Shown here: piece by piece, positions 1 through 64,000 of the stretch
Position numbering within the stretch: position 1 is the first letter of the stretch
Layout: every line of letters begins with the position of its first letter
Source of the DNA: Nannocystaceae bacterium ST9
GTDB lineage: Bacteria; Myxococcota_A; Polyangia; Nannocystales; Nannocystaceae
Length of the DNA: 64,000 nucleotides
Assembly: GCA_048320885.1 (NCBI GenBank)
Contig: JBLWFJ010000001.1
Coordinates: 1,477,642-1,541,641, forward strand
Direction of reading: 5' to 3'
Notes under the pieces: model-generated
Seen by the model: only the letters and a program-made list of their open reading frames with translations
What the model was told of the DNA's origin: nothing
Databases searched by the model: none
Position numbers and translations under genes: made by a program

Positions 1-165
1 CGTGGTGGTCGTGGTCGTGGTCTTCGCCGGGCTGGTGTCGACTTGCCGAACGTCCGCCGGTGGCGGCGGCGTCTGGGCCGGACAGCCGAGCAACGAGAGC
101 GAGAGTGGGACCGACGAAGCGAGCGCGAGCCTACGCATGGCCGGCAGGGTATATCATCGCGACCG

Positions 166-810
166 GTGCGAACTCTTGCGCGAGCGTGGCTTCTGTCGGG
201 GTTGCTGCTGGGCTGCGCGGTCGAGCCCGAGCTCGAGCCGACCGCGTCCGTCGAGGCCCAGCCGATCGTGACCGAGCCACCCGTGTCCGAGCTACCCGTG
301 CCCGAGCCACCCGAACCCGAACCACCCGAAGCGCCCGCCCGCGAGCTCGCACGAGCCCGCTGCGCCGACACGACGGCGATCTGGTCGGGCATCGATCCCA
401 ACGAGGCGCCCGGCGACCACTACCCGATCGAGTATGGGTTTCACTCGCTGGCCTTTCGCTTCGATGCGGGTCCACACGCCGGCGAGACGATCGCGTTCGA
501 GCCTCGTGGCGTTCTGTTCTTCTCGGACTGGCGACGCGAGATCTTCTCGCCCGACTGCCGACGGGTCGCGCTGCTGCAAGACCGCTTCGGCCCCTACCAC
601 GTGGTCGCGCTCGATCGTCTGCCCGAGTACCTGCGTGGCGAGGCCGAGCCCGAGGCCGTGCTGACCTGGTGCTCGGGCTGCACGTCGGCGGCCGTCCACG
701 CCGACGCGCGCTGGCTCGACGCCGACACCCTCGTCTACGAGGCCGGCGCCTGCGGAACGAGCGAGACCGTGCGCGTCGATCTGCCCGCCCAATCCAAGTG
801 TCGCGAGTGA
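166..810 (+). CDS. hypothetical lipoprotein (signal peptide with lipobox LLSGLLLGC, Pro/Glu-rich linker)
   Basis: In-frame GTG at 166 precedes a lipoprotein-type signal (RTLARAWLLSGLLLGC). GC3-rich frame. No recognisable catalytic motif. Confidence 0.4.
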   Translation: MRTLARAWLLSGLLLGCAVEPELEPTASVEAQPIVTEPPVSELPVPEPPEPEPPEAPARELARARCADTTAIWSGIDPNEAPGDHYPIEYGFHSLAFRFDAGPHAGETIAFEPRGVLFFSDWRREIFSPDCRRVALLQDRFGPYHVVALDRLPEYLRGEAEPEAVLTWCSGCTSAAVHADARWLDADTLVYEAGACGTSETVRVDLPAQSKCRE

Positions 811-837
811 GCGCGGCGATCTGCTATCGTCGCCGCG

Positions 838-1302
838 ATGCGCCTGCAGCCTTGCCCCTCGTGTGGTCGCCATGTCCGGGTCGCCGACGGTGACTGCCCC
901 TTTTGTGGCGCGGGCCTGACCACGTCCGCGCCCGGCTGGCTCTCGATCGCCCTGTTCGGGCTCGCGTTGGTCGGCTGCGATGCCAAGCCCGAGCCCACGA
1001 AGAAGGAAGACACCAAGACCAAGGCCGACGCGCCGCAGCCCGAGCCCGCGCAGCCCGAGCCGGCCAAGCCTGAGCCCGCCCAGCCCGAGCCGCCGCCGGA
1101 GCCTTCGACCTCGACGACCACGGGCGCACCCGCCGAGGGCACGACCAGCACCACGGGCGCCGACGACGGGGCCACCACCGCGCAAGAGCCGGTGGTCGAT
1201 GACCCGCCGATGAAGCCCAAGTACGGCGCGCCGCGGCCCGACCCGCGCCCGGCCAAGAAGTACGGCGCGCCGCCCAAGCCCGACTCCGACTCGCTCGACT
1301 GA
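838..1302 (+). CDS. zinc-ribbon (CPSC...CPFC) protein with membrane anchor and Pro-rich PEPAQPEP and KYGAPxPDP repeats
   Basis: N-terminal CxxC-x14-CxxC ribbon, then a hydrophobic segment (LSIALFGLALVGC), then low-complexity Pro/Thr-rich repeats. Stop TGA overlaps the ATG of the downstream radical SAM gene (tgATGg). Confidence 0.55.
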   Translation: MRLQPCPSCGRHVRVADGDCPFCGAGLTTSAPGWLSIALFGLALVGCDAKPEPTKKEDTKTKADAPQPEPAQPEPAKPEPAQPEPPPEPSTSTTTGAPAEGTTSTTGADDGATTAQEPVVDDPPMKPKYGAPRPDPRPAKKYGAPPKPDSDSLD

Positions 1303-2576
1303 TGGCCGGCTCGCTCCCGATCGCCTCGTCGACGCCCGCGCGCCTCCGCCTGCCGCTCGCGCCCGACCTGCGGCCCCGCGATCGCGTGCGACCGCAGTAC
1401 GCGGTCTGGGAGATCACGCTGCGCTGCGACCTGGCCTGCAAGCACTGCGGCAGTCGAGCCGGGCGGGCGCGGCCCGACGAGCTGAGCACCGACGAGGCGC
1501 TCGATCTGGTCGCGCAGATGGCCGAGCTCGGCGTCGAAGAGACGACGATCATCGGCGGCGAGGCCTACCTGCGCGACGACTGGCCGACGATCGCCGCCGC
1601 GCTGACGGCCGCCGGCATCCGCTGCTCGATGACCACCGGCGGGCGAGCGCTGACGGCCGAGCGAGTCGCGGCCGCCAAGCAGGCCGGGGTCGAGACGGTC
1701 TCGGTCTCGATCGACGGGCTCGCCGACACCCACGACCACCTGCGCGCGCTCGCGGGCAGCCACGCCGCGGCCCTGCGCGCGCTCGAGCACCTGCAGGCCG
1801 CCGAGCTGCCGCGCTCGGTCAACACCCAGATGTGCGGGGTCAACCTCCGCGAGATCGAGCCGCTGCTCGAGACGCTCGCGCGCTTCGAGATCCACAGCTG
1901 GCAGGTCCAGATCACCGTGGCGATGGGCCGCGCCGCCGATCACCCCGAGCTGCTCTTGCAGCCCTGGCAGATGCTCGAGCTGATGCCGCTGGTCGCCCGC
2001 GTGCACCGGCGCTGCGAGCAGCTCGGCATTCGCCTGTGGCCGGCCAGCAACATCGGCTACTTCGGCCCCTACGAGGCCCTGCTTCGCCACGATCACCGCG
2101 ACGGCCACCAGACCGGCTGCGAGGCGGGCACGCGCACGCTCGGCATCGAGGCCAACGGCGACATCAAGGGCTGCCCCTCGCTGCCGAGCCGCGACTACGT
2201 CGGCGGCAACGTCCGCGAGCATCGCCTGCGCGAGATCTGGGAGCGGGCCGACGTGCTGCGCTTCAATCGCGAGCCGCGTGTCCACGAGCTCTGGGGTCAC
2301 TGCGGGACCTGCTACTACGCCGACACCTGCAAGTCGGGCTGCACCTGGACCGGCCACGTGCTCTTCGGTCGGCGCGGCAACAACCCCTACTGTCACCACC
2401 GCGCGCTCGAGCTGCTGCGCGCCGGTCGACGCGAGCGGATCGAGCTGGCCACGCCCGCGCCCGGGCTGCCCTTCGATCACGGCGAGTATCGCTTGGTCGA
2501 GGAAGACTGGCCGAGCGCGCTGCTCGAGCGGGCTCGCGCGGTCGCGAGCTCGGGCGAAGGTTGGATCGACGAGTGA
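1302..2576 (+). CDS. radical SAM/SPASM-domain protein (peptide-modifying maturase-like)
   Basis: CDLACKHC motif (CxxxCxxC). C-terminal Cys-rich SPASM-like region (GCEAG...CPSL...HCGTCYYADTCKSGC). Tightly coupled to upstream and downstream genes. Confidence 0.85.
   Translation: MAGSLPIASSTPARLRLPLAPDLRPRDRVRPQYAVWEITLRCDLACKHCGSRAGRARPDELSTDEALDLVAQMAELGVEETTIIGGEAYLRDDWPTIAAALTAAGIRCSMTTGGRALTAERVAAAKQAGVETVSVSIDGLADTHDHLRALAGSHAAALRALEHLQAAELPRSVNTQMCGVNLREIEPLLETLARFEIHSWQVQITVAMGRAADHPELLLQPWQMLELMPLVARVHRRCEQLGIRLWPASNIGYFGPYEALLRHDHRDGHQTGCEAGTRTLGIEANGDIKGCPSLPSRDYVGGNVREHRLREIWERADVLRFNREPRVHELWGHCGTCYYADTCKSGCTWTGHVLFGRRGNNPYCHHRALELLRAGRRERIELATPAPGLPFDHGEYRLVEEDWPSALLERARAVASSGEGWIDE
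2441..2498. repeat. 58-bp direct repeat, copy 1 (3' end of radical SAM CDS); partner at 3966..4023
   Basis: gagctggccacgcccgcgccc[g/a]ggctgcccttcgatcacggcgagtatcgcttggtcg is present twice with one mismatch. Confidence 0.8.
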
Positions 2577-2579
2577 GTC

Positions 2580-3827
2580 ATGGCCCTGCCGATCGAGCCC
2601 GACGAGTGCGAGTGGCTGATCGATCGGACGGCCGAGCTCGTCGCCGCGGTCGGCTGGCGCGGCTACGTGTCGGCGCCCCTGGTGCTGCCCGACGCGCAGA
2701 GCTTCCCCGAGCCCTGGACGGCCGACGCTCGCGCCCTGCGTCGGCTGGCCCGGCGTCTGCTCGCGTACGCCGGGCTCGGCCAGCTCGGCGTCGAGCTCGA
2801 GCTGTTCGAGGGTGAGCGCGAGCTCGAACTCGACGCCCAGGGTCGCGACCGAGTCGTCGGTCATCAAGGTGCGGCTGCGTGGTTCGCCGGCATCGTCGAT
2901 GGCGTGTGCCAGTTCGGCTGCGAGGTCGATCAACTCCGCGATCCGATCGGCGTGGTCGGGGCGATGGCCCACGAGGTCGCCCACGCGTTTCGCCGACACC
3001 ACGCGATCGAGGTCGAGGACACCGATCTGGAGGAGCGGCTGACCGACCTGACCTCCGTGTATCTCGGCTTCGGCGTGCTCACGACCAACGCCGCGCTCCG
3101 CCACCGCTCGTACGGAAACGACGACGGCCTGATGCTGGGTCACCGCTGGACTCGCAACCAGCTCGGCTACCTGCCCGCGGCCGCGATGGCGTACGCACTG
3201 GCGCTCTGGCAGCTCGCGCGTGGCGACGACGAGCACGAGGCCAAGGCGATCCGCCGCGCGCTCGAGATCAACCAAGCGGCGTGGTTCAAGACCTCGCTCG
3301 CGTCGCTGCGCAAGCGAAAAGCCTCGCTCGCGCTGCTTCGCGAGCTGCCCGCGCGCGAAACCTGGCCGAAGCGACCCGAGCTCGGCGAGCTCGCGCTCCC
3401 CGACGCGGAGGACGACGACGCGGCCGAGCCGAACGACGACGCCGAGCCGAACGCCGACGACGAGCCAGGGATCGTGTTTCGAATCCGCGGTCGCCGAGCG
3501 TGGGGCCAGGGGAACGTCGGATTGGTCGCCGCCGGCGGCGGGATCCTGGTCGCGATGATGGGCGGATCCTCGACATGGTTCGTCGCCGCGTTCGCGCTCG
3601 TCGGTGGCGCGCTCGCCTATGGCTTCGAGCCGATCGGCTACTGCTCGGACCCCGACTGCGATCGCAACATCGGCCCGAGCGACGTGGTGTGTCCGGGCTG
3701 CCGCCGCCGGATCGCCGGCGAGATCAGCCACCGCAAGCATCGGCTCGCCGCCGAGGAGGCCGTACTCGAAGGACGCCCACTGCCGGGCGCGAACCCGATG
3801 ATCAACGAGCCCCCAGGCGACGAGTGA
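2580..3827 (+). CDS. HExxH (HEVAH) putative zinc-metallopeptidase-like membrane protein with C-terminal CxxC...CxxC zinc ribbon
   Basis: AHEVAHAF motif. Two predicted TM helices near the C-terminus (GLVAAGGGILVAMMGG / FVAAFALVGGALAYGF), followed by CSDPDC...CPGCRRR. Starts 4 nt after the radical SAM stop. Confidence 0.55.
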   Translation: MALPIEPDECEWLIDRTAELVAAVGWRGYVSAPLVLPDAQSFPEPWTADARALRRLARRLLAYAGLGQLGVELELFEGERELELDAQGRDRVVGHQGAAAWFAGIVDGVCQFGCEVDQLRDPIGVVGAMAHEVAHAFRRHHAIEVEDTDLEERLTDLTSVYLGFGVLTTNAALRHRSYGNDDGLMLGHRWTRNQLGYLPAAAMAYALALWQLARGDDEHEAKAIRRALEINQAAWFKTSLASLRKRKASLALLRELPARETWPKRPELGELALPDAEDDDAAEPNDDAEPNADDEPGIVFRIRGRRAWGQGNVGLVAAGGGILVAMMGGSSTWFVAAFALVGGALAYGFEPIGYCSDPDCDRNIGPSDVVCPGCRRRIAGEISHRKHRLAAEEAVLEGRPLPGANPMINEPPGDE

Positions 3828-3837
3828 TCGGATCTCG

Positions 3838-3962
3838 TCAAACTTGCGAGACCCTTGGGAAGCGCTTGCGAAGACGAGGCCCCGCGAGCCTGGATGGCCC
3901 CCGAGCGAAGAATGAATGAGCGAGCGAACGCGAAGCGAACAGACGCGAAGCGCTTGCGAGGA
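3838..3962 (-). repeat. GC-rich interspersed repeat (REP/MITE-like family), inverted orientation
   Basis: Its reverse complement matches the 'cctcctcgcaagcgcttcgcg..ttcgcttcgcgttcgctcgctcattc' core seen at 6330-6400 and 53270-53330. Confidence 0.7.
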
Positions 3963-3965
3963 GGG

Positions 3966-4023
3966 GAGCTGGCCACGCCCGCGCCCAGGCTGCCCTTCGA
4001 TCACGGCGAGTATCGCTTGGTCG
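3966..4023. repeat. 58-bp direct repeat, copy 2 (encodes ELATPAPRLPFDHGEYRLV, a duplicate of the radical SAM C-terminus)
   Basis: Near-identical to 2441..2498. Together the copies flank the HExxH gene plus a REP-like element. Confidence 0.8.
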
Positions 4024-4096
4024 GTGCGACGACGGGTCGCACGACGAACTGACGCAGGGGACACGACGCTCGGGCTCGCGTGTTAGTAGGGCCGCG

Positions 4097-5038
4097 ATGT
4101 CGCTCGTACGCTCGAAGGTCCTCTCGCTCACGATGCTCGCCCCGCTCCTGTCGGGCTGCCCCGCCGAGGAGCCGCCGATGGAGCCGTTCAGCCTGCGCTT
4201 TGCCGCCAGCGCCGACGGACAGGAGGTCGGCTGCGGCAGCGAGATCACCGGGCTCGGGCCGATGGGGCAGCATGTCGTGCGGCCCGCGGATCTGCGCTTC
4301 TACGTCAGCAACCTGCAGTTCTTCGACGCCGCGGGCGAGCCGATCGAGCTCGAGCTCGACCAAGACGAGTTTCAGTACCGCAGCGAGGCCGGCGAGGTCG
4401 CGCTGGTCGATCTGACCGGCACCGTCGATGGCGCCTGCTCGGCCTCGGCGATCGCCTTCGCCGAGGGCACCGCTCGCACCCACACCGCGATCACCGGCAA
4501 GACCCACGTCGATCACGTGGCGCGGATCAGCTTCGAGGTCGCCGTCCCGCAGCGGCTCATGCAGGAGACGATCGCCGCGAGCACGGCCGAGGCCGCCCCC
4601 TCGCCGCTCGCCGAGCTGTACTGGTCGTGGGCGACCGGCTACCGCCACTTCGTGTTCAACTTCGAGGTCGACGCCGGCGGAGAGCTCGGCGGCGGCTACC
4701 TGCACATCGGCAGCCGCGACTGCGGAGTCGAGGGCTCGCTCGCGCTCGAGGACCGCGACGAGTGCGGGTTCATCAACAACCCGGCGGTCGAGCTCGACGG
4801 CTTCGACCTGCGCGCGAACACGGTCATGCTCGACATCCCCGCCCTGCTCGCCTCGCTCGACTTCATCTCGCCGATCTACGACCCCGAGACCTTCGAGCCG
4901 ATCGGCGAGGGTCCCGGGGTCGAGTGCCACTCGTCCCCGATGCAGCCCGACTGCGAGACGATCTTCACCAACGTCGGCCTCGACATGGCGTCCGGCAGCG
5001 CCAGCGCGACCGCCAACGCCGTGTTCTTCGGAGGCTGA
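4097..5038 (+). CDS. MbnP-like / 'metallo-mystery pair' four-Cys motif periplasmic protein
   Basis: Signal peptide with lipobox (LLSGC) and conserved Cys pairs. Immediately upstream of, and almost abutting, a di-heme CCP-like gene (stop TGA 5036-5038, next start GTG 5040). Confidence 0.55.
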   Translation: MSLVRSKVLSLTMLAPLLSGCPAEEPPMEPFSLRFAASADGQEVGCGSEITGLGPMGQHVVRPADLRFYVSNLQFFDAAGEPIELELDQDEFQYRSEAGEVALVDLTGTVDGACSASAIAFAEGTARTHTAITGKTHVDHVARISFEVAVPQRLMQETIAASTAEAAPSPLAELYWSWATGYRHFVFNFEVDAGGELGGGYLHIGSRDCGVEGSLALEDRDECGFINNPAVELDGFDLRANTVMLDIPALLASLDFISPIYDPETFEPIGEGPGVECHSSPMQPDCETIFTNVGLDMASGSASATANAVFFGG

Positions 5039-5039
5039 C

Positions 5040-6200
5040 GTGGATCGGCTCGCGTCGCTCATCGCCCTGCTCTCCACGCTCGTGGCCTGCGAGTCGCCCG
5101 AACCGGACGACCCGAGCGAGGTCGACGACGCGGCCCTCCGCGAGCTGCTCGGCGTCCCCGACCACTTCGTGACGCCGGCGATCCCGGCCGGCAACCCGCC
5201 GACGGCCGAGAAGATCGAGCTCGGCCGCCGGCTCTTCCACGACCGCCGGCTCTCGGGCAACCAGACCCAGTCGTGCGCCGACTGTCACCTGCAGGAGCTG
5301 GCGTTCAGCGACGGCCTGACGACCCCGACCGGATCGACCGGCACGCTGCTCGAGCGCAACAGCCAAGGCCTCGCCAACGTCGCGTACCTGCCCTCGCTGA
5401 CCTGGGCGAGCGACGGGCTGCTCGAGCTCGAGCAGCAGATCCACGTGCCGCTGACCGCCGACGCGCCAATCGAGCTCGGCGTGACCGACGGCATCCGCGA
5501 CGAGGTGCTCGCGCGCTTCGAGGACGACCCGGAGTACGCGGCGATGTTCGCCGCCGCGTTCCCGGACCTCGCGGGCGAGATCACGCTCGATCACGTCGTG
5601 TTCGCGCTGGCCAGCTTCTGTCGCACCTTGATCAGCGGCGCGAGCCCCTACGATCGCTTCTTGGCCGGCGACGAAGCGGCGCTGACCGAAGAGCAGCGGC
5701 TCGGCATGAGCCTGTTCAACGGCGAGCGCTTCGAGTGCTTCCACTGCCATGGCGGCATCAACTTCACCGCCGCCTACCGCGACGCGCGGCACGATCCTGC
5801 GGACCCGCGCCTGGTGTTCTTCAACAACGGCCTCTACGACGTCGACGGCGAAGGCAGCTACCCGGCCCACGATCAGGGCCTCTACGAGCTGACCTTCGAC
5901 CCCGACCACCGCGGCCTCTTTCGCCCGCCGAGCCTGCGCAACGTCGCGCTCACCGCCCCCTACATGCACGACGGCAGCATCGCGACCCTGCGCGAGGTCG
6001 TCGAGCACTACGCCGCAGGCGGCCGACTCATCACCGAAGGCCCCAACGCCGGCGACGGTCGAGTCAGCCCGCTCAAGTCGGGCCTGGTGCGCAGCTTCGA
6101 AGCGAGCGACGAAGAGATCGACGCCGTCGTCGCCTTCCTCGAAGCGCTCACCGACGAGTCGTTCGTGACCAACCCCGCGCTCGCCGACCCCTTCGAGTGA
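5040..6200 (+). CDS. di-heme cytochrome c peroxidase-family enzyme (MbnH-like, MXAN_0977-type)
   Basis: Two CxxCH motifs (CADCH, CFHCHGG) with spacing typical of the CCP/MauG fold. N-terminal signal/lipobox. Confidence 0.8.
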   Translation: MDRLASLIALLSTLVACESPEPDDPSEVDDAALRELLGVPDHFVTPAIPAGNPPTAEKIELGRRLFHDRRLSGNQTQSCADCHLQELAFSDGLTTPTGSTGTLLERNSQGLANVAYLPSLTWASDGLLELEQQIHVPLTADAPIELGVTDGIRDEVLARFEDDPEYAAMFAAAFPDLAGEITLDHVVFALASFCRTLISGASPYDRFLAGDEAALTEEQRLGMSLFNGERFECFHCHGGINFTAAYRDARHDPADPRLVFFNNGLYDVDGEGSYPAHDQGLYELTFDPDHRGLFRPPSLRNVALTAPYMHDGSIATLREVVEHYAAGGRLITEGPNAGDGRVSPLKSGLVRSFEASDEEIDAVVAFLEALTDESFVTNPALADPFE

Positions 6201-6202
6201 GG

Positions 6203-6580
6203 GGGGTCTGGTTTGATGGAGGGCGTTCCGCCGCCCTCCCCCGTGCCGAGCAAGCTCGTCACGGGTCCCCCTCCTCTGGTTTTTCTGGAGGCCCTTCCGC
6301 GGGCCTCCCCCGTGCCGGCGGAGCCGTCACGGGTCCCCCTCCTCGCAAGCGCTTCGCGCCTGTTCGCTTCGCGTTCGCTCGCTCATTCCTTTGCTCGGAG
6401 GTGAGCCAGGCATCGCATTCGCTCGCTCATTGCTTTGCTCGGAGGTGAGCCAGGCATCGAGCCTGGTCGCTTCGCGCTCGCTCATTCCTTGCTCGGAGGT
6501 GAGCCAGGCTTCGGGCTTGGTCGCTTCGCGTTCGCTCGCTCGGCGCGATCGCGTTCGCTCGCTCAGTGGAAGATCTCGTG
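6203..6580. repeat. composite GC-rich repeat block: two tandem hairpin units (ggaggSc-ttcc-gScgccctcc ...gtcacgggtccccctcctc) plus a ~40-nt unit x3 (cgctcgctcattcctttgctcggaggtgagccaggcatc)
   Basis: Direct inspection of the sequence. Shares a core with the repeats at 3838-3962, 33640-33990 and 53218-53420. Confidence 0.8.
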
Positions 6581-7678
6581 GCCGAGGCGCTCGAGTTCGG
6601 CGAGGGTGTCGGGGGGATCGACGTGGCGTGGGGCGGTCCAGATTCGCAGGCCTGGGCGGCTGGTCGCGATCGCGTCGATCGAGCGGCGGGTGCGGTGGCC
6701 GAGCTCGTGGATGCCGGCGTAGGTGGTGCACAGGCGATCGACGACGGCCCGGGCGGCCTCGCTCTCGCCGAGCTGGGCGAACACGGCTCGCTCGATTCGC
6801 TCGCGCGCCGGTGGGTCGGGCAGCTCGGCGTCGGTCCGGTTGAGCAGCACGGCGTCGATCCGCAGGCCGTAGGCGGCGAGCTGGTCGAGGAACTCGCGGG
6901 CCTCGCGAGCGGAGAAGGGTGAGGCGGTGGTCACCAGCAGCACGCCGGTCGCGGGGCTGCGCAGCAGTCGTTCGAAGTCGCCGCCGCGACGGTGGAACTC
7001 GCCGAGCACCTCGGCGAACTCGCGCAGGAAGGCGCCGAGGTCCCCGATGAAGTCGCCGCCGCCGATCTGCCGGAGCGTCTTGCCGAGCACCGAGCCGCCG
7101 AGCCCGAGGATCTTGGCGCCGACCCGGCCGGTCCCGGCCAGCAGGCGCGCGCCGGGGTTGTCGATCAGCTCGCGGACCTGCTTGGGCGCGTCGAGGAAGT
7201 CGATCGCGTTGGCGGTCGGCGGGGTGTCGAGGACGATCAGGTCGTGCTCGCCGGCGTCGTGGAGCATCTGAACGCGGGCCATCGCGGCGAACTCGAGCGC
7301 ACCCGAGAGCCGCTGGGCGGTCGCGCGATAGATCCGACTGGCGAGGATCTTGTCGGCGCTGGCCGGGTTGCTCGCGCAGGTGCGGACGATCGTGTCGAAC
7401 ACCTTGGCGCCGTCGAGCACGAGCGCGTCGAGGTGGCCGCCCTCGCGCCGGACCGGGACCAGCTCGCCGGTTCGTCCGCGCGCGTCGAGTCCGAGCGCCT
7501 GGGCGAGTCGGCGCGAGGGATCGATGGTCACGACCGCGACCTTGCGACCCTGGCTCGCGGCGTAGAGCCCGAGCGCGGCGGCGCTGGTGGTCTTGCCGAC
7601 GCCACCGGGGCCCACGCACAAGACCAGCTCGCGGCCGGGGAAGGGCAGGGAGGATCCTGTGGACGGCCTAAGGGGCAT
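6563..7678 (-). CDS. ArsA/GET3-family anion-transporting ATPase (SIMIBI P-loop)
   Basis: Deviant Walker A GPGGVGKTT. Start placed at the internal Met (MPLRP). The longer ORF reaching 7714 would overlap the divergent biotinyl-protein gene. Confidence 0.7.
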   Translation of the reverse strand: MPLRPSTGSSLPFPGRELVLCVGPGGVGKTTSAAALGLYAASQGRKVAVVTIDPSRRLAQALGLDARGRTGELVPVRREGGHLDALVLDGAKVFDTIVRTCASNPASADKILASRIYRATAQRLSGALEFAAMARVQMLHDAGEHDLIVLDTPPTANAIDFLDAPKQVRELIDNPGARLLAGTGRVGAKILGLGGSVLGKTLRQIGGGDFIGDLGAFLREFAEVLGEFHRRGGDFERLLRSPATGVLLVTTASPFSAREAREFLDQLAAYGLRIDAVLLNRTDAELPDPPARERIERAVFAQLGESEAARAVVDRLCTTYAGIHELGHRTRRSIDAIATSRPGLRIWTAPRHVDPPDTLAELERLGHEIFH

Positions 7679-7697
7679 GCAATAACCTCCCGGCGCG

Positions 7698-8252
7698 ATG
7701 GCGGCCGAATCCAACCCCAGCGGCTATCGGATCCGCGTCGGCGAGCGCGAACATCGAGTCGAGATCCTCGCTGCGAGCGAGGGCCAGCCGCTGCGCGTGC
7801 GGGTCGACGGCCACGAGTTCGAGGTCGCGAACGCGGGCGTGCACGCGCTGCGCGTGGCCCCGCAGTCCGGCGAGGATCGTCGGCAGCTCGAGGTCACGCT
7901 CGCCAGCGATGGCGGCCGCGCGAGCGAGGCCTGGCTGTCCGGCACGCGGGCCAAGCTCGCGGTCCAGACCGAGCGCGAGGCTCGGCTCGCGGCCGCGCTC
8001 GGCAAGTCCTCGGCCGGTCACGGCAGCGGCGAGCTGCTCGCCCCGATGCCCGGCCGCGTGGTCAAGGTCGGCATCGCGCTCGGCGATCGCGTCGAGCGAG
8101 GCGCACCGATCATGATCGTCGAGGCCATGAAGATGGAGAACGAGCTGCAGGCCCCGATCAGCGGGATCGTGCGCAGCATCGCCGTGCAGGCCGGCGCCGC
8201 GGTCGATGCCAACCAGGTGCTCTGCGTGATCGAGCCCGAGCCGGCCGCTTGA
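7698..8252 (+). CDS. biotin/lipoyl attachment domain protein (BCCP-like)
   Basis: C-terminal biotinyl-domain consensus: IMIVEAMKMENELQAP...VLCVIEP. Confidence 0.65.
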   Translation: MAAESNPSGYRIRVGEREHRVEILAASEGQPLRVRVDGHEFEVANAGVHALRVAPQSGEDRRQLEVTLASDGGRASEAWLSGTRAKLAVQTEREARLAAALGKSSAGHGSGELLAPMPGRVVKVGIALGDRVERGAPIMIVEAMKMENELQAPISGIVRSIAVQAGAAVDANQVLCVIEPEPAA

Positions 8253-8259
8253 GCGCCGC

Positions 8260-9228
8260 TCAACCATCGGCCACGCTCCCGGGCTCGCGCCCACCCTCGA
8301 TCGCGGCGAGCAGCTCGGCCACGCGATCGAGCCCGTCGACACCCCAGGGCCACCAGGGCACGGTCAGCAGATCGGACCCGTCGCTCGGGTGGCGGCCGAG
8401 CCAGTCGGCGACGACCTGGGCTTGATCGTCGCCGCGCTGCCCGACCCGCGCGACCGCGGCGAACATGCGCGCGAGCGATCCGTCCTCGTCGAGCTCGCTC
8501 GCGGGCGGCTCGAGCGAGACGAACTCGCGCGGCCACAGCTTGTTGACCACGCGCGCGCCCACGCTCAGGCCGACCTCGACGCGCAGCGCCTCGGCCAGCT
8601 CGGCGAGCTCGGTCAGCGGCCAGATCTCGGGCAGCCCGACCAGCACCGCCTGACTGATCGCCGCGTCGCCGAGCGCCGCGCTGATCGCCGCCGCCTCGCG
8701 AGCGAGCGGACCTTCGGCCACGGTCTCGACGATCGCCCGCGGCACGCCGAGCACCAGCCGCAGGTGACCCGAGGCCGGACCGTCGAACACGACGACGTCG
8801 TGGCTGCGCGCACGCACGGCCTCGTGCCAGACCTTGCCGAGCACCGCGAAGTCGTCGAACCCGGGGATCGCCCGCAGCAGCCGCCGCACGACCTTGTTTC
8901 CAAACACCGCGTGCGAGAGCCGGTGGCTGTGGGTGACCAGCGCGCCGTACTCCTCGGCGCAGGTGGCCGGGACCAGCCGCTGGATCGAGAGACCGGGGGC
9001 GACCTCGACCGGCACGTCGGGCAAGCGCTCGCCGCCGAGCATCCACGCCAATCGATCGTCGTGGCCCGTGGTCGCGATCAGCACGCGTCGGCCTCGAGCC
9101 GCCAGCGCCATCCCGAGCAGCGCCGCCACGGTGGTTCGTCCGACCCCGCCCTTGCCGCTGACGATCAGCAAGCGACGAGCGCCGAGCTGCTCGAAGAGCT
9201 CGGCAGGCGGGCGTGGCTGCTCCGGCAC
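8260..9228 (-). CDS. ArsA-family ATPase (second copy)
   Basis: Walker A GKGGVGRTT. Same family as 6563..7678. Confidence 0.7.
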   Translation of the reverse strand: MPEQPRPPAELFEQLGARRLLIVSGKGGVGRTTVAALLGMALAARGRRVLIATTGHDDRLAWMLGGERLPDVPVEVAPGLSIQRLVPATCAEEYGALVTHSHRLSHAVFGNKVVRRLLRAIPGFDDFAVLGKVWHEAVRARSHDVVVFDGPASGHLRLVLGVPRAIVETVAEGPLAREAAAISAALGDAAISQAVLVGLPEIWPLTELAELAEALRVEVGLSVGARVVNKLWPREFVSLEPPASELDEDGSLARMFAAVARVGQRGDDQAQVVADWLGRHPSDGSDLLTVPWWPWGVDGLDRVAELLAAIEGGREPGSVADG

Positions 9229-9436
9229 CGGGCGGAAGGTGGCACAGCCGGAGTGAGCGAACCAGGGCGAAGCGCGAGGCGAGGGCAGCCGACGACTTGC
9301 CGAGCTCCGCTCGCCGACTCACCCTGCCGGTCGGGCCTTGACCGACGAGAGGGGCTTGCACGATCGTGCTCGTCCGCTCGCGCTCCCGTCGAGGAGCTCG
9401 CGTCGAGCGACGCGCCCATGGCGCCCAGGAGACACC

Positions 9437-10222
9437 GTGCCGGTCGAAATCAAGAGCAAGGAAGAAATCACCAAGATGCGGGCCACCTGCACGCTGGCCG
9501 CGTCGGTGCTCGACTTCATTCGGCCGCACGTGCAGCCGGGCGTGACCACCAACGCGCTCGACAAGCTCTGCCACCAATACATCCTCGACCACGGGGCCTA
9601 CCCCGCGCCGCTCAACTACAAGGGCTTCCCCAAGTCGATCTGCACCTCGGTCAACGAGGTGATCTGTCACGGCATCCCGAGCGACGACAAGGTCCTGCGC
9701 GACGGCGACATCATCAACATCGACATCACGACGATCCTCGACGGCTACTTCGGCGACACCTCGGAGATGTTCGCGGTCGGCGAGATCAGCGACGAGGCCC
9801 AGCACCTGATCGACGTGACCCGGCAGTCGATGTGGCTGGGCATCCTCGAGGTCGCGCCCAACAAGCGGATCGGCGACATCGGGGCCGCGATCGTCGAGTT
9901 CGCCCACGCCAAGCACAGCTACGCGGTCGTCGAGGCGTTCTGCGGGCACGGGATCGGCCGCGAGTTCCACATGGCCCCGCAGATCCCCCACGTCGGCAAG
10001 CGCGGCAACGGCATGCGCGTGCGACCGGGCATGACCTTCACGATCGAGCCGATGATCAACCAGGGCACCCCGCACTGCACGATCCTCGACGACAACTGGA
10101 CCGCGATCACCCGCGACGGCAAGCTCAGCGCCCAGGTCGAGCACACGATCCTCGTGACCGACGAGGGGTACGAGGTGCTGACCATGCGCGAGAGCGCTTG
10201 GCGTCCTTCCGACGCTCGCTGA
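9437..10222 (+). CDS. map: methionine aminopeptidase type I
   Basis: Collinear with E. coli MAP: KSKEEITKMR, the metal-ligand region CHGIPS..DGDIINIDIT..., EHTILVT. Start taken as the in-frame GTG that matches the family's N-terminus. Confidence 0.85.
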   Translation: MPVEIKSKEEITKMRATCTLAASVLDFIRPHVQPGVTTNALDKLCHQYILDHGAYPAPLNYKGFPKSICTSVNEVICHGIPSDDKVLRDGDIINIDITTILDGYFGDTSEMFAVGEISDEAQHLIDVTRQSMWLGILEVAPNKRIGDIGAAIVEFAHAKHSYAVVEAFCGHGIGREFHMAPQIPHVGKRGNGMRVRPGMTFTIEPMINQGTPHCTILDDNWTAITRDGKLSAQVEHTILVTDEGYEVLTMRESAWRPSDAR

Positions 10223-10240
10223 CGCCTTGCGTCAGAAGGC

Positions 10241-12361
10241 TCAGTTCCAGGTCGGCAAGAACGACTGCTCGCGGCCGTACTCGAGCATCTGCTCGGTGAA
10301 GTCGGCCGGGTAGTCGATCCGCACGTCGACGATCTCGTCGCCCTCCATGACCGGGACCAGCCGCGGCTGAAGGAACCCGGCGTAGGGCGCGATGCCCAGT
10401 CCGGCGTAGCGGCGCAGCACCTGCTCGTGCAGATCGCGATCGACCTTCACGCCGTAGGTCTCGATCAGCGCCTTGCCGGCCGCGGTGTCGCCCTGCGACT
10501 TGATCCGCTGGATCTCGCGCAGGAGCTGGCCGAAGAGCGCGCGCAGCTTGGCGTAGTCGCGGATCACGAAGAAGGTCTCGCCCTCGCGCTCGAGCTTCTC
10601 GATCACGTTGTCGGGCTTGCCTTGCTCGTAGGCCCAGAGCGCGACCAGCTGGCGGTTGCGCATGTGCGACTCTTCGAGCTGCTCGCCGAGTTCGAGCCGC
10701 GAGAGCTGGATCAGCAGGCCGTTGCGGACGTAGCTGTCGTACTCGGCCTTGCCGACCTCGAGCGAGGGCATCAGGCCGAGCTCGACCAGCTTGGGATCCA
10801 TCACGTAGTAGAGCGCGACCAGATCGGCGCGGGCCTCCTCGAGTGCGCTGGCGTGGGCGCCGAGCGTCTGTTTGGGCGTGCCGACGCCGGGCTCGAGCTG
10901 GCCCGAGGCGTGGCCGATGACCTCGTGCATGTCGACGTGCAGCTTGGCGGCGAGCGGCCCGAACTGCTCGGCCCGCTCGCGCTCCTCCGGCGAGGCGCAG
11001 AACTCCTCGAGCACGCCGCCGCCGGCCCGCCCGAAGTCGTAGGCCTCGACGATGTTGCCGAGGTTGACCGACTTGCTGCCGTGCTTGGTGCGGATCCAGT
11101 TGGCGTTGGGCAGGTTGATGCCGATCGGCGTGCTCGGGGCCGCGTCGCCGGCCTCGACGACCACGGTCACGACCTTGGCCGAGATCCCGACCACGTCGGG
11201 CTTCTTGTGGGCGTCGATCAGCGGCGCGTTGTCTTCGAACCACTGGGCCTGCCCGGCGATCGTCGCGATCCGCTTGGTCGCCTCGGCGTCCTGGAACGAG
11301 ACCACGCCCTCCCAGGTCCCGCGGTAGCCGATCGCGTCGTCGTAGACCTCGATGAACCCGTTGATCGTGTCGAAGCGCGACTGCGTGTCGGCGACCCAGG
11401 CGACGTTGTACTCGTCGAACTTGCGCAGGTCGCCGGTCTCGTAATAGGCGATCAGCAGCTCGAGCGCGCGCTTCTGTTCGGGGGTCTCGGCGATCGCGGC
11501 CGCCTTCGCCAGCCAGCCGATGATCTCGCGGATCGCCGGCCCGTACATGCCCTGCGCCGACCAGACCTGCTCGACCAGCTTGGCCTTCTTGCCCTTGCCC
11601 TCGCGGACGAGCTTCGAGTTCAGGCCCAGCGAGATCGGCTCGGGGTCGTTGGGGTCGAGCTGCTTGGCGTAGAACTTCTGGACCTCGGCGGCCGTGATCC
11701 CGGGCGCGTAGAAATTCGACGCCGAGTCGGCGACCGGGTCGGCCCCCTCGTCGCGGTTGGTCCGCTTGGCCGCGATCTTCGGGTCGAAGATCATCGGGCC
11801 GATCGTCGCGAGCAGGGCGTCGACGCTCTCGCCCTCGCGCAGCGGCAGCAGGGCCGGATCGAGGCTGCGCACGGCCTGCTCGAACCACGCCTGGGCGAAG
11901 CCGGGCTCGAGCTTCTTGCTCGAGTAGTGGTGGTGGATCCCGTTCGAGAACCACACCCGCTTGGCGTACTCGTGCAGGGCCATGAACTCGGGGCCGGCGC
12001 GCTCGCCCTGCCAGTGCTCGACCAGGGCGTCGAGCGTGCGACGGATCGCCAGGTTGCCGGCGTACTTCTGATCGTAAGTGATGTCGCGGCCGGCCAGCGC
12101 GGCCCGGTAGAGGTAGTAGGCCAGCCGCTTTTGCTCGATCGGCAGCTCGGCGAAGCCGGGCACGCGATAGCGGAGGACCTCGACGTCGGCGAAGCGATCG
12201 ACCGACCAGTCGAACTCGGGCTGCAGATCGACCGGCGGATCCTCGTCGGGCGTCTCGACGCGGGTGTCGGGCGGCTCGGTGTTCGGCTTGGTCTCGCAGG
12301 CGAGCGAGGTCGGGAGCGCGAGCGTGAGCAGGAGGGCGAACGAGAGACGCGAGGTCGACAC
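10241..12361 (-). CDS. M49-family (dipeptidyl-peptidase III-like) zinc peptidase, lipoprotein
   Basis: HEVIGH ... EEARADL (HExxGH + EExxAE) zinc-binding pair. Lipobox LPTSLAC. Confidence 0.7.
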   Translation of the reverse strand: MSTSRLSFALLLTLALPTSLACETKPNTEPPDTRVETPDEDPPVDLQPEFDWSVDRFADVEVLRYRVPGFAELPIEQKRLAYYLYRAALAGRDITYDQKYAGNLAIRRTLDALVEHWQGERAGPEFMALHEYAKRVWFSNGIHHHYSSKKLEPGFAQAWFEQAVRSLDPALLPLREGESVDALLATIGPMIFDPKIAAKRTNRDEGADPVADSASNFYAPGITAAEVQKFYAKQLDPNDPEPISLGLNSKLVREGKGKKAKLVEQVWSAQGMYGPAIREIIGWLAKAAAIAETPEQKRALELLIAYYETGDLRKFDEYNVAWVADTQSRFDTINGFIEVYDDAIGYRGTWEGVVSFQDAEATKRIATIAGQAQWFEDNAPLIDAHKKPDVVGISAKVVTVVVEAGDAAPSTPIGINLPNANWIRTKHGSKSVNLGNIVEAYDFGRAGGGVLEEFCASPEERERAEQFGPLAAKLHVDMHEVIGHASGQLEPGVGTPKQTLGAHASALEEARADLVALYYVMDPKLVELGLMPSLEVGKAEYDSYVRNGLLIQLSRLELGEQLEESHMRNRQLVALWAYEQGKPDNVIEKLEREGETFFVIRDYAKLRALFGQLLREIQRIKSQGDTAAGKALIETYGVKVDRDLHEQVLRRYAGLGIAPYAGFLQPRLVPVMEGDEIVDVRIDYPADFTEQMLEYGREQSFLPTWN

Positions 12362-12434
12362 GCGCGAGGCGTGCCACCCGACCCCGCGCGAGTCAAGCCA
12401 CTCGATTCAGGCCACCCGCTTCAGGCCACCCGCT

Positions 12435-13556
12435 TCAGGCCCCGAGAGTCGAGCCCTGCGCGTCGGGCATGCGCAGGTCCTCGAACTGCGCGTAGACGAA
12501 TCCGAACTCGCGGCGAATCGCCTCGTCGGAGAGCCCGAACGCGGCCGCCGAGTAGCGGTGCTGCGAGGCGTAGTCGCCCTGCTTGCCGGCCTGCTCGCGC
12601 AGCAGCAGCTCGGTGGCCGCGTCGAGCTCGATGTCGAGGAAGCGAGCGACGCGGGTCATCGTGCCCTCGAAGTCGCTGAACAGGCTCGGATAGGTGAGGA
12701 TCAGCGTGTCGGACTCGGCCCGGCGAGCCTCGACGCAGAGCCGGCGATAGTAGACCGCCGAAGTCCGGACCAGGTTGTCGAAGTAGCGCTTGCGCAGCGA
12801 CTCGCTCTGCGCGTCGATGTCGTTGATCCGGCGCTGGATCCCGTGCTCGAGCGAGCACATCGACACGACCGACTCGACCGGATCGCGGACGATCAGCAGG
12901 AACTTCGCGCCGGGGAACTGCGCGCGGACCTGGTCCATGTTGAAGAGCAGGCAGAACGACTTGCTGAACATCCGCAGGCCGCTGCGGTGGACCGCCCGGC
13001 GATAGACCGCGGCCAGGTAGCGGACGAAGCGGGGCTTCTCGACGGTCTCGGCCAGCGCCCGCTCGAACGCCGCGTCGTCGGGGTACTCGCGCCAGGCGTG
13101 GAAGTAGATCCACGAGAGCAGCCCGTCGAAGTAGCGCATCGAGAGCGCGATGTCGTCGGTCTCGGCCGCGAAGAACCCGGTCTCGTGGATGTTGGGATCG
13201 TAGACGCGATCGAAGGACACCCGCTGCATGAAGCGCAGGAAGGGCCGCAGCAGCAGCCGAGCCGTCAACGCCGGAAACACCATCTCCCACAGCAGCAGCG
13301 AGCGAAACGGGAAGGTCTCGGTCAGCCAGCGGTGCAGGAAGGTCGTGCCGCTGCGCAGGTGGCCGATCAAAAACACCGGGCGATCGAGCGGCGTCCGGAC
13401 CCCGCGAGGAAAGAACAGGTGATCGAGCGCGAGCGTGAGCGCGGTGAACGAGGTCAACGCGATCCGAAACCCGAGCAGGCCGAGCTGGCGCCAGCGAAAC
13501 CCGAACACCTCGATCAGCAGCAGGACGACGCGGAAGCTGTTGATCAGCCCGGTCAT
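12435..13556 (-). CDS. membrane-anchored sulfotransferase (PAPS-dependent family)
   Basis: 5'-PSB-like LIGHLRSGTTFL and 3'-PB-like RDPVESVVS motifs. N-terminal hydrophobic helices. Start ATG overlaps the stop of the upstream type III PKS (ATGA). Confidence 0.7.
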   Translation of the reverse strand: MTGLINSFRVVLLLIEVFGFRWRQLGLLGFRIALTSFTALTLALDHLFFPRGVRTPLDRPVFLIGHLRSGTTFLHRWLTETFPFRSLLLWEMVFPALTARLLLRPFLRFMQRVSFDRVYDPNIHETGFFAAETDDIALSMRYFDGLLSWIYFHAWREYPDDAAFERALAETVEKPRFVRYLAAVYRRAVHRSGLRMFSKSFCLLFNMDQVRAQFPGAKFLLIVRDPVESVVSMCSLEHGIQRRINDIDAQSESLRKRYFDNLVRTSAVYYRRLCVEARRAESDTLILTYPSLFSDFEGTMTRVARFLDIELDAATELLLREQAGKQGDYASQHRYSAAAFGLSDEAIRREFGFVYAQFEDLRMPDAQGSTLGA

Positions 13557-14629
13557 TGCGCTTCCCACTCGTAGAGCGCGGCGCCCATGTAGTAGCCGGC
13601 CCCGAACGAGACGATCATGCCCTTGCGCCCGTGCTTGCCGGACGGGTCCTCGGCGAAGAAGCTGTCGAGCACGAACAGGCAGCTCGGCGCGCTGAAGTTG
13701 CCGTGGCGCCGGAAGAGTCGGGTCGCGCGATCGAGCTGGGCGCTCGACAGCCCGAGCAGCTCGGGCTTGCGGAACTCGGCGAGGATCGGCAGCCCGCCTT
13801 GGTGCATCGCCCACTCGTCGATCTCGCCGACCTCGAGCCCATGCCGGGCGAGCATCGGTCGGATCAGCCGCTCGCTGACCATGCGCGGGACCTCGTGCCT
13901 GAGCTCGTCGGTGAACACCAGCCGGCCCGCGTCCATCCACACCGACGCGCCCGGCACGAAGTCGCAGGCGACGTCGAGCAGGCGCATCAGCGGGCGTCGA
14001 AAGGCCCGCCGCAGCGAGCGAGGCGCGAGCAGCAGGCCGGCCGCGCCGTCCGAGAAGAGCAGGCTGGTCCGCAGGTGCTCGCGAAAGTCGACCTGCGCGG
14101 GATCGCGGACCGGATCGACGATCCACGAGCACTGATCGAACACGCAGAGCGCGGCCAGTCGCTCGCGCTCTCGACAGTAGCGAAACCCGCTCTCGAGCGA
14201 GAAGAGCCCGCCGGCGCAGCCGTAGAACGCCCGCTCTTCGGGCGGCACGTCGAGCGCCAGCGGGACCGCGCTGGCGACCTGGGCCGCGAGGCTCGGCAGC
14301 AGGTCGGCGCTCGACGAGACGTTGTAGGCCACGCCGAGGAAGCCGATGTCGCGCGCGACCGGGCTCGAGGTCGACAGCTCCTCGACCATCCCGCGGCACC
14401 ACTCGAGCGGTCGATACTCCGGGCGCGCCAGGGTTCGATTCGGGAACGCGTCGGGGTCGAGCACCGACGAGCGCGACTCGATGCCGACGACCTGGGCCGC
14501 GCGTCGGGCCAGTCGATTGATCCGGCCCTGCGCGAGCGAGGGCGGATAGAGCACGTCCATGCACTCCTCGGGGCTGAACAGCCGCGGGAGCCGGGTGGTG
14601 ATCCCGGCGATGTAGACTGCGTCCGACAT
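13553..14629 (-). CDS. type III polyketide synthase (chalcone/stilbene synthase family)
   Basis: Catalytic triad contexts match CHS: GCAGG (Cys), WAMHQGGLPIL (His), GNFSAPSCLFVLD (Asn). Confidence 0.8.
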   Translation of the reverse strand: MSDAVYIAGITTRLPRLFSPEECMDVLYPPSLAQGRINRLARRAAQVVGIESRSSVLDPDAFPNRTLARPEYRPLEWCRGMVEELSTSSPVARDIGFLGVAYNVSSSADLLPSLAAQVASAVPLALDVPPEERAFYGCAGGLFSLESGFRYCRERERLAALCVFDQCSWIVDPVRDPAQVDFREHLRTSLLFSDGAAGLLLAPRSLRRAFRRPLMRLLDVACDFVPGASVWMDAGRLVFTDELRHEVPRMVSERLIRPMLARHGLEVGEIDEWAMHQGGLPILAEFRKPELLGLSSAQLDRATRLFRRHGNFSAPSCLFVLDSFFAEDPSGKHGRKGMIVSFGAGYYMGAALYEWEAQ

Positions 14630-14779
14630 GCGCCTGCTCGGGTCGGCGATTGGAGCATGAACCCGAGAGCGGGTGCCAGCACGCGTGCGCGCGCGGACAG
14701 GCCAGTCCTCACGCCCTGCGCGATTCGATTTGTCGACGGAAGCGCGACGAGCCCAATCGCGCTTCCATCGAGTTCGCGG

Positions 14780-15877
14780 CTACATCGCCAACGGCACGCA
14801 GGTCGAGACGCCCGCGCCGACGATCCGGATCGGCGCCTGCGCGACCACGGTCGAGAGCGCCTTGGTGTCGTCGTAGTCGTAGTGCGTGACCTTCGAGAAG
14901 GTCGGGTTGTTGCCCTCGGTGAACAGGTAGAAGTCGCCGCCGTAGAACCCGAACGCGAACGCGTTGGTCAGGTTCATGTTGAGCTGCTCGACCGCGATCA
15001 CCTGCGCGTTGGACTTGTCGTACTCGACCAGCTTGGCCGGCGCGCCGGCGAACGCGAAGAGCCGGCCGTCGCCCGTGCCGGTCAGCTCGCCGCCGTTGTA
15101 GTCGATGAAGTCGATCTCGGTCATCGTCAGGGTCTCCGGGTCGAGCCGCCCGAGCCGCCCGGTGTTCGGGCCCTCGGTGAACCCGCCCTGGCCGTTCCAG
15201 CTGTGCGCGTAGAGCTTGTCGCAGGGATCGAACTGATCGTTGGACACGAAGCCCATGCCGAACTTGTTGAACCCGAGCTGACCCGGCTGGTACATCGGGT
15301 CGAGGCACATGTTCGGGTTGTTGACGTCGATCGTGTAGATGTCGTCGTTCTGGAACATCACGTGGGCGATGCCGTTGCGATCGACCGACATCGAGAACGC
15401 CTGATTCTGCGGGCAGCCGAGGTTCGCGGCGATCATCGCGAACTGGTTGTTGACCGGGTCGTAGCTCCACAGCTCGCCGTCGTCGGACAGCACGTAGATC
15501 AGGTCGGTGTTCTCGGCGCAGTCGCAGATCGGCATGCCGGTGTCGGTGCCCGAGTCGGTGCCCGTGCCCGAGTCCGTGCCCGAGTCCGTCGACGAGTCCG
15601 TCGACGAGTCCGTGCCCGAGTCCGTCGACGACGAGTCCGTGCCCGAGTCCGTCGACGACGAATCCGTGCCCGAGTCCGTGAGCGAATCCGTACCGGCGTC
15701 CGTGCCAGAATCCGACGAGCCGCTCTCGCTCGCCGACGAGCTCGACTCTTCGGCGGTCGAGCCCGAGTCGCTGTCGGTGTCGCCGACGTCGTCGTCGGGC
15801 TCGCTCGGCTCGTTGCCGCAGCCGAGCAGAGAGAAGGTCGTAGTCAAGGAGAGTGGAACGAGCCAACCGAGTCGCAT
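14780..15877 (-). CDS. secreted lipoprotein with Ser/Thr/Asp-rich linker, unknown function
   Basis: Signal peptide with lipobox LLGC, (SGTDS)n low-complexity linker, then a Cys-containing globular domain. The long alternative-frame ORF 14709..17543 was rejected. Confidence 0.5.
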   Translation of the reverse strand: MRLGWLVPLSLTTTFSLLGCGNEPSEPDDDVGDTDSDSGSTAEESSSSASESGSSDSGTDAGTDSLTDSGTDSSSTDSGTDSSSTDSGTDSSTDSSTDSGTDSGTGTDSGTDTGMPICDCAENTDLIYVLSDDGELWSYDPVNNQFAMIAANLGCPQNQAFSMSVDRNGIAHVMFQNDDIYTIDVNNPNMCLDPMYQPGQLGFNKFGMGFVSNDQFDPCDKLYAHSWNGQGGFTEGPNTGRLGRLDPETLTMTEIDFIDYNGGELTGTGDGRLFAFAGAPAKLVEYDKSNAQVIAVEQLNMNLTNAFAFGFYGGDFYLFTEGNNPTFSKVTHYDYDDTKALSTVVAQAPIRIVGAGVSTCVPLAM

Positions 15878-15982
15878 GCCGCACCCTATCACGAGCACGA
15901 TGCGGGGTGGCCGTGTCGTCGAGAGCGGCGCGACGAGCGACGAGCTCGCTGACGAGGCGAGCTCGCGATGTCGCAGTGCCAA

Positions 15983-16903
15983 TCAGCTGGGCCGGCGCTC
16001 GGTCAACGCTCGGATCAGCCAGCGCCCCGCGGGCCCGGGCGGCGCAGCGGCGCGATGCAGCAAGAGCATCTCGACCAGATAGGGTTCGCTGCCCCACTCG
16101 CTCACGACGATCCGCGCGAGCCGACCGGACGCGAGCTCGTCCTCGATCATGTGCGCCGGCATGTTGCCCCAGCCGAAGCCCGCGAGCAGGCAGGCCTGCT
16201 TGGCCGGCAGATCGGCGAGCCGCCAGTTGTTGTCGCCGGCGACCGACATGTCGAGACCGGCCGTCAGCGGCGAGCGATCGGTGAGCACCAGCTGGGTGTG
16301 GCTGCGGACCTCGGCGAGCCCGAGCGGCCCGGTCGTGCGCGCGAGCGGGTGGTTGGTCGCGCAGACCGTGACCAGCTGGATCGGCCACAGCGGCGTGCGC
16401 TCGAGCCCCGGCGGGAACTCGGGCAGCGGCTCGCTGATCCCGAAGTGGACCACGCCCTCGGCGACCAGCTGCGCGACGGCCCCGAGCGCCTCGGTCCGCA
16501 GATGCAGCGGCACGGTCGGATACTCGCGGCGAAACGCCGCGAGCACGTCGAGCAGGATCGCCATCGGGAAGAAGGGATCGACCGCGATCGCCAGGCGCGG
16601 CTCGACCCCCTCGCGCAGCTGACGAGCGCGCGCGAGCAGACGATCGACGCGGGCGTCGACCATGCGGGCGTCGTCGAGCAGCGCGCGGCCGGCCTCGGTC
16701 AGCACCGGCTTGCGACCGTTGCGATCGAAGAGCTCGAGCTCGAGCAGGCGCTCGAGGTTGGCGATCGCGTAGCTGATCGCCGACTGAGCCCGGGCGAGTC
16801 GCTTGGCCGCGCCCGAGAAGCTGCCGGTCTCGACGATGGCCAGAAACACCGAGAGCTGGTCGAGGGTGATGGGCTCGCTGGTCACGGTCGCCATGTTCGG
16901 CAT
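15983..16903 (-). CDS. LysR-family transcriptional regulator
   Basis: N-terminal wHTH (LDQLSVFLAIVETGSFSGAAKRLARAQSAISYAIANLE) plus a LysR substrate-binding domain. Confidence 0.85.
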   Translation of the reverse strand: MPNMATVTSEPITLDQLSVFLAIVETGSFSGAAKRLARAQSAISYAIANLERLLELELFDRNGRKPVLTEAGRALLDDARMVDARVDRLLARARQLREGVEPRLAIAVDPFFPMAILLDVLAAFRREYPTVPLHLRTEALGAVAQLVAEGVVHFGISEPLPEFPPGLERTPLWPIQLVTVCATNHPLARTTGPLGLAEVRSHTQLVLTDRSPLTAGLDMSVAGDNNWRLADLPAKQACLLAGFGWGNMPAHMIEDELASGRLARIVVSEWGSEPYLVEMLLLHRAAAPPGPAGRWLIRALTERRPS

Positions 16904-18610
16904 TCAGGGGATGAAGATCGTCTCGGCCAACATGCCGCCCGGGTAGGCGTAGCCCGCCGAATAACTGGCGTTGGTGAAGGTCGAGTAGCCGTACTGGATG
17001 ATCCCGAACGAGACGTCGCCGTGGATCTCGTGCGCGCCTTCGACGATCGGCACGGTCGCGATCTCCCACGCGCCGACGCTGGTCCAGGTCGTGACCGTCG
17101 CGCCGTCGAGCACGATCGTCGCCGCGCCGGCCGGTCGAATGACCTGCACGTAGTGGCGATCGTAGGAGAAGCCGGTCACGAACACGTAGCGATCGAGGAA
17201 CTGCTCGATCGGGACCATCTGGACCATCGCCGGCGAGCCGACGTCGCCGGCCGCGTAGTGGCCCGCCGTGTACTGGACCGGCATGAAGGGCCCGTCGCCG
17301 TCGAACACCAGATCGGTGCCGGTCGGGACCTCGAGATCGAAGTAGTCGCCGCGGTTGGCCAGCACGAAGGGCGAGCCCGGCTGCGGAGGCTCGACGTCGA
17401 TCGTCACGTCGTCGGCGCCCGAGTAGACCCGCCAGTAGTGATTCTCGGTGTCGCGGACCGGCGAGGCCGGCCCGACGTAGAGCTGCCCCCAGGTCTCGAG
17501 CGGGAGGTTCTGCTCTTGCACGAAGTCGGATCCGCCTTGGCACTCGGCGAGGATCGGCGCGGGCGGGGCACAGCCGGGGATGGCCTGGTCGGTCGCGCAG
17601 TAGGGCACCCGCAAGCCACGGACCGCCGACATCACCCAGATCGGCTTGTCGGCGCTGACGACCGTGCCCGAGAGGTCCTGCTCGCAGGGCGGTCGATCGA
17701 GCTTCTGCGAGGTGTCGATGCGGACGTTGTCGAAGCGGTTGAGCAGCTGCTCGCCGATCTGCCCGCCCTCGACGTAGGGCAGCGGCAGCGAGTCGCCGGC
17801 GGTCTCGACCGACGGCGTCCAGCGCAGCGTGGTCTGATCTTCCATGGCGATGACGATGAAGTAGCTGGGCGTGACGTAGGCCGGATAGCCGTAGACGACG
17901 TAGTCGTTGCGCAGGACGTGCTCGGGCAGGAGCAGCGAGGAGCCGTTGGTGGAGGAGCCCTCGTAGGGCGAGTGCAGGTAGGCGACGATCGGGAGGTCGC
18001 TGACGACGTGCTGGACGGCGCCGGATCGGTACTGCGAGGTCTGCTCGGCGTACTCGGTCAACTCCGGGTCGAGCAGGAACACGTGGGTCTCGCCGGGGGC
18101 GAGCATGATTGGCCCTTCGGCCAGTTGCTCTTGGTTGGTTCCCTCCGGCACAAAACGCAACTCCACGGTTGCCAATGACTCCGGGTCGGGGTTTCCGACC
18201 ACGAGCGCGTCCGGCGGCAGCTCGGACAGTTGCGGGGCCGCCTGGTACATGCTGGTGGCGTAGAAGGAGCAGCCCTGCGAGGACGGCTGGTCGATGAGCT
18301 GCTCACAGGGGCCGACGCAGCTGGCGACGCAGTCGCCGTCCTGCTCGAGAAAGCAGGGCTGACACTCCTGATAGGTGTCGCACGTCCGGGAGTCCCATCC
18401 GAGCCCCGTGGCGGTGCAAGTCTCGAGGGTCTCGGAGTCCGCGCACCGAAGCTCACCGGGTTGGCAGACGAGTTGCGGGCCGTCGTCGGCGGCGGTCTCG
18501 GTGGATGTCGCGCCGGAGAAGTCGGTGGCCGCGACTTCGTCGTCGACTGGCGGGGAAGAGGGTTGGCAGGCGGAGAGGAGGAAGAGGAGCGCGCAGGCAC
18601 TCAAGCGCAT
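16904..18610 (-). CDS. Cys-rich secreted lipoprotein, unknown function
   Basis: Lipobox LLSAC. N-terminal myxobacterial-type Cys-rich repeats, followed by a large beta-rich domain. Confidence 0.5.
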   Translation of the reverse strand: MRLSACALLFLLSACQPSSPPVDDEVAATDFSGATSTETAADDGPQLVCQPGELRCADSETLETCTATGLGWDSRTCDTYQECQPCFLEQDGDCVASCVGPCEQLIDQPSSQGCSFYATSMYQAAPQLSELPPDALVVGNPDPESLATVELRFVPEGTNQEQLAEGPIMLAPGETHVFLLDPELTEYAEQTSQYRSGAVQHVVSDLPIVAYLHSPYEGSSTNGSSLLLPEHVLRNDYVVYGYPAYVTPSYFIVIAMEDQTTLRWTPSVETAGDSLPLPYVEGGQIGEQLLNRFDNVRIDTSQKLDRPPCEQDLSGTVVSADKPIWVMSAVRGLRVPYCATDQAIPGCAPPAPILAECQGGSDFVQEQNLPLETWGQLYVGPASPVRDTENHYWRVYSGADDVTIDVEPPQPGSPFVLANRGDYFDLEVPTGTDLVFDGDGPFMPVQYTAGHYAAGDVGSPAMVQMVPIEQFLDRYVFVTGFSYDRHYVQVIRPAGAATIVLDGATVTTWTSVGAWEIATVPIVEGAHEIHGDVSFGIIQYGYSTFTNASYSAGYAYPGGMLAETIFIP

Positions 18611-18858
18611 CCTCCAATCCTACAGAAATTTTGAACCGAGAGTCCGGCTATCTTTTGGGTTGCGAGGGTGGGCGACCGAGGGTACCACCCGTGAAGCGAA
18701 CTGCTTTTACCGTGGTCTGCATGACGTCACCTGACACGGCAATCGACGATTCCCATCGAACTCGAGCCGAATCGTAATCTTCTGAACCAATCATGATATT
18801 ATACTCGCGACGAAGCCGCGATCGATCCTTTGTCGATCGCCAGCTGCCCGCGAGGAAT

Positions 18859-19731
18859 TCAAGGAGCCAACGAAGGACAACCCAAACGCACGCTCATCCA
18901 GTACGTCCCCGCGGGGAACATCACATTACGCTCTCCCGCACAAAAAGCTCGCAAGGCTTCGGCATAGCAATTTCGCCATTCACGATACGCAAGAATCGCC
19001 AAGGTTCGAACATGGGCACACGTCGACGCAAACCTGGGTCGAACATGCAATGCCTGGCGCTCCCGCGGCGGCGCGTCGTTCCAGTGCTGCGCGAAGACCT
19101 TTCGCATGCCGATCACGGGCGTCTCGATGGCGACGTCCTCGGCCTCGCGCACTCGATCAGCAACCGCTCGCTGGAGCATTTCATCGTCGAGAGAGGCGTA
19201 GATTTCCGGCCGAGTCAACACGAGCGTGGCCCGAGCTGGCATGGACTCGCTGAAGAAGACACGGGGTCGTTCGATCACTCGGCGTGTTCCGTACGCCATG
19301 CCCATCGACGTCGAGCCCTCCCAATGCCGGGCCCGGGATACCAGTCGAGCGGCGACCGGGTTGGCGTGAACGTAGGCGAGACGCTGAAAGATGGAATCTT
19401 CGTCCAACAACTCGACCCCATTGAATGGCTCTGGATCCCAGAAGCTGCCGCTCCGCCCGAGCAATTCGTTCATGGCGCGTGCGACCATGGCGTTGAGATA
19501 TTGTGCGAAGTCCGAGATCTTGCCGAGCGGATCGGTGACGACCAGGTGGTAGTGGTTGCTCATCACGACGAACGCGTGGAGCTTCAACCCGAACGACGCA
19601 CACGCGAGAGCGAGTACATATTCGAAGATCTGTCGGACCGCAGGGTCGGGTCGGAGAAAGAACCGCTGCTCCGAGCATCGACGGGTCACGAGATAAGTCG
19701 GACCGGGGAGAACTCGCCGTGGTTGGGTCAC
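18859..19731 (-). mobile_element. IS200-like / HuH (Y1) transposase-family protein (possible REP-associated tyrosine transposase)
   Basis: SNHYHLVV HuH-like motif and a downstream conserved Tyr region. The gene lies in a lower-GC patch (18650-19800) flanked by AT-rich DNA. Confidence 0.55.
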
Positions 19732-19865
19732 GTGGAGTCATCGGCCGCTCCTCGTCGTCATTGCAGATATTTTACCATATCGAAACAGTGTCATCCAGCA
19801 CACGACCAGCCGCCGCCCCAATCCAGGACTCTCGGTCCGGAGAGGGCTGCGGTACCGTCTCCGAG

Positions 19866-22800
19866 GTGTCCGCTCCGGACCGCGTCCTGCAAGTGCTCCC
19901 CACGCGCGAGCGGGTCGCCGAGCTCCTCCGCGCCCGCGTCCGCCAGCGAGGTGCCGCCCTCGCCCTCGGCCTCATCGACCTGCGCAGCCTCGAAGACCGG
20001 CTCCTGCGCGCCAGCGGCATGCAAGTCGTCGGCGCCACCGAGGCTCGGCTCGCGCTCGGAGCCGTCGCCCCCGAAGCCGCCCGCTCCACCACCCTCGCCG
20101 AGCTCGCCACCCAGCCCGGCTTCGCCGACGCCTTCCTCGAACTCTGGGACGCCCTGCGCCGCGCGGGCATCGAGCGCGACGACTTCGTGCGCCTCGCCGA
20201 GCGGCTCGCCCGAACCAACCCCCGCTCGAGCCCCGGACCGAGCCTCTCGGCCCGCCGCTTCGAAGCGCTCGCCAAGATCGCCGCCGCCTACGAAGACCGC
20301 CTCGCCGCTCGCCAAGTCGTCGACGGAGCGGGCGCTCGCCTGCGCCTCCCGGCCGCGCTGGCCGAGCTGAGCCCGAGCCGGATCCGCGCCCTGCTCGACG
20401 GCGCGAGCGTGGTCGAGTTCGACGGGATCGGCGAGGTCTCGGTCGTCCGCGCCCGCATGCTGCAGGCGCTCGCGCGCGCGGACGTCCGCGTGCGCGTGCT
20501 GGTCCCCGAGGTCCCGCCCAACCTCGCGGCCGCCGAGCTCGGCGTGGCGCTCGAGCTCTCGCGCCGCAACCTGATCGACGAGGCCCCCGACGTCGAGTTG
20601 ATCGCCCGCCCGCTCGCCCGCGCGGGGCTGCTGGCCTTCGTCGCGCCCGGCTCGGCCCGCAGCCTGATCGATCCGCGGATGGCCCAGCGCATCCGCCTGC
20701 TCGACGCCGAAGATCTGCGCGCCGAGCTGCGCGGCGTGTGTGCGGCGATTCGCGATCTCCTGCACGCCGGCGTCGCCCCCCACCGGATCACGCTTGCGAT
20801 CCCTCGCCTGCCCTGGCACCGCACCCGCGTGATCGCGGCGCTCGACTCGGCCGAGATCGCCTGGGACGAGGCCCGCCCGCGCACGCTCGTCCAGCACGCG
20901 GCCCCGCTCCGGCTCGCGCTCGCGCTGATCGAGGCGGCCGAGCGCGGGCTCCCGCGCGAGGAGCTGGCCGCGGTGCTCGAGTCGGCCTACGTGATCAAGC
21001 GCGGCTCCTCGCTGCTGATCCAGGCCCTGCGCGAGGCCGGCTCGCGCGACGATCGAGGCCCGGGCCACCTCGCCCGCCTCCGCCAGCACGCCGAGCGGCT
21101 CGCTCGCGGATCGCCGCGCGAGCAAGACCGTGCGACCAAGCTGCTCGCGCTCGCCGACGACTGGCAGCGCCCCTTCGAACGCCTGAAGCTGCGCGACCAA
21201 GCGACGCTCGCCGATCACCTCGACGATCTGTTCGCGGCCCTGCGCACGCTCGGGGTCCCGCGTCGCTGCCTCAACCTGCCGGGCGTCGGCATGGGGGCTC
21301 GCGAGCGTCGCTTCGAACGTGACGCCGTGCTGGCGCTGGCCCGCGATCGCCAGGCCCTCGAGGCGCTCGAAGTCGCGGGCCACGGGCTGGTCGAGGCCGC
21401 GAAGGCGGTCGGGATCGCCGAGCGAGCGATCGGCCTGACCGAGTTTCGCGGCCACCTCGAGGCCGCGCTCGCGGGGCTGGCCGGACCGCCGCCGAGCGTG
21501 CGGGGCTCCGGCGTGGCGCTGCGCGACCTCGCCGAGTTCGCCGGCTCGACCACCGATCACCTCTTCGTGCTGCACGCGGTCGAGGGCGAGCTGCCCGGGC
21601 CCGGCCGCGCGCTGCCCTTCCTCGACGAAGACGATCGGCTCGCGCTCGATCGCGCCGCCGGCCGGCCCGTGCTCGCCCCGCCCGGCGCCGCCGATGCGGC
21701 CGCGTTCGCGCTCGCCTGCGCAGGCGCGCGCGAGGGCCTGGTGATCAGCTGCCATCGGCAAGACGGCGAAGGTCGCGAGCTGCTGCGCTCGCGCTGGTTC
21801 GTCGCGCTCGCCGACGCGCTGCGATCGACTCGCGAGCTGCCGGCCAGCGTGGTCGCCCCGCTCGCGCTCGCCAGCACGCGCGGCCAGGTGCTCGCGCGGC
21901 TCGGTCTGCAGGCCGCCCAGGAGGCCGAGCTCGACGGCCCCGCGCTCGCGCTGCTCGAGCTCGGCGTGCACACTCGGCCCGAGCTCGCGCGCGCGCTGGC
22001 CTGGATCCGTGCGCGCGCGTCCGATCCTCAGCGCGCGCGCGTCCGACTCGATCCGAGCACGCTGGCGCTGGCCCACCGCCTGCTCGACTTCGACGCGAGC
22101 GGCCAGCGAGCGGCGACGCCCGAGCAGGCCGGGCTGGTCTGGCGCGGCTCCGCGACCGCGCTCGAGCACTACGCGAGCTGCCCCTTTCGCCTGTTCGCCG
22201 ACCGCGTGCTGCGAGTCCGTCCGCGGCCCTCGATCCGCGACGAGCTCGACGCCCGCGAGCAGGGCCAGGTCCGCCACCAAGTCCTCTTCGAAGTCATGCA
22301 GGCGCTGCGCGAAGCCGGGCTCACGCCCTTGCGCGGCGGCGATCAGACCTGGCGAGAGAACGAGCTCGCGCTCGAGGTCTGCGAGGGCGTGCTCGATCGC
22401 TGGCAGGCCCGCGAGCGGACCGGACCGCGCGCGCTGTGGATCCTCCACCGCGATCTGGTCGTCCGCGATCTCCTGCGTCTGCTCGAGGGTGAGCGACGGG
22501 CGGCGATCGAGGCCTGGGAGCCCGAGCAATTCGAGCGCGGCTTCGGCCTGCCCGATCCCGCCGACGCCACCCGGATCGAGGGCGAGCCGCTGGCGATCCC
22601 CAGCCGCGAGGGTCAGCGCCGCTTCGAACTGGTCGGTCGGGTCGATCGGATCGACGCGCGCGGCGAGGGCCGCGAGCGCGAGGGCCTGGTCATCGACTAC
22701 AAATCCGGCCGAGTCGGCGAGCGTCTGCGCTACGACCAGCTCGCGCGCACCCAGCTGCAGCTGCCGCTCTACGCCGCGTGGCTGGCCGCCGTCCGTCCCG

Positions 22801-23207
22801 AGCTCGACCACGCCGACGCCATGTACGTGTCGCTGCGCGACGGCGAGCGATCGAAGGTCTCGATGCTCGACCTCGTGCTCTCGAGCGTCGAGCTCGATGG
22901 CCTGCTCGAGCTCGCCCCGGATCGCCGCGCCGAGCTGCGCGAGCGGGCCCGCGGCGAGGCCAAGCCCGGCGATCCGATCGGCGCCCCGCGGCTGGCCGCC
23001 GGCGCGCTCGATCTGCCCGCGACCGGCCAGCGCAACCTGGCCGACAACGTCTGGGCGCTGCTGACCGGGATCGCCGAGGGTCACTTCGACGTGCGGCCCT
23101 TCGAGGCCGGTCGAACCTGCGCGCTGTGTCCCTTCGGCGTGGTCTGTCGGATCGAGCGTGGCGACGAGCTCGGCGGCGTCGCGGCCGGCGAGGAGCCCGA
23201 GCCATGA
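19866..23207 (+). CDS. addB: AddB-like PD-(D/E)xK nuclease subunit of an AddAB-type helicase-nuclease
   Basis: C-terminal nuclease motif (VIDYKSG) and Fe-S Cys cluster (CALCPFGVVC). Followed by, and overlapping (ATGA), the AddA-like helicase gene. The start is uncertain: the ORF extends to 19719 but its upstream part is AT-rich. Confidence 0.65.
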   Translation: MSAPDRVLQVLPTRERVAELLRARVRQRGAALALGLIDLRSLEDRLLRASGMQVVGATEARLALGAVAPEAARSTTLAELATQPGFADAFLELWDALRRAGIERDDFVRLAERLARTNPRSSPGPSLSARRFEALAKIAAAYEDRLAARQVVDGAGARLRLPAALAELSPSRIRALLDGASVVEFDGIGEVSVVRARMLQALARADVRVRVLVPEVPPNLAAAELGVALELSRRNLIDEAPDVELIARPLARAGLLAFVAPGSARSLIDPRMAQRIRLLDAEDLRAELRGVCAAIRDLLHAGVAPHRITLAIPRLPWHRTRVIAALDSAEIAWDEARPRTLVQHAAPLRLALALIEAAERGLPREELAAVLESAYVIKRGSSLLIQALREAGSRDDRGPGHLARLRQHAERLARGSPREQDRATKLLALADDWQRPFERLKLRDQATLADHLDDLFAALRTLGVPRRCLNLPGVGMGARERRFERDAVLALARDRQALEALEVAGHGLVEAAKAVGIAERAIGLTEFRGHLEAALAGLAGPPPSVRGSGVALRDLAEFAGSTTDHLFVLHAVEGELPGPGRALPFLDEDDRLALDRAAGRPVLAPPGAADAAAFALACAGAREGLVISCHRQDGEGRELLRSRWFVALADALRSTRELPASVVAPLALASTRGQVLARLGLQAAQEAELDGPALALLELGVHTRPELARALAWIRARASDPQRARVRLDPSTLALAHRLLDFDASGQRAATPEQAGLVWRGSATALEHYASCPFRLFADRVLRVRPRPSIRDELDAREQGQVRHQVLFEVMQALREAGLTPLRGGDQTWRENELALEVCEGVLDRWQARERTGPRALWILHRDLVVRDLLRLLEGERRAAIEAWEPEQFERGFGLPDPADATRIEGEPLAIPSREGQRRFELVGRVDRIDARGEGREREGLVIDYKSGRVGERLRYDQLARTQLQLPLYAAWLAAVRPELDHADAMYVSLRDGERSKVSMLDLVLSSVELDGLLELAPDRRAELRERARGEAKPGDPIGAPRLAAGALDLPATGQRNLADNVWALLTGIAEGHFDVRPFEAGRTCALCPFGVVCRIERGDELGGVAAGEEPEP

Positions 23208-26200
23208 GCGAGACCGACGACCAGGGCAGCGCGCTCGGGCTCGAGCTCGACGCCAACTTGGTGCTGGCCGCGGGCGCGGGCGCGGGCAAGACCCACACGC
23301 TGGTCACGGTCGCGCTCGCGCTCTACGTCGGAGCCGGCCGCAGCGGTCGCGCGCCGCTCGAGCCCGCACGGGTGTGGGCGGTGACCTTCACCGAGAAGGC
23401 CGCTCGCGAGCTTCGCCAACGAATCGTCCAGCGCGCTCGCATCTTGGCCGACGACCCCGACGCCATGAATCACGAGCCCGAGCTGGCCGCGCTGCTCGGC
23501 GAGCACGTGCTCCCGGCCGATCGTTGGCGGCGGGTGGTCGAGCAGCTGGCCGGCGCGCCGATCGGCACCTTCCACGCCCTGTGCGGCCAGCTGCTGCGCG
23601 GCTTCGCGGTCGAGGCCGGGATCGATCCCTCGTTCGGTGTACTCGAGGAGAACGCGGCCGACGAGCTGTTCGAGCGGGTGCTCGACGAGGTGCTGCTCGA
23701 CGAGCTCGAGGCCAGCGACGACTCGCACACCCGCGCGGCCGCGCGGGCGCTGGGCAGCCCCGACACGTTGCGCGCGGCGCTGCGACGCCTGCACGCCAAG
23801 CTCGGCGAAGAGGGCCGCGATCCCGACTCGCTGCTGCGCGACGCCCAGGGCCTGCCGCGCGCCGGCTTCGATCGTGCGGCGATCGAGCTCGAGCTGGCCG
23901 CGGCCTGTCGGGTGCTCGCGCGCGCGATCGATCTGCTCGAGCAGTCGCGCGAGGATCGACTGCGCCCGACCACGCGCGCGCTGGCGATCGAGCGCAAGCG
24001 GATCGGCGCGTGCGAGCCCGAGCGGATCGAGCACTGGTACGGCGCGCTGGTCCGGGTCGCGAGTCAGCGGCGCGGCGGCGGCAGCCTGCCCAAGCCGGCC
24101 CGGCGGATCTGGGAGCCCTTCGCCGAGGCCTGGGAGCGCGTGCAAGACGGCGTGGCCGCGCTCGCCGAGCAGCAGCTGGCCACGCGGATCGTCGCGCTGC
24201 TCGATCGGATCGCGCTCGCCTATCGACAGGAGAAGCAGCGCCAGGGCGTGCTCGACTTCGTCGACCTGGTCCGCCGCGCCCACGATCTGCTCCGCGACGA
24301 TCTCGTCGTGCGTCGCCAGGTCAAGCAGCGGATCGGCGCGCTGCTGGTCGACGAGTTCCAAGACACCAACGGCCTGCAGCTCGACCTCGTCCACCTGCTC
24401 GCCGAGGATCGCGGCCGCGAGCGCGAGGTCCCGAACGGCGCGCGGGCCAGCGAGCTGCTGCCGCTCGGCGAGCGGGTGTTCGCGGCGGTCGGCGATCGCA
24501 AGCAGTCGATCTACGAATTCCGCGGCGCCGACGTGGCGCTCTTCCAGCAGCTCGCAGCGCGGGCGCGCGGGCGCGAGGCCGGCCTGCGTCTGCACGCGCT
24601 GCGCCGCAGCTGGCGATCGCGGCCGCGCCTGGTCGAGTTCGGCAACCGGCTCTTCGCTCGCCTGCTGATCAGCGACGACCCCGAGGGCTTCGCGGTCGAC
24701 TGGGTCGACGACGAGGATCGACTCGAGCCGGTCCGCGAAGATCACCCCGCACAAGCCGATCTGCCGGTCGTGCAATTGCTCTGCGGCGATCCGGCCCTCG
24801 ATCTGCGCGAACAGAGGATCCATCAGCCCAAGCTGCTCGCCGAGCACCTCGGCCTGCTGCTCGAGGCTCGCCCGCCGCTCGGGCGCAGCGGGCCCGAGGG
24901 CGAGCCTCGTCCGCTGCGCGGCGCCGACGTGGCGATCCTGTTTCAGTCGCACACCCACGTCGCTCGCTATCGCCGGGCGCTGAGCGATCGCGGGATCGCG
25001 TCGATCGTCGTCGGCGGCCGCGGCTTTCATGGCGCTCGCGAGGTCCGCGAGCTCGCGGCGCTCGCCCAGGCGATCGCCGATCCCCGCGACCGCATGGCCA
25101 GCGCGGCGGTCTGGCGCTCGCCGGTGTGGGGGATCGACGACGCGGCCATGGTCGCGCTCGCGGCCGCCGACGCGCTCGCGCTGTGGACCCACCGCGAAGG
25201 CTGCACCGTCGAGCTCGCGGCTCCGCAGGCCGCCCAGGTCACCCACATGGCTCGGCTGGTCGTGCGCCTGCATCACGAGCTCGATCGCCTGGGCCCCGCT
25301 CGCACGCTCCGCTTCGCCGTCGATCGACTCGGGCTGCGCGAGGTCTTGGCCTGGGACCCGACCGGCGAGCAGCGGATCGCCAACGTCGACAAGCTGCTCG
25401 GGTTGCTCGACTCGCGCGACTACGCCGGGCTCGGAGCGCTGGCCAGCGCCCGCCGGCTGATCGAGCGCGGCGAGGATCCCCGCGATCGCGAGGCCCCGGC
25501 CGAGGTCGCGGCCGCGGCCGATCCCAACGCGGTGCGGATCATGACCGTGCACGCGGCCAAGGGCCTCGAGTTTCCGGTCGTGATCGTGCCCGAGCTGGGC
25601 GCCGAGCCGCGCGGTCAAGACGGGCCCGTGACCTTCGAGCGCGAGCTCGGCCTGGCCGTGGTCAGCCCCGACTTCGTCGGCCGTCGGCGACCGAGCGCGC
25701 ACGCCAAGCAGGTCGCCGAGCGACTCGAGCAGCGGCGCGACGCCGAGAGTCGCCGGCTCTTCTACGTCGCGGCCACGCGCGCGCGCGACCTGTTGATCCT
25801 GCTCGGCGAGGCGCCCGAGAGCCAGGCCAAGCAGGCCAGCGAGACCAGCTGGCGACGCATGCTCGACGCCGTGCTGCCGGACCTCGACGACGTCGTCCAG
25901 CGCGTCGACTACGGGCGGGTGATCTCGATCGAGGGCAAGCCCGGCGAGACCGGGATGGCGTGGCTGCTCGATCGCGTCGCCGCGCTGCGCCGCCAGGCCA
26001 CGCAGACGCCCGAGCCCGAAGCGCTCGTGCCCGAGATCGAACCAGCGTCGGAGCTCGAAGAGTCCACGCCGCCACCCGAGCCCGACCCAGAATCAGAACC
26101 CGAGCTCGACACGCCCGACGAGCTCGAGCGCGCGCTCGCTCGCAGCGAGCCCCTGCACCTGCGCGCGTGCGAGCTCGACATCTCGCTCGCCGGCCTGGCC

Positions 26201-27235
26201 GAGTTCGACAAGTGTCCGCGCCGCTACCTGCTCTCGCACGTGGTCGGGATCGACACGCCCGCGCTCGCCGAGCAGGTCGCGATCCGCGGGCTTCAGCTCT
26301 TGCCTTGGGTCCCGCGTCGGCGCGACGACGACGAGGCCGGCGACCGCCCGCCACCGAGCCTGGCCGAGGCTCGCTCGCGCGGTCGCTTCGTCCACTACCT
26401 GCTCGGTCGGATCGATCTCGATCGGCTCGGCCGCGATCCCGAGCGCGCGCTCGAGGGCTTCGCGGATCAAGACCACATCCCCGACGATCTCTGGCGAGAG
26501 GTCCGCGGCGATCTGCTCCGCTTCACGACCCGACCCTGGATGCGCGAGCTGATCGCCGTGCACCGCGAGGACCCGCGTCGAGTGCTGCGCTCGCTGCCCT
26601 TCGCGCTGGCCCTGCCGGGGATCCACGCCGCCGACGCCCCGACCAGGCCCGACCAGGGCGAGCGCGTGCACCTCGATCTCTTCGCGCCCTTGCAAGCCGA
26701 GCGCGCGCCGATGCCCGAGGGCACGGTGATCGTCCGCGGCCGCATGGACCTGGTCTGGATCGACGATCGCGGCCGGCTCAACCTGGTCGACTGGCAGTAC
26801 GCCAAGGCCCCGGCGCAGCGCGAGGCCGTGCTCGACCCCGAGCAGATCGCCGGCTTTCGTCGGCTCGCGCAAGCCTGGGCGCTGCGCCGGCTCTGGGGCG
26901 AGCAGGTCCCGATCGCCGCGGGGGCGGTGTTCCTGCGTGAAGCCGAGGCCGACCCCGGGCTGGTCGAGCTCGCCGACGATCAATTGATCGCGTTCGAGCA
27001 GCGCCTGCGCACCAGCGCCGGCCGCCTGCTGCGGATCGAGCTGGGCGAGCACACCGACGACTGGATCGAGCCCTGGCCCAAGCTCGATCGGATCGAGGCC
27101 TGCGGCGAGTGCCTGCACATCGGCCGGTGCTGGAAGGGCCAGTACGAGGGCGAGAGCGAGTCGCCGGTGCTGGCCAGCGAGGTCGAGGCGAGCGAGCCGG
27201 TCGATCCGCTCGACCTCGACGACGATCGCCGATGA
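23204..27235 (+). CDS. addA: AddA-like UvrD-family helicase/nuclease
   Basis: Walker A AGAGAGKTH, UvrD motifs, and a C-terminal nuclease with Cys cluster (CGECLHIGRC). Confidence 0.75.
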   Translation: MSETDDQGSALGLELDANLVLAAGAGAGKTHTLVTVALALYVGAGRSGRAPLEPARVWAVTFTEKAARELRQRIVQRARILADDPDAMNHEPELAALLGEHVLPADRWRRVVEQLAGAPIGTFHALCGQLLRGFAVEAGIDPSFGVLEENAADELFERVLDEVLLDELEASDDSHTRAAARALGSPDTLRAALRRLHAKLGEEGRDPDSLLRDAQGLPRAGFDRAAIELELAAACRVLARAIDLLEQSREDRLRPTTRALAIERKRIGACEPERIEHWYGALVRVASQRRGGGSLPKPARRIWEPFAEAWERVQDGVAALAEQQLATRIVALLDRIALAYRQEKQRQGVLDFVDLVRRAHDLLRDDLVVRRQVKQRIGALLVDEFQDTNGLQLDLVHLLAEDRGREREVPNGARASELLPLGERVFAAVGDRKQSIYEFRGADVALFQQLAARARGREAGLRLHALRRSWRSRPRLVEFGNRLFARLLISDDPEGFAVDWVDDEDRLEPVREDHPAQADLPVVQLLCGDPALDLREQRIHQPKLLAEHLGLLLEARPPLGRSGPEGEPRPLRGADVAILFQSHTHVARYRRALSDRGIASIVVGGRGFHGAREVRELAALAQAIADPRDRMASAAVWRSPVWGIDDAAMVALAAADALALWTHREGCTVELAAPQAAQVTHMARLVVRLHHELDRLGPARTLRFAVDRLGLREVLAWDPTGEQRIANVDKLLGLLDSRDYAGLGALASARRLIERGEDPRDREAPAEVAAAADPNAVRIMTVHAAKGLEFPVVIVPELGAEPRGQDGPVTFERELGLAVVSPDFVGRRRPSAHAKQVAERLEQRRDAESRRLFYVAATRARDLLILLGEAPESQAKQASETSWRRMLDAVLPDLDDVVQRVDYGRVISIEGKPGETGMAWLLDRVAALRRQATQTPEPEALVPEIEPASELEESTPPPEPDPESEPELDTPDELERALARSEPLHLRACELDISLAGLAEFDKCPRRYLLSHVVGIDTPALAEQVAIRGLQLLPWVPRRRDDDEAGDRPPPSLAEARSRGRFVHYLLGRIDLDRLGRDPERALEGFADQDHIPDDLWREVRGDLLRFTTRPWMRELIAVHREDPRRVLRSLPFALALPGIHAADAPTRPDQGERVHLDLFAPLQAERAPMPEGTVIVRGRMDLVWIDDRGRLNLVDWQYAKAPAQREAVLDPEQIAGFRRLAQAWALRRLWGEQVPIAAGAVFLREAEADPGLVELADDQLIAFEQRLRTSAGRLLRIELGEHTDDWIEPWPKLDRIEACGECLHIGRCWKGQYEGESESPVLASEVEASEPVDPLDLDDDRR

Positions 27236-27260
27236 TCCTCGGATGATGCTCGGATGATCC

Positions 27261-27728
27261 TCAGTCGCTGATCGCCAGGATCTTCGTGGCCAGCCAGTCG
27301 AGCACGCGCAGCCAGCCATCGGCGTGGCCCTGGCACGAGCTCGCGCTGGCGAAGCCCGAGTGGGTGACCTGGACCTTGGTCCCGCCCGCGGTAGCGATCA
27401 GCTCGTAGGTGATCGTCGTGACCGCGAAGTCGTCCCAGCTCGGGCGCCAGGTCATGACCAGGCGGTGCGGGGCCTCGATCGTCTCGAACACACCCTCGAC
27501 GGTCGACACGCCGCCATCGAGCCCGATCGCCTTGCAGCGCCACGCGCCGCCGGGCCGCAGATCGAGCTGCCAGTCCTCGGTGCGGTACATGTCCGGCGAG
27601 CCCCACCACGCGGCCAGCTGGTTCGGGAGGGTCAGGGCTCGAAACACGCGGGCGGGCGGGGCTGCGATCTCGACCGTCGCGTGGACGGTCGAGCGCTCGA
27701 GATCGACGAGGGCCGTGGCTGCGCTCAT
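27261..27728 (-). CDS. SRPBCC (AHSA1/activator of Hsp90 ATPase-like) family protein
   Basis: ~155-aa polyketide-cyclase/START-like fold. Start overlaps the ArsR stop (ATGA). Confidence 0.6.
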   Translation of the reverse strand: MSAATALVDLERSTVHATVEIAAPPARVFRALTLPNQLAAWWGSPDMYRTEDWQLDLRPGGAWRCKAIGLDGGVSTVEGVFETIEAPHRLVMTWRPSWDDFAVTTITYELIATAGGTKVQVTHSGFASASSCQGHADGWLRVLDWLATKILAISD

Positions 27729-36510: not shown

Positions 36511-36882
36511 ATGCTCGAAATCATGAAAAAAATCGTCGAGAGCGCGCCGGGCTCGAAGGGCGTGATCCTGATGGGCTTCGACGGAATCGCCGTCGAGCAG
36601 TACGTCCGGCCCGAGTTCGCGGACGCGATGGACATCGAGTCCATGGCGATGGAGTTCTCGTTTCGCTTCCTCGAGCTGCGCGACGCCGCCGGCAGCCTCG
36701 CGATGGGAGCGATCACCGACATCACGCTCAAGGCTCAATACGGGACCGTCGTCGTGCGCGTGCTGTCGAACGAGTACTTCGTGGCGATGGTGCTCGGCGA
36801 CGCCAGCAACATGGGCAAGAGCCGCTGGCTGCTGCGGAGCAACGCCCAGGCGATCTCGGCCGACCTGTTCACGGTCGGCTGA
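36511..36882 (+). CDS. Roadblock/LC7-domain protein (MglB-like)
   Basis: ~120-aa protein with the Roadblock fold pattern (GVILMGFDGIAVEQY...YFVAMVLGD). Confidence 0.65.
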   Translation: MLEIMKKIVESAPGSKGVILMGFDGIAVEQYVRPEFADAMDIESMAMEFSFRFLELRDAAGSLAMGAITDITLKAQYGTVVVRVLSNEYFVAMVLGDASNMGKSRWLLRSNAQAISADLFTVG

Positions 36883-36883
36883 C

Positions 36884-36975
36884 CTTCACGGCCCACCGGG
36901 CCTGATCTTCACGGCCCACCGGGCCTGATCTTCACGGCCCACCGGGCCTGATCTTCACGGCCCACGACGCCTGAG
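36884..36975. repeat. 23-bp tandem repeat x4 (cttcacggcccaccgggcctgat)
   Basis: Three perfect copies plus a degenerate fourth, lying between the Roadblock gene stop and the aroQ start. Confidence 0.85.
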
Positions 36976-36990
36976 TTATCGTCCCCTCCG

Positions 36991-37530
36991 ATGCCCGAGC
37001 GCCCCCGCGTGCTGGTCCTGCACGGGCCCAACCTCGGCGCCCTCGGTACGCGCGAGCCCGAGGTCTATGGACGCGAGACGCTGGCCGACATCGACGCGAG
37101 CCTGATCGCGCTCGCTGCTTCGCTCGGTCTGGAAGTCGAGACCGCGCAGTTCAACGGCGAGGGCCAACTGATCGACCGCATCCACGAGTTCGCGGCTCCT
37201 GCGATCGCCCGTGCGCATGCCCAACGCACGATTGGCTCGGGAAGTGTGGATCCTCCGGCATCTCCCTCGGGCCCGCGCGGGCTCGTCCTCAACCCCGGCG
37301 GCTACACGCACACCTCCGTGGCCCTGCGAGATGCGATCGCGGCGGTCGAGTTGCCGACGATCGAGGTTCATCTGTCCAACCTTTACGCGCGCGAAGGCTT
37401 TCGGCACACATCGATCACCGGCGGCGCCTGCCGAGGCGTCATCATGGGCCTCGGCAGCGAGTCCTACCGACTCGCCCTCCACGCGCTCGCCACTTCCTTT
37501 CGGGTCCACGCGACCGTCCACGCGACCTGA
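36991..37530 (+). CDS. aroQ: type II 3-dehydroquinate dehydratase
   Basis: N-terminal VLVLHGPNLGALGTREPEVYG, HLSN, GACRGV. Contains a ~25-aa insertion relative to typical AroQ. Confidence 0.8.
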   Translation: MPERPRVLVLHGPNLGALGTREPEVYGRETLADIDASLIALAASLGLEVETAQFNGEGQLIDRIHEFAAPAIARAHAQRTIGSGSVDPPASPSGPRGLVLNPGGYTHTSVALRDAIAAVELPTIEVHLSNLYAREGFRHTSITGGACRGVIMGLGSESYRLALHALATSFRVHATVHAT

Positions 37531-37560
37531 CACCTCACTCTCCGCCTGGAACTCCGCCCC

Positions 37561-38052
37561 ATGTCCGACTCCGATTCGAAATTGCCCGACATCGCCTACG
37601 TGAGCGAGCTGGCCAAGCTGTTCAAGCGCTTTCATCTCGACGAACTCGAGATCGAGACCGGCGAGCAGCGGATCTCGATGCGCCGCGGTGGTGAACCCGG
37701 CATGGGCACGACGATGGTCGCCCCCATGCAGGTCGCCCCCATGCAGGTCGCCGCGGCCCCGGCTGCGAGCGCCCTCGGCTCGACCTCGAACGCCCCGCCG
37801 GTCGAAGCCGAAGGCGACTACATCACCTCGCCCTTCGTGGGCACCTTCTACTCGCGGCCGCGACCCAACGAGCCCTCGTTCATCAACGTCGGCTCGACGG
37901 TCAGCGCCGGCCAGACGGTCTGCATCGTCGAGGCGATGAAGCTGTTCAACGAGATCGAGGCCGAGTTCGGCTGCGTGATCGAGGAGTTCCTCGTCCCCGA
38001 TCAGCAGCCGGTCGAGTTCGGAACCAAGCTGTTCAGGGTGCGCCGACTGTGA
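37561..38052 (+). CDS. accB: acetyl-CoA carboxylase biotin carboxyl carrier protein
   Basis: Ala/Pro linker and biotinyl domain (CIVEAMKLFNEIEAEFGCVIEE). Confidence 0.85.
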   Translation: MSDSDSKLPDIAYVSELAKLFKRFHLDELEIETGEQRISMRRGGEPGMGTTMVAPMQVAPMQVAAAPAASALGSTSNAPPVEAEGDYITSPFVGTFYSRPRPNEPSFINVGSTVSAGQTVCIVEAMKLFNEIEAEFGCVIEEFLVPDQQPVEFGTKLFRVRRL

Positions 38053-39422
38053 CCGACTTCAGCAAGGTCCTGATCGCCAACCGAGGAGAGATCGCCCTGC
38101 GGGTGATCCGAGCCTGTCGCGAGATGGGGCTCAAGACCGTCGCGGTCTACTCGACCGTCGACGAGCACGCGCTGCACGTGCGCTTCGCCGACGAGGCGGT
38201 GTGCATCGGGCCGGGCCCGGCCAAGCAGAGCTACCTCGTCATCCCCAACCTGATCGCCGCCGCCGAGATCACCGGCGCCGACGCGGTCCACCCCGGCTAC
38301 GGGTTCTTGTCCGAGCGGGCCGAGTTCGCCAACGCCGTGCAGAAGTGCGGCATGGTGTTCATCGGGCCCGACCCCGAGCACATGCGGGTGATGGGCGACA
38401 AGGTCAACGCCCGCGAGACCATGCAGAAGGCCGGCGTGCCGGTCTTGCCGGGCACGGGCGTGCTGCACTCCGGCGAGCAGGCGGTCGAGGCCGCCCGCGA
38501 GATCGGACTGCCGATCATCCTCAAGGCCGCGGCCGGCGGTGGTGGTCGCGGCATGAAGATCGTCTGGGACCTCGAGCAGATCCCGGCGACCTTGCAGACC
38601 GCCCAGGCCGAGGCGCTCGCGGCGTTCGGTTGCGGCGACATGTACCTCGAGCGCTACGTTCAGAGCCCGCGCCACATCGAGGTCCAGGTCGTCGCCGACA
38701 AGCACGGCGGCGTCATCGACCTGATGGAGCGCGAGTGCTCGGTTCAGCGCCGCCACCAGAAGGTCATCGAGGAGGCGCCCGCGGCCAACCTGCCCGACGA
38801 CGTCCGCAAGGAGATGCGCGAGGCCGCCGTGGCCGCGGCGCGAGCGATCTCGTACCACTCGCTCGGGACCATCGAGTTCCTGGTCGACGGAGATCGCTTC
38901 TACTTCATGGAGATGAACACGCGGGTGCAGGTCGAGCACTGCGTGACCGAGATGATCACCGGCGTCGACCTCGTGCAGGAGCAGATCCGCCTGGCCCGCG
39001 GGGGCAAGCTCGACCACCTCGATCGCAATTGGGTCGCACGGGGCCATTCGATCGAGTGTCGGCTGAACGCCGAAGATCCGGTGCACTTCGCGCCCTGCCC
39101 GGGTACCATCTCGGCGCTCCACTTCCCCGGCGGCCCCGGGGTTCGAATCGACAGCCACGTGTACCAGGGCTACACCGTCTCTCCCTACTACGACTCGATG
39201 CTCGGCAAGCTGGTCGTTCATGCCGCCACGCGCGAGCAGGCGATCATCCGCATGCGAGGGGCGCTCGAGGAGTGCGTGCTCGAGGGCATCTCGACCAACC
39301 TCGCCCTGCATCAGTGGATCTTCGAGCAGCCGCCCTTCGTGACCGGCCACTACGACACCCACTTCCTCGAGCGCAACCTCGATCCCGACGCCATCCGGGC
39401 CAAGCTCGCGCTCCATGCCTGA
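38049..39422 (+). CDS. accC: acetyl-CoA carboxylase biotin carboxylase subunit
   Basis: Full-length ATP-grasp biotin carboxylase (MVFIGPD..., EMNTRVQVEHCVTEMITGVDLV). Start overlaps the accB stop. Confidence 0.95.
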   Translation: MTDFSKVLIANRGEIALRVIRACREMGLKTVAVYSTVDEHALHVRFADEAVCIGPGPAKQSYLVIPNLIAAAEITGADAVHPGYGFLSERAEFANAVQKCGMVFIGPDPEHMRVMGDKVNARETMQKAGVPVLPGTGVLHSGEQAVEAAREIGLPIILKAAAGGGGRGMKIVWDLEQIPATLQTAQAEALAAFGCGDMYLERYVQSPRHIEVQVVADKHGGVIDLMERECSVQRRHQKVIEEAPAANLPDDVRKEMREAAVAAARAISYHSLGTIEFLVDGDRFYFMEMNTRVQVEHCVTEMITGVDLVQEQIRLARGGKLDHLDRNWVARGHSIECRLNAEDPVHFAPCPGTISALHFPGGPGVRIDSHVYQGYTVSPYYDSMLGKLVVHAATREQAIIRMRGALEECVLEGISTNLALHQWIFEQPPFVTGHYDTHFLERNLDPDAIRAKLALHA

Positions 39423-39439
39423 CCGAGAAGGATCCTGCT

Positions 39440-42400
39440 TTGGCGTTTCGGCGTGACAAGGCCTTGCAGGCCGCCCAGCGATTCGTGGCTCGCGGCGAGT
39501 TCGACAAGGCCGTCCGCGAGTACCAGTCGCTGGTCGAGAACGAGCCCAGCGATATCCAGAGCTGGCTGATGCTGGCCGACAGCCTGCACCGCGCGGGCGA
39601 GCTCGATCAGGCGGTCGAGCGCTGGGTTCACGCCGCCGAGCTGCACCTCCACGCCGGCGACGTCCCGGCCGCGCTCGGAGTGTTTCGGCAGATCCTCGAC
39701 CTCGCGCCCGAGCGCTACGACGTCCACCTCCGCACCGCGCAGGCCTTCGAACAACTGCGTCGCACGCCCGAGGCCGTCGCGCTCTACGAGCGGGTCGCGA
39801 GCGTGTACCTGCGCAGCGGCAACACCCGCGAGGCGCTGCAGCTCTACGAGCGGGTCGCCGATCTGGCCCCGCGCGACGTGCCCAAACGGCTGCGCCTGGC
39901 CGAGCTGTTCTCGCGCGAGAAGCGGGTCGACGAGGCCGTCCAGCACTTCGAACTCGGGGCCAGCGTGCTGTGGCAGACCGGCAAGCCGCAAGAGTACGTG
40001 CGGGTCGCCGAGCGCCTGCTCTACCACCGCCAGGTCGATCACGTCCTGCATCAGCTGGTCCGCGCCTACCTCGAGCTCGGCCAGCCCCGCCGCGCGCTGA
40101 TGAAGCTCAACGAGCTGCTCCAGCGGGCGTCGAGCGACCCCGAGGGCCTCGAGCTGCTGGCCGAGACCTTCGTGCGACTCGGCAAGGTCGACAAGGCGGT
40201 CAGCGTGGTCGTCGAGCTGGCCCGCACGCAGAAGGACGGCAGCCCCGAGGCCAAGCAGCGCGCGTTCGCGGTCGCGCGCAAGGCCGCGAGCTGGGCCCCG
40301 CAGAACAGCGAGATCATCCGCCTGCTCGCCGAGTTCCAGGCCGCCGGCTTCGTCACGGCCGCCGACGAGGACGAGATCGAGGAGTTCGACGAGGTCGACG
40401 CCGACGAGATCGAGGAGCTCGACGAGGTCGAGGACGACGACGACGAGATCGAGATCGAGGCCCCGCCCCCGAGCCGCGCGCCCGAACGCCCGAGTCGCGC
40501 GCCCGAACGCCCGACCCCGAGCGCCGCCGCGAGCCCGCCCGCTCGCCCGCGTCCGCCCGCCCGCGAGGGCGACGAGAAGGTCCAGCCCCGCCGCCACTCG
40601 CTGACCGAAGAGGTCATCTCCGAGGGCGCCCAGCGCAGCAGCAGCGACGACGGCGAGGTCGACTTCGACAAGCAGTTCGAAGAGGTCCGGGTGCTGATGA
40701 AGTACCACCTCTTCGAGCACGCGCTCGGCCACGTCGAGGCGATCCTCCGTCGCGCGCCTCGCCATCGGATCGCGCTCGAGCTGCACGCCGAGGTGCTCGG
40801 TGGCCTCGATCGCGTGAACCCGGCCGCCGACGTGCGCGCCCACCTGGCCGAGCTGCTGGCCGACAGCGACCCGCAAGCGGCCGCGCGCCAGGTCGAGCTG
40901 GCCCTGGCCCTGGTCCCCGATCACCCGATCGCCAAGTCGCTCGCCGCCCAGCTCGCCGAGATCTCCGGGGTCTCGATCGTCGAGGTCGAGCGCTCGCAGG
41001 CGCTGCCGAGCACCTCCGATCCGCTCGGCGACATCGACCTCGCCGACGACGTGCTCGGCTCGATCGAGGCCAGCGAGTCGCTGGTCCGCCGCGTCGATCC
41101 CGATCTCGTCGCCGGCTTCGCCGAGGTCACCCGCGACCCGCTCGGCGACCTCGGCCGGCTCGGCGACATCGACGAAGACCTGATGACCGAGGGCCTGACC
41201 GACGCGCGCGTGCGTCGGCAGTCGCTCGACGGCATCGACACGCCGCAGCTCGACGACGCCGACGGCATCGACATCCGCATGGCCGACCCCAACCTGCACG
41301 GCGAGCTCAATCGCCTGGCGGGCGACGACTCGGCCGACTTCGCGATCTCGGTCGATCAGGACCATCACGAGGCCACCCAGGACGAGATCGGCTTCGAGGA
41401 TCGCTTCGGGCTCGACGACGACGACGACGCGCCGAGCATGAACGAGGTCCCGGCGGAGGAGAGCTTCTCCGAGCCGGAACCAGAGCCGGAACCAGAGCCC
41501 GAGCCGGAACCAGAGCCCGAGCCGGAACCAGAGCCCGAGCCCGAGCCCGCGACGCTCGACTACGAGGCGGCCGACGAGCCCGAGGCCCCCGCCGCGGAGG
41601 CGCTGCACTTCGCCGATCTCACGGCCGAGCTCGACGAGCTCGAGTTCTTCGTCGCGCAGGATCTCGAAGAGGACGCGCTCGCGGCCTTCGAGGACCTCGT
41701 CCGCAAGCACCCGGGCCACCCCGAGCTCGCGAAGATCGCCCATCGCTTCCCCAACGCCACCGGCGTCGAGGCGCTGATGGAGGCCCAACACGCCGCTGCG
41801 CCCGTCGAAGCGCCTGCGGCCGAGCCCGAGCCCGCCTTCACCCCGGTCGCGGACGACGACGAGGACGACGGCGAGCCCGCGTTCGAGCCGGCCGCCTTCA
41901 CCCCCGTCGAGGACGACGACGAGCCTGCCTACGAGCCCGAGTCCGAGCCGGTCTTCGACGACGAAGAGGTCGACGCCGCCGAGCCGCTCTTGGACCTCGA
42001 CGAAGCCGACGAGGACGACGACTTCCTCGCGGGCATCTTCGACGCCGAGCAGCCGGCCAAGCGCAAGCAGCGAGAGGTGGCGATCCAGACCCACGAGGTC
42101 GAGGGCGCCGACGCGGGCGACCACTTCGATCTCGGCACCGCCTACCGTGAAATGGGCCTGATCGACGACGCCCTGCGCGAGTACGCGACCGCCTCGAAGG
42201 ACCCGCGCTGGCAGGCCAAGGCGCTGGTCATGATGGCGGCGCTCTATGCCGGACGCGGGGAGTCCGAGGCCGCCGTCGAGCACCTCCAGCGAGCCGCCGG
42301 CGCAGCGCGGACCAAGGACGAGCGCTGCGAGTCGAACTACGAGCTGGCGATGAACCTGCTGGCGCTCGGCCGCGACGACGAAGCTCGCGCCGCGCTCGAG

Positions 42401-42454
42401 CTGGTCGACTCCGGCTTCCGCGATCGCGACGACAAGCTGCGTGAGATCGGTTAG
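39440..42454 (+). CDS. TPR-repeat protein with a long acidic low-complexity (EP)n / D/E-rich central region
   Basis: N-terminal and C-terminal TPR-like helices. Central (EPEPEPEPEPEP)n run and poly-D/E stretches. Start uncertain: a TTG at 39440 or a later ATG. Confidence 0.55.
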   Translation: MAFRRDKALQAAQRFVARGEFDKAVREYQSLVENEPSDIQSWLMLADSLHRAGELDQAVERWVHAAELHLHAGDVPAALGVFRQILDLAPERYDVHLRTAQAFEQLRRTPEAVALYERVASVYLRSGNTREALQLYERVADLAPRDVPKRLRLAELFSREKRVDEAVQHFELGASVLWQTGKPQEYVRVAERLLYHRQVDHVLHQLVRAYLELGQPRRALMKLNELLQRASSDPEGLELLAETFVRLGKVDKAVSVVVELARTQKDGSPEAKQRAFAVARKAASWAPQNSEIIRLLAEFQAAGFVTAADEDEIEEFDEVDADEIEELDEVEDDDDEIEIEAPPPSRAPERPSRAPERPTPSAAASPPARPRPPAREGDEKVQPRRHSLTEEVISEGAQRSSSDDGEVDFDKQFEEVRVLMKYHLFEHALGHVEAILRRAPRHRIALELHAEVLGGLDRVNPAADVRAHLAELLADSDPQAAARQVELALALVPDHPIAKSLAAQLAEISGVSIVEVERSQALPSTSDPLGDIDLADDVLGSIEASESLVRRVDPDLVAGFAEVTRDPLGDLGRLGDIDEDLMTEGLTDARVRRQSLDGIDTPQLDDADGIDIRMADPNLHGELNRLAGDDSADFAISVDQDHHEATQDEIGFEDRFGLDDDDDAPSMNEVPAEESFSEPEPEPEPEPEPEPEPEPEPEPEPEPATLDYEAADEPEAPAAEALHFADLTAELDELEFFVAQDLEEDALAAFEDLVRKHPGHPELAKIAHRFPNATGVEALMEAQHAAAPVEAPAAEPEPAFTPVADDDEDDGEPAFEPAAFTPVEDDDEPAYEPESEPVFDDEEVDAAEPLLDLDEADEDDDFLAGIFDAEQPAKRKQREVAIQTHEVEGADAGDHFDLGTAYREMGLIDDALREYATASKDPRWQAKALVMMAALYAGRGESEAAVEHLQRAAGAARTKDERCESNYELAMNLLALGRDDEARAALELVDSGFRDRDDKLREIG

Positions 42455-42499
42455 GCGCTCGTCATCGACAGCGCGGCCGGGATCGCGTTCGATGCTTCG

Positions 42500-43681
42500 G
42501 TGACCACTCCGCAGCGCGGACCTTCGACCCTCGCGGTGCACGGCGGCGAGCCGGCGGTGCGAGCGAGCCGCTCGATCACCGAGCCGCTCGTGCTGGCCAG
42601 CACCTACCCCTTCGGCGACACCGCCGAGCTGCGCGCGTACATGCAGGGCGAGCTCGAGCGGCCGCACGAGTACGGGCGCTACGGCAACCCGACCGTCGCG
42701 GCCGCCGAGGCCAAGCTCGCGGCGCTCGAGGGCGGCGACGGGGCGGTGCTGATGGCCTCGGGCATGGCGGCGATCACCACGACCTTGTTCGCGCTGCTCA
42801 AGGCCGGCGCACACGTGGTCCTGACCACCGACGTCTATCGCAAGACCCGGCTCTTCGCGCGCACGATGCTGGCCAAGTTCGGGGTCGAGGTCTCGATCGT
42901 CGAGCCCGAGCTCGACGCGATCGCGGCGGCGATCGGCGAGCGGACCAAGCTGGTGTTCACCGAGGCCCCGACCAACCCCTACCTGCGCGTCGTCGACCTC
43001 GCCCCACTGGTCGAGCTGTGTCGGGCCAAGCGGATCAAGACGGTCATCGACGCGACCTTCGCGACGCCGATCAACATGCAGCCGCTCGCGCTCGGGGTCG
43101 ACCTCGTCATCCACTCGACGACCAAGTACCTCGGCGGCCACAACGATCTGCTCGGTGGCGTGGTCGTCGGGCGCGGGCCGATCGTCGAGGCGATCCGCGA
43201 GCAGGTCGGCACGCTCGGGCCGGTCTGCGATCCCCACAACGCGTTCCTGCTGCTGCGCGGGCTCAAGACGCTCGCGCTGCGGATGCAGCGACACAACGAG
43301 AGCGCGCTCGCGTTGGCCAAGCTGCTCGCCGAGCACCCGAAGGTCGCCGAGGTCTGGTACCCGCTGCTCGAGACCCACGTCGATCATGCTCGCGCGCGCC
43401 GATACCTGCGCGGCGGCGGCGGGGTGATCAGCTTCGAGGTCCACGGCGGGCTCGCGGCCGGGACCCGGCTGATCGACGCGCTGGCGATCCCCAAGCTCGC
43501 GCCCAGCCTCGGCGGGGTGGAGAGCCTGATCGAACAGCCGGCGCTGATGAGCTTCTTCGACCTCGCGCCCGAGGACCGCGCGGCGATCGGCATCCGCGAG
43601 GGCCTGGTCCGGCTCAGCGTCGGGATCGAGGACCTCGAGGATCTCCGCGCGGACCTGCTCGCCGGGCTCGCCCAGGTCTGA
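42500..43681 (+). CDS. Cys/Met-metabolism PLP-dependent enzyme (cystathionine gamma-synthase / beta-lyase family)
   Basis: PLP-lysine region (HSTTKYLGGHNDLLGG) and overall trans-sulfuration-family architecture. Confidence 0.85.
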   Translation: MTTPQRGPSTLAVHGGEPAVRASRSITEPLVLASTYPFGDTAELRAYMQGELERPHEYGRYGNPTVAAAEAKLAALEGGDGAVLMASGMAAITTTLFALLKAGAHVVLTTDVYRKTRLFARTMLAKFGVEVSIVEPELDAIAAAIGERTKLVFTEAPTNPYLRVVDLAPLVELCRAKRIKTVIDATFATPINMQPLALGVDLVIHSTTKYLGGHNDLLGGVVVGRGPIVEAIREQVGTLGPVCDPHNAFLLLRGLKTLALRMQRHNESALALAKLLAEHPKVAEVWYPLLETHVDHARARRYLRGGGGVISFEVHGGLAAGTRLIDALAIPKLAPSLGGVESLIEQPALMSFFDLAPEDRAAIGIREGLVRLSVGIEDLEDLRADLLAGLAQV

Positions 43682-43799
43682 GCCCGCTCACGCGTCGCCC
43701 CAAACGCCCGCCAACGCGCGAACCAGGCCCGATCTCCAGCCCTGGAACCGCGCGCGTGGGTCTGTTATAGCCCGCTCCTTCCTTCCGCGACCGAAGACC

Positions 43800-45179
43800 A
43801 TGGAAAGCCAGATCGAGCAGATCACCCCCGTCGAGTGCCGCGTGCGCGTGACCATCCCCTGGACGGACGTCAGCCCGCGCCTCGATACCAAGCTCCGCGA
43901 GCTCAAGAAGACCGCGAGGATCCCCGGCTTCCGACAAGGCATGGTCCCGCCCAAGGTGATCGAGCGGATGTTCGGCAAGAGCGTGCGCGCCGAGCTGGCC
44001 CGCGATCTCGTGCAAGAGACCTTCGAGACCGCGGTCGTCAGCCACAAGACCAACCCGCTGACCCAGCCGGTGATCGAGTCGACCAAGCTCGAGCTCGGCG
44101 AGCCCTTCACCTACGAGGCTCGCTTCGAGGTCGCGCCCAAGCTCGAGCCCAAGGACTACCTGGGCGTGCCGGTCCGCCGGCGCCCGGCGATCGTCGATCA
44201 GAGCAAGGTCGACGCGCTCTTGCAGAAGAAGCGCGAGGACCTGACCGAGATCCGTCCGATCGAGCCCGGCTCGCGCGACAAGACCCAGCCCGGCGACGTG
44301 TGGACCGTCGACTTCGACGGCACGATCGGCAGCGAGCCGCTCTCGCGCAAGGACGTGCAGATCGAGATCGGCAAGGAGGGCGGCGACGTGGTCCCCGGCC
44401 TCGGCAACGCGCTGGCCGAGCTCGAGCTCGCGGCCGTCGGCCAGACTCGCCCGATCAGCTTCGTCCCCGCCGAAGATCGCGTGAAGCCGCAGTACCGCGG
44501 CCAAGAGGTCAAGCTCACCGTCGCTCTGCGCGAAATTCGCATGAAGGTCGTGCCCTCGCTCGACGACGACTTCGCCCGCGACACCGGCGAGGCCGAGACG
44601 CTCGCCGAGCTCGAGGCCAAGTACCGCGCCGAGGTCAGCCAAGAGGACGCCGACACGGCCGAACGCGAGGCCCGCCAGCGCTTGGTCGAGGCCCTGCTCG
44701 AGCGCAACCCCTTCGAGCCCGCGCCCTCGCTGGTCACTCGCGAAGCGCAGGCGCAGGTGCAGATGTTCAAGCAGCAGCTCTCGCGCCAGGGCATGACGCT
44801 CAAGCAGATCGGCATGACCGAGGCTCGGCTCTCGCAGAGCATGCGCGCCCAAGCGACCTTCAACGTGAAGGCGTTCCTCCTGCTCGAGGCGATCCGCGAG
44901 AAGGAGTCGATCGACGTGAGCGAGGAAGAGCTCGCGGCCGAGGTCGCCGAGATGGCCGAGGCGCAGGGCCAGAACCCCGCCCGCCTGCGCGCCACCATGG
45001 AGAAGAACAACCAGATCCTGGTGCTGCGCGCCCAGATGCGCGAGGATCGGGTGCTCGAGCACCTGATGAGCAAGGCCGAGCTCACCGAGGCTCCCGATCC
45101 CGAGCCCGAAGCTCCCGCGACCGAAGCTGCCTCCGAGGCGAGCGCGACCGAAGCGAGCGCGTCCGGCGAGTCGACCTGA
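43800..45179 (+). CDS. tig: trigger factor
   Basis: N-terminal ribosome-binding domain (GFRQGMVP), FKBP-like PPIase region, C-terminal arms. Immediately upstream of clpP-clpX. Confidence 0.9.
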
Positions 45180-45460
45180 GCACTGATCGGGCGACCACTC
45201 GCGACGCCGAGTCGGCCAGCGCGTCGACTCGGTGTCTTCGCGATCGCGCGCAGGGTGTCGCTTCGTGCAGGGGTGGCCTGCCCGAACCGGGAGGTCGCTC
45301 GCGACCTTCGCGACGCTGCATGATCCCACTGCGTGCGACCACCCCCGAGCGGGTGGCCGGGCGCCCCAGACGGCGAGCTACGCCGCAGGCGCAGAGCCTC
45401 GTACCCTTGCAAGCCAGCCCTCTCGACGTCACCATACGAGAGGCTTCACAGAGCCCGAGA

Positions 45461-46120
<660 letters not shown>

Positions 46121-46127
46121 GAGAGTC

Positions 46128-47378
<1,251 letters not shown>

Positions 47379-47497
47379 GGGAGGACGCCCGGCGTCCTCC
47401 CGGCTCCGTAGACCGAGGGGTGTCGCGGGCCGCCTCCTTGCCGAGCAAAGAAAGAGGGCGCCACCGGGCGCCCTCTTTGTTTTGGTCGATCGCTCGA

Positions 47498-48349
47498 TCA
47501 GTTGACGCAGGAGATCATGCCGCCGTCGTAGGGGTTCTCCGTGTTCGCGCAGGCCGGATCGCCCGAGCAGCCGCAGAAGCCGTCGGCGGTGCACACGTCA
47601 CCGGCGTTGCCGTCGACGCACTGCTGATCGTCCCCGCAGCCGCACACGCCGGCGTTGCAGACCGAGAAGTGCGGCTCGCCGATCGTGGCGCAGTCGGCAT
47701 CGGTGCCGCAGCCACACACGCCGGTGTTGGTGTCGCAGATCGGATAGGCCGCGCTCGCACAGTCGGCGTCGGCCTGGCAGGGCGAGAAGCAGAAGCCCTC
47801 GTCGTTGCATTCGGCGCCCGCGTTGCCGCAGACGGTCACGGGGTTTCCGTCGATGTCGGGGACCTCGAGCTCCGACCAGCCAGGGATCGTTTCGCACATG
47901 AAGAAGTCGCTCGGCGGAGTGGCACAGGCACCGCCGCCCTCGACCGCCACGCAGACCTGCGCGAGCGCTTCGCACTCGCCACCGCCGGAGGTGCAGGACG
48001 TCGTCCAGCCGCTGAACAGCGCCACGCACTCTTCGTTGCCGGTGCAGCCCTCCGTGGTCTCACCGGTGCAGACGTTGGCTTGGCAGGTCAGGCCGATGTC
48101 CTGACCATCGACCAGGCAGTCCGCGTCGGCGCTGCACTGGTGAACACAAAAGCCACCGTCGCCATCGCCGTCACCAGTAGTGTCGGCCGTGGTGTCGGCC
48201 GTGGTATCGGCCGTCGAGGTCGCGTCGTCGGTGCCGACGTCGTCGTCGGTCGAGGTCGAGGTGGTGTCGGCGTTGCCGTCGTCACTCGGGCAAGCCGCGA
48301 GCGGCAAGATCAACGCGAACGCGAGAAGCAGGGGGGATTGGGTCTTCAT
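47498..48349 (-). CDS. Cys-rich secreted lipoprotein (myxobacterial Cys-rich repeat type)
   Basis: Lipobox LAAC, Thr/Asp-rich linker, multiple CxxxDxDC-type repeats. Confidence 0.5.
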   Translation of the reverse strand: MKTQSPLLLAFALILPLAACPSDDGNADTTSTSTDDDVGTDDATSTADTTADTTADTTGDGDGDGGFCVHQCSADADCLVDGQDIGLTCQANVCTGETTEGCTGNEECVALFSGWTTSCTSGGGECEALAQVCVAVEGGGACATPPSDFFMCETIPGWSELEVPDIDGNPVTVCGNAGAECNDEGFCFSPCQADADCASAAYPICDTNTGVCGCGTDADCATIGEPHFSVCNAGVCGCGDDQQCVDGNAGDVCTADGFCGCSGDPACANTENPYDGGMISCVN

Positions 48350-48430
48350 GCGCGGAGGCTAGTTCGAGCTCCGCGCGATCACGACCCTCCTGCGGGTCGG
48401 GGCCCGATCGCGTGGGTGGGGGCTCGTCGA

Positions 48431-49225
48431 TCAGGTCTTGCGGCAACAGGCGAAGCGGAACGCGACCATCACCGTGTGGATCGGCTGCAAGCGGGTGTTG
48501 ATCCGCAGGTCATAGTCGACGCCGATCCGCACCATCGGCTCGCGGCCGAGGTTGAGGCCGACACCGACCACGCCACCGACCGCCGGCAAGGTTCGATCGA
48601 GGCGATGTCCGGTCGGCAACCCACCGACGGCGCCCACACCCGTGCGCAGATAGAAGGGCCCGACCAGCAAGGTCGAGGTCACGTCGGCGCCACCGGCCGG
48701 CGTCTTGCGCCCGTAGTAGGGCTGCATGTTGAGCGCGACGCCGAACGAGAGCGCGAGGTCGCGGTAGCGATGCTCGAGCGTGCCACCGAACTCCATCTCG
48801 AAGCGGGTCATCGGATGGAAGCCGCGGTAGTGCAGCGACATGCCGGGCGCGATGCCGAGTCCGAAGTAGCCGGAGCTCAGCTTCAAGGTGGTGCGCCGCT
48901 CGGGCTCGGGCGTGTAGGGCTCGCTCGGGTAGCTCGGATAGGGCTCGACGTAGTCGGTGGTGGCGACCGGATACTCGGTCGGAGCGACAGCCGGTGCGGC
49001 CGTGGTCGTGGTCGCCGAGACGTCGACCGGGGCGATCACGGGATCGCCCGCCGGGACGACCATCACGGGTTCGGGCGCAGGCGCGGGTTCGGGCGCGGGT
49101 GCGGCCTCGACGGCGGGGGCCGGATCGGCCGGCAGCGCCGGAGGGTCACCCGCGAACGCCAGGGTCGGGATCAACAGAGCAGCGAGAGAGGCGAAGGAGA
49201 CGGAGGCGATCGAGAGGTAAGCCAT
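48431..49225 (-). CDS. hypothetical secreted protein (Pro/Ala-rich N-terminus, beta-rich C-terminus)
   Basis: Signal peptide MAYLSIASVSFASLAALLIPTLAFA. GC3-rich frame. Confidence 0.4.
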   Translation of the reverse strand: MAYLSIASVSFASLAALLIPTLAFAGDPPALPADPAPAVEAAPAPEPAPAPEPVMVVPAGDPVIAPVDVSATTTTAAPAVAPTEYPVATTDYVEPYPSYPSEPYTPEPERRTTLKLSSGYFGLGIAPGMSLHYRGFHPMTRFEMEFGGTLEHRYRDLALSFGVALNMQPYYGRKTPAGGADVTSTLLVGPFYLRTGVGAVGGLPTGHRLDRTLPAVGGVVGVGLNLGREPMVRIGVDYDLRINTRLQPIHTVMVAFRFACCRKT

Positions 49226-49455
49226 GGTTGTCACTCGCTCGGGGTTCGCCGACGGAACGGGTCGGACCAGCATTCGCTTCCGGCAGACGTCGCTCGAGGT
49301 GATCACATGCACACGCACATCGGCCACATGCAGGCGTGGATCGCCCGTGCGAGAGTTTGCGCGTCGAACGGCGCTGGACACCTCGACCGCGAGCCGCTTC
49401 AATCCCGGTCCCTCCTGCAGCCGCTCTTGGCGGTGCCAGAACGGGAGAAACTCCA

Positions 49456-49814
49456 TGGCCAAGCAGTCTCCGCTCCAAAAGATCAACACGCAGTTCGGGT
49501 CCAAGAAGGACCTCGCCACCAAGCTCGCCGCCGTGCTCGAGCCGAACGAGGGCGAGTCCAAGGAAGACCTCGCCGCTCGCCTCCTGCACGTCGCCAACGC
49601 CAAGCTGATCCACCTCGAGGCGCTGGTCGGCAAGGTCGAGAAGCACGGTGGCCGTGCCGGCTTGATCGAGACGATCGCCAAGCACGAGCGCAAGCAGAAG
49701 GACGCGGACTTCCGCAAGAGCCTCGAGTCCCGCACGCTCGGCTGGCTGGTCGACCGCGTCGAGATGCTCGAGCATCGCGCCAAGTCCGCGAAGCCCGCGC
49801 CTGCGAAGCCCTGA
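49456..49814 (+). CDS. small hypothetical protein (119 aa, Lys/Glu-rich, helical)
   Basis: ATG preceded by GGGAGAAA. Coherent coding frame in a moderately lower-GC region. Confidence 0.4.
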
Positions 49815-50390
49815 CCGCGCGCTCGCGCGACAACGAGAGCCGGCACCCTTCGGGATGTCGGCTCTCGTCGTCTTGGATTCCGATGAGAGTGAAACTCGAA
49901 GATCGATTTCGAGCATCCCCGGCGCGCGTGACTACCGGAATTTCGGCATCACTGGAATATATCTCGTGAGTCCACGCGGGCCTTTCGACCAAATCTCTCG
50001 AATTCAAATGATTCAAGCCAATTTTCGGCGATCACCGATTTTCCGCTGAGACTGCACTTCGAGTCGACACGTCGAGACCGTTCCGCTATAAGTGTTCTCA
50101 GAAGACGGGCCCCACAAGGACGTGAGGCCGGTCAGGGACGACCACTCAGCCACGAAGAGGCCACATACCATGCGATTTCTCACTGACATGCTCCTTCGCC
50201 GCACTCGTGAAGCCTCGGATGTCGTCGTCGCCAAGCCGCGCGCTCGTGGCAAGTCGCCCCGCGCTCGTCTGCACGAGGACGCCTGGTTGATCCTGGGCTG
50301 ACCCGCCCAGCAGTCTCGGACTGCGGTCCCACGGCAAGGCCCGAACTCGCGCGAGTTCGGGCCTTCGTCCTTGGTTCTCGACTCTGGAGC

Positions 50391-52226
50391 TCAGCTCCGT
50401 CGGCGACGCAGCGGCAGCAGCCCGACCAGCAGGACCAGCCCCGCGAGCGAGCCCCCGCCCTTGCCCCCGCCCGCGCTCGAACACGAGCAGCCCGACTCGC
50501 CGCCCTCGTCGACGCCGGCACTGGTCTCGCCGACTTCGTCGTCGCCGGTCGCGTCGCTCGTGGAGTCGCCGGTGTCGCTCGTCTCGCCTCCGCTCGAGTC
50601 GGTGCCCGTGTCTTCGTCGCCGATCAGCCCGGTCAGCGGCACGCTGGCCGACGCCTCGGCGAGCACGATCGGCACGCTGCCGCCGATCGCATCGAAGGCG
50701 TCGGCGACATGCGTGCCGGCGTCGTTGGTCTGGTTGGTCTCGGCCAGGAACTCGAGGTAGCTCGGCGTGTTGATCCAGTAGAGCAGCCGGACCTCCAGCT
50801 CGAGCGTGTCGGGCTGGCCCGGGGTCTGATCGGCGAGCTCGACCGCCGCAAAGGCGTAGTCGATCGCGTCGACGTTGGGCCAGGTGTCGTCGGGCAGCAG
50901 CGCGTAGCGATCGCCGACCGGATCGGTCTCGGGGTTCGCGGTCAGGCCCTTGGGCGGGAGCCGGTTGTCGACCACCCAGTGATCGTTGAGCAGCAGGTGC
51001 AGGCTGGCCCCGTCCGACCAGCGCTCGGCGATCGCCTCGTAGCGACGGACCTGCGGATCGTCGGCGATCGTCCCGGCGGCTTGGTCCCACAGACCCGAGC
51101 TCCAGACCAGCTCGCCCTGGTAGCGGGCGCTGACCTCGATCCACATCACGCGGCCCTCGCTGTAGCCGGTCGGCAGCTTGTGTCCGGTCTCGTTGGTGAC
51201 CGTGACCGGCAGGCTGACCAAGCCCTCGCCGAGATCGATCGCGTCCGGGAACGCGACCTCGAGCGTGGCCGCGGTCTCGACGAAGGCCTCGGCCCAGCCG
51301 ATCGACTCGTCGAAGCGCCAGTCGGGCACCTCGCCGGTGCCCGCGTCGCCGTAGAGCGACTTGGCGACCTGCATGCCGCCGACGTTGGCCCCGACCAGCA
51401 CGTGCCGACGCCCGCCGCTCGCGTGCGGGGCCCCGGCGAACATGTTGCAGCCGAGCGTCGGGCTGGTGATCGCCGGCATGTGACAGTCCTGGCAGCTGCG
51501 CTGATCGGGCCCGGGCTCGGCGAAGTCGCTGGCCAACCACTCGCTGTAGGTGCGCTGCTCGTTGAAGAGCACGCCCATCCCGACCCCGCGATCGTCGACG
51601 CGCTCGCGCGGCGTGCTGACGTCGTGACAGGTCCCGCACATCCGCGAGCTGGGCAGGAACTCGAGATCCTGCGCCCAAGGATGCTGTGGTTCGGGCCCGA
51701 ACTCCTCGTAGGCCCAGGGGCCGCGGCGGGGGATCAGCTCGCCGACCGGTGCATCGCCGAGCACGAACTGCGCGTTGCCGGCCGGCGTCTCGCCGTCGTC
51801 GATCATCCGATGGCAGAAGTCGCACTCGATCCCGGCCCGCTGATCTTCGCTCAGCTGATCGAGCGCGATCACGTCGGCCTGACCGTCGAGGAACGCACGC
51901 GGCGAATGGCAGCGCACGCACTCCTCGGTCTCGCCGGGGACGGCCTGATCCTGGCTGGCGATCGCGACTCCGGCCCAGAACACCGGATCGCGGGCGCTGT
52001 TGCTCATCATCGATCCCTGCCAGGCCCAGGGCTCGACGCTGCCTCCGTTGGCGAGCTCGACCTCGTTGGTGAGGAAGTCGTGGCAGGTCGAACATGTCTG
52101 CGCCGGCTCGAGTGCCTGCTCGAGTTCACCGGGCTGGGTCGGCGTGGCCTCGACTCGACGCCCCCCGACGAGCAGGCCGAGCGGGAGGGTCAGGACCACC
52201 AAACCGATCGCAGAGCGCCGATGCAT
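50391..52226 (-). CDS. multiheme (5x CxxCH) c-type cytochrome with MYXO-CTERM-like C-terminal sorting tail
   Basis: Heme motifs CSTCH, CVRCH, CDFCH, CGTCH, CQDCH. Signal peptide. C-terminus GCSCSS-Gly-rich-hydrophobic-RRRRS. Confidence 0.7.
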   Translation of the reverse strand: MHRRSAIGLVVLTLPLGLLVGGRRVEATPTQPGELEQALEPAQTCSTCHDFLTNEVELANGGSVEPWAWQGSMMSNSARDPVFWAGVAIASQDQAVPGETEECVRCHSPRAFLDGQADVIALDQLSEDQRAGIECDFCHRMIDDGETPAGNAQFVLGDAPVGELIPRRGPWAYEEFGPEPQHPWAQDLEFLPSSRMCGTCHDVSTPRERVDDRGVGMGVLFNEQRTYSEWLASDFAEPGPDQRSCQDCHMPAITSPTLGCNMFAGAPHASGGRRHVLVGANVGGMQVAKSLYGDAGTGEVPDWRFDESIGWAEAFVETAATLEVAFPDAIDLGEGLVSLPVTVTNETGHKLPTGYSEGRVMWIEVSARYQGELVWSSGLWDQAAGTIADDPQVRRYEAIAERWSDGASLHLLLNDHWVVDNRLPPKGLTANPETDPVGDRYALLPDDTWPNVDAIDYAFAAVELADQTPGQPDTLELEVRLLYWINTPSYLEFLAETNQTNDAGTHVADAFDAIGGSVPIVLAEASASVPLTGLIGDEDTGTDSSGGETSDTGDSTSDATGDDEVGETSAGVDEGGESGCSCSSAGGGKGGGSLAGLVLLVGLLPLRRRRS

Positions 52227-52359
52227 GGCCGCGATGGTACGAGAGTCGGGAGCAGTTCGATTTGTGAGTTTTTGCGGTCGAGGCGAGTGATCGGCCCGAT
52301 GGCGGCGGTCGTCGAGCACGCGCGCGCATGATATGGTGCGCCCGGACATGCCCCCAGTC

Positions 52360-53214
52360 ATGCGCACGACTTCTTCGCGGTTGTTTGCTGGTTTGGTCGC
52401 GACGGCGTTGGTGCTCGGCCCCGTTCAGGTGGTCCACGCCGAGCCGCCGGGTGACACGGTCGACGAGCTGTTTCCCTACGGCCAAGAGAAGTTCGACGCC
52501 GAGGAATTCGGCGAGGCCGGCGACGCCTGGGCCAAGGCCGTTCGACTCCTGCCCGAAGACAAGAAGAACGCCGCGACCCGGCAGACGCTGGTCAACCTCG
52601 CGCTCGACGCCTACCTGCGCGCCTACAAGTCCAAGGACGATCGCACCTTCGTCGACGCGGCCAAGACCCTGCTCGACGACTACGAAAAGTCGCTGCAAGA
52701 CGCCCACGGCACGGTCGAGCTGACGCCCGAAGTCGCCGACGCCAAGCAGAAGATCGACGACGCGCTCGCCGACATCAAAGCCAAGGAAGAAGAGGCCGCG
52801 CGCCTCGCCGCCGAGGCCAACAAGGAGCCCGAGCCCGAACCCGAGCCCGAGCCCGAGCCCGACAAGAAGAAGCCCGGCACCGGCCTGATCATCGGCGGTG
52901 GCGTGCTGGTGGGTTTGGGCGTGGGCGGTGCCGGCCTGCTCATCGGTGGCGTGGTCGGTGCGGCGTCGGCCCAGAAGGCCAACGACAGCGCCGCGGACGA
53001 TTCGCCCGAGAAGGCGGCGGCGCAGAAGAAGGGCGAGACGATGAACGCCCTCGAGGTCGCCGGCGCGGTGACCGGGGCCGTGTTCCTCGGAGCTGGCATC
53101 GCGCTCTTGGTGATCGGGCTCAAGAAGAACAAGGCGGCCGCCAAGGGCAACGCGATGGTCGTTCCGACCTTCGGGCCCGGCTATGCCGGCATCGGCTTCA
53201 CGGGCCGGTTCTAG
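52360..53214 (+). CDS. hypothetical secreted/membrane protein with an (EP)n linker and Gly-rich TM segments
   Basis: Signal peptide, helical N-domain, EPEPEPEPEP linker, two Gly-rich hydrophobic helices. Confidence 0.4.
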   Translation: MRTTSSRLFAGLVATALVLGPVQVVHAEPPGDTVDELFPYGQEKFDAEEFGEAGDAWAKAVRLLPEDKKNAATRQTLVNLALDAYLRAYKSKDDRTFVDAAKTLLDDYEKSLQDAHGTVELTPEVADAKQKIDDALADIKAKEEEAARLAAEANKEPEPEPEPEPEPDKKKPGTGLIIGGGVLVGLGVGGAGLLIGGVVGAASAQKANDSAADDSPEKAAAQKKGETMNALEVAGAVTGAVFLGAGIALLVIGLKKNKAAAKGNAMVVPTFGPGYAGIGFTGRF

Positions 53215-53217
53215 CTT

Positions 53218-53420
53218 TAGGAGGCCCTTCCGCGGGCCTCCCCCGTCCCGGCGAAGCCGTGACGGGACCCCCTCCTCGCAAGCGCTTTGCGCCTGTTCGC
53301 TTCGCCTTCGCTCGCTCATGTCGCTCGGAGGCCGTCCAGACATCCCGGGACGGCGCGTCGCGGGTACCTCCTCGCAAGCGCTGCGCGCCCGTCGGCTCGT
53401 GTCAGGGTGCGCGGGCGCGC
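53218..53420. repeat. GC-rich interspersed repeat (same family as 6203-6580)
   Basis: The motif ggaggcccttccgcgggcctcccccgtcccg...gtgacgggaccccctcctcgcaagcgctttgcgcctgttcgcttcgccttcgctcgctca, followed by a partial second copy. Confidence 0.75.
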
Positions 53421-53433
53421 TATCTTGCGCGCG

Positions 53434-54078
53434 ATGCTTCGCGCTTCGACCTCCTCGCTCCTCGTGTCCACGCTGGTCGCCCTGAGTGCCTGCGGGGTTC
53501 GGGGGAGCGGCGAGTCGGCGACCGAGACCCGCTCGCTCGATCCCTTCACCGAGATCGAGTTCAGCGGGGCCTTCGATCTGGTCGTCCATGTCGGCGACTA
53601 CGAGCAGAAGGTCGAGGTCAGCGGCGACGACAACATCGTGGCGAGGATCGAGACGCGGGTGAGCGGCGACGCGCTGATCGTCGAGCACGACGGCTGGCTG
53701 CGACCCGAGCTGCCGCTGGTGGTGGAGGTCTGGGTCGGCTCGCTCGCGAGCATCGACGCGAGCGGGGCGACCAACCTCGACGTCGAGGGGCTGCATGGCG
53801 AGCGCTTCGAACTCGACATCTCGGGGGCGGCCGACGCCGATCTGCTCGGCAAGGTCGGGCGCTTCGACGCCTCGATCTCGGGGGCGGCCGACGTCGACGC
53901 GCGCAGTCTCGAGGCCGAGTCGGTGATCATCAACATGTCGGGCGCCGGCGAAGCCGAGGTCTGGGCGACGCGCGAGCTCGAGGCCACGATCTCGGGCGCC
54001 GGGCATGTCGAATACTGGGGTGAGCCGAGCGAGGTCCGCGAGAGCGTCAGTGGAGCGGGCACGGTCCACAAGCACTGA
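53434..54078 (+). CDS. lipoprotein with GIN/DUF2807-like (putative auto-transporter adhesin head) repeats
   Basis: Lipobox LSAC. Repeated 'SGAADxD / SGAGxxE' beta-helix-like units. Confidence 0.45.
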   Translation: MLRASTSSLLVSTLVALSACGVRGSGESATETRSLDPFTEIEFSGAFDLVVHVGDYEQKVEVSGDDNIVARIETRVSGDALIVEHDGWLRPELPLVVEVWVGSLASIDASGATNLDVEGLHGERFELDISGAADADLLGKVGRFDASISGAADVDARSLEAESVIINMSGAGEAEVWATRELEATISGAGHVEYWGEPSEVRESVSGAGTVHKH

Positions 54079-54172
54079 TCACTGCTGGTAATCGCGGTCA
54101 GGCAGCTCGCAGCGACGCGCATGCCGACCACGCCGCTGGACGCGGCCGCGCGGCTTGGCGCAGCATCGACGC

Positions 54173-55522
54173 ATGGCATCGCTGCTGCGCGCGTCGTTCG
54201 TGGGTGTCGGGTCGCTGAGCCTGGCCCTGATCACTTCGGGCTGCGGGGACGATCGCGGCCGAACCGGCGACGACGAGCTCGGGATCGAAGGCGGCCTCAC
54301 GCTCGACGAGGGCACGAGCACGGCGAGCACCGGCGGCGAGCAGGTCGACGACGACGAGAGCGGCGTGAAGTTCGACATGGACATCACCGACGCGATGGGC
54401 AACGGCGGCGACTGTCCGGGCGGCACCGGCATGCCGGGCGACGTCGAGTTCAGCTTCATCTGGGTCGCCAACTCGCCGCAGGGCACCGTCTCGAAGATCG
54501 ACACCAAGACCGGCCTCGAGGTCGCCCGCTACGTCGCCGGCCCCGGCGTGCCCGATCCCTCGCGGACCTCGGTCAACCTCTACGGCGACGTGGTCGTCGC
54601 CGATCGCAACGGCGGGCTGGCCAAGATCGCGGTCGAAGAAGAGGGCTGCGAGGACTTCAACGGCGTGCCCGGGATCCAGACCTCGCAAGGGCCCGGCGAC
54701 GTGCTGGCCTGGGGCGCGGACGAGTGCGTGGTCTGGCAGCTGCCGCTGGCCGCGTCGGGGCAGTTCGGCCCGCGCCCGGTCGCGTGGGAGGGCGGCGATC
54801 AGAACGGCTGCGCCCTGCCCAACCCGCGCGTGTGGATCGGCTACCGCGACGCCGCGAACGGCTACTTCAAGCGGCTCGACGGCAGCTCGGGGGCGATCCT
54901 CGACGAGGTCACGATCCCCTGGGCGCAGTACACCGCCGCGTGGGGCCCCTACGGCGGCGCGACCAACAAGGACGGCGACTTCTGGGTGGTCGGCCACAGC
55001 GTGGGTCCGTTGGTTCGAATCGACTCCGACAACCTCGTGCCGGAGATCATCGAGATCCCGGTCCCGCCGAGCGGCTCGAAATTCACCTACGGCATGGCGC
55101 TCGACGCCGACGGGCGGCCTTGGGTCGCGGGCGGCGACTACGTCTACAACTACGATCCCGCGACCGCGCAGTGGACCTTCATCAACGTGCCGAGCGGATC
55201 GATGCGCGGCCTGATGGTCGACAAGGAGGGCCGCGCCTGGGTCGCGAACAACGGCGCCTCGTTCCTGGTCGAGATCGACACCGTCAGCAAGACGCTGATC
55301 AACCCCGCGGTGCCGCTGGCCGGAGCGCTGACGCCGGTCGGGATCAGCATCGACGTCGACGGCAAGGTCTGGGTCGTCGATCAGGGCGCGAGCATGGCGT
55401 TCAAGGTCGATCCCGACACCTACCAGACCCTGCTGACGGTCAGCGGGTTGGTCTCGCCCTACACCTACTCGGACATGACCGGGGCCGGGCTCGGGCTGGT
55501 CACCTTCCCACCGACCGAGTAG
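54173..55522 (+). CDS. lipoprotein, beta-propeller-like, unknown function
   Basis: Lipobox ITSGC and a Gly/Asp-rich linker. Repeated 'DGxxWV' propeller-blade-like motifs. Confidence 0.45.
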   Translation: MASLLRASFVGVGSLSLALITSGCGDDRGRTGDDELGIEGGLTLDEGTSTASTGGEQVDDDESGVKFDMDITDAMGNGGDCPGGTGMPGDVEFSFIWVANSPQGTVSKIDTKTGLEVARYVAGPGVPDPSRTSVNLYGDVVVADRNGGLAKIAVEEEGCEDFNGVPGIQTSQGPGDVLAWGADECVVWQLPLAASGQFGPRPVAWEGGDQNGCALPNPRVWIGYRDAANGYFKRLDGSSGAILDEVTIPWAQYTAAWGPYGGATNKDGDFWVVGHSVGPLVRIDSDNLVPEIIEIPVPPSGSKFTYGMALDADGRPWVAGGDYVYNYDPATAQWTFINVPSGSMRGLMVDKEGRAWVANNGASFLVEIDTVSKTLINPAVPLAGALTPVGISIDVDGKVWVVDQGASMAFKVDPDTYQTLLTVSGLVSPYTYSDMTGAGLGLVTFPPTE

Positions 55523-55526
55523 CGAA

Positions 55527-57989
55527 TCACCCGAGCACCTCGCAGTAGCGGGCGAGGATCGTCCGGCTGCCCGAAGCGAAGCGCAGGTTCAATTTCATGT
55601 GCTCGCCGGTCCCGCTCCAGCCGATCACCGAGCCCACGCCCCACTTCACGTGGCGGATCCGCATGCCGACGTAGACCCGGGTCGCGGCCGGCTCGTCGTA
55701 GACGATCATCGGCTCGTCGGCGGCCGGGCCCGCGTCGTCGGCGAGCACGTCGAGCGGATCGAATTTGTCGAGGTCGAAGTCGAGGCTGGCCTGCGCAGCG
55801 CCGATCGACGCGCGCTCGCTCGGCGCTGCGCTGGCCGGTGGCGATGCGAGCCGCTTCGCGGCCTCGCGCGGCGCGTACTCGGGGTCGAGCTCGATGTCGT
55901 CGTTCCAGCTCGGCGGTCGCTCGGGCTTCCATGCCGGAACGCCGTAGGCCGAAGCGGCCCCGTAGTCGGAGCCCGACCGGCTGCGCTTGCGCGCCGGCTT
56001 GTTGGCTCGCCCGTAGCGGACCACCGCGCCCTCGGGCAGCGCCCGCAAGAAGCGCGAGGGCTCGTTCTCCTTGGTCGTGCCCCACAAGAAGCGCCGCTCG
56101 ACGTGGCTGAGCAGCAGCCGCTTGCGCGCGCGCGTGAGCGCGACGTAGGCCAGGCGCAGCTCCTCTTCGAGGCCATCGGGATCCTCGCCGTCGATCACCC
56201 GCATGTGGGGGAACACGCCCTCCTCCATGCCGGTCAGCAGCACGTGATCGAACTCGAGGCCCTTGGCCGAGTGGATGGTCATCAGCGTGATCGCGTCGTC
56301 GCGCTTGACCGTGTCGTCGGCGTCGGTCGCCAGCGAGATCTGCTCGAGGTACTCGGCGAGCGTGGCCTCGGGCTGCTCGAGCACGAACTGTTGCAGCGAG
56401 CCGAGGAACTCCTGGAGGTTCTCGAGTCGGGCGTTGCCCTCGGGCTCGTCGGCGATGCTGTCGGCGTAGCCGGTCCGCTCGAGCACCAGCGCGGCGGCCT
56501 GATCGTGGGTCAGGCCCGCGGCCTCGCGGCCGAGCTCGACCACGACCTGATGAAAGTCGGCGACCGCCTTGGCCGGGCTGCGCCCGAGCTCGGTCTCGCG
56601 GACCCGCCCGCATGCGGCGAACACCGAGATGCCCTGAGCGAGCGCGAAGCGGGTCAGGGTCTCGATCGTCTTGGCGCCGATCCGCCGGGCCGGGACGTTG
56701 ATGATCCGCAGGCAATCGAGGTCGGACCCGGGGTTGGTCATCAGCCGCAGGTAGGCGATCAGGTCCTTGATCTCCTTGCGGTCGTAGAAGCGGATCCCGC
56801 CGAGCATCCGGTAGTGGATCCCGTGCAGGCGCAGCGCCTCTTCGAGCGGCCGCGACTGCGCGTGGGTCCGATAGAACACGGCGATCTGCGAGGGCGTGGC
56901 GTCGTGGTCGATCGCCTGCTGGACGAAGCTGGCGACGTGGCGAGCCTCCATGCGCTCGTCGACGAACCCGTGCAGCTCGACCGGCTCGCCGGGCCCGAGC
57001 TCGCTCCACAGCTGCTTCTCGTGCCGGCGCCGGCCCAGGCGGATCACCGCGTTGGCGCAGTCGAGGATCAGCGAGGTGCTGCGGTAGTTCTGCTCGAGCC
57101 GGATGACCTCGCAGCCGGGGTGGCGATCCGGGAACGCGAGGATCTGCTTCACGTCGGCCCCGCGCCAGCCGTAGATCGCCTGGTCGTCGTCCCCGACCAC
57201 GCAGAGCTCGGCCCGCTCGGCCAGCAGATCGACCAGCTCGGCCTGGACCGGGTTGGTGTCTTGATACTCGTCGACGACCACGTGCTGAAAGCGGCGGCGC
57301 AGGCCGACGACCGGATCGACGTCGGCGAGCTGGCGACCCGGGCGATCGGGCGCCGGCGCGCCGGCCTTGCGCAAGAGCTCGACGGTCAGCGTGAGCAGGT
57401 CGCCGAAGTCGGCCGCGTCGGCGGCCCGCATGCGCTGCTCGTAGAGCTTCCAGGCCTTCTGCGTCCACTCGCGGACGGGGTCCCAGAGCCCGAGCTCGTC
57501 GATCCGCGCGAGCCCGAGACCCTGGTTCTTGGCTTGATCGAGCTTGCCGAGCGCGGCGCTGACCGAGAACAGCTTGCTGTCGATGTCGAGGTCGTCGAGC
57601 ACCCGCCGCATCAGCTTCTTCTGATCGTCGACGTCGTAGATCGCGAAGTTGCGCGAGAGCCCGACCCCCTCGCCGTTGCGCCGGAGGATCCGCGCGCAGA
57701 TCGAGTGGAAGGTGCCGATCCACGGGCCGTTGCGGCGCAGCTCGTCGAGGTCCATTCCGAGCAGCCCGGCGATCCGCTCGCGCATCTCGCCGGCGGCCTT
57801 GTTGGTGAAGGTCACCGCGAGGATCCGCCAGGCCGGGACACCTTCGCCGATCAGCGCGACGACGCGATGCGTGATCACTCGGGTCTTGCCCGTGCCCGCG
57901 CCGGCCAAGAGCAGCAAGGGCCCGCCGCGATGATCGACGCCGGCCTGCTGGGCTGGGTTGAGGGGCAAGCTCATGCGGCGGGTGGTCAT
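55527..57989 (-). CDS. uvrD: UvrD/PcrA-family DNA helicase with C-terminal extension
   Basis: Walker A AGAGTGKTRV and helicase motifs (DEYQDTN, TIHSAKGLEF). Extra ~120-aa C-terminal domain. Confidence 0.9.
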   Translation of the reverse strand: MTTRRMSLPLNPAQQAGVDHRGGPLLLLAGAGTGKTRVITHRVVALIGEGVPAWRILAVTFTNKAAGEMRERIAGLLGMDLDELRRNGPWIGTFHSICARILRRNGEGVGLSRNFAIYDVDDQKKLMRRVLDDLDIDSKLFSVSAALGKLDQAKNQGLGLARIDELGLWDPVREWTQKAWKLYEQRMRAADAADFGDLLTLTVELLRKAGAPAPDRPGRQLADVDPVVGLRRRFQHVVVDEYQDTNPVQAELVDLLAERAELCVVGDDDQAIYGWRGADVKQILAFPDRHPGCEVIRLEQNYRSTSLILDCANAVIRLGRRRHEKQLWSELGPGEPVELHGFVDERMEARHVASFVQQAIDHDATPSQIAVFYRTHAQSRPLEEALRLHGIHYRMLGGIRFYDRKEIKDLIAYLRLMTNPGSDLDCLRIINVPARRIGAKTIETLTRFALAQGISVFAACGRVRETELGRSPAKAVADFHQVVVELGREAAGLTHDQAAALVLERTGYADSIADEPEGNARLENLQEFLGSLQQFVLEQPEATLAEYLEQISLATDADDTVKRDDAITLMTIHSAKGLEFDHVLLTGMEEGVFPHMRVIDGEDPDGLEEELRLAYVALTRARKRLLLSHVERRFLWGTTKENEPSRFLRALPEGAVVRYGRANKPARKRSRSGSDYGAASAYGVPAWKPERPPSWNDDIELDPEYAPREAAKRLASPPASAAPSERASIGAAQASLDFDLDKFDPLDVLADDAGPAADEPMIVYDEPAATRVYVGMRIRHVKWGVGSVIGWSGTGEHMKLNLRFASGSRTILARYCEVLG

Positions 57990-58105
57990 ACCGCATTTGC
58001 CCGATGACGGCGTTCGGCTCGGGCAATTCCCGGCGCAAGCGCTGCCGGCCGCCGCCTGCGATCGTGACTCGGCGCCCCGGCGCGGATCGTGATAACCCCG
58101 ACCTC

Positions 58106-64000: not shown

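Follow-up and report, generated by a model that had tools for sequence, protein, structure and literature searches.

Nature has few ways of making beta-amino acids and ketoamides in ribosomal products; tyramine splicing is one of them, and it already serves protein engineering. The spliceotide warheads already characterised inhibit serine and cysteine proteases. PlpX-type enzymes cut out tyramine at X-Tyr-Gly (PMC11414181, PMC11002830, PMC9811515). Type I spliceotide systems (TIGR04103) consist of the radical SAM (rSAM) enzyme PlpX or PcpX, PlpY and the precursor PlpA, which carries a Nif11/NHLP leader. Binary splicease systems without the Y protein are documented (PMC11414181). The Rheinheimera systems RhaX/RhaA and RasX/RcsX are made up of an enzyme and a precursor with modification at XYG (PMC11414181, PMC11626197), and the leader region of the precursor, a helix-forming peptide, is thought to dock on the enzyme. 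A DYG site in RcsA was not spliced (PMC11626197), and therefore YG alone gives no guarantee of modification. GDL motif peptide-associated maturases (TIGR03913) go with DUF1843 peptides, and we found no experimental description of this family in the literature. A literature search on TIGR04103 and TIGR03913 also gave no result.

We analysed a locus of Nannocystaceae bacterium ST9 in a DNA stretch of 64,000 nucleotides, called the window here. The original prediction described three tightly packed genes on one strand, and these ORFs are indeed present at 838-1302, 1302-2576 and 2580-3827. The TGA of gene 1 (1300-1302) and the ATG of the rSAM gene (1302-1304) have one base in common, and the rSAM stop is followed by the ATG of gene 3 after a 3-nt gap. 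The upstream ORF (43-810) matched no Pfam or NCBIfam family and had no homolog in any related locus. The features of the locus are the following.

838 to 1302, + strand: gene 1, ORF of 154 aa, predicted splicease substrate with (predicted roles) a zinc-ribbon leader, a lipoprotein-type signal, a disordered Pro/Thr/acidic linker and two KYGAP sites
853 to 906, + strand: gene 1 zinc ribbon CPSCGRHVRVADGDCPFC, with C6, C9, R11, H12, C20, F22 and C23 invariant in the family
937 to 978, + strand: gene 1 hydrophobic segment leading to lipobox-like L-V-G-C47 (family alignment)
1219 to 1227, + strand: gene 1 site 1, K128-Y129-G130, predicted splice site
1258 to 1266, + strand: gene 1 site 2, K141-Y142-G143, predicted splice site
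1302 to 2576, + strand: rSAM/SPASM enzyme, ORF of 424 aa
1425 to 1448, + strand: radical SAM cluster motif CX3CX2C (C42, C46, C49), from Pfam and the sequence
2118 to 2393, + strand: SPASM region with seven Cys (C273, C291, C334, C337, C343, C347, C364)
2580 to 3827, + strand: gene 3, ORF of 415 aa, predicted membrane-anchored M48/minigluzincin-like zinc metallopeptidase with a C-terminal zinc ribbon
2970 to 3047, + strand: gene 3 HEVAH (131-135) and E152-R-L-T-D156 (ExxxD), predicted catalytic motifs
3516 to 3701, + strand: gene 3 two predicted transmembrane (TM) helices (313-327, 332-348) and Cys4 ribbon (C355, C360, C371, C374)
3966 to 4023, + strand: 58-nt repeat 3' of gene 3, 57/58 identical to 2442-2499 in the rSAM gene

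The rSAM protein matches Pfam Radical_SAM (83 bits) and SPASM (33 bits), an architecture in common with the type I enzymes. It had been proposed that this enzyme matches no named system. NCBIfam scoring contradicts this, because its best match, TIGR04103, scores 483.5 bits, three times higher than the next unrelated family (~160 bits). The same claim is countered by the X-Tyr-Gly motifs in its partner and by 51% identity over 377 aa (E 1e-143) to a Nostoc plasmid enzyme that passes TIGR04103 with 853 bits. We used this Nostoc enzyme as a stand-in for a validated splicease. It is flanked by a Nif11 PlpA-like precursor and by a small ORF in the PlpY position; the precursor core is ...IALYGLPPELF, and its leader is closely like that of PlpA3, for which splicing has been shown by experiment (PlpA3 sequence: SI Table S3 of PMC10533398). 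The score against TIGR03913 is 417 bits (cutoff 591.75), and members of this family are about 49% identical to the rSAM protein. The small proteins adjacent to GDL maturases also contain YG, although gene 1 is not a DUF1843 or GDL peptide. Scores were also below the cutoffs of PqqE (83 vs 381), MftC (104 vs 265), AhbD (154 vs 500) and NirJ2 (136 vs 500), and anaerobic sulfatase maturase was outside the best 25 NCBIfam families. In PDB there was no close relative, the best being SkfB (E 1.8e-18). Identity is 81% to the Enhygromyxa protein, 72% to that of Plesiocystis and 66% to that of Byssovorax. TIGR04103 is the best match but 483.5 bits is less than its cutoff of 725, and therefore, as judged from sequence comparison, the enzyme is a member of a myxobacterial sister clade of PlpX-type tyramine spliceases outside the TIGR04103 equivalog. 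Since neither the TIGR04103 nor the TIGR03913 cutoff is reached, orthology to PlpX is not established. In rSAM-SPASM families, chemistry can differ at about 50% identity, and biochemical data for this clade were not found in the literature that we reached. Existing annotations of such enzymes read 'heme biosynthesis protein' (Plesiocystis) and 'antilisterial bacteriocin...'.

Gene 1 contains the features proposed for it, namely CxxC at residues 6 and 20, a hydrophobic stretch and Pro-rich repeats (19% Pro, with PEPAQPEP twice and PEPAKPEP once). It matched no Pfam or NCBIfam family, including Nif11, NHLP and DUF1843. It has only two Tyr, both in KYGAP (residues 128 and 141). We searched 83 related rSAM loci for partners by a strict zinc-ribbon pattern in which YG was not used, and a gene 1-like ORF was found in 72 of them. 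Loci without a partner are mostly on truncated contigs. In L058 and L059, where at least ~680 nt are available on each side, the rSAM gene adjoins a gene for a Cys-rich lipoprotein that lacks both the ribbon and YG. Partner ORFs lie upstream or downstream of the rSAM gene, often as 2-4 tandem paralogs, and 84 of the 85 complete ones are on the same strand. No other neighbour family occurred in more than 5 of the 47 loci of at least 5 kb, and the same survey revealed no recurrent small PlpY-like neighbour. Thus, the conserved unit is gene 1 and the rSAM gene, two genes rather than three, and their pairing is far beyond chance.

The partner proteins (150-250 aa, disordered, 2-6 sites) have a common organization: an N-terminal CPxCxRHV...CPFCG ribbon, a hydrophobic stretch with a lipobox-like Cys, a disordered linker and repeated X-Y-G-A-P-P motifs. 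All 85 complete ORFs contain at least one YG, and 76 of them contain at least two. Tyr is followed by Gly in 225 of 266 cases, at a Gly frequency of 0.143 (binomial p about 1e-144). The consensus is Phi/K-Y-G-A-P-P/A with a variable residue before Tyr, and among natural and engineered splice tags PIRPLYGLPI is close to it (PMC10533398). In the family alignment, Y142, G143 and P146 of gene 1 are invariant; C47 is invariant among 26 family sequences and at least 90% conserved among 30. By a crude rule, 70 of the 88 partner proteins have a lipobox-like Cys after a hydrophobic run, and every one of the 190 YG motifs is C-terminal to this Cys. Furthermore, 2,522 representatives (50% clustering) match the profile of the clade with the lipoprotein-like substrate. 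The earlier view of a peptide- or protein-modifying rSAM-SPASM system with gene 1 as its likely substrate is supported by these sequence patterns.

The predicted features of gene 3, HEVAH, two TM helices and a second zinc ribbon, were recovered as well. It has no Pfam or NCBIfam model and no sequence relative in PDB. H131, E132, H135, E151, E152 and D156 are invariant among 25 homologs, and HExxH, a downstream Glu ligand in ExxxD and a matching fold identify a gluzincin. Gene 3 encodes a membrane metallopeptidase of M48/minigluzincin-like type whose catalytic domain is predicted to be on the cytoplasmic side. Compared with M48, minigluzincin and SprT-like gluzincins, it adds its own N-terminal helical region and, at the C-terminus, the two TM helices and a Cys4 ribbon. 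We followed its co-occurrence with the rSAM gene in contigs encoding homologs and in a metagenome scan. It was missing in 80 of 80 metagenomic loci with a close rSAM homolog, and in Enhygromyxa and Plesiocystis the two genes are on different contigs. Besides the window, gene 3 adjoins the rSAM gene only in L008/L009, metagenome contigs with an identical gene 3 relative, where the order gene 1-rSAM-gene 3 is kept with a 4-nt overlap. Members of the family stand without the rSAM gene in L001-L006 and L093-L095; homologs are located after ftsQ-ftsA, after a PP2C phosphatase and in Acidobacteriota, and a profile search of genome contigs with the gene 3 alignment had 4 distant loci among the matches listed. 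The gene 3 family evolves much faster than the enzyme (identity to Enhygromyxa, 49% vs 81%). Thus, the proposed three-gene unit did not hold for gene 3, which, L008/L009 apart, does not co-occur with the enzyme at other loci, whereas the gene 1-rSAM pair does. Gene 3 became translationally coupled to this pair only in this sub-lineage, and a role in gene 1 processing is no more than possible. The 58-nt repeat was considered as a mark of gene 3 insertion and rejected; the relative L008 lacks it but has gene 3 at the same position, which means that the linkage is not accounted for by the repeat.

We favour, with somewhat more confidence than doubt, that gene 1 and the rSAM enzyme form a two-component ('binary') tyramine-splicease system acting on KYG sites. 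Probably this is one more splicease system, unusual for its membrane-anchored substrate. As in type I systems, the precursor gene is adjacent, and after X-Tyr-Gly come a small residue and Pro (LYGLPP vs KYGAPP). Unlike in type I systems, there is no PlpY-like small protein here, and in gene 1 a zinc ribbon and a putative lipoprotein-type signal stand instead of a Nif11/NHLP leader; these absences are compatible with the Y-less binary types (PMC11414181). The ribbon is likened to the Rheinheimera leader in docking, although, compared by description, gene 1 has a Cys4 ribbon and then a membrane/lipobox segment instead of a helix-forming peptide. Gene 1 would be made in the cytoplasm, where its N-terminal zinc ribbon may serve as a docking 'leader'. 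The enzyme would abstract hydrogen at Tyr of the C-terminal K-Y-G-A-P motifs, a tyramine equivalent (C8H9NO, -135.07 Da per site) would be excised and the backbone rejoined, leaving alpha-keto-beta-amino (ketoamide) residues derived from Lys. The original prediction expected a -2 Da crosslink; homology predicts tyramine excision with -135.07 Da per site instead (PMC11626197). The hydrophobic stretch and the lipobox Cys, between the ribbon and the modified region, would then direct Sec export and lipidation, and the leader with the ribbon would be cut off by signal peptidase II. Because the Fe-S enzyme is cytoplasmic and the substrate is exported, modification would have to precede translocation. 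This would yield a disordered protein, anchored in the membrane and displaying ketoamide warheads, presumably as an inhibitor. The candidate lipoprotein signal of gene 1 is L-V-G-C47 after a hydrophobic run, but a ribbon of ~30 aa precedes it. Signal peptides are not usually preceded by a folded zinc ribbon, so the lipobox might instead close a membrane anchor that stays uncleaved.

An unlikely but serious alternative is that the same pair modifies Tyr of YG(A)P without excision, for example by a C-C or C-O crosslink or by a side-chain or backbone change. SPASM enzymes are chemically diverse, this one stays below both equivalog cutoffs (TIGR04103 and TIGR03913), and the motif is longer than XYG, with a conserved YG-A/G-P-P that offers a possible crosslink partner. 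However, the PlpX family and its sister family are by far the closest to this enzyme, and their precursors have YG too: LYGLPP in Nostoc, RPYGPA and AAYGDVP in GDL peptides. Furthermore, the variability of the residue before Tyr is as at known splice sites, and the invariant feature is Gly after Tyr, as in spliceases. Three-residue cyclophane (triceptide) chemistry on Y-G-A was rejected, the nearest families being PlpX-type and Gly, not the third residue, being invariant.

We regard as less likely still a dedicated three-gene RiPP operon in which gene 3 is the leader peptidase or a second rSAM substrate. The tight coupling, with the 3-nt gap in the window and the overlap in L008/L009, the metallopeptidase fold with intact HExxH and ExxxD, and a catalytic domain predicted to face the cytoplasm like the gene 1 ribbon would fit such an operon, but the absence of gene 3 from all 80 metagenomic loci, its separate contigs in Enhygromyxa and Plesiocystis, its homologs in unrelated contexts and its much faster evolution argue against it. 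It seems very improbable that the enzyme is of a cofactor or haem type and that gene 1 is a conserved membrane neighbour, e.g., a TonB/GltJ-like periplasm-spanning linker. The Plesiocystis annotation, the 136-154 bits to the AhbD and NirJ2 models, a weak Pro-rich match between gene 1 and GltJ and the strong conservation of the enzyme across genera point in this direction. However, the haem-family scores are a third of the PlpX-family score and far under the cutoffs, no haem d1 or alternative haem genes were found in the neighbourhoods examined, and such a role leaves the near-exclusive Tyr-Gly usage of the partner unexplained.

If the splicease reading is right, the annotation of the rSAM clade would be corrected, and the system would offer a new recognition module (the Cys4 ribbon, by its predicted role) and a compact K/Phi-YGAPP tag. 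A published survey used YG-rich neighbours to predict 939 splicease systems (PMC10533398, PMC10849128), and these may already include this clade, which tempers its importance. Native spliceotide products were still elusive according to a 2022 review (PMC9811515). Tentatively, the parts can be read together as a large, Polyangia-wide lipoprotein family whose synthesis joins RiPP logic to the lipoprotein pathway. In this joint reading, a zinc-ribbon 'leader' within an extended signal peptide would recruit the cytoplasmic splicease, several X-Tyr-Gly sites would become backbone ketoamides, signal peptidase II would act as the leader peptidase, and the outcome could be a protease inhibitor with several warheads, held by a lipid anchor on the envelope of a predatory bacterium. 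Such a system would be the first hint of a native cellular role for tyramine splicing. The Nannocystaceae warhead would be derived from Lys and therefore aimed at trypsin-like proteases. That the substrate is a conserved lipoprotein-like protein and not a secreted peptide suggests a cellular function, one that is genetically testable in culturable myxobacteria.

The three genes lie in a region of about 71% G+C in Nannocystaceae bacterium ST9 (Myxococcota, Polyangia). The original prediction of three same-strand open reading frames (ORFs) was exact in its coordinates:

838-1302, same strand as rSAM and g3: g1, a zinc-ribbon protein of 154 aa
1302-2576, same strand as g1 and g3: rSAM, a radical SAM/SPASM protein of 424 aa
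2580-3827, same strand as g1 and rSAM: g3, a putative metallopeptidase of 415 aa

One base is common to the g1 stop and the rSAM start, three bases separate the rSAM stop from the g3 ATG, and no terminator-like site was found within the block. The protein features noticed at first reading were also confirmed. g1 has two CxxC pairs, a hydrophobic stretch and a Pro-rich middle, and in addition two KYGAP motifs; rSAM has CX3CX2C and a complete seven-Cys SPASM region; g3, which is 100% identical to ACNOYE_06275, has HEVAH, two predicted transmembrane (TM) helices and a Cys4 ribbon. Upstream of g1, across a 27-nt gap, an ORF at 43-810 encodes a lipoprotein-like protein with LLLGC, which matched no Pfam or NCBIfam family and had no homolog across the related loci.

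rSAM is 81% identical to its homolog in Enhygromyxa, 72% in Plesiocystis and 66% in Byssovorax, a conservation far above that of g3. A g1-like gene adjoins rSAM in every case, upstream in Enhygromyxa and Plesiocystis (two Nannocystaceae genomes) and downstream, overlapping it, in Byssovorax. A metagenome scan with rSAM as query yielded 80 loci (55-81% identity), and g3 was found in none of them. g1-like partners were sought with a strict zinc-ribbon pattern that is independent of tyrosine and glycine; they were present in 72 of 83 rSAM loci. Among the 85 complete ORFs, 84 share the strand of rSAM, and many loci have two to four tandem paralogs. In several loci without a match, the contig ends too early to show a partner or the ribbon is degenerate. 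No other gene family stood beside rSAM in more than 5 of the 47 loci of at least 5 kb. Because a g1-like gene, and not g3, accompanies rSAM across these loci, the conserved unit is g1 and rSAM. The predicted three-gene co-occurrence held for the g1-rSAM pair and failed for g3, which is beside rSAM only in the window and in L008 and L009, two metagenome contigs that retain the g1-rSAM-g3 order and have one and the same relative of g3 (60% identity). Exceptions to the pairing include loci L058 and L059, in which a Cys-rich lipoprotein without ribbon or Tyr-Gly (YG) adjoins rSAM; in L058 it has 172 aa (4725-5243) and follows an rSAM homolog of 57% identity, and L059 is similar. Loci L030 and L080 encode ribbon proteins whose Cys-rich C-terminal part ends in CYGAPPAR(L/F)(D/E)R.

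g3 homologs (243 matches) come from the myxobacteria Enhygromyxa and Plesiocystis, from Polyangiales and from Thermoanaerobaculia. In Enhygromyxa and Plesiocystis, the rSAM and g3 homologs are on separate contigs; the g3 homolog of Enhygromyxa salina is solitary and that of Plesiocystis pacifica is preceded by ftsQ-ftsA. PP2C phosphatase or other genes precede three metagenomic/MAG relatives (47-56% identity), and, among the matches listed, the flanks of four loci of more distant origin (Acidobacteriota and other phyla) hold no rSAM. g3 matched no Pfam or NCBIfam model; one homolog is annotated 'M48 family metalloprotease'. Its fold matched the minigluzincins proabylysin (8.5), projannalysin (7.7) and selecase (7.5), followed by an M48 peptidase and BepA (both 6.9), HtpX (6.3) and ZMPSTE24 (5.9). 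The invariant residues H131, E132, H135 and E152-x-x-x-D156 form the gluzincin signature. The two TM helices separate the catalytic domain from the Cys4 ribbon, which presumably places both soluble parts on the same side, in the cytoplasm. From adjacency alone, g3 could act on g1 in the window lineage.

Beyond g3, the window contains the following genes:

4097-5038: MbnP family copper-binding protein (TIGR04052, 190 bits, passes the cutoff)
~5055-6200: MbnH family di-haem enzyme (TIGR04039, 475 bits, passes the cutoff)
6563-9228: two ArsA/Get3-fold ATPases, which resemble BagB (233 bits) and BagA (81 bits) of mycobacteria at scores under the cutoffs
7698-8252: biotinyl/lipoyl carrier-domain protein of 184 aa, flanked by the two ATPases

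The ATPase-carrier-ATPase trio is conserved in L008. The MbnP-MbnH genes separate g3 from the ArsA-like genes; in the syntenic relative L008, their place is taken by two small, unrelated ORFs and the M24/ArsA/biotinyl block beyond is inverted, which suggests a local insertion and inversion. A dispersed repeat with the core AATGAGCGAGCGAACGCGAAGCGAAC was observed at 3895-3985, 6317-6391, 6366-6545 and 53295-53320, with one copy past g3 and another near 53.3 kb. Past MbnH, the repeat recurs in inverted form (75 nt, 85% complementary), and behind it come 3-5 tandem units of 44-54 nt; the MbnP-MbnH genes lie within the inverted pair. Furthermore, a 58-nt direct repeat (2442-2499 and 3966-4023; 57/58 identical, 0 expected by chance) places a second copy of 3' sequence from the rSAM gene, which encodes ELATPAPGLPFDHGEYRLV, in the spacer past g3. 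Its copies bracket the rSAM tail and g3, and recombination between them would remove g3 and alter the rSAM C-terminus. This repeat is absent from the close relative L008, where g3 is in the same place.

The top NCBIfam match of rSAM was TIGR04103, 'nif11-class peptide radical SAM maturase 3' (483.5 bits, E 4e-145, nearly full length), the model of PlpX, the tyramine splicease that targets X-Tyr-Gly. TIGR03913, 'GDL motif peptide-associated maturase', came second (417 bits), and the remaining rSAM/SPASM families scored at most 160 bits. The curated cutoffs are 725 and 592 bits; rSAM misses both and is therefore in neither equivalog. By tblastn against plasmids, it is 51% identical to an enzyme of Nostoc sp. 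C057 (194/377, E 1e-143), which scores 853 bits on TIGR04103, above the cutoff, and 414 bits on TIGR03913, similar to rSAM. Upstream of the Nostoc enzyme is a Nif11 precursor with the core RGSIALYGLPPELF and a leader closely like that of PlpA3, an experimentally spliced precursor (SI Table S3 of PMC10533398). A 71-aa ORF in the PlpY position overlaps the stop of the enzyme. Together, these genes make a textbook type I spliceotide cluster. By homology, rSAM is a PlpX relative. The similar scores of the three clades on each other's models, rather than a tree, suggest that they are sister groups. In addition, two DUF1843 'GDL motif' peptides of Azospirillum sp. B510 plasmid pAB510c (L097; 2287-2499 and 2578-2742), upstream of a TIGR03913 maturase, both contain YG (RPYGPA, AAYGDVP), suggesting that the TIGR03913 family may act on YG sites too.

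The g1 family begins with a ribbon, CPxCxRHV...CPFCG, in which C6, C9, R11, H12, C20, F22 and C23 are invariant. About 36 residues past it, a basic and then hydrophobic stretch ends in a lipobox-like L/A-x-G/A-C with an invariant or nearly invariant Cys47. A crude lipobox rule, a pattern and not a trained predictor, was satisfied by 70 of 88 partners. The linker that follows is variable, disordered, rich in G/A/P/D/S/T and without further Cys, and close to the C-terminus are repeats of X-Y-G-A/G-P-P/A. In the 85 complete partners, Gly follows 225 of 266 Tyr (Gly frequency 0.143; binomial p ~1e-144). YG is present at least once in each of the 85 and two or more times in 76. In the partners surveyed for the lipobox, 190/190 YG motifs are downstream of its Cys. 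The position before Tyr is variable (L, V, K, F, A, P, I, M); in g1, each of the two tyrosines is within KYGAP. In L008, the closest three-gene relative, the g1 homolog has three tandem 78-nt repeats (5470-5703), 81-90% identical, each encoding EKYGAPP (within DPRPAEKYGAPPLPD); predicted splice sites therefore multiply by tandem duplication. A g1-family profile retrieved 2,522 cluster representatives at E <= 1e-3; among the best 135 of these (proteins of no more than 300 aa), the ribbon is at the start in 130 and Gly follows 227 of 298 Tyr. Five proteins from this search (P0321, P0345, P0369, P0381, P0393) have ribbon and lipobox, with repeated D/A-Y-A-G-P (DYAGP) replacing Y-G, and some such proteins have an additional folded C-terminal domain. 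In some partners (L017 2949-3488; L019 1710-2881), YG directly follows the lipobox Cys (LGLAACYGVP), which would put the predicted splice site at the extreme N-terminus of the mature lipoprotein.

The regular neighbour of rSAM carries the splicease target motif, and no other conserved partner is present. The g1-rSAM system would work like a spliceotide system, although it lacks the PlpY and the Nif11 or NHLP leader of type I systems. Its precursor class, with ribbon, lipoprotein-type signal and multi-site disordered protein, is by description unlike those in the literature compared. Scott et al. 2022, whose title mentions 'peptides and proteins', used a method that would probably have caught Plesiocystis and Enhygromyxa, so the clade may already be among the predicted systems. 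Among the papers searched, none ties spliceases to these myxobacteria. Published genome mining, which screened the surroundings of PlpX-like rSAM-SPASM proteins for YG-rich genes, led to 27 validated pairs and to 939 predicted systems spread over 189 genera (PMC10849128, PMC10533398), and binary systems without a Y protein are documented (PMC11414181).

The splicing chemistry of the g1-rSAM system is a prediction, in which rSAM would splice the KYG sites of g1 at -135.07 Da each; the diagnostic mass loss of splicing is 135.06 Da, C8H9NO (PMC11626197). The invariant ribbon may be the docking element, replacing the Nif11 leader and PlpY, or the leader helix of binary systems. Ketoamides are the protease-inhibiting pharmacophore in tested spliceotides (PMC11626197, PMC9811515). 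g1 would be modified in the cytoplasm ahead of Sec export, and the lipobox would then direct lipidation, with signal peptidase II cutting off the N-terminus and its ribbon. Mature g1 would be a lipid-anchored disordered protein with ketoamides and, in line with the general behaviour of peptidyl ketoamide inhibitors, Lys at X would make a warhead suited to trypsin-like enzymes.

Follow-up and report, generated by a model that had tools for sequence, protein, structure and literature searches.

The window analysed here, a 64-kb (64,000-nt) stretch of the Nannocystaceae bacterium ST9 genome, comes from a single 6,975,145-bp contig without Ns; no paper on strain ST9 was found in the literature. 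The locus of interest carries a radical SAM/SPASM gene (rSAM), a gene for an HExxH protein, a broken REP-like element and an mbnP-mbnH pair, together with a repeat of part of the rSAM 3' end. Its features, in window coordinates, are as follows.

1302..2576, + strand: intact rSAM (424 aa) with its native C-terminus; Pfam Radical_SAM and SPASM; 60 orthologues
2442..2499, + strand: copy 1 of the repeat, the source sequence, within rSAM (residues 381-399) and kept in place in orthologues
2500..2576, + strand: native rSAM tail, EEDWPSALLERARAVASSGEGWIDE and stop; absent after copy 2 in ST9 and decayed in the MAG relic
2580..3827, + strand: HExxH protein gene (415 aa; no Pfam or NCBIfam family), an old, vertically inherited neighbour of rSAM
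3838..3965, + strand: truncated REP-like element, (a) part only, from comparison with seven other copies
3966..4023, + strand: copy 2, a non-coding rSAM 3'-end fragment between the REP breakpoint and the mbnP leader
4022..6200, + strand: mbnPH module (leader, mbnP and mbnH), 2.18 kb, with homology to loci L080, L083-L090 and L100
4024-4042, + strand: leader inverted repeat GTGCGAC-N5-GTCGCAC, within the mbnPH module
4097-5038, + strand: mbnP (TIGR04052, 190 bits; cut-off 140)
5040-6200, + strand: mbnH (TIGR04039, 475 bits; cut-off 363)
6201..6566, - strand: inverted REP-like array, including a hairpin-only unit at about 6213-6271
6568..10218, strand unspecified: ArsA-like / biotin-lipoyl / ArsA-like / M24 block, inverted relative to L001 and L002

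A repeat search and BLASTN across the window identified two direct copies of a 58-nt sequence, at 2442-2499 and 3966-4023, identical at 57/58 positions and differing solely at G2463/A3987. The E-value of the pair within the window (9e-24) rules out a chance match. The near-perfect 58-bp duplication described in the initial annotation is therefore real, although copy 1 begins at 2442 rather than 2441. Copy 1 lies in frame within the rSAM coding sequence, where residues 381-399 read ELATPAPGLPFDHGEYRLV. Copy 2 is intergenic and lacks both the gene's first 380 codons and its tail; a 65-aa ORF spanning it (3855-4052) is not conserved and has no family match, and no paralogue relic was detectable around it. 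Copy 2 matches the corresponding rSAM sequence of other lineages at 45-54 of 58 positions, and it shares with copy 1 the base G2496, the single ST9-unique site within its span. It thus has the hallmark of a gene remnant, homology to an intact parent gene of the same lineage with lineage-specific bases included. Apparent parallels elsewhere were set aside: a perfect 55-nt rSAM 3'-end repeat in L011 consists of two contig ends around a 100-N scaffold gap, and in about 20 Polyangiales loci a second rSAM 3' match, 2.5-4 kb downstream, belongs to a full-length tandem paralogue rather than to a fragment.

The C-terminus of the rSAM protein is easily misread. The initial annotation proposed that an insertion had changed it, but the gene's length and tail are common to 60 orthologues: the 25 residues after copy 1 (EEDWPS…GEGWI) are conserved in 60/60 of the closest, down to ~60% identity, and not one of these 60 ends in …GEYRLVGATTGRTTN. 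Consistent with this, NCBIfam profiles align to the protein through residue 402-409. The best of these profiles, TIGR04103 (483.5 bits, cut-off 725) and TIGR03913 (417 bits, cut-off 592), each match below cut-off, and the product is a related radical SAM/SPASM protein outside these two peptide-maturase equivalogs. The tail is native, and the intact rSAM gene was never altered.

Nor did the HExxH gene arrive with the repeat, as had been suggested. Its adjacency to rSAM, with a 3-4-nt spacer, recurs in loci L002, L095/96 and L097, its divergence scales with that of rSAM, and ST9 is the outgroup for both genes. The lineages of these loci show 25-28% fourfold-site divergence, against 1/58 differences between the repeat copies. 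The gene is missing after rSAM in L001, L098, L003 and more distant relatives; since L001 is nested within the HExxH-bearing clade, its absence there is a loss. The HExxH gene is an ancestral, vertically inherited neighbour of rSAM rather than a recent insert.

Both edges of copy 2 are rearrangement junctions, so the repeat does qualify as a recombination footprint in the general sense first proposed. On the left lies a REP-like element, initially placed at 3838-3962 and here delimited to 3838-3965, which belongs to a genuine interspersed family: the window holds four copies or arrays, with inverted copies at 6336-6541 and 53216-53392, and further copies are present in L001, L003 and L094. The element is cut at 3965|3966, while 6 of the 7 other copies examined run on into two GC-rich hairpins. 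The canonical element folds with z = -3.6 (0/200 shuffles as stable), and the truncated copy lacks this fold signal; the hairpin-only unit at about 6213-6271 could be its missing half. An inverted repeat that seemed to run from the element into copy 2 (3911-3985/6317-6391) was rejected as a chance extension, the real element ending at 3966. These observations mark the region 3' of rSAM as a REP-rich rearrangement hot spot.

On the right, copy 2 abuts the mbnPH module. The mbnP and mbnH genes are adjacent, 1 nt apart, and both score above the NCBIfam cut-offs, as expected of an MbnP/MbnH pair, that is, a copper-binding protein and a MauG-like di-haem enzyme whose function has been reviewed (PMC11951088). 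Homology of the module begins at window position 4022 in comparison with nine independent contigs of the 94%-MbnP organism, and at 4025 in comparison with more distant modules, whose mbnP leaders lack the copy-2 fragment. What follows copy 2 is accordingly a conserved mbnP leader and not, as the initial annotation would have it, the original end of rSAM. The segment shared with L080, L083-L090 and L100 is confined to 4022-6200, with 95.1% identity, whereas the rSAM locus of the same MAG (GCA_035904925.1) is only 81% identical to that of ST9. Fourfold-site divergence differs likewise, at 35/377 (9%) for mbnPH versus 53/185 (29%) for the rSAM locus (Fisher p = 1e-8). In the MAG, the module sits in a locus unrelated to that of ST9: 5/6 flanking proteins (MetH among them) fall in 90% clusters without an ST9 member, while the clusters of MbnP and MbnH contain one. 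The mbnPH module was laterally transferred between Nannocystaceae lineages, and the mbnP-mbnH pair moves as a tightly bounded unit.

In this MAG, from another Nannocystaceae lineage, and across the nine contigs compared above, a decayed relic of an rSAM 3' end precedes the mbnP leader and joins it at the same nucleotide as copy 2 does in ST9 (…CG|GTGCGAC). The relic covers rSAM position 2489 to the stop codon, with a local alignment score of 54 versus 17±3 for shuffles (maximum 34), and overlaps copy 2 at 2489-2499. It matches ST9 rSAM at 58/65 positions and six other lineages at 45-51/65, and carries the ST9 base at 5/5 ST9-unique sites; it is of ST9-lineage origin. The contig that bears it was assigned to the MAG through metagenomic binning and co-occurrence in one sample. 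A MAFFT alignment that left the relic unassignable to any lineage (11 vs 8 sites) was discarded, as it had misaligned the deletion of ~16 nt; the identity and diagnostic sites given here come from a gap-aware alignment. Given a 1-nt insertion, this deletion and 7/65 substitutions, the fragment has been free of selection, and, as in other gene remnants, there is no complete frame, no start codon and no purifying selection. Whether the 38 nt on the relic's left side preserve the REP|copy-2 junction was considered, and this idea was rejected because they do not align significantly with copy 2 or with that junction (251/1000 shuffles did as well). The initial annotation had reasoned that the same arrangement with diverged copies in relatives would imply an ancient, fixed structure; a diverged fragment does exist in another genome, but the correspondence is only partial. 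Scar and decayed counterpart together form a lineage barcode, in which five ST9-specific bases point to an ST9-like source of the transferred mbnPH.

The repeat and both of its junctions, the native tail and the boundaries of the module are observed; on this basis copy 2 is probably a dead fragment of the ST9-lineage rSAM 3' end, one that was joined to the 5' side of mbnPH and moved along with it, after which ST9 lost the tail portion. A partial rSAM duplicate of 135 nt or more, extending to the stop codon from nt 2442 or further upstream, would have come to sit directly 5' of the mbnP leader, its attachment perhaps coinciding with the placement of mbnPH downstream of rSAM-HExxH by a REP-associated illegitimate rearrangement. 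The fragment would then have hitch-hiked with the 2.18-kb module, which the lineage of GCA_035904925.1 acquired laterally, retaining the fragment's 3' part (2489 to stop) in decayed form. A later ~95-nt deletion in ST9, between CG microhomologies, could then have removed the tail part together with a short spacer, fusing 58 nt to the leader. As no genome turned up in which the full fragment (2442 to stop) lies between REP element and leader, we infer rather than observe that copy 2 shares a single origin with the relic and that ST9 later lost the ~95 nt. The repeat itself is an ordinary rearrangement scar, not the footprint of an HExxH insertion. One mismatch in 58 was observed in copy 2 against about 3-3.6 expected at the age of the transfer (P(≤1) = 0.13-0.20), a count compatible with that age that nevertheless leans toward a younger age or gene conversion.

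Alternatively, copy 2 may be filler copied from 1.5 kb upstream during break repair or template switching at the REP|leader junction, in ST9 only, and unrelated by descent to the MAG relic. The near-identity of the copies (57/58), the exact fit of copy 2 into the space between two breakpoints, where microhomology amounts to 1-2 nt (G left, CG right), and the left part of the MAG spacer, which has no significant homology to copy 2, would all suit such a patch, as would the complexity of the rearrangement: besides the broken REP element, the locus has a 3.6-kb inversion and 4.5 kb of extra DNA. Yet two separate events would then have had to copy overlapping rSAM ends of the ST9 lineage to the same nucleotide of the same mbnP leader, and no templated or duplicated patch was found at the other breakpoints (6530-6600, 10190-10300 and 14600-14800). 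We therefore regard an independent patch as unlikely.

A further possibility is that the fragment is ancestral, as in the hitch-hiking account, but that gene conversion by the intact copy 1.5 kb away, rather than limited age, explains its near-identity. The single mismatch where about 3-3.6 were expected is in keeping with conversion, and in tandem rSAM paralogues of Polyangiales (L032) 208 nt at the 3' ends are 98.6% identical, a conversion-like pattern. However, the mismatch count does not statistically call for conversion, the homology tract is very short, and with one variable site no mosaic pattern is visible; this addition to the hitch-hiking account is decidedly doubtful. Very unlikely, in our judgement, is an active role for the fragment, in which mbnPH would be a discrete 2.18-kb cassette with fixed ends (palindromic leader to mbnH stop), mobile without a recombinase of its own, and the attached rSAM fragment or 58-bp repeat would serve, for example, in homology-guided docking beside rSAM/SPASM loci or in reversible excision of the rSAM tail and HExxH gene. 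Among 79 rSAM loci, none has an intact rSAM directly followed by mbnPH.

The model of the initial annotation, by which the rSAM 3' end received an insertion (att-like or Campbell-type) that brought in the HExxH gene, the REP element and a replacement gene end, with 58 nt duplicated and the C-terminus changed, now has almost nothing to recommend it. A direct repeat of a gene 3' end does flank 1.47 kb, and rSAM loci without HExxH do exist, but the conserved native tail follows copy 1 and nothing tail-like follows copy 2, the rSAM-HExxH junction and divergence pattern reflect old vertical co-inheritance with loss in L001, and the repeats enclose nothing but the HExxH gene and a REP element, Pfam and NCBIfam scans finding no integrase or transposase in that gene or in neighbouring ORFs.

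We find it harder still to credit a functional repeat, acting either as a phase switch or programmed deletion by which the rSAM tail is lost along with the HExxH gene and REP element, or as a regulatory RNA or DNA site for mbnP. Copy 2 does lie directly 5' of the conserved mbnP leader, and 58 bp is a sufficient length for RecA-dependent recombination. Nevertheless, its MAG homologue has decayed with indels and is hence not conserved, the fragment is missing from more distant mbnP leaders, copy 2 has no Rfam match, promoter or terminator consensus or unusual fold, no recombinase was found nearby, and deletion would cost rSAM its conserved 25-residue tail. No function is inferred for copy 2. At most, as the initial annotation suggested, the repeat might mediate a deletion, here of 1524 bp, so that spontaneous 1.5-kb deletions removing the conserved rSAM tail and the HExxH gene are possible. 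Finally, a chimeric join in the ST9 assembly can for practical purposes be dismissed: the REP|copy-2 junction is corroborated by no second assembly, the metagenome collection contains no exact copy of a 25-mer across the copy-2|leader junction and the look-alike in L011 was a scaffold-gap artefact, but the 6.98-Mb source contig makes an artefact unlikely, one base differs between the copies, the context of copy 1 and the leader right of copy 2 are corroborated by other assemblies, and an independent relic of the same gene end occupies the same place in other assemblies.

Among known systems, attL/attR duplications of gene 3' ends, classically in tRNA and tmRNA genes but in protein genes too, look similar in that the 3' portion of a gene is repeated directly, with one copy in the intact gene and the other beyond intervening DNA. 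All three marks of such a duplication are nonetheless lacking, namely a recombinase, a displaced gene end after the distal repeat and recently acquired intervening DNA; here there is no integrase, the native tail follows the proximal copy and unrelated DNA the distal one, and the HExxH gene in between is no cargo but an ancestral neighbour. Transposon target-site duplications are typically 2-14 bp and flank an element with terminal inverted repeats and a transposase, whereas this repeat is 58 nt, with no transposase, and the DNA it flanks has no terminal inverted repeats.

The broken element resembles REP/BIME sequences, both being intergenic, multi-copy and hairpin-forming and both acting as rearrangement hot spots. 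It is conserved across genomes (96% core identity), with one copy broken at the junction, and differs from REP/BIME in being a composite of an A/G-rich (a) part and two GC hairpins, specific to this Nannocystaceae group and without an Rfam family. Templated (filler) insertions made by end-joining or MMBIR/FoSTeS-type repair likewise put a short copy of a nearby template right on a breakpoint that shows 1-2 nt of microhomology, in loci with several simultaneous-looking rearrangements; in contrast, the fragment here would originally have been at least 135 nt long and older than the lateral transfer.

Copy 2 resembles gene remnants (pseudogene scars) at rearrangement or island junctions, which are short, promoter-less, untranslated copies of part of a resident gene. 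Like them, copy 2 is bounded by breakpoints, has a sister copy that decays neutrally and appears to have been carried along with moving adjacent DNA. Unlike ordinary remnants, the scar is split across genomes, with 2442-2499 in ST9 and 2489 to the stop codon in the MAG, and its lineage-specific bases identify the donor lineage of a lateral transfer.

A direct repeat of 58 nt (2442-2499 versus 3966-4023) is present in the window, with copies identical at 57 of 58 positions and differing only at G2463/A3987 (BLASTN inside the window, E = 9e-24). This confirms the near-perfect duplication reported in the initial annotation, with the start of copy 1 moved one base later, to 2442. Copy 1 is in frame in a radical SAM/SPASM gene (rSAM), where it encodes residues 381-399, and copy 2 is intergenic. 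The features concerned are as follows.

1302-2576: rSAM, 424 aa, Radical_SAM and SPASM domains
2580-3827: HExxH protein, no family match
3838-3965: REP-like copy
4097-5038: MbnP, above family cut-off
5040-6200: MbnH, above family cut-off
6201-6566: REP-like copies or array
6563-7714, minus strand: ArsA/BagB-like protein
53216-53392: REP-like copy or array

The best NCBIfam matches of rSAM, TIGR04103 and TIGR03913, are both under cut-off. Its start codon is overlapped by the stop codon of a gene (838-1302) for a 154-aa protein with no family match. At its N-terminus this protein has a zinc-ribbon-like motif (CxxC…CxxC), and it also contains a hydrophobic stretch, a region rich in Pro and Glu, and a KYGAP motif that is repeated. 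It is a conserved upstream partner of rSAM across Nannocystaceae (30-66% identity) and may be a substrate or partner protein. According to a review (PMC11951088), the MauG-like di-haem enzyme MbnH acts on the copper-binding protein MbnP, turning a tryptophan into kynurenine.

The initial annotation proposed that the HExxH gene and the REP-like repeat were inserted into, or replaced, the rSAM 3' end and so changed its C-terminus; both parts of this model, insertion and altered C-terminus, are contradicted. In a search of 5.8 billion proteins, rSAM orthologues were ~424 aa long, the closest being 86-88% identical (Enhygromyxa 81%, Plesiocystis 72%). When the 60 best matches are aligned, all conserve the 25 residues past the repeat-encoded peptide (EEDWPSALLERARAVASSGEGWI…), and none of them (0/60) is an orthologue ending in …GEYRLVGATTGRTTN, the form suggested with that model. 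Copy 1 thus occupies its native context, and copy 2 is secondary. At sites where L001, a comparison locus from another genome, differs, copy 2 also has the variants of the window's own lineage.

Nor is the HExxH gene a recent arrival. Of 79 rSAM loci, taken from genomes and metagenomes, only those of ST9, L002, L095/96 and L097 have it directly after rSAM, with a spacer of 3-4 nt in every carrier. HExxH identity scales with rSAM identity (0.74-0.75 at rSAM 0.86-0.88 versus 0.80-0.84 at rSAM 0.88-0.91), ST9 is the outgroup for both genes, and carrier lineages differ at 25-28% of fourfold sites, far above the 1/58 between repeat copies. Together, these patterns show that the adjacency is old and vertically inherited. 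The rSAM tree places ST9 as sister to ((L097, L002), (L095, L001)); L001 lacks HExxH yet is nested among carriers, so its absence there is a loss. In L001 (11276-11450), two hairpin-only REP-like units come after the rSAM stop codon, with a convergent M24 gene next, while in L098 the convergent M24 gene starts just 25 nt after rSAM. The HExxH protein itself (HEVAH) has a C-terminal hydrophobic segment as well as a CxxC…CxxC motif. It matches no Pfam or NCBIfam family but has >240 homologues, and the source of one distant match labels that protein an M48 metalloprotease. Enhygromyxa and Plesiocystis do not have the homologue next to the rSAM gene.

Similar-looking repeats elsewhere were rejected. 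In L011 (11196-11405), a perfect "repeat" of 55 nt from the rSAM 3' end flanks a run of 100 Ns and is a scaffolding artefact at a gap in a public MAG, which inflates apparent gene length. Downstream rSAM 3' matches in Polyangiales are not fragments but complete tandem rSAM/SPASM paralogues ~3 kb apart (L032 9908-11272 and 13107-14408; also L029, L035, L036, L041 and others). The L032 paralogue 3' ends are 98.6% identical across 208 nt, which suggests gene conversion between them.

The left edge of copy 2 interrupts a repeat element. The 3838-3965 segment belongs to an interspersed family, with no Rfam family assigned, whose other copies in the window lie at 6336-6541 (inverted; tandem arrays at 6391-6541) and 53216-53392 by BLASTN; relatives carry it at L001 5624-5795 and 20490-20540, L003 3090-3200 and L094 6303-6353. 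The element is a composite of an A/G-rich part a (…GAGCGAGCGAACGCGAAGCGAAC…GCGCTTGCGAGGAGGGG) and two GC hairpins, and its 51-nt core is 96% identical across genomes 25-29% apart at fourfold sites. Of the seven other copies, three lie in the window and four in L001, L003 and L094; in six of the seven, …GCGCTTGCGAGGAGGGG is immediately followed by the hairpins. At 3965/3966 these are absent and the rSAM 58-mer takes their place. The fold of the canonical element is much more stable than chance predicts (z = -3.6), unlike that of the truncated copy with copy 2 attached. Judged from these comparisons, the left edge is a breakpoint. Inverted GAGGAGGGG(G) motifs at 3957-3966 and 6262-6271 bound the segment holding copy 2 and mbnPH (3966-~6261). 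This segment may have flipped once, because a canonical element is rebuilt when 3884-3966 is joined to the reverse-complemented hairpin unit at ~6213-6267, just past mbnH; a flip is not proven, since hairpin-only units also occur elsewhere.

The right edge of copy 2 is likewise a breakpoint. Scanning metagenomes with MbnP turned up L080 (94% aa identity), whose DNA is 95% identical to the window over exactly 4022-6200; L083-L090 and L100 show the same limits, and more distant AhpC-adjacent modules (L082, L091, L099) are alignable from 4025. On the right, homology ends at the mbnH stop codon in each of three distinct contexts. The 25-mer spanning copy 2 and the leader was not found in the metagenome collection, and copy 2 has no Rfam family, promoter or terminator consensus, or unusual fold. 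At the left end of the module, within the leader (4022-4096) and ~55-70 nt 5' of mbnP, lies a perfect inverted repeat, GTGCGAC-N5-GTCGCAC (4024-4042), followed by …CTG(A/C)CGCAGG(G/T)G. Because TGCGAC…GTCGC is kept in mbnP leaders of three genomic contexts (L082, L091, L092, L099 compared), it is a candidate operator or promoter element.

In the organism carrying L080, L083-L090 and L100 (22 contigs, several samples), mbnPH is flanked by a HemN-like gene on one side and an unrelated gene of 398 aa on the other, and the 192-nt spacer 5' of mbnP holds a decayed rSAM/SPASM 3' end. This relic meets the same leader at the same nucleotide as copy 2 (…CG, then GTGCGAC). It scores 54 in local alignment to ST9 rSAM (shuffles 17±3, maximum 34) and, in a gap-aware alignment, reaches from 2489 to the stop codon, interrupted by an insertion of 1 nt and a deletion of ~16 nt. 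Its identity is 58/65 to ST9 versus 45-51/65 to L097, L002, L095, L001, L098 and L094, and it has the ST9 base at all five sites where ST9 differs from these six relatives (2496, 2504, 2518, 2547, 2548). Copy 2, which overlaps the relic at 2489-2499, shares G2496, the only such site within its span; the 38 nt left of the relic have no significant match to copy 2 or to its junction with the REP-like element. Relic-bearing L100 (JAMHUH010000948) and an intact rSAM locus, L003 (JAMHUH010000704), belong to one MAG (GCA_035904925.1), and L094 and L084 come from a common sample.

Between ST9 and this organism, fourfold sites differ at 53/185 in rSAM but just 35/377 in mbnPH (Fisher p = 1e-8), and DNA identity is 81% at the rSAM locus versus 95% in the module. 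Outside 4022-6200 no DNA is shared. Of six module-flanking proteins, five (MetH among them) fall in 90% clusters that lack an ST9 member, whereas the clusters of MbnP and MbnH contain one. The module thus moved laterally with an attached ST9-type rSAM fragment, the source being an ST9-like genome.

Most likely, a partial duplicate of the ST9-lineage rSAM 3' end, reaching from at least 2442 to the stop codon, would have landed between a broken REP-like element and the mbnP leader. Together with mbnPH, the fragment would have reached the other lineage, which still has a decayed remnant of its 3' part; in ST9, the tail part and spacer (~95 nt) would later have been deleted between CG microhomologies, leaving 58 nt. 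The fragment may first have arisen by tandem duplication then replacement, or by a template-switch event. Relic divergence from ST9 (7/65 plus indels) fits the module's neutral divergence of ~9%. Copy 2 has one mismatch in 58 where ~3-3.6 are expected, as gene conversion by copy 1 might produce; since this shortfall is not significant (P = 0.13-0.20), conversion is possible but not required. Repeat-mediated deletion is also a possibility.

The wider locus is rearranged too. Relative to L001 and L002, 6568-10218 (ArsA-like, biotin-lipoyl, ArsA-like and M24 genes) is inverted, and 3838-6567 and 10219-14779 are extra DNA, the latter (4.5 kb) with genes for an M49 peptidase, a sulfotransferase and a KAS-III-like protein. 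Neither a recombinase gene nor a junction repeat turned up at 6568-10218 or 10219-14779, and other breakpoints of the locus have no duplicated patch. The L094 contig stops 356 nt past rSAM, and ~270 nt of flank from the stop codon are a repeat (11274-11543 versus L003 1592-1860, 88.5% identity, 6 kb upstream in the same species), which probably caused the break.

The general label of recombination footprint given in the initial annotation stands for copy 2, with a breakpoint at each edge, though not as an insertion that altered rSAM. As an interesting side result, the scar serves as a barcode for the lineage that donated a laterally transferred mbnPH module. The repeat is real and of an ordinary kind: a scar left by a gene fragment, at a rearrangement hot spot rich in REP-like elements.

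Follow-up and report, generated by a model that had tools for sequence, protein, structure and literature searches.

Transcript-end hairpin repeats in Nannocystaceae form a dispersed mosaic family, probably separate from a RAYT-like Y1 gene

Introduction

Whether short hairpin repeats lying between genes owe their spread to a transposase gene found in the same region is the question raised by a 64-kb window of the genome of Nannocystaceae bacterium ST9, the window being the whole stretch of DNA analyzed here. An earlier note, made from the sequence alone, described GC-rich hairpin repeats at five or more intergenic loci and an IS200-like Y1 gene, and it suggested that this gene might encode the kind of enzyme (RAYT) proposed to disperse REP hairpins. 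Our analysis favors, with a probability of roughly 60%, a lineage-restricted family (Nannocystaceae and relatives, Myxococcota) of modular, mosaic intergenic repeats of the REP/BIME or BOX type, with the Y1 gene as a separate entity. Neither the repeat family nor Nannocystaceae ST9 was described in the literature searched.

Materials and Methods

Repeat counts cover the window and selected 8-kb stretches of relatives (numbered L001 onward). Genome contigs were scanned with a pattern of the type of the first hairpin (H1), which gave at least 29 matching stretches from relatives, together 205 kb, and a covariance model of the repeat head was run with filters off on the ST9 window. Stem covariation was counted on a structure that we supplied; RNAalifold on a MAFFT alignment missed the second hairpin (H2) because stems of differing length were misaligned. 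The orientation of neighboring genes was taken from a local gene-end test and manual reading, GC3 stop-to-stop gene calling being too crude; the base composition around the repeats is that of a 70% GC host.

Results

Four of the claimed repeat loci are firm (3838-3962, 6208-6565, 33658-33984, and 53215-53400), but the fifth (47375-47439) is weak. As described earlier, all of them are intergenic, and the shared cores are found where they had been placed in numbers far above chance. H1 (GGAGGSCSTTCCGCSGSCCTCC) occurs on the forward strand at 6218, 6287, and 53220 and on the reverse strand at 33958-33979, with a copy carrying three mismatches at 33662 (forward), and these 5 matches in the window compare with 0.05 expected, which makes this 22-nt hairpin a short, overrepresented extragenic palindrome in the sense used for REP sequences. 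The core GCAAGCGCTTCGCGCCTGTTCGCTTCGC is present at 3930-3957 (reverse), 6345, and 53278 (both forward) against 0 expected in the 64 kb, and TTCGCTCGCTCA occurs 6 times against 1.2 expected. The covariance model recovered five head copies in the window at 49 to 80 bits.

The order within a unit is a T-rich leader, H1, H2, a C-rich CCCCCTCCTC, and a pyrimidine-rich tail of tandem 44- to 69-nt units. This is most easily read at 6201-6562, which separates a CCP_MauG gene (forward) and a convergent ArsA-like ATPase gene (reverse). The first head unit (6208-6276, forward, 71 bits) consists of the leader TGGTTTGAT, H1 (6218-6239), H2 (6240-6265), and the C-rich tail TCCCCCTCCTC (6266-6276), and it begins 8 nt, and its H1 17 nt, past the TGA (6198-6200) of the CCP_MauG gene. 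It is followed in direct tandem by a second head unit (6277-6344, forward, 77 bits; leader TGGTTTTTCT, H1 6287-6308, H2 6309-6333, and TCCCCCTCCTC 6334-6344) and then by tail A (GCAAGCGCTTCGCGCCTGTTCGCTTCGCGTTCGCTCGCTCAT) and tandem 44/54-nt units (6345-6565, forward), of which the final TTCGCTCGCTCA runs into the stop codon (6563-6565) of the ArsA-like gene. The tandem reiteration that had been reported is borne out here by a 69-nt unit present 1.9 times (6217-6344) and by the 44/54-nt units, present 2.2 times (6369-6537).

A complete unit lies at 53215-53319 (forward, 80 bits), with the leader CTTTA, H1 (53220-53241), H2 (53242-53266), ACCCCCTCCTC (53267-53277), and tail A (53278-53319). Its H1 begins 5 nt past the TAG of the upstream gene, and a degenerate (70%) second unit (53320-53400, forward; ...GGAGGCCGTCCAGACATCC...TACCTCCTCGCAAGCGCTGCGCGCC...) lies 5' of the ATG (53434) of the next gene. 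Across 100 nt, 6287-6386 and 53220-53319 are 94% identical. Two units of opposite orientation occupy the block 33621-33991, which separates a tRNA-like gene (forward) and a reverse-strand gene. The forward head unit (33658-33721, 49 bits), 43 nt 3' of the CCA end of the tRNA-like gene and on the same strand, has a variant H1 (GGAGGCCG-TCCGC-CGGCCTCC; 33663-33683), an H2 with an 11-bp stem (33685-33709), and AACCCCCACCAC. The reverse unit (33790-33984, 62 bits) has the leader, H1 (33979-33958), H2 (33957-33943; CCCCGCTTCGCGGGG), GCCCCCACCTC, and tail B (CACTGCCCTCTCGGGCCGCTCACTCCGGTTCGCGGTC...), and its H1 begins 12 nt past the TGA (33992-33994) of the reverse-strand gene.

The locus at 3838-3962 had been listed as an inverted copy, and it is indeed a reverse-strand member of the family, but only as a tail fragment without hairpins: CCCTCCTC and tail A (3962-3912) are followed by one more unit, and the place of H1 and H2 is taken by a 58-nt copy (3966-4023) of the coding sequence 2442-2499. 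The fragment runs antisense to the two adjoining genes; the genes flanking it (intergenic block 3828-4096) are codirectional, as are those flanking 53215-53433. The weak locus at 47375-47439 (forward, 18.7 bits, E value of 0.02) is a possible diverged head with a hairpin GGGAGGACGCC-CGG-CGTCCTCCC (47379-47401) and then ...GCCGCCTCCTTGC. The hairpin stands directly 3' of the TGA of the gene at 46128-47378, and one like it is absent from the orthologous gene end in the relative stretch L017.

Aligned in register, the copies show a constant order of H1, H2, CCCCCTCCTC, and tail, with at least two tail types (A and B) that may be reiterated in tandem, and with recurrent partial-H1 junctions. The composition is a mosaic like that of BIMEs, in that the head joins tail A or tail B, units of 44, 54, and 69 nt are in tandem, and other modules lie upstream. 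H1 is a hairpin of the form GGAGGSSS-TTCCGC-SSSCCTCC in which the loop TTCCGC and the stem base GGAGG/CCTCC are fixed, and its inner stem pairs in 34 of 36 matches, although the search pattern did not demand complementarity there. The H2 sequence varies among copies with its pairing retained, and each of five unrelated H2 sequences forms a 6- to 12-bp stem with a 3-nt loop. Nine pairs are changed on both sides, in 41 cells, and the covariation score of 0.183 was reached by none of 500 shuffles and compares with 0.02 to 0.075 for slid controls. Both stems covary, and it is therefore the hairpins themselves that are maintained. The folding shows no asymmetry of G-U pairs between sense and antisense (56 versus 48), which is compatible with selection on RNA or on single-stranded DNA. 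A small coding open reading frame in the tail (reverse-strand ATG...) was considered and rejected, since no peptide would be conserved under compensatory changes in the stems.

On the sense strand the tail holds 38% C, 24.5% T, 30% G, and 8% A, with C exceeding G in 27 of 30 copies and T exceeding A in all 30. A Rho entry site in this pyrimidine-rich tail is a possibility, the excess of C over G being modest. The heads do not have the form of a canonical intrinsic terminator, which we rejected because the T-run precedes H1 and H2 is followed by CCCCCTCCTC with no T-run; a consensus terminator scan gave no terminator-like site at the H1 and H2 hairpins themselves. The canonical terminators of ST9 look different (33381-33425 followed by a T-run, and 47451-47478), and they coexist with the repeats at 47451-47478 and in L015, so that a terminator role is unneeded at least there. 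A GTAG-type 5' motif is not conserved in the copies, the leader being T-rich (TGGTTTTTG, CTTTT, or CTTTA). Rfam gave nothing above threshold in the window apart from the match to the tRNA-like gene, and a permissive Rfam scan of 6150-6620 gave chance-level matches only.

The placement of the units is polar. Of 27 assessable copies, 24 lie past a gene end on their own strand or past a 5S rRNA or tRNA-like gene; a same-strand gene end lies at most 150 nt upstream of 21 H1 copies, and for 11 of these the distance is 2 to 17 nt. The units thus have their hairpins next to the 3' terminus of a same-strand transcription unit, with the tail facing away. RNA genes are included, the element standing 3' of the 5S rRNA gene in L015 and 3' of the tRNA-like gene in the window (the copy at 33663). 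In a few copies the upstream reading frame terminates inside the element, as in L003, where the upstream open reading frame enters the element and has its stop codon in the H2 loop. Both orientations are found in one 64-kb window, each agreeing with its own upstream gene, and the polarity is therefore set by gene direction and not by replication direction. The exceptions are the tail-only fragment at 3838-3962 and a solo H1 in L025.

The family is dispersed and does not represent a local duplication. It is not confined to the window: at least three other Nannocystaceae-related genomes carry it, each on many contigs or among the matches listed. Among the at least 29 matching stretches, the Nannocystaceae metagenome-assembled genome (MAG) JAMHUH01 has 15 loci on 15 contigs, and the other matches listed include the Myxococcales MAG JANNHJ01 (11 contigs) and Paraliomyxa miuraensis. 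Within these stretches (205 kb) the covariance model found 30 copies, which fall on at least 26 contigs; in the relatives, every family-type copy is extragenic. Viral contigs and phage and plasmid records contained no match to the repeat. Within one genome the copies are nearly identical, while H2 takes a different sequence from genome to genome and from subfamily to subfamily. Some copies are truncated and some nested, and the element interrupts assemblies, with about 12 of the listed repeat matches at contig ends. Together these are hallmarks of proliferating repeats. Turnover is also seen at orthologous sites: at the end of the L017 gene orthologous to the one upstream of 53215, the element is present with other H1 and H2 variants and a flank 79% identical, and synteny between the window and L017 ceases at the element, while at another orthologous gene end it is present in one MAG (L004) and absent in the other (L003). 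No filled and empty pair with identical flanks was found among the sequences compared.

Selection by the host is a rival account. The units would then be primarily 3'-untranslated-region modules (an mRNA 3'-end stabilizer, a stop-proximal translation brake, or a site of Rho entry or termination) and not selfish mobile DNA, and they would be spread and homogenized by recombination or gene conversion. The polarity that tracks the upstream transcription unit, RNA genes included, the 11 copies at most 17 nt from a stop codon, the covarying stems, the pyrimidine-rich sense strand of the tail, and the presence of the element in two species at corresponding gene ends with flanks only 79% identical are all consistent with such a role. 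However, the hairpins lack a T-run and canonical terminators are present besides the element, wobble pairs show no strand asymmetry, and the hallmarks of proliferation listed above are not those of a host module, and we consider this explanation unlikely. A transcription-polar mobile element that homes to the 3' ends of transcription units in sense orientation, by a mechanism tied to termination or the transcript 3' end and not to a RAYT, with the Y1 family as an independent novelty, is a tentative reading that we hold to be unlikely. The sites in question lie directly past stop codons, past the 5S rRNA terminator, and past the tRNA-like gene, and the stop codon is sometimes supplied by the element.

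Another kind of mobility would be that of a MITE descended from a DDE insertion sequence, bounded by terminal inverted repeats and a target-site duplication and preferring AT-containing (YTAR-like) targets, stop codons among them. CTAG, TTAA, or TTAG precedes many copies, and at convergent gene pairs the H1 units face each other across the intergenic block (33663 forward and 33979 reverse; L018). Yet the distance from YTAR to H1 varies from 1 to 7 nt, the YTAR sites are simply the stop codons of the genes, a matching duplication was not found at the other end, and the facing H1/H2 units are unlike in sequence. Codirectional contexts have one H1 only, always on the side of the upstream gene. 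From the copies compared, which included no clean empty site, no terminal inverted repeats or target-site duplication could be defined, and the 205 kb of repeat loci hold no transposase gene near the repeats. This origin is highly improbable.

The Y1 gene is real. The open reading frame at 18859-19731 (reverse strand) encodes a 290-amino-acid Y1 HUH protein with the RAYT fold, lies in a patch of lower GC content (57 to 64% versus about 70%) as described earlier, and is not part of the repeat family. Its HUH motif NHYHLVV and the AYVHANPV segment, which carries the catalytic-type tyrosine, are invariant in 26 homologues. The proposed classification as Pfam Y1_Tnp (PF01797) holds at 24.7 bits against a cutoff of 23. 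A RAYT assignment by score is not supported: NCBIfam NF047646 (REP_Tyr_transpos) is the best family, but at 60.1 bits it remains below the cutoff of 80. In a profile search the closest solved structure was the E. coli REP-associated transposase (PDB 4ER8), while a single-sequence PDB search gave only noise and PHROGs gave no match. The C-terminal domain of about 145 amino acids is conserved and matches no solved structure. ST9 holds four diverged Y1 paralogues, this gene included, which are 41 to 64% identical. The divergence of the paralogues, the length of 290 amino acids, and the conserved second domain do not agree with the IS200/IS605 family, whose members have multiple identical or nearly identical copies per genome, a TnpA of about 130 to 150 amino acids, and subterminal hairpins.

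The suggested pairing of this gene with the repeats is not borne out. The nearest copies are about 12 kb (6565) and 14 kb (33658) away, and no copies of H1 or tail lie in 18300-20300, the region around the gene. No repeat copy was found in 501 kb around 82 Y1 homologues, two Nannocystaceae-type loci included, and no Y1 homologue was found in the 205 kb around the 30 repeat copies. The repeats stand alone or in direct tandem (6218 and 6287; twice in L014) and do not form the inverted doublets of REPINs; the sole inverted pair (33663 forward and 33979 reverse) is about 300 nt apart, differs in its H1/H2 sequences, and has each member abutting its own upstream gene.

A REP/RAYT system in which the Y1 protein, or one of its three paralogues in ST9, binds H1 as single-stranded DNA and spreads the units in trans is nevertheless worth weighing, since REP_Tyr_transpos is the best family match (60 bits), ST9 has four diverged paralogues, and H1, a short GC-rich palindrome whose loop is conserved, is of the type of RAYT substrates. 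Against it stand the separation of repeats and Y1 genes just described, with no copy closer than 12 kb to the gene in the window and none flanking it, the direct tandems in place of inverted doublets, the absence of a GTAG-like 5' motif, and the score under the NCBIfam cutoff. The protein family, whose members have about 290 amino acids and fall into at least 1,478 clusters at 50% identity, moreover reaches far beyond the taxa that carry the repeat and has a conserved flanking motif of its own. We regard this system as distinctly improbable. A link between the two is not supported: the RAYT-like gene and the repeat family are probably separate, and the nearest RAYT-like gene cannot explain the repeats.

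Discussion

In the reading that we prefer, that of a lineage-restricted mosaic family, the units would be, or until recently have been, nonautonomous mobile DNA whose copying depends on an enzyme from another locus of the genome, and they may persist at transcript 3' ends because insertion is tolerated there. Once in place, they probably act as stable 3' hairpins that form a barrier to 3' exonucleases, and a hairpin within about 15 nt of a stop codon would probably affect ribosomes or termination.

The likeness to the REP/BIME sequences of enterobacteria and Pseudomonas is considerable. Both are short, GC-rich extragenic palindromes mostly located where a gene ends or where two genes converge, both form mosaic clusters with other short motifs in variable copy number, and both are lineage specific, with many nearly identical copies per genome that break short-read assemblies. 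In contrast to REP/BIME, the Nannocystaceae units lack a GTAG-type 5' tetranucleotide, which is reportedly found next to the hairpin in characterized REP groups, they are single or in direct tandem and not alternating or inverted, and each unit has two different consecutive hairpins and a long pyrimidine-rich tail. They are also strongly polar relative to the upstream gene, and in the sequence examined none of them flanks a RAYT gene. The head-middle-tail modules, with the middle or tail reiterated variably, are reminiscent of BOX of Streptococcus pneumoniae (boxA-boxB(n)-boxC), ERIC, and MIRU, which likewise lie between genes, are predicted to form strong secondary structure, and lack both coding capacity and a known transposase; as with MIRU, some copies extend into the stop codon of an adjoining gene. 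There is, however, no sequence similarity to these elements, and host phylum, base composition (70% GC), and modules are different. The mobility of BOX elements is itself only inferred.

The repeats explain contig breaks and one synteny break in Nannocystaceae assemblies, and in annotation the units should be masked or labeled as a repeat family and not as genes. With two covarying stems and an orientation set by the upstream transcription unit, they are a clean case and a good system for asking if an RNA-level role at gene ends keeps REP-like repeats.

The Y1 gene differs from the RAYT/TnpA-REP proteins (E. coli YafM type, PDB 4ER8) and the TnpA of IS200/IS605 in being twice as long, in having a C-terminal domain without a match among solved structures, and in being flanked by local inverted arrays of a nonpalindromic 17-nt motif, A(T/G)TACYCTCGGTCSGGG, and not by a dispersed palindromic repeat; it also falls under the NCBIfam cutoff for RAYTs. 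These arrays are a property of the family. The core AC[CT]CTCGG is found at 1.67 per kb on the gene strand in the 900 nt downstream of Y1 genes, and its reverse complement is found at 1.58 per kb in the 600 nt upstream, against a background elsewhere of 0.04 to 0.10 per kb. Away from the gene the motif is at background frequency (0.04 to 0.07 per kb in 402 kb) and is thus not dispersed. A two-domain RAYT-fold family with 17-nt arrays could be an undescribed kind of Y1 element or a domesticated system with multisite ends, and the motif could reveal what it is that the many RAYT-like proteins bind when no REPs are present. Rfam returned no match for the flanks of the Y1 gene, and in the spacer of about 250 to 320 nt 3' of Y1 genes, where a conserved RNA or open reading frame was sought, only close relatives align. 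In the window, three of the four matches to the motif are at the flanks of the gene. Two copies on the gene strand (ACTCTCGGT, 18643-18635, and ACCCTCGGT, 18683-18675; together 18635-18683, reverse) lie 179 and 219 nt 3' of the coding end (18862), and one copy inverted relative to the gene (19828-19836, forward) lies about 100 nt 5' of its start, where it makes up the 5' arm region of an inverted repeat of 13 nt (19833-19845 and 19870-19882).

Architecture and dispersal of the repeat family

We conclude that the repeats are a new member of the known REP/BIME/BOX-like class of interspersed repeats and that the notable traits of this family are two covarying hairpins and a strict polarity at the 3' ends of transcripts. 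When 36 matches to the first hairpin (H1) in the window and its relatives' genomes were laid out in register, one architecture was common to them. The unit opens with a T-rich leader (TGGTTTTTG, CTTTT or CTTTA), which is followed by H1, with an 8-bp stem and the fixed loop TTCCGC, and by a second hairpin (H2) that directly adjoins it. After H2 come a C-rich block, (G/T/A)CCCCCTCCTC, and a tail that is either of type A (GCAAGCGCTTCGCGCCTGTTCGCTTCGCGTTCGCTCGCTCAT plus units of about 45-55 nt) or of type B (CACTGCCCTNTCGGGCCGCTCACTCTGGTTCGCGGTC…, reiterated). H2 comes in no fewer than five unrelated sequences, all of which form near-perfect hairpins around a 3-nt loop (CCCAGTTGGAC-GRA-GTCCAACTGGG, CCCGGGCCGGC-GRA-GCCGGCCCGGG, CCCCGC-TTC-GCGGGG, CCCGTGCCGGC-GGA-GCCGTCACGGG and CCTCAGCTCGC-TCC-GCGAGCTGAGG). 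The inner H1 stem varies as well (GCG/CGC, CCC/GGG or CCG/CGG) and is complementary in 34 of the 36 matches, which the search pattern did not demand. Changes on both sides occur at nine pairs (41 cells of the alignment), and the observed covariation score was reached by none of 500 shuffles, with slid controls far lower. It follows from the stem complementarity and the covariation that both hairpins are kept as structures. No asymmetry in G-U wobbles was found between the folded strands of the unit, and the form under selection could be either RNA or single-stranded DNA.

Partial and nested copies are common, and the family is in this respect a mosaic like the BIMEs. One junction recurs: a partial H1 (GGAGGGCGTTCCGCC) runs into GTTCGCTTCGCTCAC(TACTTCGTCTTTT), and a full unit comes next. 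It was found in the repeat-bearing stretches L002, L005, L015, L017, L018 and L020 of relatives and suggests a nested insertion or H1-loop deletion, or else the copying of a larger composite.

The window has a G+C content of about 70% and comes from a myxobacterium of the family Nannocystaceae, since its ORF at 18859-19731 encodes a protein with 100% identity to one from Nannocystaceae bacterium ST9. It contains 5 matches to H1 (GGAGGSCSTTCCGCSGSCCTCC), with 0.05 expected, 3 to a 28-nt tail core, with 0 expected, and 6 to TTCGCTCGCTCA, with 1.2 expected, so the shared cores that the earlier note had described are present far above chance; the 100-nt stretches 6287-6386 and 53220-53319 share 94% identity. 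The tandem reiteration that it had described was recovered by TRF, with units of 69 nt at 6217-6344 and of 44 and 54 nt at 6369-6537, and every repeat locus of the window is intergenic, as it had also claimed. Its count of five or more loci held in part: four loci are firm (3838-3962, 6208-6565, 33658-33984 and 53215-53400) and a fifth, at 47375-47439, is doubtful, being the weak sixth hit beside five head copies found by a covariance model of the hairpin end with filters off. The locus at 3838-3962 is a tail-only, antisense fragment. A 58-nt coding segment at 2442-2499, in frame within the gene at 1302-2576 (ELATPAPGLPFDHGEYRLV), is duplicated with 98% identity in the intergenic stretch 3966-4023, the exact place of the H1 and H2 that this fragment lacks, and the copy looks like filler DNA after a repair or rearrangement event.

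The repeat is not confined to the window, because copies lie in related genomes. A pattern scan with GGAGGSSSTTCCGCSSSCCTCCCC over 185,579 species genomes gave at least 29 stretches; among the matches listed, 15 were from the Nannocystaceae MAG JAMHUH01, 11 were contigs of the Myxococcales MAG JANNHJ01 and 2 were sites in Paraliomyxa miuraensis, while 1 in a Planctomycetia MAG was set aside as a chance match. About 12 of the listed matches were at contig ends, as expected of a high-copy repeat, and the covariance model found 30 copies in the 205 kb of listed repeat-bearing stretches. Nothing similar was found in viral contigs, phage records or plasmid records, and no Rfam family matched.

Comparison of related loci shows signs of gain, loss or replacement of elements at gene ends, short of clean proof of transposition. 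The relative's stretch L017 is syntenic with 46752-53319 at 79-95% identity, and an orthologous gene ends at the same TAG in both genomes and is followed by an element in both, where the synteny stops; the H1 and H2 variants differ, and L017 has an extra partial H1. At an orthologous gene end in two MAGs, an element is present in L004 and absent from L003, and the adjacent genes differ too. The gene end at 47378 carries an H1-like hairpin in ST9 versus an unrelated terminator in L017. About 1 kb of ST9 (47379-48419) is missing from the otherwise syntenic L017. It comprises the H1-like hairpin, which directly adjoins the stop codon, a canonical terminator and a minus-strand gene of 283 aa; L017 has just 85 nt of spacer there (628-713), including a terminator of its own.

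Position at gene ends

Gene ends were scored as a same-strand stop codon at most 150 nt upstream that closed a gene of at least 70 open codons with a GC3 of at least 0.8. Such a stop precedes 21 H1 copies, at 2-17 nt for eleven of them. The element follows a same-strand gene end in 24 of 27 assessable copies, including one that lies behind the terminator of a 5S rRNA gene (L015) and the copy at 33663, downstream of a tRNA-like gene; the other three are an ambiguous case (L013), the tail fragment at 3838-3962, which is antisense, and a solo H1 on a promoter side (L025). Where the adjacent genes are co-directional, the hairpin end invariably lies next to the upstream one (53220 in the window; L001, L002, L009, L014 and L019), and where they converge, there can be one head per gene end and tails that meet midway (33663 on the plus and 33979 on the minus strand; L018). 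Since both orientations occur within the 64-kb window, orientation is set by transcription and not by replication. A 460-codon upstream frame in L003 enters the element (6270-6352) and ends at a TAG in the H2 loop, and in L005 (minus strand, about 3660-3700) the stop TAG, preceded by rare AT-rich codons, falls within the T-rich leader; because these frames end inside the repeat, the element has replaced or supplied the 3' ends of host genes.

The tRNA-like sequence itself (33549-33620) scores 44 bits with the Rfam tRNA model, and ARAGORN called none there. Its anticodon is GUC (Asp) and its CCA is encoded, but position 33 is A in place of U, the anticodon stem has one mismatch and the acceptor stem has three unpaired positions at its top. 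A pseudo-tRNA or degenerate copy is its probable identity. Upstream of it, at 33420-33540, the DNA is AT-rich.

A canonical intrinsic terminator was ruled out for the unit, in which the T-run is 5' of H1 and a C-run comes after H2. Ordinary terminators of this genome are long hairpins followed by T-runs (e.g., 33381-33425 and 47451-47478), and they can co-occur with the element. Unique, long and perfect hairpins at the gene ends 29790-29832, 50336-50365 and 60619-60650, with 13-19-bp stems and A/T runs on either side, are probably ordinary bidirectional terminators and provide a useful contrast to H1 and H2. The tail has 38% C, 24.5% T, 30% G and 8% A on the sense strand, and this pyrimidine richness would fit Rho loading or an unstructured 3' region, the excess of C over G being modest. 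In Escherichia coli, REPs protect upstream mRNA from 3' exonucleases, and those lying within about 15 nt of a stop codon reportedly lower translation through ribosome stalling (Liang, Rudd and Deutscher 2015). Judged from their position, the units could plausibly have similar mRNA-stabilizing or translation-lowering effects.

The Y1 gene and its flanking sites

The earlier note had suggested a pairing of the repeats with an IS200-like Y1/HuH transposase gene (18859-19731), which is on the minus strand. The family assignment of the gene held for Pfam Y1_Tnp, just above threshold, and its match to NCBIfam REP_Tyr_transpos is below threshold (60 against 80 bits). The best PDB match in a profile search with the family was E. 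coli TnpA-REP (4ER8). The 26 aligned homologues cover the full 290 residues, with a conserved C-terminal half and invariant TRRC, MSNHYHL (HUH motif), Y-x-x-x-N-P and W137. The family comprises at least 1478 clusters (50% identity) at an E value of ≤1e-30, and the four copies in ST9 share only 41-64% identity; the gene looks domesticated and not IS-like. An IgGFc_binding-domain gene lies near it both in ST9 (16904-18610) and in Plesiocystis pacifica (L031, 13240-14925), a weakly conserved neighborhood that hints at vertical inheritance of the locus.

The pairing itself is unsupported, because repeat copies were found neither between 6565 and 33658, which spans the gene, nor at 82 loci with Y1 homologues (501 kb from metagenomes, a JGI contig and P. 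pacifica), and no Y1 homologue was detected by tblastn or profile HMM in the 205 kb of repeat-bearing loci. The check for copies flanking the gene as doublets likewise gave no REP-like inverted pair bracketing it. Dispersal of the repeats in trans by another Y1 paralogue is a possible alternative. A cited survey of RAYTs found highly abundant flanking 16-mers in its Groups 2 and 3 only.

The Y1 gene is distinct from the repeats, being either a RAYT-fold element or a domesticated gene, and has flanking sites of its own. Over the 900 nt downstream of Y1-family genes, the motif AC[CT]CTCGG occurs on the gene strand 1.67 times per kb, and over the 600 nt upstream its reverse complement occurs 1.58 times per kb, versus 0.04-0.10/kb elsewhere, about the chance level; this is a roughly 20- to 40-fold enrichment over the rest of the homologue loci (L030-L111). 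The extended 17-nt consensus is A(T/G)TACYCTCGGTCSGGG. Upstream there are 1-6 inverted copies at -50 to -350, and a spacer of about 250-320 nt separates the gene from downstream arrays of 1-10 copies. Three of the four ACYCTCGGK matches in the window flank the Y1 gene within 18625-19850 (19828-19836 on the plus strand; 18675-18683 and 18635-18643 on the minus strand), in exactly the arrangement expected, and they bracket a lower-GC patch, in agreement with the low-GC setting already remarked on for this gene. The motif is local and not dispersed, resembling multi-site element ends or iterons and not REPs; our searches of the literature, which were not exhaustive, found no description of it.

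Other features of the window

A 23-nt tandem repeat (CTGATCTTCACGGCCCACCGGGC, 3.8 copies, 98% identity) at 36879-36965, just upstream of the ORF at 36991-37530, is unrelated to the H1 family. The gene at 30645-33356 (plus strand) encodes a 903-aa protein and is a bacterial MVP-like gene, given its Pfam matches to Vault_3 (major vault protein repeat) and the MVP shoulder domain; it is followed by the terminator at 33381-33425, which has a perfect 20-bp stem.

Follow-up and report, generated by a model that had tools for sequence, protein, structure and literature searches.

Two adjacent genes of Nannocystaceae bacterium ST9, within an analysed stretch of 64,000 nt (here called the window), encode members of the MbnP and MbnH protein families. 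We consider it likely that they form a translationally coupled, envelope-anchored module in which a MauG-type MbnH would use H2O2 to make kynurenine at position 176 of MbnP (Kyn176), completing a site, most likely for copper, composed of His203, His278, probably His184, and Kyn176. Judging from their lipoboxes, the two proteins would be exported and held in the envelope by a lipid anchor. MbnH would have a five-coordinate heme that reacts with peroxide and a second heme with His/Tyr ligands and, by analogy with the characterised homologues, would be driven by H2O2 to a high-valent state. It would then oxidise Trp176 of MbnP, the first Trp of a WxW motif, to kynurenine. MbnP, its mononuclear site thus completed, would bind periplasmic copper and either hold it or hand it on. 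The two genes appear to be a self-contained module that has moved and that now sits in an insertion specific to this lineage.

MbnP is a characterised copper-binding protein whose site requires an MbnH-dependent kynurenine (reviewed in PMC11951088), and the label 'functionally unresolved', which an earlier reading of this DNA from the sequence alone had attached to such pairs, is therefore dated. That bacteria bind copper at kynurenine-dependent sites has been recognised only recently. The MbnP/MbnH family itself is known, widespread and copper-handling; the pair described here is an ordinary member of it, and for annotation purposes both genes would already be correctly named by standard pipelines. 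What is new is a little-studied, histidine-rich variant at the ligand positions, from which the pair gains its modest added interest.

The coupled gene pair and its families

The reading frames, their junction and the residues discussed below are as follows.

4097–5038, + strand: mbnP, 313 aa, ATG start (from the ORF listing)
4157–4159, + strand: codon of MbnP Cys21, the lipobox Cys
4622–4624 and 4628–4630, + strand: codons of MbnP Trp176 and Trp178, the WxW motif
4646–4648, 4703–4705 and 4928–4930, + strand: codons of the candidate MbnP ligands His184, His203 and His278
5030–5034, + strand: GGAGG, ribosome-binding site of mbnH, within the final mbnP codons (read directly from the sequence)
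5040–6200, + strand: mbnH, 386 aa, GTG start at 5040, stop at 6198–6200 (from the translation)
5274–5288, + strand: MbnH heme motif CADCH, aa 79–83
5736–5750, + strand: MbnH heme motif CFHCH(GG), aa 233–237
6009–6011, + strand: codon of MbnH Tyr324, aligned with MauG Tyr294
6188–6205, + strand: terminator-like hairpin, overlapping the mbnH stop codon

The ATG at 4097 is the earliest start available to mbnP downstream of an in-frame stop, and an independent codon-bias gene caller chose exactly mbnP and mbnH in this window of 70% GC. Read directly, the junction is GGC TGA c GTG, with the mbnP stop at 5036–5038, a single c at 5039 and the mbnH start at 5040–5042. The two frames, the 1-nt gap and the TGA-c-GTG coupling are thus as the sequence-only reading had described them, and the heme motifs that it picked out in the second protein (CADCH and CFHCHGG) are present. 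It also took the first protein for a lipoprotein. This is borne out by the N-terminus of MbnP (MSLVRSKVLSLTMLAPLLSGC), which contains a lipobox with Cys21, a residue that is nearly invariant across the MbnP clade (alignment, with the N-termini inspected). The first protein is, however, not the only one of the kind, for MbnH begins with (V/M)DRLASLIALLSTLVAC and has a lipobox with Cys17; the two lipoboxes together suggest that both proteins are anchored in the envelope.

Scoring with the curated NCBIfam models, which had been proposed as a check of the MbnP/MbnH assignment, upholds it, well outside what chance would give. The mbnP product scores 190.3 bits with TIGR04052 (MbnP family copper-binding protein; cut-off 140, E=3.9e-56) and 82 bits with PF20243 (cut-off 27), while the mbnH product scores 475 bits with TIGR04039 (MbnH family di-heme enzyme; cut-off 362.85, E=1.2e-142). 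The top PDB matches are MbnP 7L6G (E=3.7e-20; 31.6% identity to this Methylosinus trichosporium OB3b protein) and MbnH 6E1C (E=2.7e-106; 48.5% identity). An AF2 model of MbnP (pLDDT 83.9) retrieved chains of 7L6G only in a Foldseek search (E ~1e-15, TM 0.60–0.67), the next match having E=0.04. MbnP has seven Cys (21, 46, 114, 209, 223, 277 and 286), not the four that had been counted at first: besides the lipobox Cys there are six, conserved family-wide and in both clades.

The pair therefore resembles that of M. trichosporium OB3b (7L6G, 6E1C) in the families assigned by curated models, in gene order and in tight coupling, and the two pairs have in common the WxW motif, an invariant His, the six Cys, two CxxCH motifs, an inter-heme Trp and a Tyr at the position of MauG Tyr294. 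Unlike the OB3b pair, the pair described here has lipoboxes in both proteins.

Tyr324 of MbnH aligns with MauG Tyr294, a position occupied by Met in 2C1U, a canonical peroxidase, and the inter-heme Trp122 aligns with the Trp of the peroxidase. Since His-Tyr versus His-Met ligation discriminates MauG-type enzymes from canonical peroxidases (PMC11892367), the second heme of MbnH is, from this alignment, assigned MauG-type His/Tyr ligation. The system of MauG and pre-methylamine dehydrogenase is also like that predicted for MbnH in its di-heme enzyme, its His/Tyr second heme and the long-range oxidation of Trp residues in the partner protein (PMC11951088, PMC11892367). Unlike MauG, however, the mbnH product falls below the cut-off of the MauG model TIGR03791 (159.8 versus 443.85 bits), and its reaction is expected to yield kynurenine in MbnP, not tryptophan tryptophylquinone.

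Alternatively, the mbnH product might be an ordinary cytochrome c peroxidase of the periplasm, engaged in H2O2 detoxification, with an unrelated lipoprotein gene upstream. Canonical di-heme cytochrome c peroxidases (2C1U) have the superfamily fold and the heme motifs in common with MbnH; PF03150, which matches the mbnH product, spans both kinds of enzyme, and canonical peroxidases appear among its PDB matches at E ~1e-40 (MauG at 1e-20). These enzymes, however, have Met where MbnH has Tyr324 and act alone as H2O2 scavengers (PMC11892367). In MbnH the ligand position of the E-heme is Tyr, the TIGR04039 cut-off is exceeded by more than 110 bits, and the product of the gene upstream scores as an MbnP. 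Moreover, the two genes keep together: of 87 related loci, from several phyla, at least 74 have mbnH after mbnP in the same orientation, commonly with overlaps of 4 or 1 nt or with gaps of a few nt. The score, Tyr324, the MbnP model and the conserved pairing all disfavour a lone peroxidase beside an unrelated lipoprotein, which we regard as extremely improbable.

Neighbourhood of mbnPH in the window and in related loci

We scanned every called gene at 202–30476, two genes at 34574–36443 and all window ORFs of at least 560 aa, and found among them no gene of a methanobactin-type family, no TonB-dependent transporter and no copper gene, nor any regulator gene near mbnPH that would corroborate a role in copper handling. 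In these ORFs, then, the earlier remark that no methanobactin genes adjoin the pair is confirmed. In this the locus differs from that of OB3b and from the methanobactin operon, where MbnA, MbnB/MbnC and MbnT accompany mbnPH; none of these partner genes was found in the scanned ORFs.

MbnP/MbnH pairs are also found outside methanotrophs, in the copper-homeostasis setting of CruR-type operons (PMC9426467). Operons of Pseudomonadota of the type DUF2946–TonB-dependent transporter–MbnP–MbnH (for example, locus L090 of Pseudomonas aeruginosa) contain the pair in the same order as here. Their MbnP, however, is of a type with Met in the metal site (Met-type), and a transporter gene and a leader gene responsive to copper are physically linked to the pair, whereas the pair described here is of a type with His at that position (His-type) and is without such partners.

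No recurrent neighbour (transporter, Sco, PCuAC, CopC or regulator) was found among 258 flanking genes of the related loci: of 128 upstream genes 5 encode a Plug domain, and histidine-kinase or sigma-70 domains were seen in 4–6 genes. Pairs of the subfamily to which this MbnP belongs generally have no copper or transport genes beside them, and the locus is not peculiar in this. Both of the Met-type loci sampled (n=2) have an adjacent transporter. In one close relative a peroxiredoxin gene lies just upstream of the pair.

The candidate metal site of MbnP

The WxW motif (Trp176-Ser-Trp178) contains the only two Trp of MbnP, and Trp176, Trp178 and His203 are kept in 147–148 of 150 diverse representatives of the family, His203 being His in 147 of them. 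In the characterised homologue an MbnH-dependent Kyn174 lies in WxW, the precursor being the first Trp of the motif, and copper is coordinated by His, Met, water and Kyn (PMC11951088). All three Met residues of 7L6G are substituted in this protein, where Leu174, Tyr201 and His278 stand in their alignment columns. Family-wide conservation points to the Met just after the fifth conserved Cys (chain index 244) as the putative Met ligand of the 7L6G copper site: at that position, His278 here, 108 of the 150 representatives have Met and 22 have His, whereas Leu or other residues occur freely at the other two. Across the family His278 co-varies with His184, the pairings at positions 184 and 278 being F/M in 96 cases, H/H in 19, H/M in 7 and F/H in 1 (Fisher p=1e-15, a statistic that ignores phylogeny). 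In the His-type subfamily Phe is replaced by His184, Asp/Glu by Asn188 and Asp by Gln283.

The metal site is thus predicted from these positions to comprise His203, His278, probably His184, and Kyn176, rather than His, Met and Kyn. Since the Met ligand of the solved MbnP is absent, the case for copper, above all for Cu(I), is weaker here than for the Methylosinus protein. To our knowledge no structure of a His-type MbnP has been solved, the sole solved MbnP being of the Met type. His-type proteins make up about 15% of MbnP family clusters; they are usually lipoproteins, their genes are without conserved neighbours, and a TonB-dependent transporter is rare beside them.

These features raise the possibility that the same maturation chemistry serves another job: a His-rich, Met-less and carboxylate-poor site might hold copper with a different geometry or oxidation state, or bind a different metal, and the protein might act in sequestration, sensing or redox protection instead of copper acquisition. 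Replacement of every Met of 7L6G, the three further substitutions of the subfamily, the rarity of a transporter next to His-type pairs as against its presence at both sampled Met-type loci, and the peroxiredoxin gene of the close relative are all in keeping with such a change of role. However, the methanotroph kynurenine copper proteins MopE* and CorA bind copper through two His and a Trp-derived Kyn, the very ligand set predicted here (PMC11951088), which makes the exchange of Met for His compatible with copper, and NCBIfam treats the whole MbnP family as one equivalog. We consider a different job rather unlikely. The likeness to MopE* and CorA is one of predicted ligands: their folds are unrelated (PMC11951088), and neither of them was matched, by sequence or by fold, in the PDB and Foldseek searches with MbnP.

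Returning to the copper-site module, it is quite possible, and we propose it tentatively, that the pair belongs to a His-type branch, common in Myxococcota and so far uncharacterised, in which the Met ligand has become His278, the co-varying His184 has been added and nearby carboxylates have given way to amides. Such a protein, lipid-anchored and working without a dedicated outer-membrane transporter, would have a Kyn-plus-His site whose metal, oxidation state or role might not be those of the Methylosinus protein, and the 2.2-kb module that encodes the pair would be laterally mobile among Nannocystaceae. The locus brings to light a sizeable branch of MbnP with different predicted ligands, usually lipid-anchored and travelling as a bare two-gene unit. 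The pair offers a compact biochemical test case both for whether kynurenine chemistry extends beyond His/Met Cu(I) sites and for the role of mbnPH in non-methanotrophs.

Flanking repeats, leader and mobility of the unit

The insertion that contains the mbnPH genes is lineage-specific and has dispersed repeats on its flanks. The elements around the two genes are as follows.

3914–3966, − strand: inverted copy of a dispersed structured repeat core, 98% identical over 53 nt to the reverse complement of 6336–6388
3966–4023, + strand: 58-nt duplicate of the 3′ end of a radical-SAM gene (2442–2499), a direct repeat with 98% identity, directly 5′ of the mbnPH unit
4022–4096, + strand: conserved 5′ leader of the mbnPH unit; nucleotide homology with the related loci L001, L002 and L008 starts at 4022
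6213–6570, + strand: two tandem double-hairpin repeats (6213–6276 and 6286–6386), then tandem 44/54-nt units

The repeat cores at 3914–3966 and 6336–6388 bracket mbnPH, and a further copy of the core lies at 53269–53319. The 2.2-kb unit (4022–6200) is 95% identical to L001, which belongs to another Nannocystaceae genome, and the flanks of the two are unrelated. The syntenic relative L088 contains the radical-SAM gene and lacks mbnPH.

This setting bears on a further explanation, in which MbnH would act on, or MbnP would bind, the product of the adjoining radical-SAM/SPASM peptide-maturase genes (838–3827), which would make the locus an analogue of the methanobactin operon for a product other than methanobactin. 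A radical-SAM/SPASM maturase-like gene does lie 1.5 kb upstream on the same strand, and fragments of its 3′ end are found directly 5′ of mbnPH both here and in L001, where a degenerate relic from an adjoining part of the gene end occupies the equivalent place; these fragments suggest an older direct adjacency. However, homologues of the radical-SAM gene or of its partners occur within 10 kb in none of the 87 related mbnPH loci, L088 carries the radical-SAM gene on its own, a spacer of 270 nt filled with repeats separates the two units, and 3828–4096 contains no convincing MbnA-like small precursor ORF. Given the 87 loci and L088, we reject the idea that mbnPH and the radical-SAM genes upstream of it work together, which appears very unlikely.

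The leader opens with the palindrome GTGCGAC-N5-GTCGCAC (4024–4042). Over its 75 nt (4022–4096) it gave no Rfam match and no sigma-70 consensus, and its fold energy is not better than that of shuffled sequences (z=0.25). The double-hairpin repeat downstream of mbnH has a folding z near −2.5, its copies differ by compensatory changes in the stems, and it is found again at 53220–53319 and in the relatives L088 and L089.

The gene pair and its family

The pair mbnPH consists of two genes:

4097-5038, + strand: mbnP (ORF1), 313 aa; the ATG at 4097 is the earliest possible start past an in-frame stop
5040-6200, + strand: mbnH (ORF2), 386 aa; GTG start at 5040, translated through to 6200

Long spurious ORFs are plentiful at the G+C content of the window (69.6%). 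Despite this, both ORFs are real: a purpose-written codon-position gene caller chose exactly these two intervals as genes, GGAGG stands 5 nt 5' of the GTG in the junction GGC TGA c GTG, and the products begin with signal peptides ending in LLSGC (Cys21 of MbnP) and LVAC (Cys17 of MbnH). The coordinates, the TGA-c-GTG junction and the heme motifs (CADCH, MbnH residues 79-83, and CFHCH, 233-237) of the coupled pair described in the sequence-only reading were confirmed.

That reading had taken the genes for an MbnP/MbnH-like pair and proposed scoring them with curated models, which both pass: ORF1 scored 190.3 bits against TIGR04052 'MbnP family copper-binding protein' (cut-off 140), and ORF2 475 bits against TIGR04039 'MbnH family di-heme enzyme' (cut-off 362.85). 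Pfam assigned PF20243 (MbnP) to ORF1 and PF03150 (CCP_MauG) to ORF2. The sole PDB match of ORF1 was MbnP of Methylosinus trichosporium (7L6G; E=3.7e-20, 31.6% identity), and a search with its AlphaFold2 model (pLDDT 83.9, pTM 0.83) found the six chains of 7L6G alone (E ~1e-15, TM 0.60-0.67), the next match having E=0.04. ORF2 matched canonical peroxidases at ~1e-40 and MauG at ~1e-20, and MbnH (6E1C) at E=2.7e-106 with 48.5% identity; a generic peroxidase beside an unrelated lipoprotein is a barely credible reading of the pair. The curated models and the 7L6G and 6E1C matches bear out the earlier finding, which was correct and well interpreted. The pair belongs to a family already modelled, named and structurally characterised, and standard annotation would name both genes.

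Probable maturation and the predicted metal site

The kynurenine precursor in MbnP is reportedly the first Trp of the WxW motif, and the numbering of this Trp as 174-176 in close homologues agrees with that assignment. Trp176 and Trp178, which together form the motif, are the only Trp residues of the window MbnP. In the M. trichosporium protein, copper is held by a His, a Met, a solvent ligand and Kyn174, which arises from the conserved WxW motif, needs MbnH to form, and when replaced (W174Y) leaves copper binding strongly lowered (PMC11951088). PMC11892367 counts MbnH among the enzymes with a verified bis-Fe(IV) state and regards it as the likely installer of kynurenine on MbnP; according to this paper, MauG-type enzymes are told apart from canonical ones by His-Tyr instead of His-Met ligation at the second heme. 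Tyr324 of the window MbnH aligns to MauG Tyr294, a position taken by Met in the canonical Paracoccus peroxidase 2C1U; the MauG model fails on ORF2 (159.8 bits against a cut-off of 443.85). The inter-heme Trp is Trp122.

We aligned 314 MbnP homologues, of which one search supplied 197 related to the window protein and another 117 related to the 7L6G protein; Trp176, Trp178, His203 and six Cys were invariant or nearly so in both sets. The three Met of 7L6G (chain indices 147, 180 and 244) correspond to Leu174, Tyr201 and His278 in the window protein. A profile search of 1.84 billion cluster representatives returned 1,482 MbnP clusters at E<=1e-10, which makes this a large family. Among the best 150 of these, position 174 was Met in 98 and Leu in 50, position 201 was highly variable, and position 278 was Met in 108 and His in 22, with other residues rare. 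Since 278 is conserved as Met or His and the other two positions are not, the residue following the fifth conserved Cys is the conserved ligand-competent one, and we infer that the Met ligand of 7L6G occupies the equivalent of position 278, where the window MbnP has His.

Residue 278 is coupled to residue 184 (Phe/Met 96, His/His 19, His/Met 7 and Phe/His 1 for the 184/278 pairs; Fisher p=1.3e-15, ignoring phylogeny), and Asn188 (in other members Asp/Glu) and Gln283 (otherwise Asp) likewise vary together with His278. This co-variation places the window MbnP, as judged from sequence, in a distinct 'His-type' branch comprising ~15% of the representative clusters. The predicted His-type site, His203/His278 (plus His184) with kynurenine, differs from that of 7L6G in having His278 in place of the Met ligand, and the two-His-plus-kynurenine sites of MopE* and CorA are nearer to it than is the solved MbnP (PMC11951088).

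We consider it probable that the coupled genes yield two envelope lipoproteins, that the MauG-type MbnH, with H2O2, would oxidise Trp176 of MbnP to kynurenine, and that the matured MbnP would bind a metal, most likely copper, at its His-rich site. Family membership, motifs, pairing, substitutions and setting were observed here, and the chemistry and the metal would follow by analogy with characterised homologues; the same kynurenine chemistry serving a different metal or role is rather unlikely. Beyond family membership, the points of interest are the uncharacterised His-type site, the lipoprotein format without a transporter, and the evidence for movement of the 2.2-kb unit.

Relatives and neighbouring genes

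At 94% identity, a metagenome cluster and a Nannocystaceae MAG have the MbnP most similar to the window protein; next come one at 79%, Plesiocystis pacifica at 64%, and many from Polyangia and Myxococcota, which makes the source a Nannocystaceae-like myxobacterium. An MbnH homologue was present in 84 of 87 related loci, and at least 74 of the 87 have mbnH after mbnP in the same orientation, the two genes usually overlapping by 4 or 1 nt or lying a few nucleotides apart. Cys21 of the MbnP lipobox is nearly invariant across the clade, and by inspection of N-termini the MbnH signal peptides of relatives mostly contain Cys at the end. Lys at +2 is common in inner-membrane lipoproteins of Myxococcus xanthus, whose MXAN0977, the MbnH family founder, has a predicted periplasmic localisation (PMC3222651). 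Because the +2 residues of the window MbnP and MbnH are Pro and Glu, not Lys, outer-membrane anchoring of both is weakly suggested.

The surrounding genes in the window are:

838-1302, + strand: 154-aa protein with N-terminal CPxC...CPxC zinc ribbon, TM segment and Pro-rich tail
1302-2576, + strand: radical-SAM/SPASM enzyme, peptide-maturase-like (TIGR04103 483 bits, TIGR03913 417 bits, both under cut-off)
2580-3827, + strand: 415-aa HEVAH-motif protein with TM region and C-terminal CxxC...CxxC; no Pfam or NCBIfam match
6563-10222: four-gene block of BagB-like and BagA-like ArsA/Get3-family ATPases around a biotinyl/lipoyl-domain protein, with an adjoining M24 peptidase
10219-14779: M49 peptidase, sulfotransferase and KAS-III-like genes, extra relative to L088 (a syntenic relative without mbnPH)
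19866-27235, + strand: PD-(D/E)XK nuclease protein (1113 aa), then UvrD-type helicase-nuclease (1343 aa), an AddAB-like pair
30645-33356, + strand: 903-aa Vault_3 and MVP_shoulder protein (Pfam), a bacterial homologue of the eukaryotic major vault protein

A scan of every called gene at 202-30476, the two at 34574-36443 and all window ORFs of at least 560 aa turned up neither a TonB-dependent transporter nor a copper-related family. Absence of such neighbours is typical of the His-type branch: no family recurred among 258 flanking genes of related loci (Plug domains in 5 of the 128 upstream genes; at most 6 matches to any one family among the 130 downstream genes), and a same-strand transporter directly 5' of the pair was seen in two Pseudomonadota MAGs only. 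In contrast, both Met-type loci sampled (n=2) have an adjacent transporter, one being a Pseudomonadota DUF2946-transporter-MbnP-MbnH locus, in agreement with PMC9426467.

The genes adjoining the units of relatives vary. The 79%-identical relative (L005) has an AhpC/TSA peroxiredoxin gene directly 5' of mbnPH (9320-9865) and an eCIS_core gene further 3' (16813-17937), and another related locus (L001) a PARP-domain gene ~2 kb 3' (14304-16040). In gammaproteobacterial loci (L059, L061, L070, L071, L073, L074, L077, L078, L081 and L082) a ~400-aa gene, matching no Pfam family in the count of flanking genes, follows mbnH on the same strand at ~12100-13400 and may be a third conserved partner.

Probable mobility of the unit, and the dispersed repeats

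Over exactly 4022-6200, from 75 nt 5' of mbnP through the stop codon of mbnH, the window matches three related contigs (L001, L002 and L008) at 95.1% nucleotide identity, and their flanks are unrelated. L088, a more distant relative whose radical-SAM protein is 87% identical, is syntenic on both sides at ~80-84% nucleotide identity. It has the first two genes of the operon-like trio at 838-3827 (+) and lacks the third, the 415-aa gene, as well as mbnPH; in L088 the M24-BagA-BCCP-BagB block comes immediately after the radical-SAM gene and is oriented opposite to that in the window. By this comparison, 2577-6567 is a lineage-specific insertion and the adjoining ATPase/M24 block is inverted.

Two directly repeated 58-nt stretches (98% identical) lie within the radical-SAM gene at its 3' end (2442-2499) and immediately 5' of mbnPH (3966-4023), and L001 carries, at the equivalent position 5' of the unit (9848-9926), a decayed remnant of the adjoining stretch of that gene end. 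From these scraps it seems that the unit once directly followed a radical-SAM gene and was later carried off with a piece of it. A functional link with the radical-SAM genes is very unlikely; none of the 87 related mbnPH loci has, within 10 kb, a homologue of any flank gene of the window. The 95% identity could reflect lateral transfer or simply a closer relative whose genome has been rearranged; transfer is favoured, though not proven, because the radical-SAM orthologue on a contig of the L002 sample is only 80% identical to that of the window in nucleotides.

The unit is also bracketed by two inverted copies of a dispersed intergenic repeat:

3914-3966: inverted copy, 5' of mbnPH
6213-6570: repeat region with the second bracketing copy (6336-6388) and tandem 44/54/69-nt arrays 3' of mbnH
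53220-53319: further copy in the window; others at 5624-5850 and 20435-20590 of L088 and 6303-6413 of L089 (another relative)

Each copy comprises two adjacent GC-rich hairpins and a CGCTTCGCG-rich tail, resembling REP or terminator elements. Compensatory changes are seen in the stems when copies are compared, and conservation of the family between related genomes reaches 98%.

Follow-up and report, generated by a model that had tools for sequence, protein, structure and literature searches.

A polyketide synthase-like gene overlapping a sulfotransferase gene in a Nannocystaceae bacterium: a predicted route to a sulfated polyketide

What is likely to be made when a gene for a polyketide synthase-like enzyme (PKS) runs directly into one for a sulfotransferase (ST), as it does in Nannocystaceae bacterium ST9? 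Sulfated bacterial polyketides are rare, and in all three cases known so far where a type III PKS is paired with an ST the host is actinobacterial. The locus considered here, in a window of 64,000 nucleotides (the whole stretch of DNA that was analysed), has the same PKS-ST logic in a marine-type myxobacterium, but with a PKS of a distinct family. The reading that we favour, and regard as probable, is of a self-contained two-step module giving a sulfated polyketide, most likely a phenolic one.

The gene pair and its setting

Both open reading frames are NCBI's own gene models for the organism. The features are:

12435..13556, reverse strand: ST coding sequence, Stf-type, 373 aa; open reading frame, exact match to NCBI MFV8750145.1; Pfam Sulfotransfer_3
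13553..14629, reverse strand: PKS-like coding sequence, 358 aa; open reading frame, exact match to NCBI MFV8750146.1
13553..13556, reverse strand: PKS/ST stop/start overlap, ATGA, read directly from the sequence
14630..14779, reverse strand: intergenic region 5′ of PKS, 150 bp, the gap between open reading frames

NCBI names MFV8750146.1 a KAS III C-terminal domain protein, and ST is 100% identical to P0076, ‘sulfotransferase [Nannocystaceae bacterium ST9]’. The start ATG of ST (13556-13554) and the stop TGA of PKS (13555-13553) share 4 nt, the junction reading ...GCGCAATGACCGGG..., just as an earlier, sequence-only reading of this DNA had it, and the pair is likely an operon with translational coupling. 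A lone 4-nt overlap is common in operons, and it is because the order recurs across phyla, often with overlap, that the pairing goes beyond chance. ST lies directly 3′ of PKS in 17 loci (Myxococcota, Poribacteria, Bacteroidales and unclassified MAGs), 16 of them additional to that of the window, with overlapping genes in 10 of these 16; the overlap is 1–14 nt in L001, L003, L042, L050, L052, L053, L054, L056 and L058. The keeping of this order among relatives argues that the two proteins are functionally coupled, as had been supposed.

Only the 150-bp gap is a candidate to hold the promoter of the pair; no promoter element was identified there. A scan of 12200-16100 for sigma-70 promoters and intrinsic terminators gave no match, a result that is uninformative at the 68–70% GC of this myxobacterium. 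For a 14-bp tandem repeat 3′ of the ST stop codon there was no convincing further copy within the window. Neither CysC, CysD nor CysN was found in the 64 kb by tblastn, phmmer or HMM searches, nor did the window contain an aryl-sulfate sulfotransferase (ASST), an AMP-ligase or an exporter. What it holds is the two-gene core only.

The two proteins

Is the first of them a type III PKS, as was deduced earlier from catalytic contexts of chalcone-synthase (CHS) rather than FabH type? The motifs are in place, FYGCAGG with Cys138, WAMHQGGLPIL with His276 and HGNFSAPSCLFVLD with Asn311, and the three residues, invariant across 22 members of the PKS family, align in HMMER alignments with Cys175, His313 and Asn346 of PKS18. 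However, the contexts are not purely of the one type, as HQGG, around the histidine, combines features of the FabH (HQAN) and CHS (HPGG) contexts. The top 60 PDB sequence matches, whether sought with the single sequence or with the family profile, are all type III PKS or KCS, PKS18 being the best and CylI also among the best, though identity to solved type III PKSs is only 16–22%. Against the family profile canonical type III PKSs score 55–85 bits (type III PKSs in all, 55–89 bits) and E. coli FabH 31.8 bits. The AF2 model (pLDDT 93.1) has a thiolase-like fold whose best Foldseek matches are PKS18, PKS11 and CylI, with type III PKSs at TM 0.76–0.80 and FabH at ranks 29–30; the fold alone does not discriminate, and it is on the profile scores that a FabH identity was rejected. 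An NJ tree, with only one KAS III outgroup, therefore cannot alone settle the choice between type III PKS and KAS III.

The Pfam and NCBIfam models are where the earlier class assignment does not carry through. The best Pfam match is ACP_syn_III_C at 38.2 bits, while Chal_sti_synt_C (PF02797) reaches 26.3 bits, under its 27-bit cut-off, and Chal_sti_synt_N (PF00195) has no match in the protein; the best NCBIfam match, DpgA, has a cut-off of 425 and scores 51.5 bits, and the type III PKS models are not passed. By sequence comparison, then, the enzyme is nearer to type III PKSs such as PKS18 and CylI than to FabH, and belongs to a separate, deeply diverged and uncharacterised family. That family is small and sharply set apart, amounting at 50% identity to about 23 full-length clusters out of 1.84 billion, spanning at least eight phylum-level lineages and scoring no more than 125 bits against outside proteins, save for one intermediate at 179 bits.

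In the second protein the 5′-phosphosulfate loop (5′-PSB) is GHLRSGTTFLHRW, residues 65–75, and the 3′-phosphate motif (3′-PB) is LIVRDPVESVVS, residues 224–232; GHLRSGTTF and RDPVESVVS line up with STF1 and STF9, and R68, G70, T71, T72, R224 and S232 are invariant among 24 homologues. Pfam Sulfotransfer_3 (PF13469) is matched at 71.6 bits (cut-off 27) and PF00685 at 37.2 bits (cut-off 22). The PDB matches are the mycobacterial Stf enzymes STF9 (2z6v) and STF1 (2zq5), to which the AF2 model (pLDDT 90.0) is also closest in Foldseek, with TMq 0.70 over 371 columns for STF1 and 0.71 for STF9; the TPSTs come next at about 0.3. On its motifs and homologues the second frame is a PAPS-type, Stf-like sulfotransferase with predicted use of PAPS, and here the sequence-only reading was correct.

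The membrane anchor that it had placed at the N-terminus is a candidate only, deduced rather than observed. Residues 2–48 are confidently predicted by AF2 as two hydrophobic helices, 2–18 and 22–48, but the best Kyte-Doolittle 19-residue mean there is only 1.65 (1.2–2.5 across the family), and the stretch contains conserved Arg residues and an invariant Asp45. Since Foldseek aligns nearly the whole query with the crystal structures of STF1 and STF9, the modelled helices may instead form part of the fold.

How might the two proteins act in succession? From family and fold, a homodimeric PKS-like enzyme would load an acyl starter on Cys138, extend it with malonyl-CoA by means of the Cys-His-Asn triad and release a product that is cyclised and hydroxylated, a pyrone or else a phenol of resorcinol/phloroglucinol type. 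The starter would here come from general acyl-CoA/ACP pools, and in some relatives by way of an adjacent AMP-ligase. Judging by motifs, fold and the gene neighbours of relatives, the co-translated ST would then use PAPS to sulfate a hydroxyl of this compound, giving an aryl or enol sulfate ester, with PAPS supplied in ST9 by cys genes outside the window. The N-terminal hairpin could serve as a membrane hold or a lipid-binding lid. The sulfated polyketide would be either an end product, as are the sulfated adipostatins, or passed on. The alkylresorcinol or alkylpyrone of the earlier reading, with its part as a membrane or developmental lipid, is a candidate product only.

Could the sulfate instead be transient, put by ST on a hydroxyl of the polyketide intermediate as a leaving group to allow elimination, decarboxylation or cyclisation, so that the final product has none? 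That is the manner of retinol dehydratase, LGS1 and the ST domains of CurM and OLS, all of them among the distant fold matches of ST, and the dedicated PAPS supply of relatives (below) would fit stoichiometric consumption of sulfate. However, those matches are weak, with TM about 0.35 as against 0.70 for STF1/STF9, a thioesterase or other partner domain is absent, and the ASST genes near several relatives argue for an ester that persists and is transferable. We consider such activation very improbable.

Relatives of the pair and the fate of the sulfate

Seven of the 17 PKS-ST loci run on into CysC-CysD-CysN, the genes for PAPS synthesis (APS kinase, CysD and CysN), among them L001, L042, L054, L056 and L058, and in some of these TauE or PiT/PHO4 permeases are added. 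The PAPS synthesis genes that had been proposed for scrutiny are thus met with, in relatives, directly behind the pair, which gives indirect support for PAPS as the donor. An AMP-ligase is present in two of the 17, including L037; AMP-ligases adjoin PKS genes in the myxobacterial Ftp system also. Where the PKS belongs to other branches of its family, its neighbour is a gene for a methyltransferase or for a FAD halogenase-like enzyme, each of a kind typically engaged in tailoring phenols. The PKS family, then, has repeatedly recruited genes for sulfate uptake and for PAPS synthesis, Stf-type STs and, as described below, ASSTs. With ST directly behind PKS in 17 loci, CysCDN following in seven and an ASST gene in the neighbourhood in four, a PAPS-dependent sulfated-polyketide module is a well supported prediction from gene order.

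Both families also occur singly, and there is an ST homologue without a PKS at L049. Might the two enzymes then have separate substrates, the PKS being a KAS III-type initiator or acyltransferase and the ST sulfating an unrelated glycolipid or menaquinone-type lipid, the kinds of substrate reported for mycobacterial Stf enzymes, with a shared part in envelope lipid metabolism as the sole ground for their co-transcription? The ACP_syn_III_C match and the NCBI name would suit this, as would the JGI label of dihydromenaquinone-9 sulfotransferase on some ST homologues. So would Rv1373 of Mycobacterium tuberculosis, reported as a glycolipid sulfotransferase on the basis of activity on glycolipids in vitro and not on a PKS product (PMC13141999). 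The profile scores cited above, with type III PKSs well ahead of FabH, point the other way, as do the tight and often overlapping junction kept across phyla and the methyltransferase, halogenase-like and ASST neighbours, which are typical of phenolic polyketides. We judge separate substrates very improbable.

The two-step module is favoured by the closeness of the PKS, in sequence profile and predicted fold, to the long-chain alkylpyrone/alkylresorcinol enzymes PKS18, PKS11 and CylI, and by the PKS-ST-CysC-CysD-CysN order of relatives, which is that of the adp operon discussed in the next section. To be set against it are that neither the PKS family nor the ST subfamily includes a characterised enzyme, the low PKS identity, the CHS Pfam models that are not reached and the presence of FabH among the fold matches, the lack of PAPS genes, AMP-ligase and exporter in the window, the glycolipid activity of Rv1373, and the solitary ST homologue at L049.

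Is the sulfated polyketide an end product? In four of the 17 loci (L037, L050, L053 and L054) an ASST gene shares an operon or cluster with PKS-ST; the order is ASST-PKS-ST with all genes overlapping in L050/L051, and ASST-AMP ligase-PKS-ST in L037. Members of the PKS family in L005, L006 and L008 have T9SS-secreted proteins with an ASST domain as their flanking neighbours. These recurrent neighbours suggest a different possible role, that of sulfuryl carrier. The model is caprazamycin, whose two-step sulfation, by the account of Tang et al. 2013 (PMID 23912167) given in PMC4924298 and PMC12135136, employs Cpz6, a type III PKS, Cpz8, a PAPS ST, and Cpz4, an ASST, with presulficidins carrying sulfate from PAPS to caprazamycin (PMC4924298). 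By analogy, the sulfated PKS product could act as sulfuryl donor, a small aryl-sulfate carrier between cytoplasmic PAPS and a PAPS-independent ASST that acts on the real target. ST9 itself encodes two ASSTs outside the window, P0313 and P0370; P0313 shares 68% identity with the ASST linked to PKS in L053 and has a lipoprotein-like signal sequence. Locus L059 is from a close relative, its LysR regulator and IgGFc-binding protein being 90% and 85% identical to those of the window; there an ASST is about 7 kb away from the block next to PKS-ST in the window.

However, the window is without an ASST, and so, within 8–10 kb, are most of the PKS-ST-CysCDN cassettes (L001, L003, L042, L056 and L058). 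ASST operons also exist without PKS-ST (L060), and because Nannocystaceae have several ASST paralogues, an ASST elsewhere in the ST9 genome is weak evidence. The likeness to caprazamycin lies in the trio of type III PKS, PAPS ST and ASST in the four loci named; there are differences in that the module of the window and its relatives is outside any antibiotic gene cluster, and in that Cpz6, 53% identical to VioA, is outside the PKS family of the window, being an actinomycete type III PKS of germicidin/THNS-like type. Such a relay is a tentative proposal, and it shares both enzymatic steps with the two-step module, only the fate of the product being different.

A broader version, on which we place slightly less weight again, is that the PKS family with its Stf-type ST is a widespread non-actinomycete and dedicated system making a small diffusible aryl-sulfate carrier that takes activated sulfate from cytoplasmic PAPS to exported, PAPS-independent ASSTs, whether lipoproteins or T9SS cargo. 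The physiological substrates of bacterial ASSTs are stated to be unknown (PMC13426309), and the pair bears on whether sulfated polyketides are their natural donors. If the carrier reading were true, these enzymes would have in it the physiological sulfuryl donor that has long been sought for them, and P0313 and similar ASSTs encoded elsewhere in the genome would be supplied by the Nannocystaceae pair.

Comparison with known systems

A dedicated ST partner for a type III PKS had been put forward as much less common than an O-methyltransferase one. There are nonetheless several precedents, in Streptomyces and Mycobacterium, namely the adp operon, the cpz/tot clusters (Tang 2013, as cited in PMC12135136, PMC4924298 and PMC12297285) and rv1371-pks18-rv1373, and the pairing is of a kind already known. 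In Streptomyces davaonensis the adp operon, adpPKS-adpST-adpP1/P2/P3, is an experimentally characterised ‘sulfation cassette’ with the order PKS-ST-CysC-CysD-CysN, and its products are sulfated alkylresorcinols, the sulfated adipostatins named sulfatostatins (PMC12135136). It has in common with the window a type III PKS gene followed by one for a PAPS-dependent ST, with L001, L042, L054, L056 and L058 the CysC-CysD-CysN continuation, and, in product logic, O-sulfation of a phenolic polyketide. The differences are considerable. The window pair has no PAPS cassette; its PKS is of a separate, deeply diverged family, the adp proteins being compared by their published description; and no Streptomyces protein is among the named homologues of either PKS or ST. 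AdpST reportedly groups with STs of the actinomycete and lanthipeptide kinds, the window ST being Stf-like instead, and the TauE/PiT permeases and ASSTs of the window's relatives are not part of the adp operon as described.

Among bacterial alkylresorcinol/alkylpyrone synthases, the ArsB/C and SrsA-SrsB systems and that for Myxococcus xanthus alkylpyrone also combine a stand-alone type III PKS with one enzyme that tailors the phenolic head group, but there the partner is a methyltransferase and in the window a sulfotransferase. The conserved myxobacterial alkylpyrone cluster is reported to lack conservation in Nannocystis and other Polyangiia, and the paper on it makes no mention of ‘sulfotransferase’.

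A further comparison is with the M. tuberculosis operon rv1371-rv1372(pks18)-rv1373, in which the ST gene likewise immediately follows the PKS gene (PMC13141999). PKS18 is the best solved relative of the window PKS, and STF1 and STF9 are those of the window ST. Nevertheless, PKS identity is only about 19–20%, the pks18/rv1373 junction is a 5-nt gap as opposed to a 4-nt overlap, and instead of an Rv1371-type desaturase the window pair is flanked by a gene with no Pfam match and an M49 peptidase. The pair could possibly, by analogy, clarify the still-unknown product of the pks18-rv1373 operon, and characterisation of this minimal two-gene form would assign a function to the whole PKS family.

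Do the genes around the pair belong to the pathway? The LysR regulator, the IgGFc-binding protein and the M49 peptidase were rejected as parts of it, their association with the pair being conserved only in close relatives. A 400-aa lipoprotein (14780-15982), considered as a divergent ASST-like beta-propeller or other pathway member, was also set aside, with no Pfam match and no PKS-adjacent homologue in 51 loci. Its N-terminus matches the truncated first gene of L059.

The gene pair and its host

Both genes lie on the minus strand of the window, as called from their ORFs:

13553-14629, minus strand: type III polyketide synthase-like ORF (PKS), 358 aa
12435-13556, minus strand: sulfotransferase ORF (ST), 373 aa

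Since the junction reads GCGCAATGACCGGG, the ST start ATG and the PKS TGA overlap by four bases. The PKS is identical to MFV8750146.1 (NCBI label '3-oxoacyl-ACP synthase III C-terminal domain-containing protein') and ST to MFV8750145.1 ('sulfotransferase'), both of Nannocystaceae bacterium ST9, where the two genes are on one 6,975,145-bp contig. The gene models of the sequence-only reading, and its guess of a myxobacterial host, were therefore right, and every motif it cited is in the sequence. A 14-bp tandem repeat, TGAAGCGGGTGGCC (minus strand; 12393-12441; 3.5 copies, 91% matches), begins at the ST stop codon, each copy starting TGA, and occupies most of the 73-bp gap between ST and the M49 peptidase gene; a search across the window gave no convincing further copies.

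A divergent sister family of type III PKSs

Is the PKS type III-like, as had been claimed, rather than FabH-like? Pfam detected its C-terminal half alone (ACP_syn_III_C, 38.2 bits), with Chal_sti_synt_C at 26.3 bits, slightly below the 27-bit cut-off, and no match to the CHS N-domain; the best NCBIfam model was DpgA, a type III PKS (51.5 bits), with FabH models at 20–37 bits, all of them far short of their own cut-offs. When the PDB was searched by sequence, the top 60 of 60 matches were type III PKS or KCS, M. tuberculosis PKS18 coming first and CylI second. With a profile built from 22 family members the ranking was unchanged and the scores higher (PKS18 89 bits; CylI, 2-pyrone synthase and Ectocarpus PKS1 75–80 bits), canonical bacterial type III PKSs having 55–85 bits versus 31.8 bits for E. 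coli FabH. The AF2 model (pLDDT 93.1) has as its best Foldseek matches PKS18, Ectocarpus PKS1, PKS11, an M. marinum type III PKS and CylI (TM 0.76–0.80); as FabH is still at ranks 29–30 with TM 0.68–0.70, the predicted fold by itself separates the two classes weakly. The family shows no variation at Cys138, His276 and Asn311 or in the FDQCS, LLFSDGA and FGAG motifs. The histidine context, HQGG, is a hybrid between FabH HQAN and CHS HPGG. Membership of the type III superfamily is supported by triad, fold and relative similarity; the curated Pfam and NCBIfam models are not passed, and the protein is best described as belonging to a divergent sister family of type III PKSs.

This sister family has few members and stands well apart. 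Among 5.8 billion proteins, a word-indexed search yielded 66 relatives at 270–771 bits, below which ordinary alkylresorcinol and alkylpyrone synthases score at most 56 bits. When 1.84 billion 50%-identity representatives were scanned exhaustively with HMMER, 3110 matched at E<=1e-3 and 43 at E<=1e-30, about 23 of the latter full-length (269–530 bits); beyond these there is a single intermediate at 179 bits and the remainder have 125 bits or less. Hosts are Myxococcota, Poribacteria, Aquificota (Persephonella), Campylobacterota (Sulfuricurvum), Flavobacteriaceae, Bacteroidales, Cyanobacteria, large sulfur bacteria, Polaromonas and Planctomycetota, and no characterised member was found. One predicted protein of 4818 aa, P0161, has 12 stretches matching the family profile (459.7 bits in total); it may consist of type III PKS-like units in tandem, or its gene model may have merged separate genes.

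The sulfotransferase and its linkage to the PKS

ST matches Sulfotransfer_3 (71.6 bits) and Sulfotransfer_1 (37.2 bits) in Pfam, and by sequence its only solved relatives are the mycobacterial STF9 (2z6v) and STF1 (2zq5). The PAPS-binding motifs ascribed to it both align with those two proteins, and R68, G70, T71, T72, F73, H75, H124, R224, P226, S232 and H333 are invariant in 24 homologues. Its AF2 model (pLDDT 90.0) superposes on STF1 and STF9 over almost the full length with TM 0.70–0.71, versus about 0.3–0.38 for the remaining sulfotransferases. The N-terminal 48 residues are confidently predicted as two hydrophobic helices, and the segment is hydrophobic family-wide (best 19-residue Kyte-Doolittle mean 1.65; homologues 1.2–2.5), with arginines conserved and Asp45 invariant. 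As the alignment with crystallised Stf proteins runs almost end to end, these helices may be part of the fold, and the membrane anchor earlier assigned to ST is therefore no more than possible.

Of the 48 genome loci with a gene of this PKS family, ten have a ST homologue directly 3′ of it, and six further loci (L050/L051, L052, L053, L054, L056, L058) bring the total to 17, window included. The junction overlaps by 1–14 nt in ten (window, L001, L003, L042, L050, L052, L053, L054, L056, L058), while in the others the two genes stand at most about 55 nt apart. A rough NJ tree places the majority of ST-linked loci in one large clade, and L050 and L009 elsewhere. Most Aquificota, Campylobacterota and Flavobacteria loci have the PKS without ST, and L049 has a ST homologue without the PKS. 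On inspection of sequence, the PKS gene stands alone among gltX- and mqnA-like housekeeping-type genes in Sulfuricurvum (L022, L023, L029, L034), and near leucyl aminopeptidase- and superoxide reductase-like genes in Aquificota including Persephonella (L014, L017, L019, L026, L028), with no tailoring enzyme adjacent.

From family assignment, motifs, fold and synteny we infer the most likely mechanism: the PKS would extend an acyl starter by malonyl units and free a hydroxylated pyrone or resorcinol-type ring, which the co-translated Stf-type ST would then sulfate with PAPS as donor. That both enzymes act in this way on one product is probable. That they work on unrelated lipids is improbable, and that sulfation serves as leaving-group activation slightly more so.

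There are precedents. The adp operon of Streptomyces davaonensis, adpPKS-adpST-APS kinase-CysD-CysN, makes mono- and di-sulfated alkylresorcinols, and the PAPS-dependence of AdpST was demonstrated in vitro (PMC12135136). In M. tuberculosis, the sulfotransferase gene Rv1373 begins 5 nt after pks18 (Rv1372), the operon product being still unknown (PMC13141999). The window locus would work alike but differs in enzyme families, phylum and its lack of a PAPS cassette, and its relatives differ in extra permeases and exported aryl-sulfate sulfotransferases (ASSTs). Of the earlier proposal of a sulfated alkylresorcinol or alkylpyrone pathway, the observation stands and the interpretation in part only.

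Neighbouring genes, here and in relatives

Gene arrangements at PKS loci of other bacteria
L001, L056: PKS-ST-TauE-CysC-CysD-CysN
L042, L058: PiT/PHO4-PKS-ST-CysC-CysD-CysN
L054: PKS-ST-CysC-CysD-CysN/APSK; ASST 7.6 kb downstream
L002, L003: cassette partial or split
L050/L051 (Bacteroidales): ASST-PKS-ST, all three genes overlapping
L037 (Myxococcales): ASST-AMP ligase-PKS-ST
L053: PKS-ST inside an AMP ligase/UbiA/FAD monooxygenase/unknown/ASST cluster
L005, L006, L008: PKS flanked by T9SS-secreted ASST-domain proteins

These neighbourhoods, with the methyltransferase- and halogenase-like neighbours given below, suggest that the family's product is a substrate of phenol-tailoring enzymes; in one lineage the family is tied to sulfate uptake, activation and transfer. 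Could the sulfate ester then be a carrier feeding ASSTs in a relay, rather than an end product? With ASSTs beside the PKS in several relatives and none in the window, this is possible though unlikely. The natural substrates of bacterial ASSTs have been described as unknown (PMC13426309); that the PKS-ST module supplies their physiological aryl-sulfate donor is a shade more doubtful still than the relay.

The myxobacterial cluster of AMP-ligase, UbiA prenyltransferase, FAD monooxygenase, a 636-aa protein without Pfam match and ASST is conserved, with PKS-ST embedded in L053 (3134-9929) and without it in L060 (1668-9067), and may produce a prenylated aromatic giving or receiving the sulfate. The ASST-domain proteins of L005 (2-2131, running off the contig end), L006 (three copies: 2619-5186, 5285-7837, 9339-11825) and L008 (179-1027) have 709 to ~850 aa, Ig-like domains and a T9SS C-terminal sorting domain; no Stf-type ST was found near the PKS in these three. 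Elsewhere in the PKS family tree, a 220-aa SAM methyltransferase-like gene directly adjoins the PKS, downstream or upstream, in Xenococcaceae cyanobacteria (L030, L036, L040), as does a 554-aa FAD halogenase/monooxygenase-like gene in L041 and L043 (Planctomycetota and one Xenococcaceae MAG). Beyond the PKS-ST-CysCDN cassette of L058 lie genes for two FGE-sulfatase-domain proteins (15189-16337, 19092-20051), and in L009 a DHH/DHHA1 protein (1906-2910), of a family including NrnA-type pAp phosphatases, is two genes upstream of PKS-ST; both are hints of a sulfur-transfer theme.

The window holds the two-gene core only, as does L052: tblastn, phmmer and HMM searches of its 64 kb gave no CysC, CysD, CysN, TauE, PiT, AMP-ligase, UbiA or ASST. 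The pair is flanked by genes for a lipoprotein, a LysR regulator, an IgGFc-binding-domain protein and an M49 peptidase, not conserved with PKS-ST except in close relatives. Two ORFs are relevant here:

14780-15982, minus strand: lipoprotein-like gene, no Pfam match
18859-19731, minus strand: IS200-like Y1 transposase ORF (PF01797, 24.7 bits)

Elsewhere in the ST9 genome are two ASSTs, P0313 and P0370, respectively 68% and 47% identical to the PKS-linked ASST of L053. A close relative of the window, L059 (LysR 90% and IgGFc protein 85% identical; 86% nucleotide identity to window 16009-18431; lipoprotein N-terminus also matching), has about 7 kb past the IgGFc gene an ASST 73% identical to P0313. 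Synteny with it stops at about 18.45–18.6 kb, just beyond the IgGFc-binding gene; GC at 18450-20400 falls to 0.628 versus ~0.70 elsewhere. Because synteny end, GC drop and Y1 transposase ORF coincide, we infer that a rearrangement there may have parted the ASST region from the PKS-ST region.

At 19791-25702 on the minus strand, where GC is 73–76%, are a 1097-aa and an 873-aa ORF, both very long and with no Pfam match; they compete with long opposite-strand ORFs, and so are putative CDS only. The lipoprotein gene, which travels with the LysR and IgGFc-binding genes in L059 and elsewhere is without PKS association, has a long Ser/Asp/Thr/Gly-rich linker and its likely true start, MRLGWLVPLSLTTTFSLLGC, near 15877.

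Follow-up and report, generated by a model that had tools for sequence, protein, structure and literature searches.

The lipid-anchored multiheme cytochromes OmcA and MtrC of Shewanella are exported to the cell surface by the T2SS, features that they share with the prediction made here for a cytochrome of the myxobacterium Nannocystaceae bacterium ST9. They differ from it in having ten hemes, another fold and an N-terminal lipoprotein anchor, and in requiring an MtrAB conduit. The low-potential penta-heme cytochrome c552 of Thermochromatium tepidum (PDB 5ze8), the subject of work by Chen et al. in 2019, reportedly has no known function. PtdA, which we compare by description only, has been described as homologous to c552, with a matching division into two domains, and its function is likewise unknown; its gene lies in an operon with a porin and with tetra- and deca-heme proteins, whereas the ST9 gene is solitary. 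In Geobacter sulfurreducens, MccSep (ExtKL, GSU2937-2936; PDB 9wt8) is a pentaheme selenoprotein polysulfide reductase (bioRxiv 10.1101/2025.11.18.688581).

The enzyme that processes proteins carrying the MYXO-CTERM domain is myxosortase, a CPBP glutamic intramembrane protease resembling Rce1, and not an exosortase or archaeosortase; the Cys is probably lipidated before cleavage, and delivery to the surface requires the T2SS (PMC11980579; bioRxiv 10.1101/2023.06.07.544157). MrtX cleaves MYXO-CTERM, and the Cys is required (PMC11980579; bioRxiv 10.1101/2023.06.07.544157). Lipidation, cleavage and T2SS-dependent surface exposure have been shown only for TraA and a few other Myxococcus xanthus cargos, and the 35 cargos of that species are described as mostly adhesins and hydrolases (PMC11980579). 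According to the literature, mrtX orthologues occur in every known Myxococcota genus; Haft found one myxosortase apiece in 16 genomes, including that of Plesiocystis pacifica, and reported that every genome with a MYXO-CTERM signal also has the enzyme. True positives of the corresponding model, TIGR03901, are confined to Myxococcota and Bradymonadales.

The gene at 50391..52226 (minus strand) of the 64-kb stretch of ST9 DNA analysed here (the window) codes for a secreted cytochrome with five hemes, whose surface-sorting tail is of the genuine myxobacterial kind. Its uninterrupted translation of 611 aa is 100% identical, with the same start codon, to NCBI protein P0001 of Nannocystaceae bacterium ST9, which places the host within Myxococcota; the MYXO-CTERM call already exists in NCBI annotation pipeline output, where P0001 is named 'MYXO-CTERM sorting domain-containing protein'. 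The GC3 of the gene (0.89) is usual for genes of the window. The gene appears monocistronic, and a scan for promoters and terminators near it found none. Features of the gene and protein are collected in Table 1.

Table 1. Features of the ST9 pentaheme cytochrome gene and its product, in window coordinates.
Feature	Residues	Position	Strand	Basis
Complete gene for pentaheme c-type cytochrome precursor with MYXO-CTERM tail	1-611	50391..52226	-	Translation; stop codon 50391-50393
Signal peptide (MHRRSAIGLVVLTLPLGLLVGGRRVEA), predicted cleavage after Ala27	1-27	52146..52226	-	Sequence inspection
Mainly helical heme-binding domain	28-316	51279..52145	-	AF2 pLDDT mostly >90; matches 5ze8 heme domain
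Heme 1 motif CSTCH	45-49	52080..52094	-	100% conserved, 106 distant homologues
Heme 2 motif CVRCH	103-107	51906..51920	-	100% conserved, 106 distant homologues
Heme 3 motif CDFCH	135-139	51810..51824	-	100% conserved, 106 distant homologues
Heme 4 motif CGTCH	197-201	51624..51638	-	100% conserved, 106 distant homologues
Heme 5 motif CQDCH	245-249	51480..51494	-	100% conserved, 106 distant homologues
Ig-like beta-sandwich domain	317-535	50622..51278	-	
Family signature loop (NETGHKLPTGYSEGR)	345-359	51150..51194	-	hhalign to MccSep; conservation
Acidic Gly/Asp/Thr/Ser-rich disordered linker (flexible stalk)	536-576	50499..50621	-	Composition, pLDDT
MYXO-CTERM sorting domain (ESGCSCSSAGGGKGGGSLAGLVLLVGLLPLRRRRS)	577-611	50394..50498	-	TIGR03901.2
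GCSC signature (Cys580, Cys582), presumed lipidation site, cleavage distal	579-582	50481..50492	-	Inferred from TraA work (PMC11980579)
Hydrophobic transmembrane segment (SLAGLVLLVGLLPL)	593-606	50409..50450	-	Sequence; AF2 helix 595-607
Cytoplasmic Arg cluster RRRR	607-610	50397..50408	-	Sequence; R607, R608/R609 >=90% conserved

An earlier sequence-only reading had proposed a pentaheme c-type cytochrome behind a signal peptide, and both elements are present. To the eye, the N-terminus, MHRRSAIGLVVLTLPLGLLVGGRRVEA followed by TP, is organised like a Sec signal peptide (n/h/c), with a basic n-region, a hydrophobic core and the cleavage motif VEA before T. All 34 diverse homologues have Ala27, whose conservation in a 120-sequence alignment is at least 90%, and Pro29 and Thr30 are almost invariant in the homologue alignments. 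The five CxxCH motifs start at residues 45, 103, 135, 197 and 245; when the residues of the protein were shuffled 200,000 times, the number of such motifs never rose above two, a count seen in eight shuffles. Five CxxCH motifs are likewise present in 119 of the 120 close homologues, and all five are retained throughout the distant family (Table 1).

The tail is a bona fide MYXO-CTERM, as that reading had also held; the HMM check it proposed returned a TIGR03901.2 score of 25.2 bits (E 1.5e-5), where the curated cut-off is 20, with model positions 1-33 of 34 aligned to residues 577-610. The extreme C-terminus runs in order from GCSC (Cys at 580 and 582) through SLAGLVLLVGLLPL to RRRRS and the stop codon. 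Two residues depart from the published MYXO-CTERM logo, a Pro in the transmembrane segment and a Lys in the spacer, yet the HMM still passes. Both Cys residues are invariant in the 34 aligned homologues and at least 90% conserved in the 120. By pattern, at least 112 of the 120 close homologues end in a tail of the same kind, and the HMM matches 21 of the 34 at E <= 0.01. The P. pacifica SIR-1 orthologue (P0021; 61% identity) has the same tail. The preceding linker (G10 D9 T7 S6 E5) has pLDDT <50 in the AF2 model and varies in length and sequence among homologues. The cytochrome's tail is the only one of its kind in the window.

Like the MYXO-CTERM prototype TraA, the cytochrome combines a signal peptide, a C-terminal tail of GCxC, transmembrane segment and Arg cluster, an HMM score above cut-off and a myxobacterial host. 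It differs from the mostly adhesin and hydrolase cargos of M. xanthus in that its passenger is a multiheme cytochrome, and its processing is proposed by analogy. On the TraA model, heme would be attached in the periplasm and the MYXO-CTERM domain would then retain the protein in the inner membrane, where a Cys of GCSC would be lipidated and myxosortase, the CPBP/Rce1-like intramembrane glutamic protease, would cut off the transmembrane helix and Arg cluster. The T2SS would then place the lipid-anchored cytochrome on the outside of the outer membrane, mounted on an acidic flexible stalk of about 40 residues. Surface display is thus the expected fate, given the signal peptide, the HMM-confirmed MYXO-CTERM and the Nannocystaceae host, and to this extent the anchoring suggested by the sequence-only reading is supported. 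The archaeosortase/exosortase-like enzyme that it invoked must give way to the myxosortase named in the literature (PMC11980579; bioRxiv 10.1101/2023.06.07.544157). In the 64-kb window, Pfam and NCBIfam scans of almost all likely genes found no match to myxosortase or PF02517, a hydropathy and EExxxR scan of every ORF found no polytopic membrane ORF or myxosortase, and neither T2SS nor cytochrome-maturation genes were found; the pathway is therefore assumed for the ST9 genome. Nor did a search for CPBP motifs in 1.35 Mb of DNA from related loci turn up a myxosortase.

The AF2 model of the cytochrome (pLDDT 87, pTM 0.84), which includes a disordered linker and a terminal helix, shares the fold of T. 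tepidum c552, in which a helical five-heme domain packs against an Ig-like beta-sandwich. This relation was found via the predicted structure; a PDB sequence search with the single cytochrome gave no significant match, and one with the family profile gave only marginal matches, with c552 at E 0.44. Besides the two-domain fold and five collinear CxxCH motifs, the proteins have in common an Ig-domain loop, N..x.H.[LM]PTG...R, which reads 'PHAMPTGAPFR' in c552 and 'GHKLPTGYSEGR' in ST9. The c552 chain is shorter (435 residues; 385 in fold libraries) and, unlike the ST9 protein, has no sorting tail, and the insertions in both domains are larger in the ST9 family. Furthermore, the stretch between hemes 4 and 5 of c552 includes a Cys ('PLCQTG') that aligns with the heme-ligating Cys of MccSep; the ST9 cytochrome reads 'FNEQRTY' here, Cys is absent from the aligned positions in all 106 relatives, and a His of c552 corresponds to Met74 in the ST9 family.

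Profile alignment, using the MccSep sequence from the preprint supplement, indicates that the cytochrome is also a remote homologue of Geobacter MccSep: hhalign gave 96% probability and E 3e-9 over a region that starts at heme 2 and runs through the whole Ig-like domain. Both proteins have five hemes and an Ig-domain loop (G-H-x-[IL]-P-x-G) that extends towards the heme domain, and His349 of the ST9 loop aligns with MccSep His319. MccSep, however, is a periplasmic soluble tetramer, whereas the ST9 cytochrome is predicted to be lipid-anchored at the surface. Across 106 distant homologues N345, G348, H349, G354 and R359 of the loop are 100% conserved (K350 98%, Y355 91%), and H275, D420 and R422 are also universal; H182 and M74 reach 94% and H410 84%. 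From this conservation and the alignment, Met74, His182, His275, His349 and His410 are candidate distal heme ligands; four of the hemes would then be bis-His and one His/Met. With five conserved candidate ligands for five hemes, no open coordination site is evident. Cys260 was considered as a heme ligand or catalytic residue and set aside, being invariant in the Nannocystaceae clade and only 30% conserved in the wider family.

Taken together, these observations are probably best explained by a Sec-exported five-heme cytochrome that is lipid-anchored at the surface and acts as a redox protein, most probably as an electron-transfer module with all five hemes six-coordinate. Each part of this explanation has a competitor. 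The tail might stay unprocessed and simply anchor the cytochrome by its C-terminus to the inner membrane, on the side of the periplasm. Tail-anchored periplasmic cytochromes exist, the Pro in the transmembrane segment is atypical, and the sortase of the ST9 genome is assumed from literature on other Myxococcota. Nevertheless, a plain anchor needs no Cys, yet both Cys residues are conserved amid a hypervariable linker; the TIGR03901 score is above cut-off, relatives in other phyla replace the tail by secretion or surface tags and not by transmembrane anchors, and Haft found no signal-bearing genome without myxosortase, all of which makes this arrangement very unlikely. We also regard it as improbable that the cytochrome is a small-molecule-converting enzyme, such as an MccSep-like polysulfide or selenite reductase with catalysis at the heme facing the Ig-domain loop. 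The homology to MccSep would fit such a role, as would the position of the loop bearing its catalytic Sec325, which is the most conserved segment of the family, and the invariant polar residues K350, Y355, R359, D420 and R422, which could line a pocket. The ExtKL model NF040886 also weakly matches 30 of 34 family members, but the best of these (E 1.6e-9) is still far under the cut-off, and the ST9 cytochrome scores 18.3 bits against a cut-off of 250. Sec325 itself corresponds to Tyr355, and the aligned column in 106 relatives holds Y in 96 (91%), F in 6 and W, P and M in one each, with no Cys or Sec. The heme-2 ligand Cys239 of MccSep aligns with the segment N222-R225 (NEQR), and every relative is without Cys at this position; the alignment may shift by one or two columns here, and residues 217-233 of the cytochrome contain no Cys. 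The absence of the residues used by the polysulfide reductase, together with the five-for-five match of candidate distal ligands to hemes, makes an enzymatic role less likely.

The surface redox protein that we favor could in principle serve extracellular electron transfer, as the sequence-only reading had suggested; this part of its interpretation is possible, but no porin-cytochrome conduit or other multiheme partner gene was found in the 64-kb window, and the gene looks monocistronic. The protein itself, with its c552 fold and remote homology to MccSep, is unlike MtrC/OmcA. A terminal reductase of the MtrC/OmcA type, passing electrons to metal oxides or electrodes in dissimilatory fashion, is correspondingly doubtful, and we give it little weight. 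The predicted surface location would suit it, and Pfam PF22113 (MtrC/MtrF domains II/IV), a borderline match common to OmcA/MtrC and the ST9 cytochrome, scores 30.5 bits against a cut-off of 30. The match to the OmcA/MtrC model TIGR03507, however, reaches only 21 bits against a cut-off of 209, five hemes stand against ten, no structural match of the ST9 cytochrome to OmcA/MtrC was found, and MtrA, MtrB-like or porin-cytochrome genes are absent from the window and do not recur around 80 related loci. Described Nannocystaceae are, moreover, aerobes. For an outer-surface cytochrome in an aerobe the supply of electrons is not obvious, a point that we count against our own preferred explanation. 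One conceivable source is a lipoprotein of the GSDH type (soluble PQQ-dependent sugar dehydrogenase-like), for which the cytochrome would be the electron acceptor in a sugar-oxidising pair of the periplasm or cell surface. All-against-all ORF clustering of the 80 loci revealed no universal neighbor of the cytochrome gene, but in 11 of them the distance to a gene for a PF07995 lipoprotein of the GSDH family is 10 kb or less. The two genes directly adjoin in loci L012 and L036 and are about 0.5-1 kb apart in L026 and L025; in three distant lineages, represented by L039 (Myxococcaceae), L069 (Phycisphaerales) and L042 (Krumholzibacteriia), the lipoprotein gene is immediately downstream on the same strand. 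The window contains such a gene at 59099-60598, with a lipobox and 64% identity to the L036 neighbor. Met74 in place of the His of c552 and MccSep may also give a His/Met heme of higher potential, fit to receive electrons from a dehydrogenase. Against this, the link is seen in only 14% of loci, and genomes of this kind carry multiple copies of GSDH genes; in the window 6.9 kb of DNA with housekeeping genes (e.g., UvrD) separates the two genes, which lie on opposite strands, and the pair has no biochemical precedent. The pairing therefore seems unlikely, though it deserves somewhat more credence than a terminal reductase.

The cytochrome belongs to a family that comprises more than 2,300 sequence clusters and, across species-representative genomes, at least 597 loci; the loci closest to that of ST9 are all from Nannocystaceae or Enhygromyxa. 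Among distant relatives with the same core, P0235 and P0136 carry a T9SS type-A sorting domain (39 and 28 bits; cut-off 23), others have dockerin-like ends that are sub-threshold, and P0145 ends in MYXO-CTERM. These T9SS and dockerin-like ends on the same core in other phyla independently support an extracellular location. Literature searches found nothing relevant on myxobacterial multiheme cytochromes, extracellular electron transfer or strain ST9, and among the papers searched the only co-mention of 'MYXO-CTERM' and 'cytochrome' was a general review naming cytochrome once.

A broader reading, which as a whole is a long shot, sees in the 'GHKLPTGY' pentaheme module an extracellular redox unit, shared across phyla, that was independently joined to lineage-specific sorting devices and works with GSDH-type lipoproteins. 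The devices would be MYXO-CTERM in Myxococcota, T9SS C-terminal domains in the FCB group and related phyla, and dockerin-like ends elsewhere; GSDH-type PQQ dehydrogenase and cytochrome would together form a surface sugar-oxidising chain in aerobic polymer-degrading or predatory bacteria. If this is true, bacteria would have a counterpart to the AA12 dehydrogenase-cytochrome systems with which fungi supply electrons for oxidative polysaccharide degradation.

The finding is sound and fairly ordinary, since the family is large and widespread and the protein was already annotated, and the ST9 locus gives no pointer to any specific new mechanism. It adds a redox cofactor protein to the MYXO-CTERM cargo repertoire. 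It also draws attention to a very large uncharacterised cytochrome family, whose sole structural relative in the searched libraries is without known function and whose only characterised homologue, MccSep, works through residues absent from the family. The occurrence of one core with three surface or secretion tags across phyla suggests that an extracellular redox task has been conserved among these mostly aerobic bacteria.

Translation, shuffling and conservation all bear out the proposal, made from sequence alone, of a five-CxxCH cytochrome following a signal peptide: when the residues of the protein were shuffled 200,000 times, three CxxCH motifs or more never arose, and 119 of its 120 closest database relatives (48-81% identity) carry five. 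The N-terminus has a Sec signal peptide layout by inspection, and Ala27, before the mature end, does not vary among 34 homologues and is conserved at 90% or more across 120. Third-position GC (0.89) is in line with that of other genes in the window (70% GC), where CxxCH otherwise occurs only in one ORF, a di-heme MbnH homologue. The best database match (P0001, from a 6.98-Mb contig of Nannocystaceae bacterium ST9) has 611 aa, is 100% identical and has the same start codon in NCBI, which names it 'MYXO-CTERM sorting domain-containing protein [Nannocystaceae bacterium ST9]'. The observation of cytochrome plus tail is confirmed in every detail; the cytochrome is real and the tail call is right, and that call repeats this existing automatic annotation. 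Ten of the 13 cysteines lie within CxxCH motifs, two are in the tail, and Cys260 stands alone 11 residues past heme 5. Within the Nannocystaceae clade it never varies (120/120), against 30% conservation in the family at large; it may be a thiol near heme 5 that is specific to this clade.

Positions of the cytochrome, its parts and other features in the window
Feature	Position	Strand	Remark
Cytochrome ORF, 611 residues	50391..52226	-	translation
Five CxxCH motifs	residues 45, 103, 135, 197, 245		
Heme domain, mainly helical	~residues 28-316		AlphaFold2 model
Beta-sandwich	~residues 317-535		AlphaFold2 model
Disordered linker	residues 536-576		AlphaFold2 model
Terminal helix	C-terminal end		AlphaFold2 model
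Cys260	51447..51449		
293-aa membrane protein	52333-53214	+	divergent from cytochrome gene
Small gene	~49455-49814		convergent, downstream of cytochrome gene
283-aa lipoprotein	47498..48349	-	
GSDH-type lipoprotein	59099-60598	+	64% identical to neighbor at locus L036
904-aa ORF	30642..33356	+	
Maturase/MbnP/MbnH cluster	1203..6200	+	
Get3/ArsA-fold ATPase	6563..7723	-	
Get3/ArsA-fold ATPase	8260..9318	-	
Two long overlapping ORFs	19539..27235	+	

The tail (ESGCSCSSAGGGKGGGSLAGLVLLVGLLPLRRRRS) scored 25.2 bits against the NCBIfam MYXO-CTERM model TIGR03901.2 (curated cut-off 20), upholding the MYXO-CTERM assignment. A Cys...TM...Arg tail was found by pattern in at least 112 of the 120 closest relatives, the remainder being mostly truncated or variant, and the short, divergent TIGR03901 HMM matched 21 of 34 sampled family members at E <= 0.01. 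Neither tail cysteine varies among 34 diverse homologues, and each is conserved at 90% or more across 120, whereas the acidic linker ahead of the tail is hypervariable, both in its length and in its sequence; the retention of Cys beside such a linker argues for a sorting signal and is at odds with a simple anchor. Processing by an archaeosortase/exosortase-like enzyme, as the sequence-only reading had it, was not borne out, the literature giving instead the myxosortase MrtX, a CPBP/Rce1-like glutamic intramembrane endopeptidase. Cleavage requires the conserved Cys, probably after its lipidation by an unknown enzyme, and surface localization depends on the T2SS, the type II secretion system (PMC11980579; bioRxiv 10.1101/2023.06.07.544157). 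Scans covering almost all likely genes of the 64-kb window found no PF02517 or myxosortase-model match, and in a hydropathy scan of its ORFs only the 293-aa neighbor had at least three hydrophobic segments. Orthologues of mrtX have been reported from all known Myxococcota genera. No genome has been reported with a MYXO-CTERM signal but without myxosortase, and Plesiocystis pacifica SIR-1 is among 16 genomes with one myxosortase each (Haft). Its orthologue of the cytochrome (P0021, 61% identical) has a tail of the same kind.

Family models say little about the core: PF22113 (MtrC/MtrF II/IV) gave a borderline heme-motif match (30.5 bits, cut-off 30), Pfam Cytochrome_C7 and C554 scored just under their cut-offs, the NCBIfam OmcA/MtrC model gave 21 bits (cut-off 209), and a PDB sequence search was uninformative. 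The AlphaFold2 model, built with 120 homologues, is confident (pLDDT 87.2, pTM 0.84), and the cytochrome belongs to the structural class of Thermochromatium tepidum penta-heme c552 (PDB 5ze8) and Geobacter sulfurreducens MccSep. The one characterized member of that class, MccSep (ExtKL, GSU2937-2936), is a pentaheme selenoprotein of the periplasm that shares the heme cap and Ig-like stem of the cytochrome; it reduces polysulfide at heme 2, whose ligand is Cys239 and toward which the Ig-like domain extends Sec325 (bioRxiv 10.1101/2025.11.18.688581). Profile-profile alignment of the family with the MccSep sequence (taken from the preprint supplement and checked against PDB 9wt8) gave 96% probability and E 3e-9 over 297 columns, and the ExtKL model weakly matched 30 of 34 family members. 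In this alignment His349 (GHKLPTGY) falls on MccSep His319 and the His of c552 'PHAMPTG', Tyr355 on Sec325 and an Ala of c552, and the Cys-free segment N222-R225 on Cys239 and the Cys of c552 'PLCQTG'. By-eye motif matching, in MccSep beyond the region aligned by hhalign, pairs Met74 with the His of 'SIHARS' and that of c552 'WKGSMHAKS'. None of 106 distant relatives has Cys at the Sec325 or Cys239 position, and the family, homologous to MccSep by sequence, lacks both of its defining catalytic features.

Among these 106 full-length relatives (31-45% identity), H275, H349, N345, G348, G354, R359, D420, R422 and E229 are 100% conserved, K350 98%, H182 and M74 94%, and H410 84%. With as many conserved candidate distal ligands as hemes, five of each, bis-His ligation is suggested for four hemes and His/Met ligation for one.

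HMMER, run exhaustively over 1.84 billion cluster representatives, returned 2,360 clusters at E <= 1e-3 (224 at E <= 1e-30), and at least 597 loci in species-representative genomes carry the family. The clade at 46-66% identity is Nannocystaceae, often with several paralogues in one genome; the 31-38% tier includes other Myxococcota, Gemmatimonadota, Krumholzibacteriota, Eisenbacteria, Planctomycetota, Acidobacteriota, Lysobacteraceae and Flavobacteriaceae. Distant relatives keep the five hemes and GHKLPTG loop and differ at their C-terminal ends. Sorted by pattern, with approximate counts, about 47 of the 106 end in a MYXO-CTERM-like tail, about 10 in a T9SS/FlgD-like domain and about 4 in a dockerin-like end, the rest having no recognizable tag. 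HMM scores for individual relatives agree for the T9SS type-A sorting domain (P0235, 39 bits; P0136, 28 bits; cut-off 23) and MYXO-CTERM (P0145, 25.3 bits; cut-off 20), with the GC-type dockerin slightly under cut-off (P0263). This joining of one core to lineage-specific surface or secretion devices is independent evidence that the family acts outside the periplasm.

Extracellular electron transfer, also suggested earlier, is not backed by genomic context, and Pfam and NCBIfam scans of almost all likely genes in the window found no further multiheme, porin-cytochrome, Ccm or T2SS genes. The 293-aa neighbor (signal/TM segment, (EP)n repeat, Gly-rich hydrophobic segments; no family match) keeps its place at the three genome loci closest to this one and at those of 80%-identical orthologues, which share the surrounding gene order. 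Beyond the small downstream gene lie an outer-membrane-type protein, a Cys-rich lipoprotein, ClpX and trigger factor. The 283-aa lipoprotein carries lipobox LAAC, an acidic linker of Thr and Asp, and numerous cysteines at regular spacing, and matches no Pfam or NCBIfam model. Clustering of all ORFs from 80 related loci revealed no universal partner. A lipoprotein of GSDH type (PF07995, soluble PQQ-dehydrogenase-like) is encoded no more than 10 kb from the cytochrome gene in 11 of the 80: in four the two genes are adjacent or almost so, and in three distant lineages the lipoprotein gene follows directly downstream on the same strand. Loci singled out (L012, L025, L026, L036, L039, L042, L069) include non-myxobacterial phyla. 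As a possible redox partner, the lipoprotein is a lead too weak to build on. In eight loci of one paralogue clade (L011, L019, L021, L023 at 7899-9986, L027, L028, L030, L035), an FG-GAP/ASPIC-like protein of ~700 aa, encoded directly upstream on the same strand, likewise ends in a MYXO-CTERM tail (...GGCSCNTTPRAGLWPWLLFAVPVLRRRRGARA), and the pair looks like a two-cargo operon.

Elsewhere in the window, the 904-aa ORF (Pfam Vault_3 39 bits, MVP_shoulder 35 bits, also Vault_4) is a bacterial homologue, in a myxobacterium, of eukaryotic Major Vault Protein. A peptide maturase of the radical SAM/SPASM type, akin to nif11-class and GDL-motif maturases but under their cut-offs, is clustered with a 416-aa unknown ORF and with two proteins that score above cut-off, a copper-binding protein of the MbnP family and a di-heme enzyme of the MbnH family; the cluster may be a cassette for peptide modification or one related to copper. 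Two Get3/ArsA-fold ATPases, best matched by mycobacterial BagB and BagA models (both under cut-off), flank a biotin-carboxyl-carrier-like gene. The highest GC (0.74-0.76) coincides with a pair of very long ORFs that overlap and give helicase-nuclease matches of AddB-like and AddA/RecB-like kind, in every case under cut-off.

Judging from its conserved candidate ligands, the cytochrome would be a module for electron transfer in which one center has a higher potential, and not an open-site enzyme. Beyond the existing annotation, our analysis places it in the c552/MccSep structural class without the catalytic residues of MccSep, and describes a widely distributed core module that has been fused repeatedly to surface-sorting tags.
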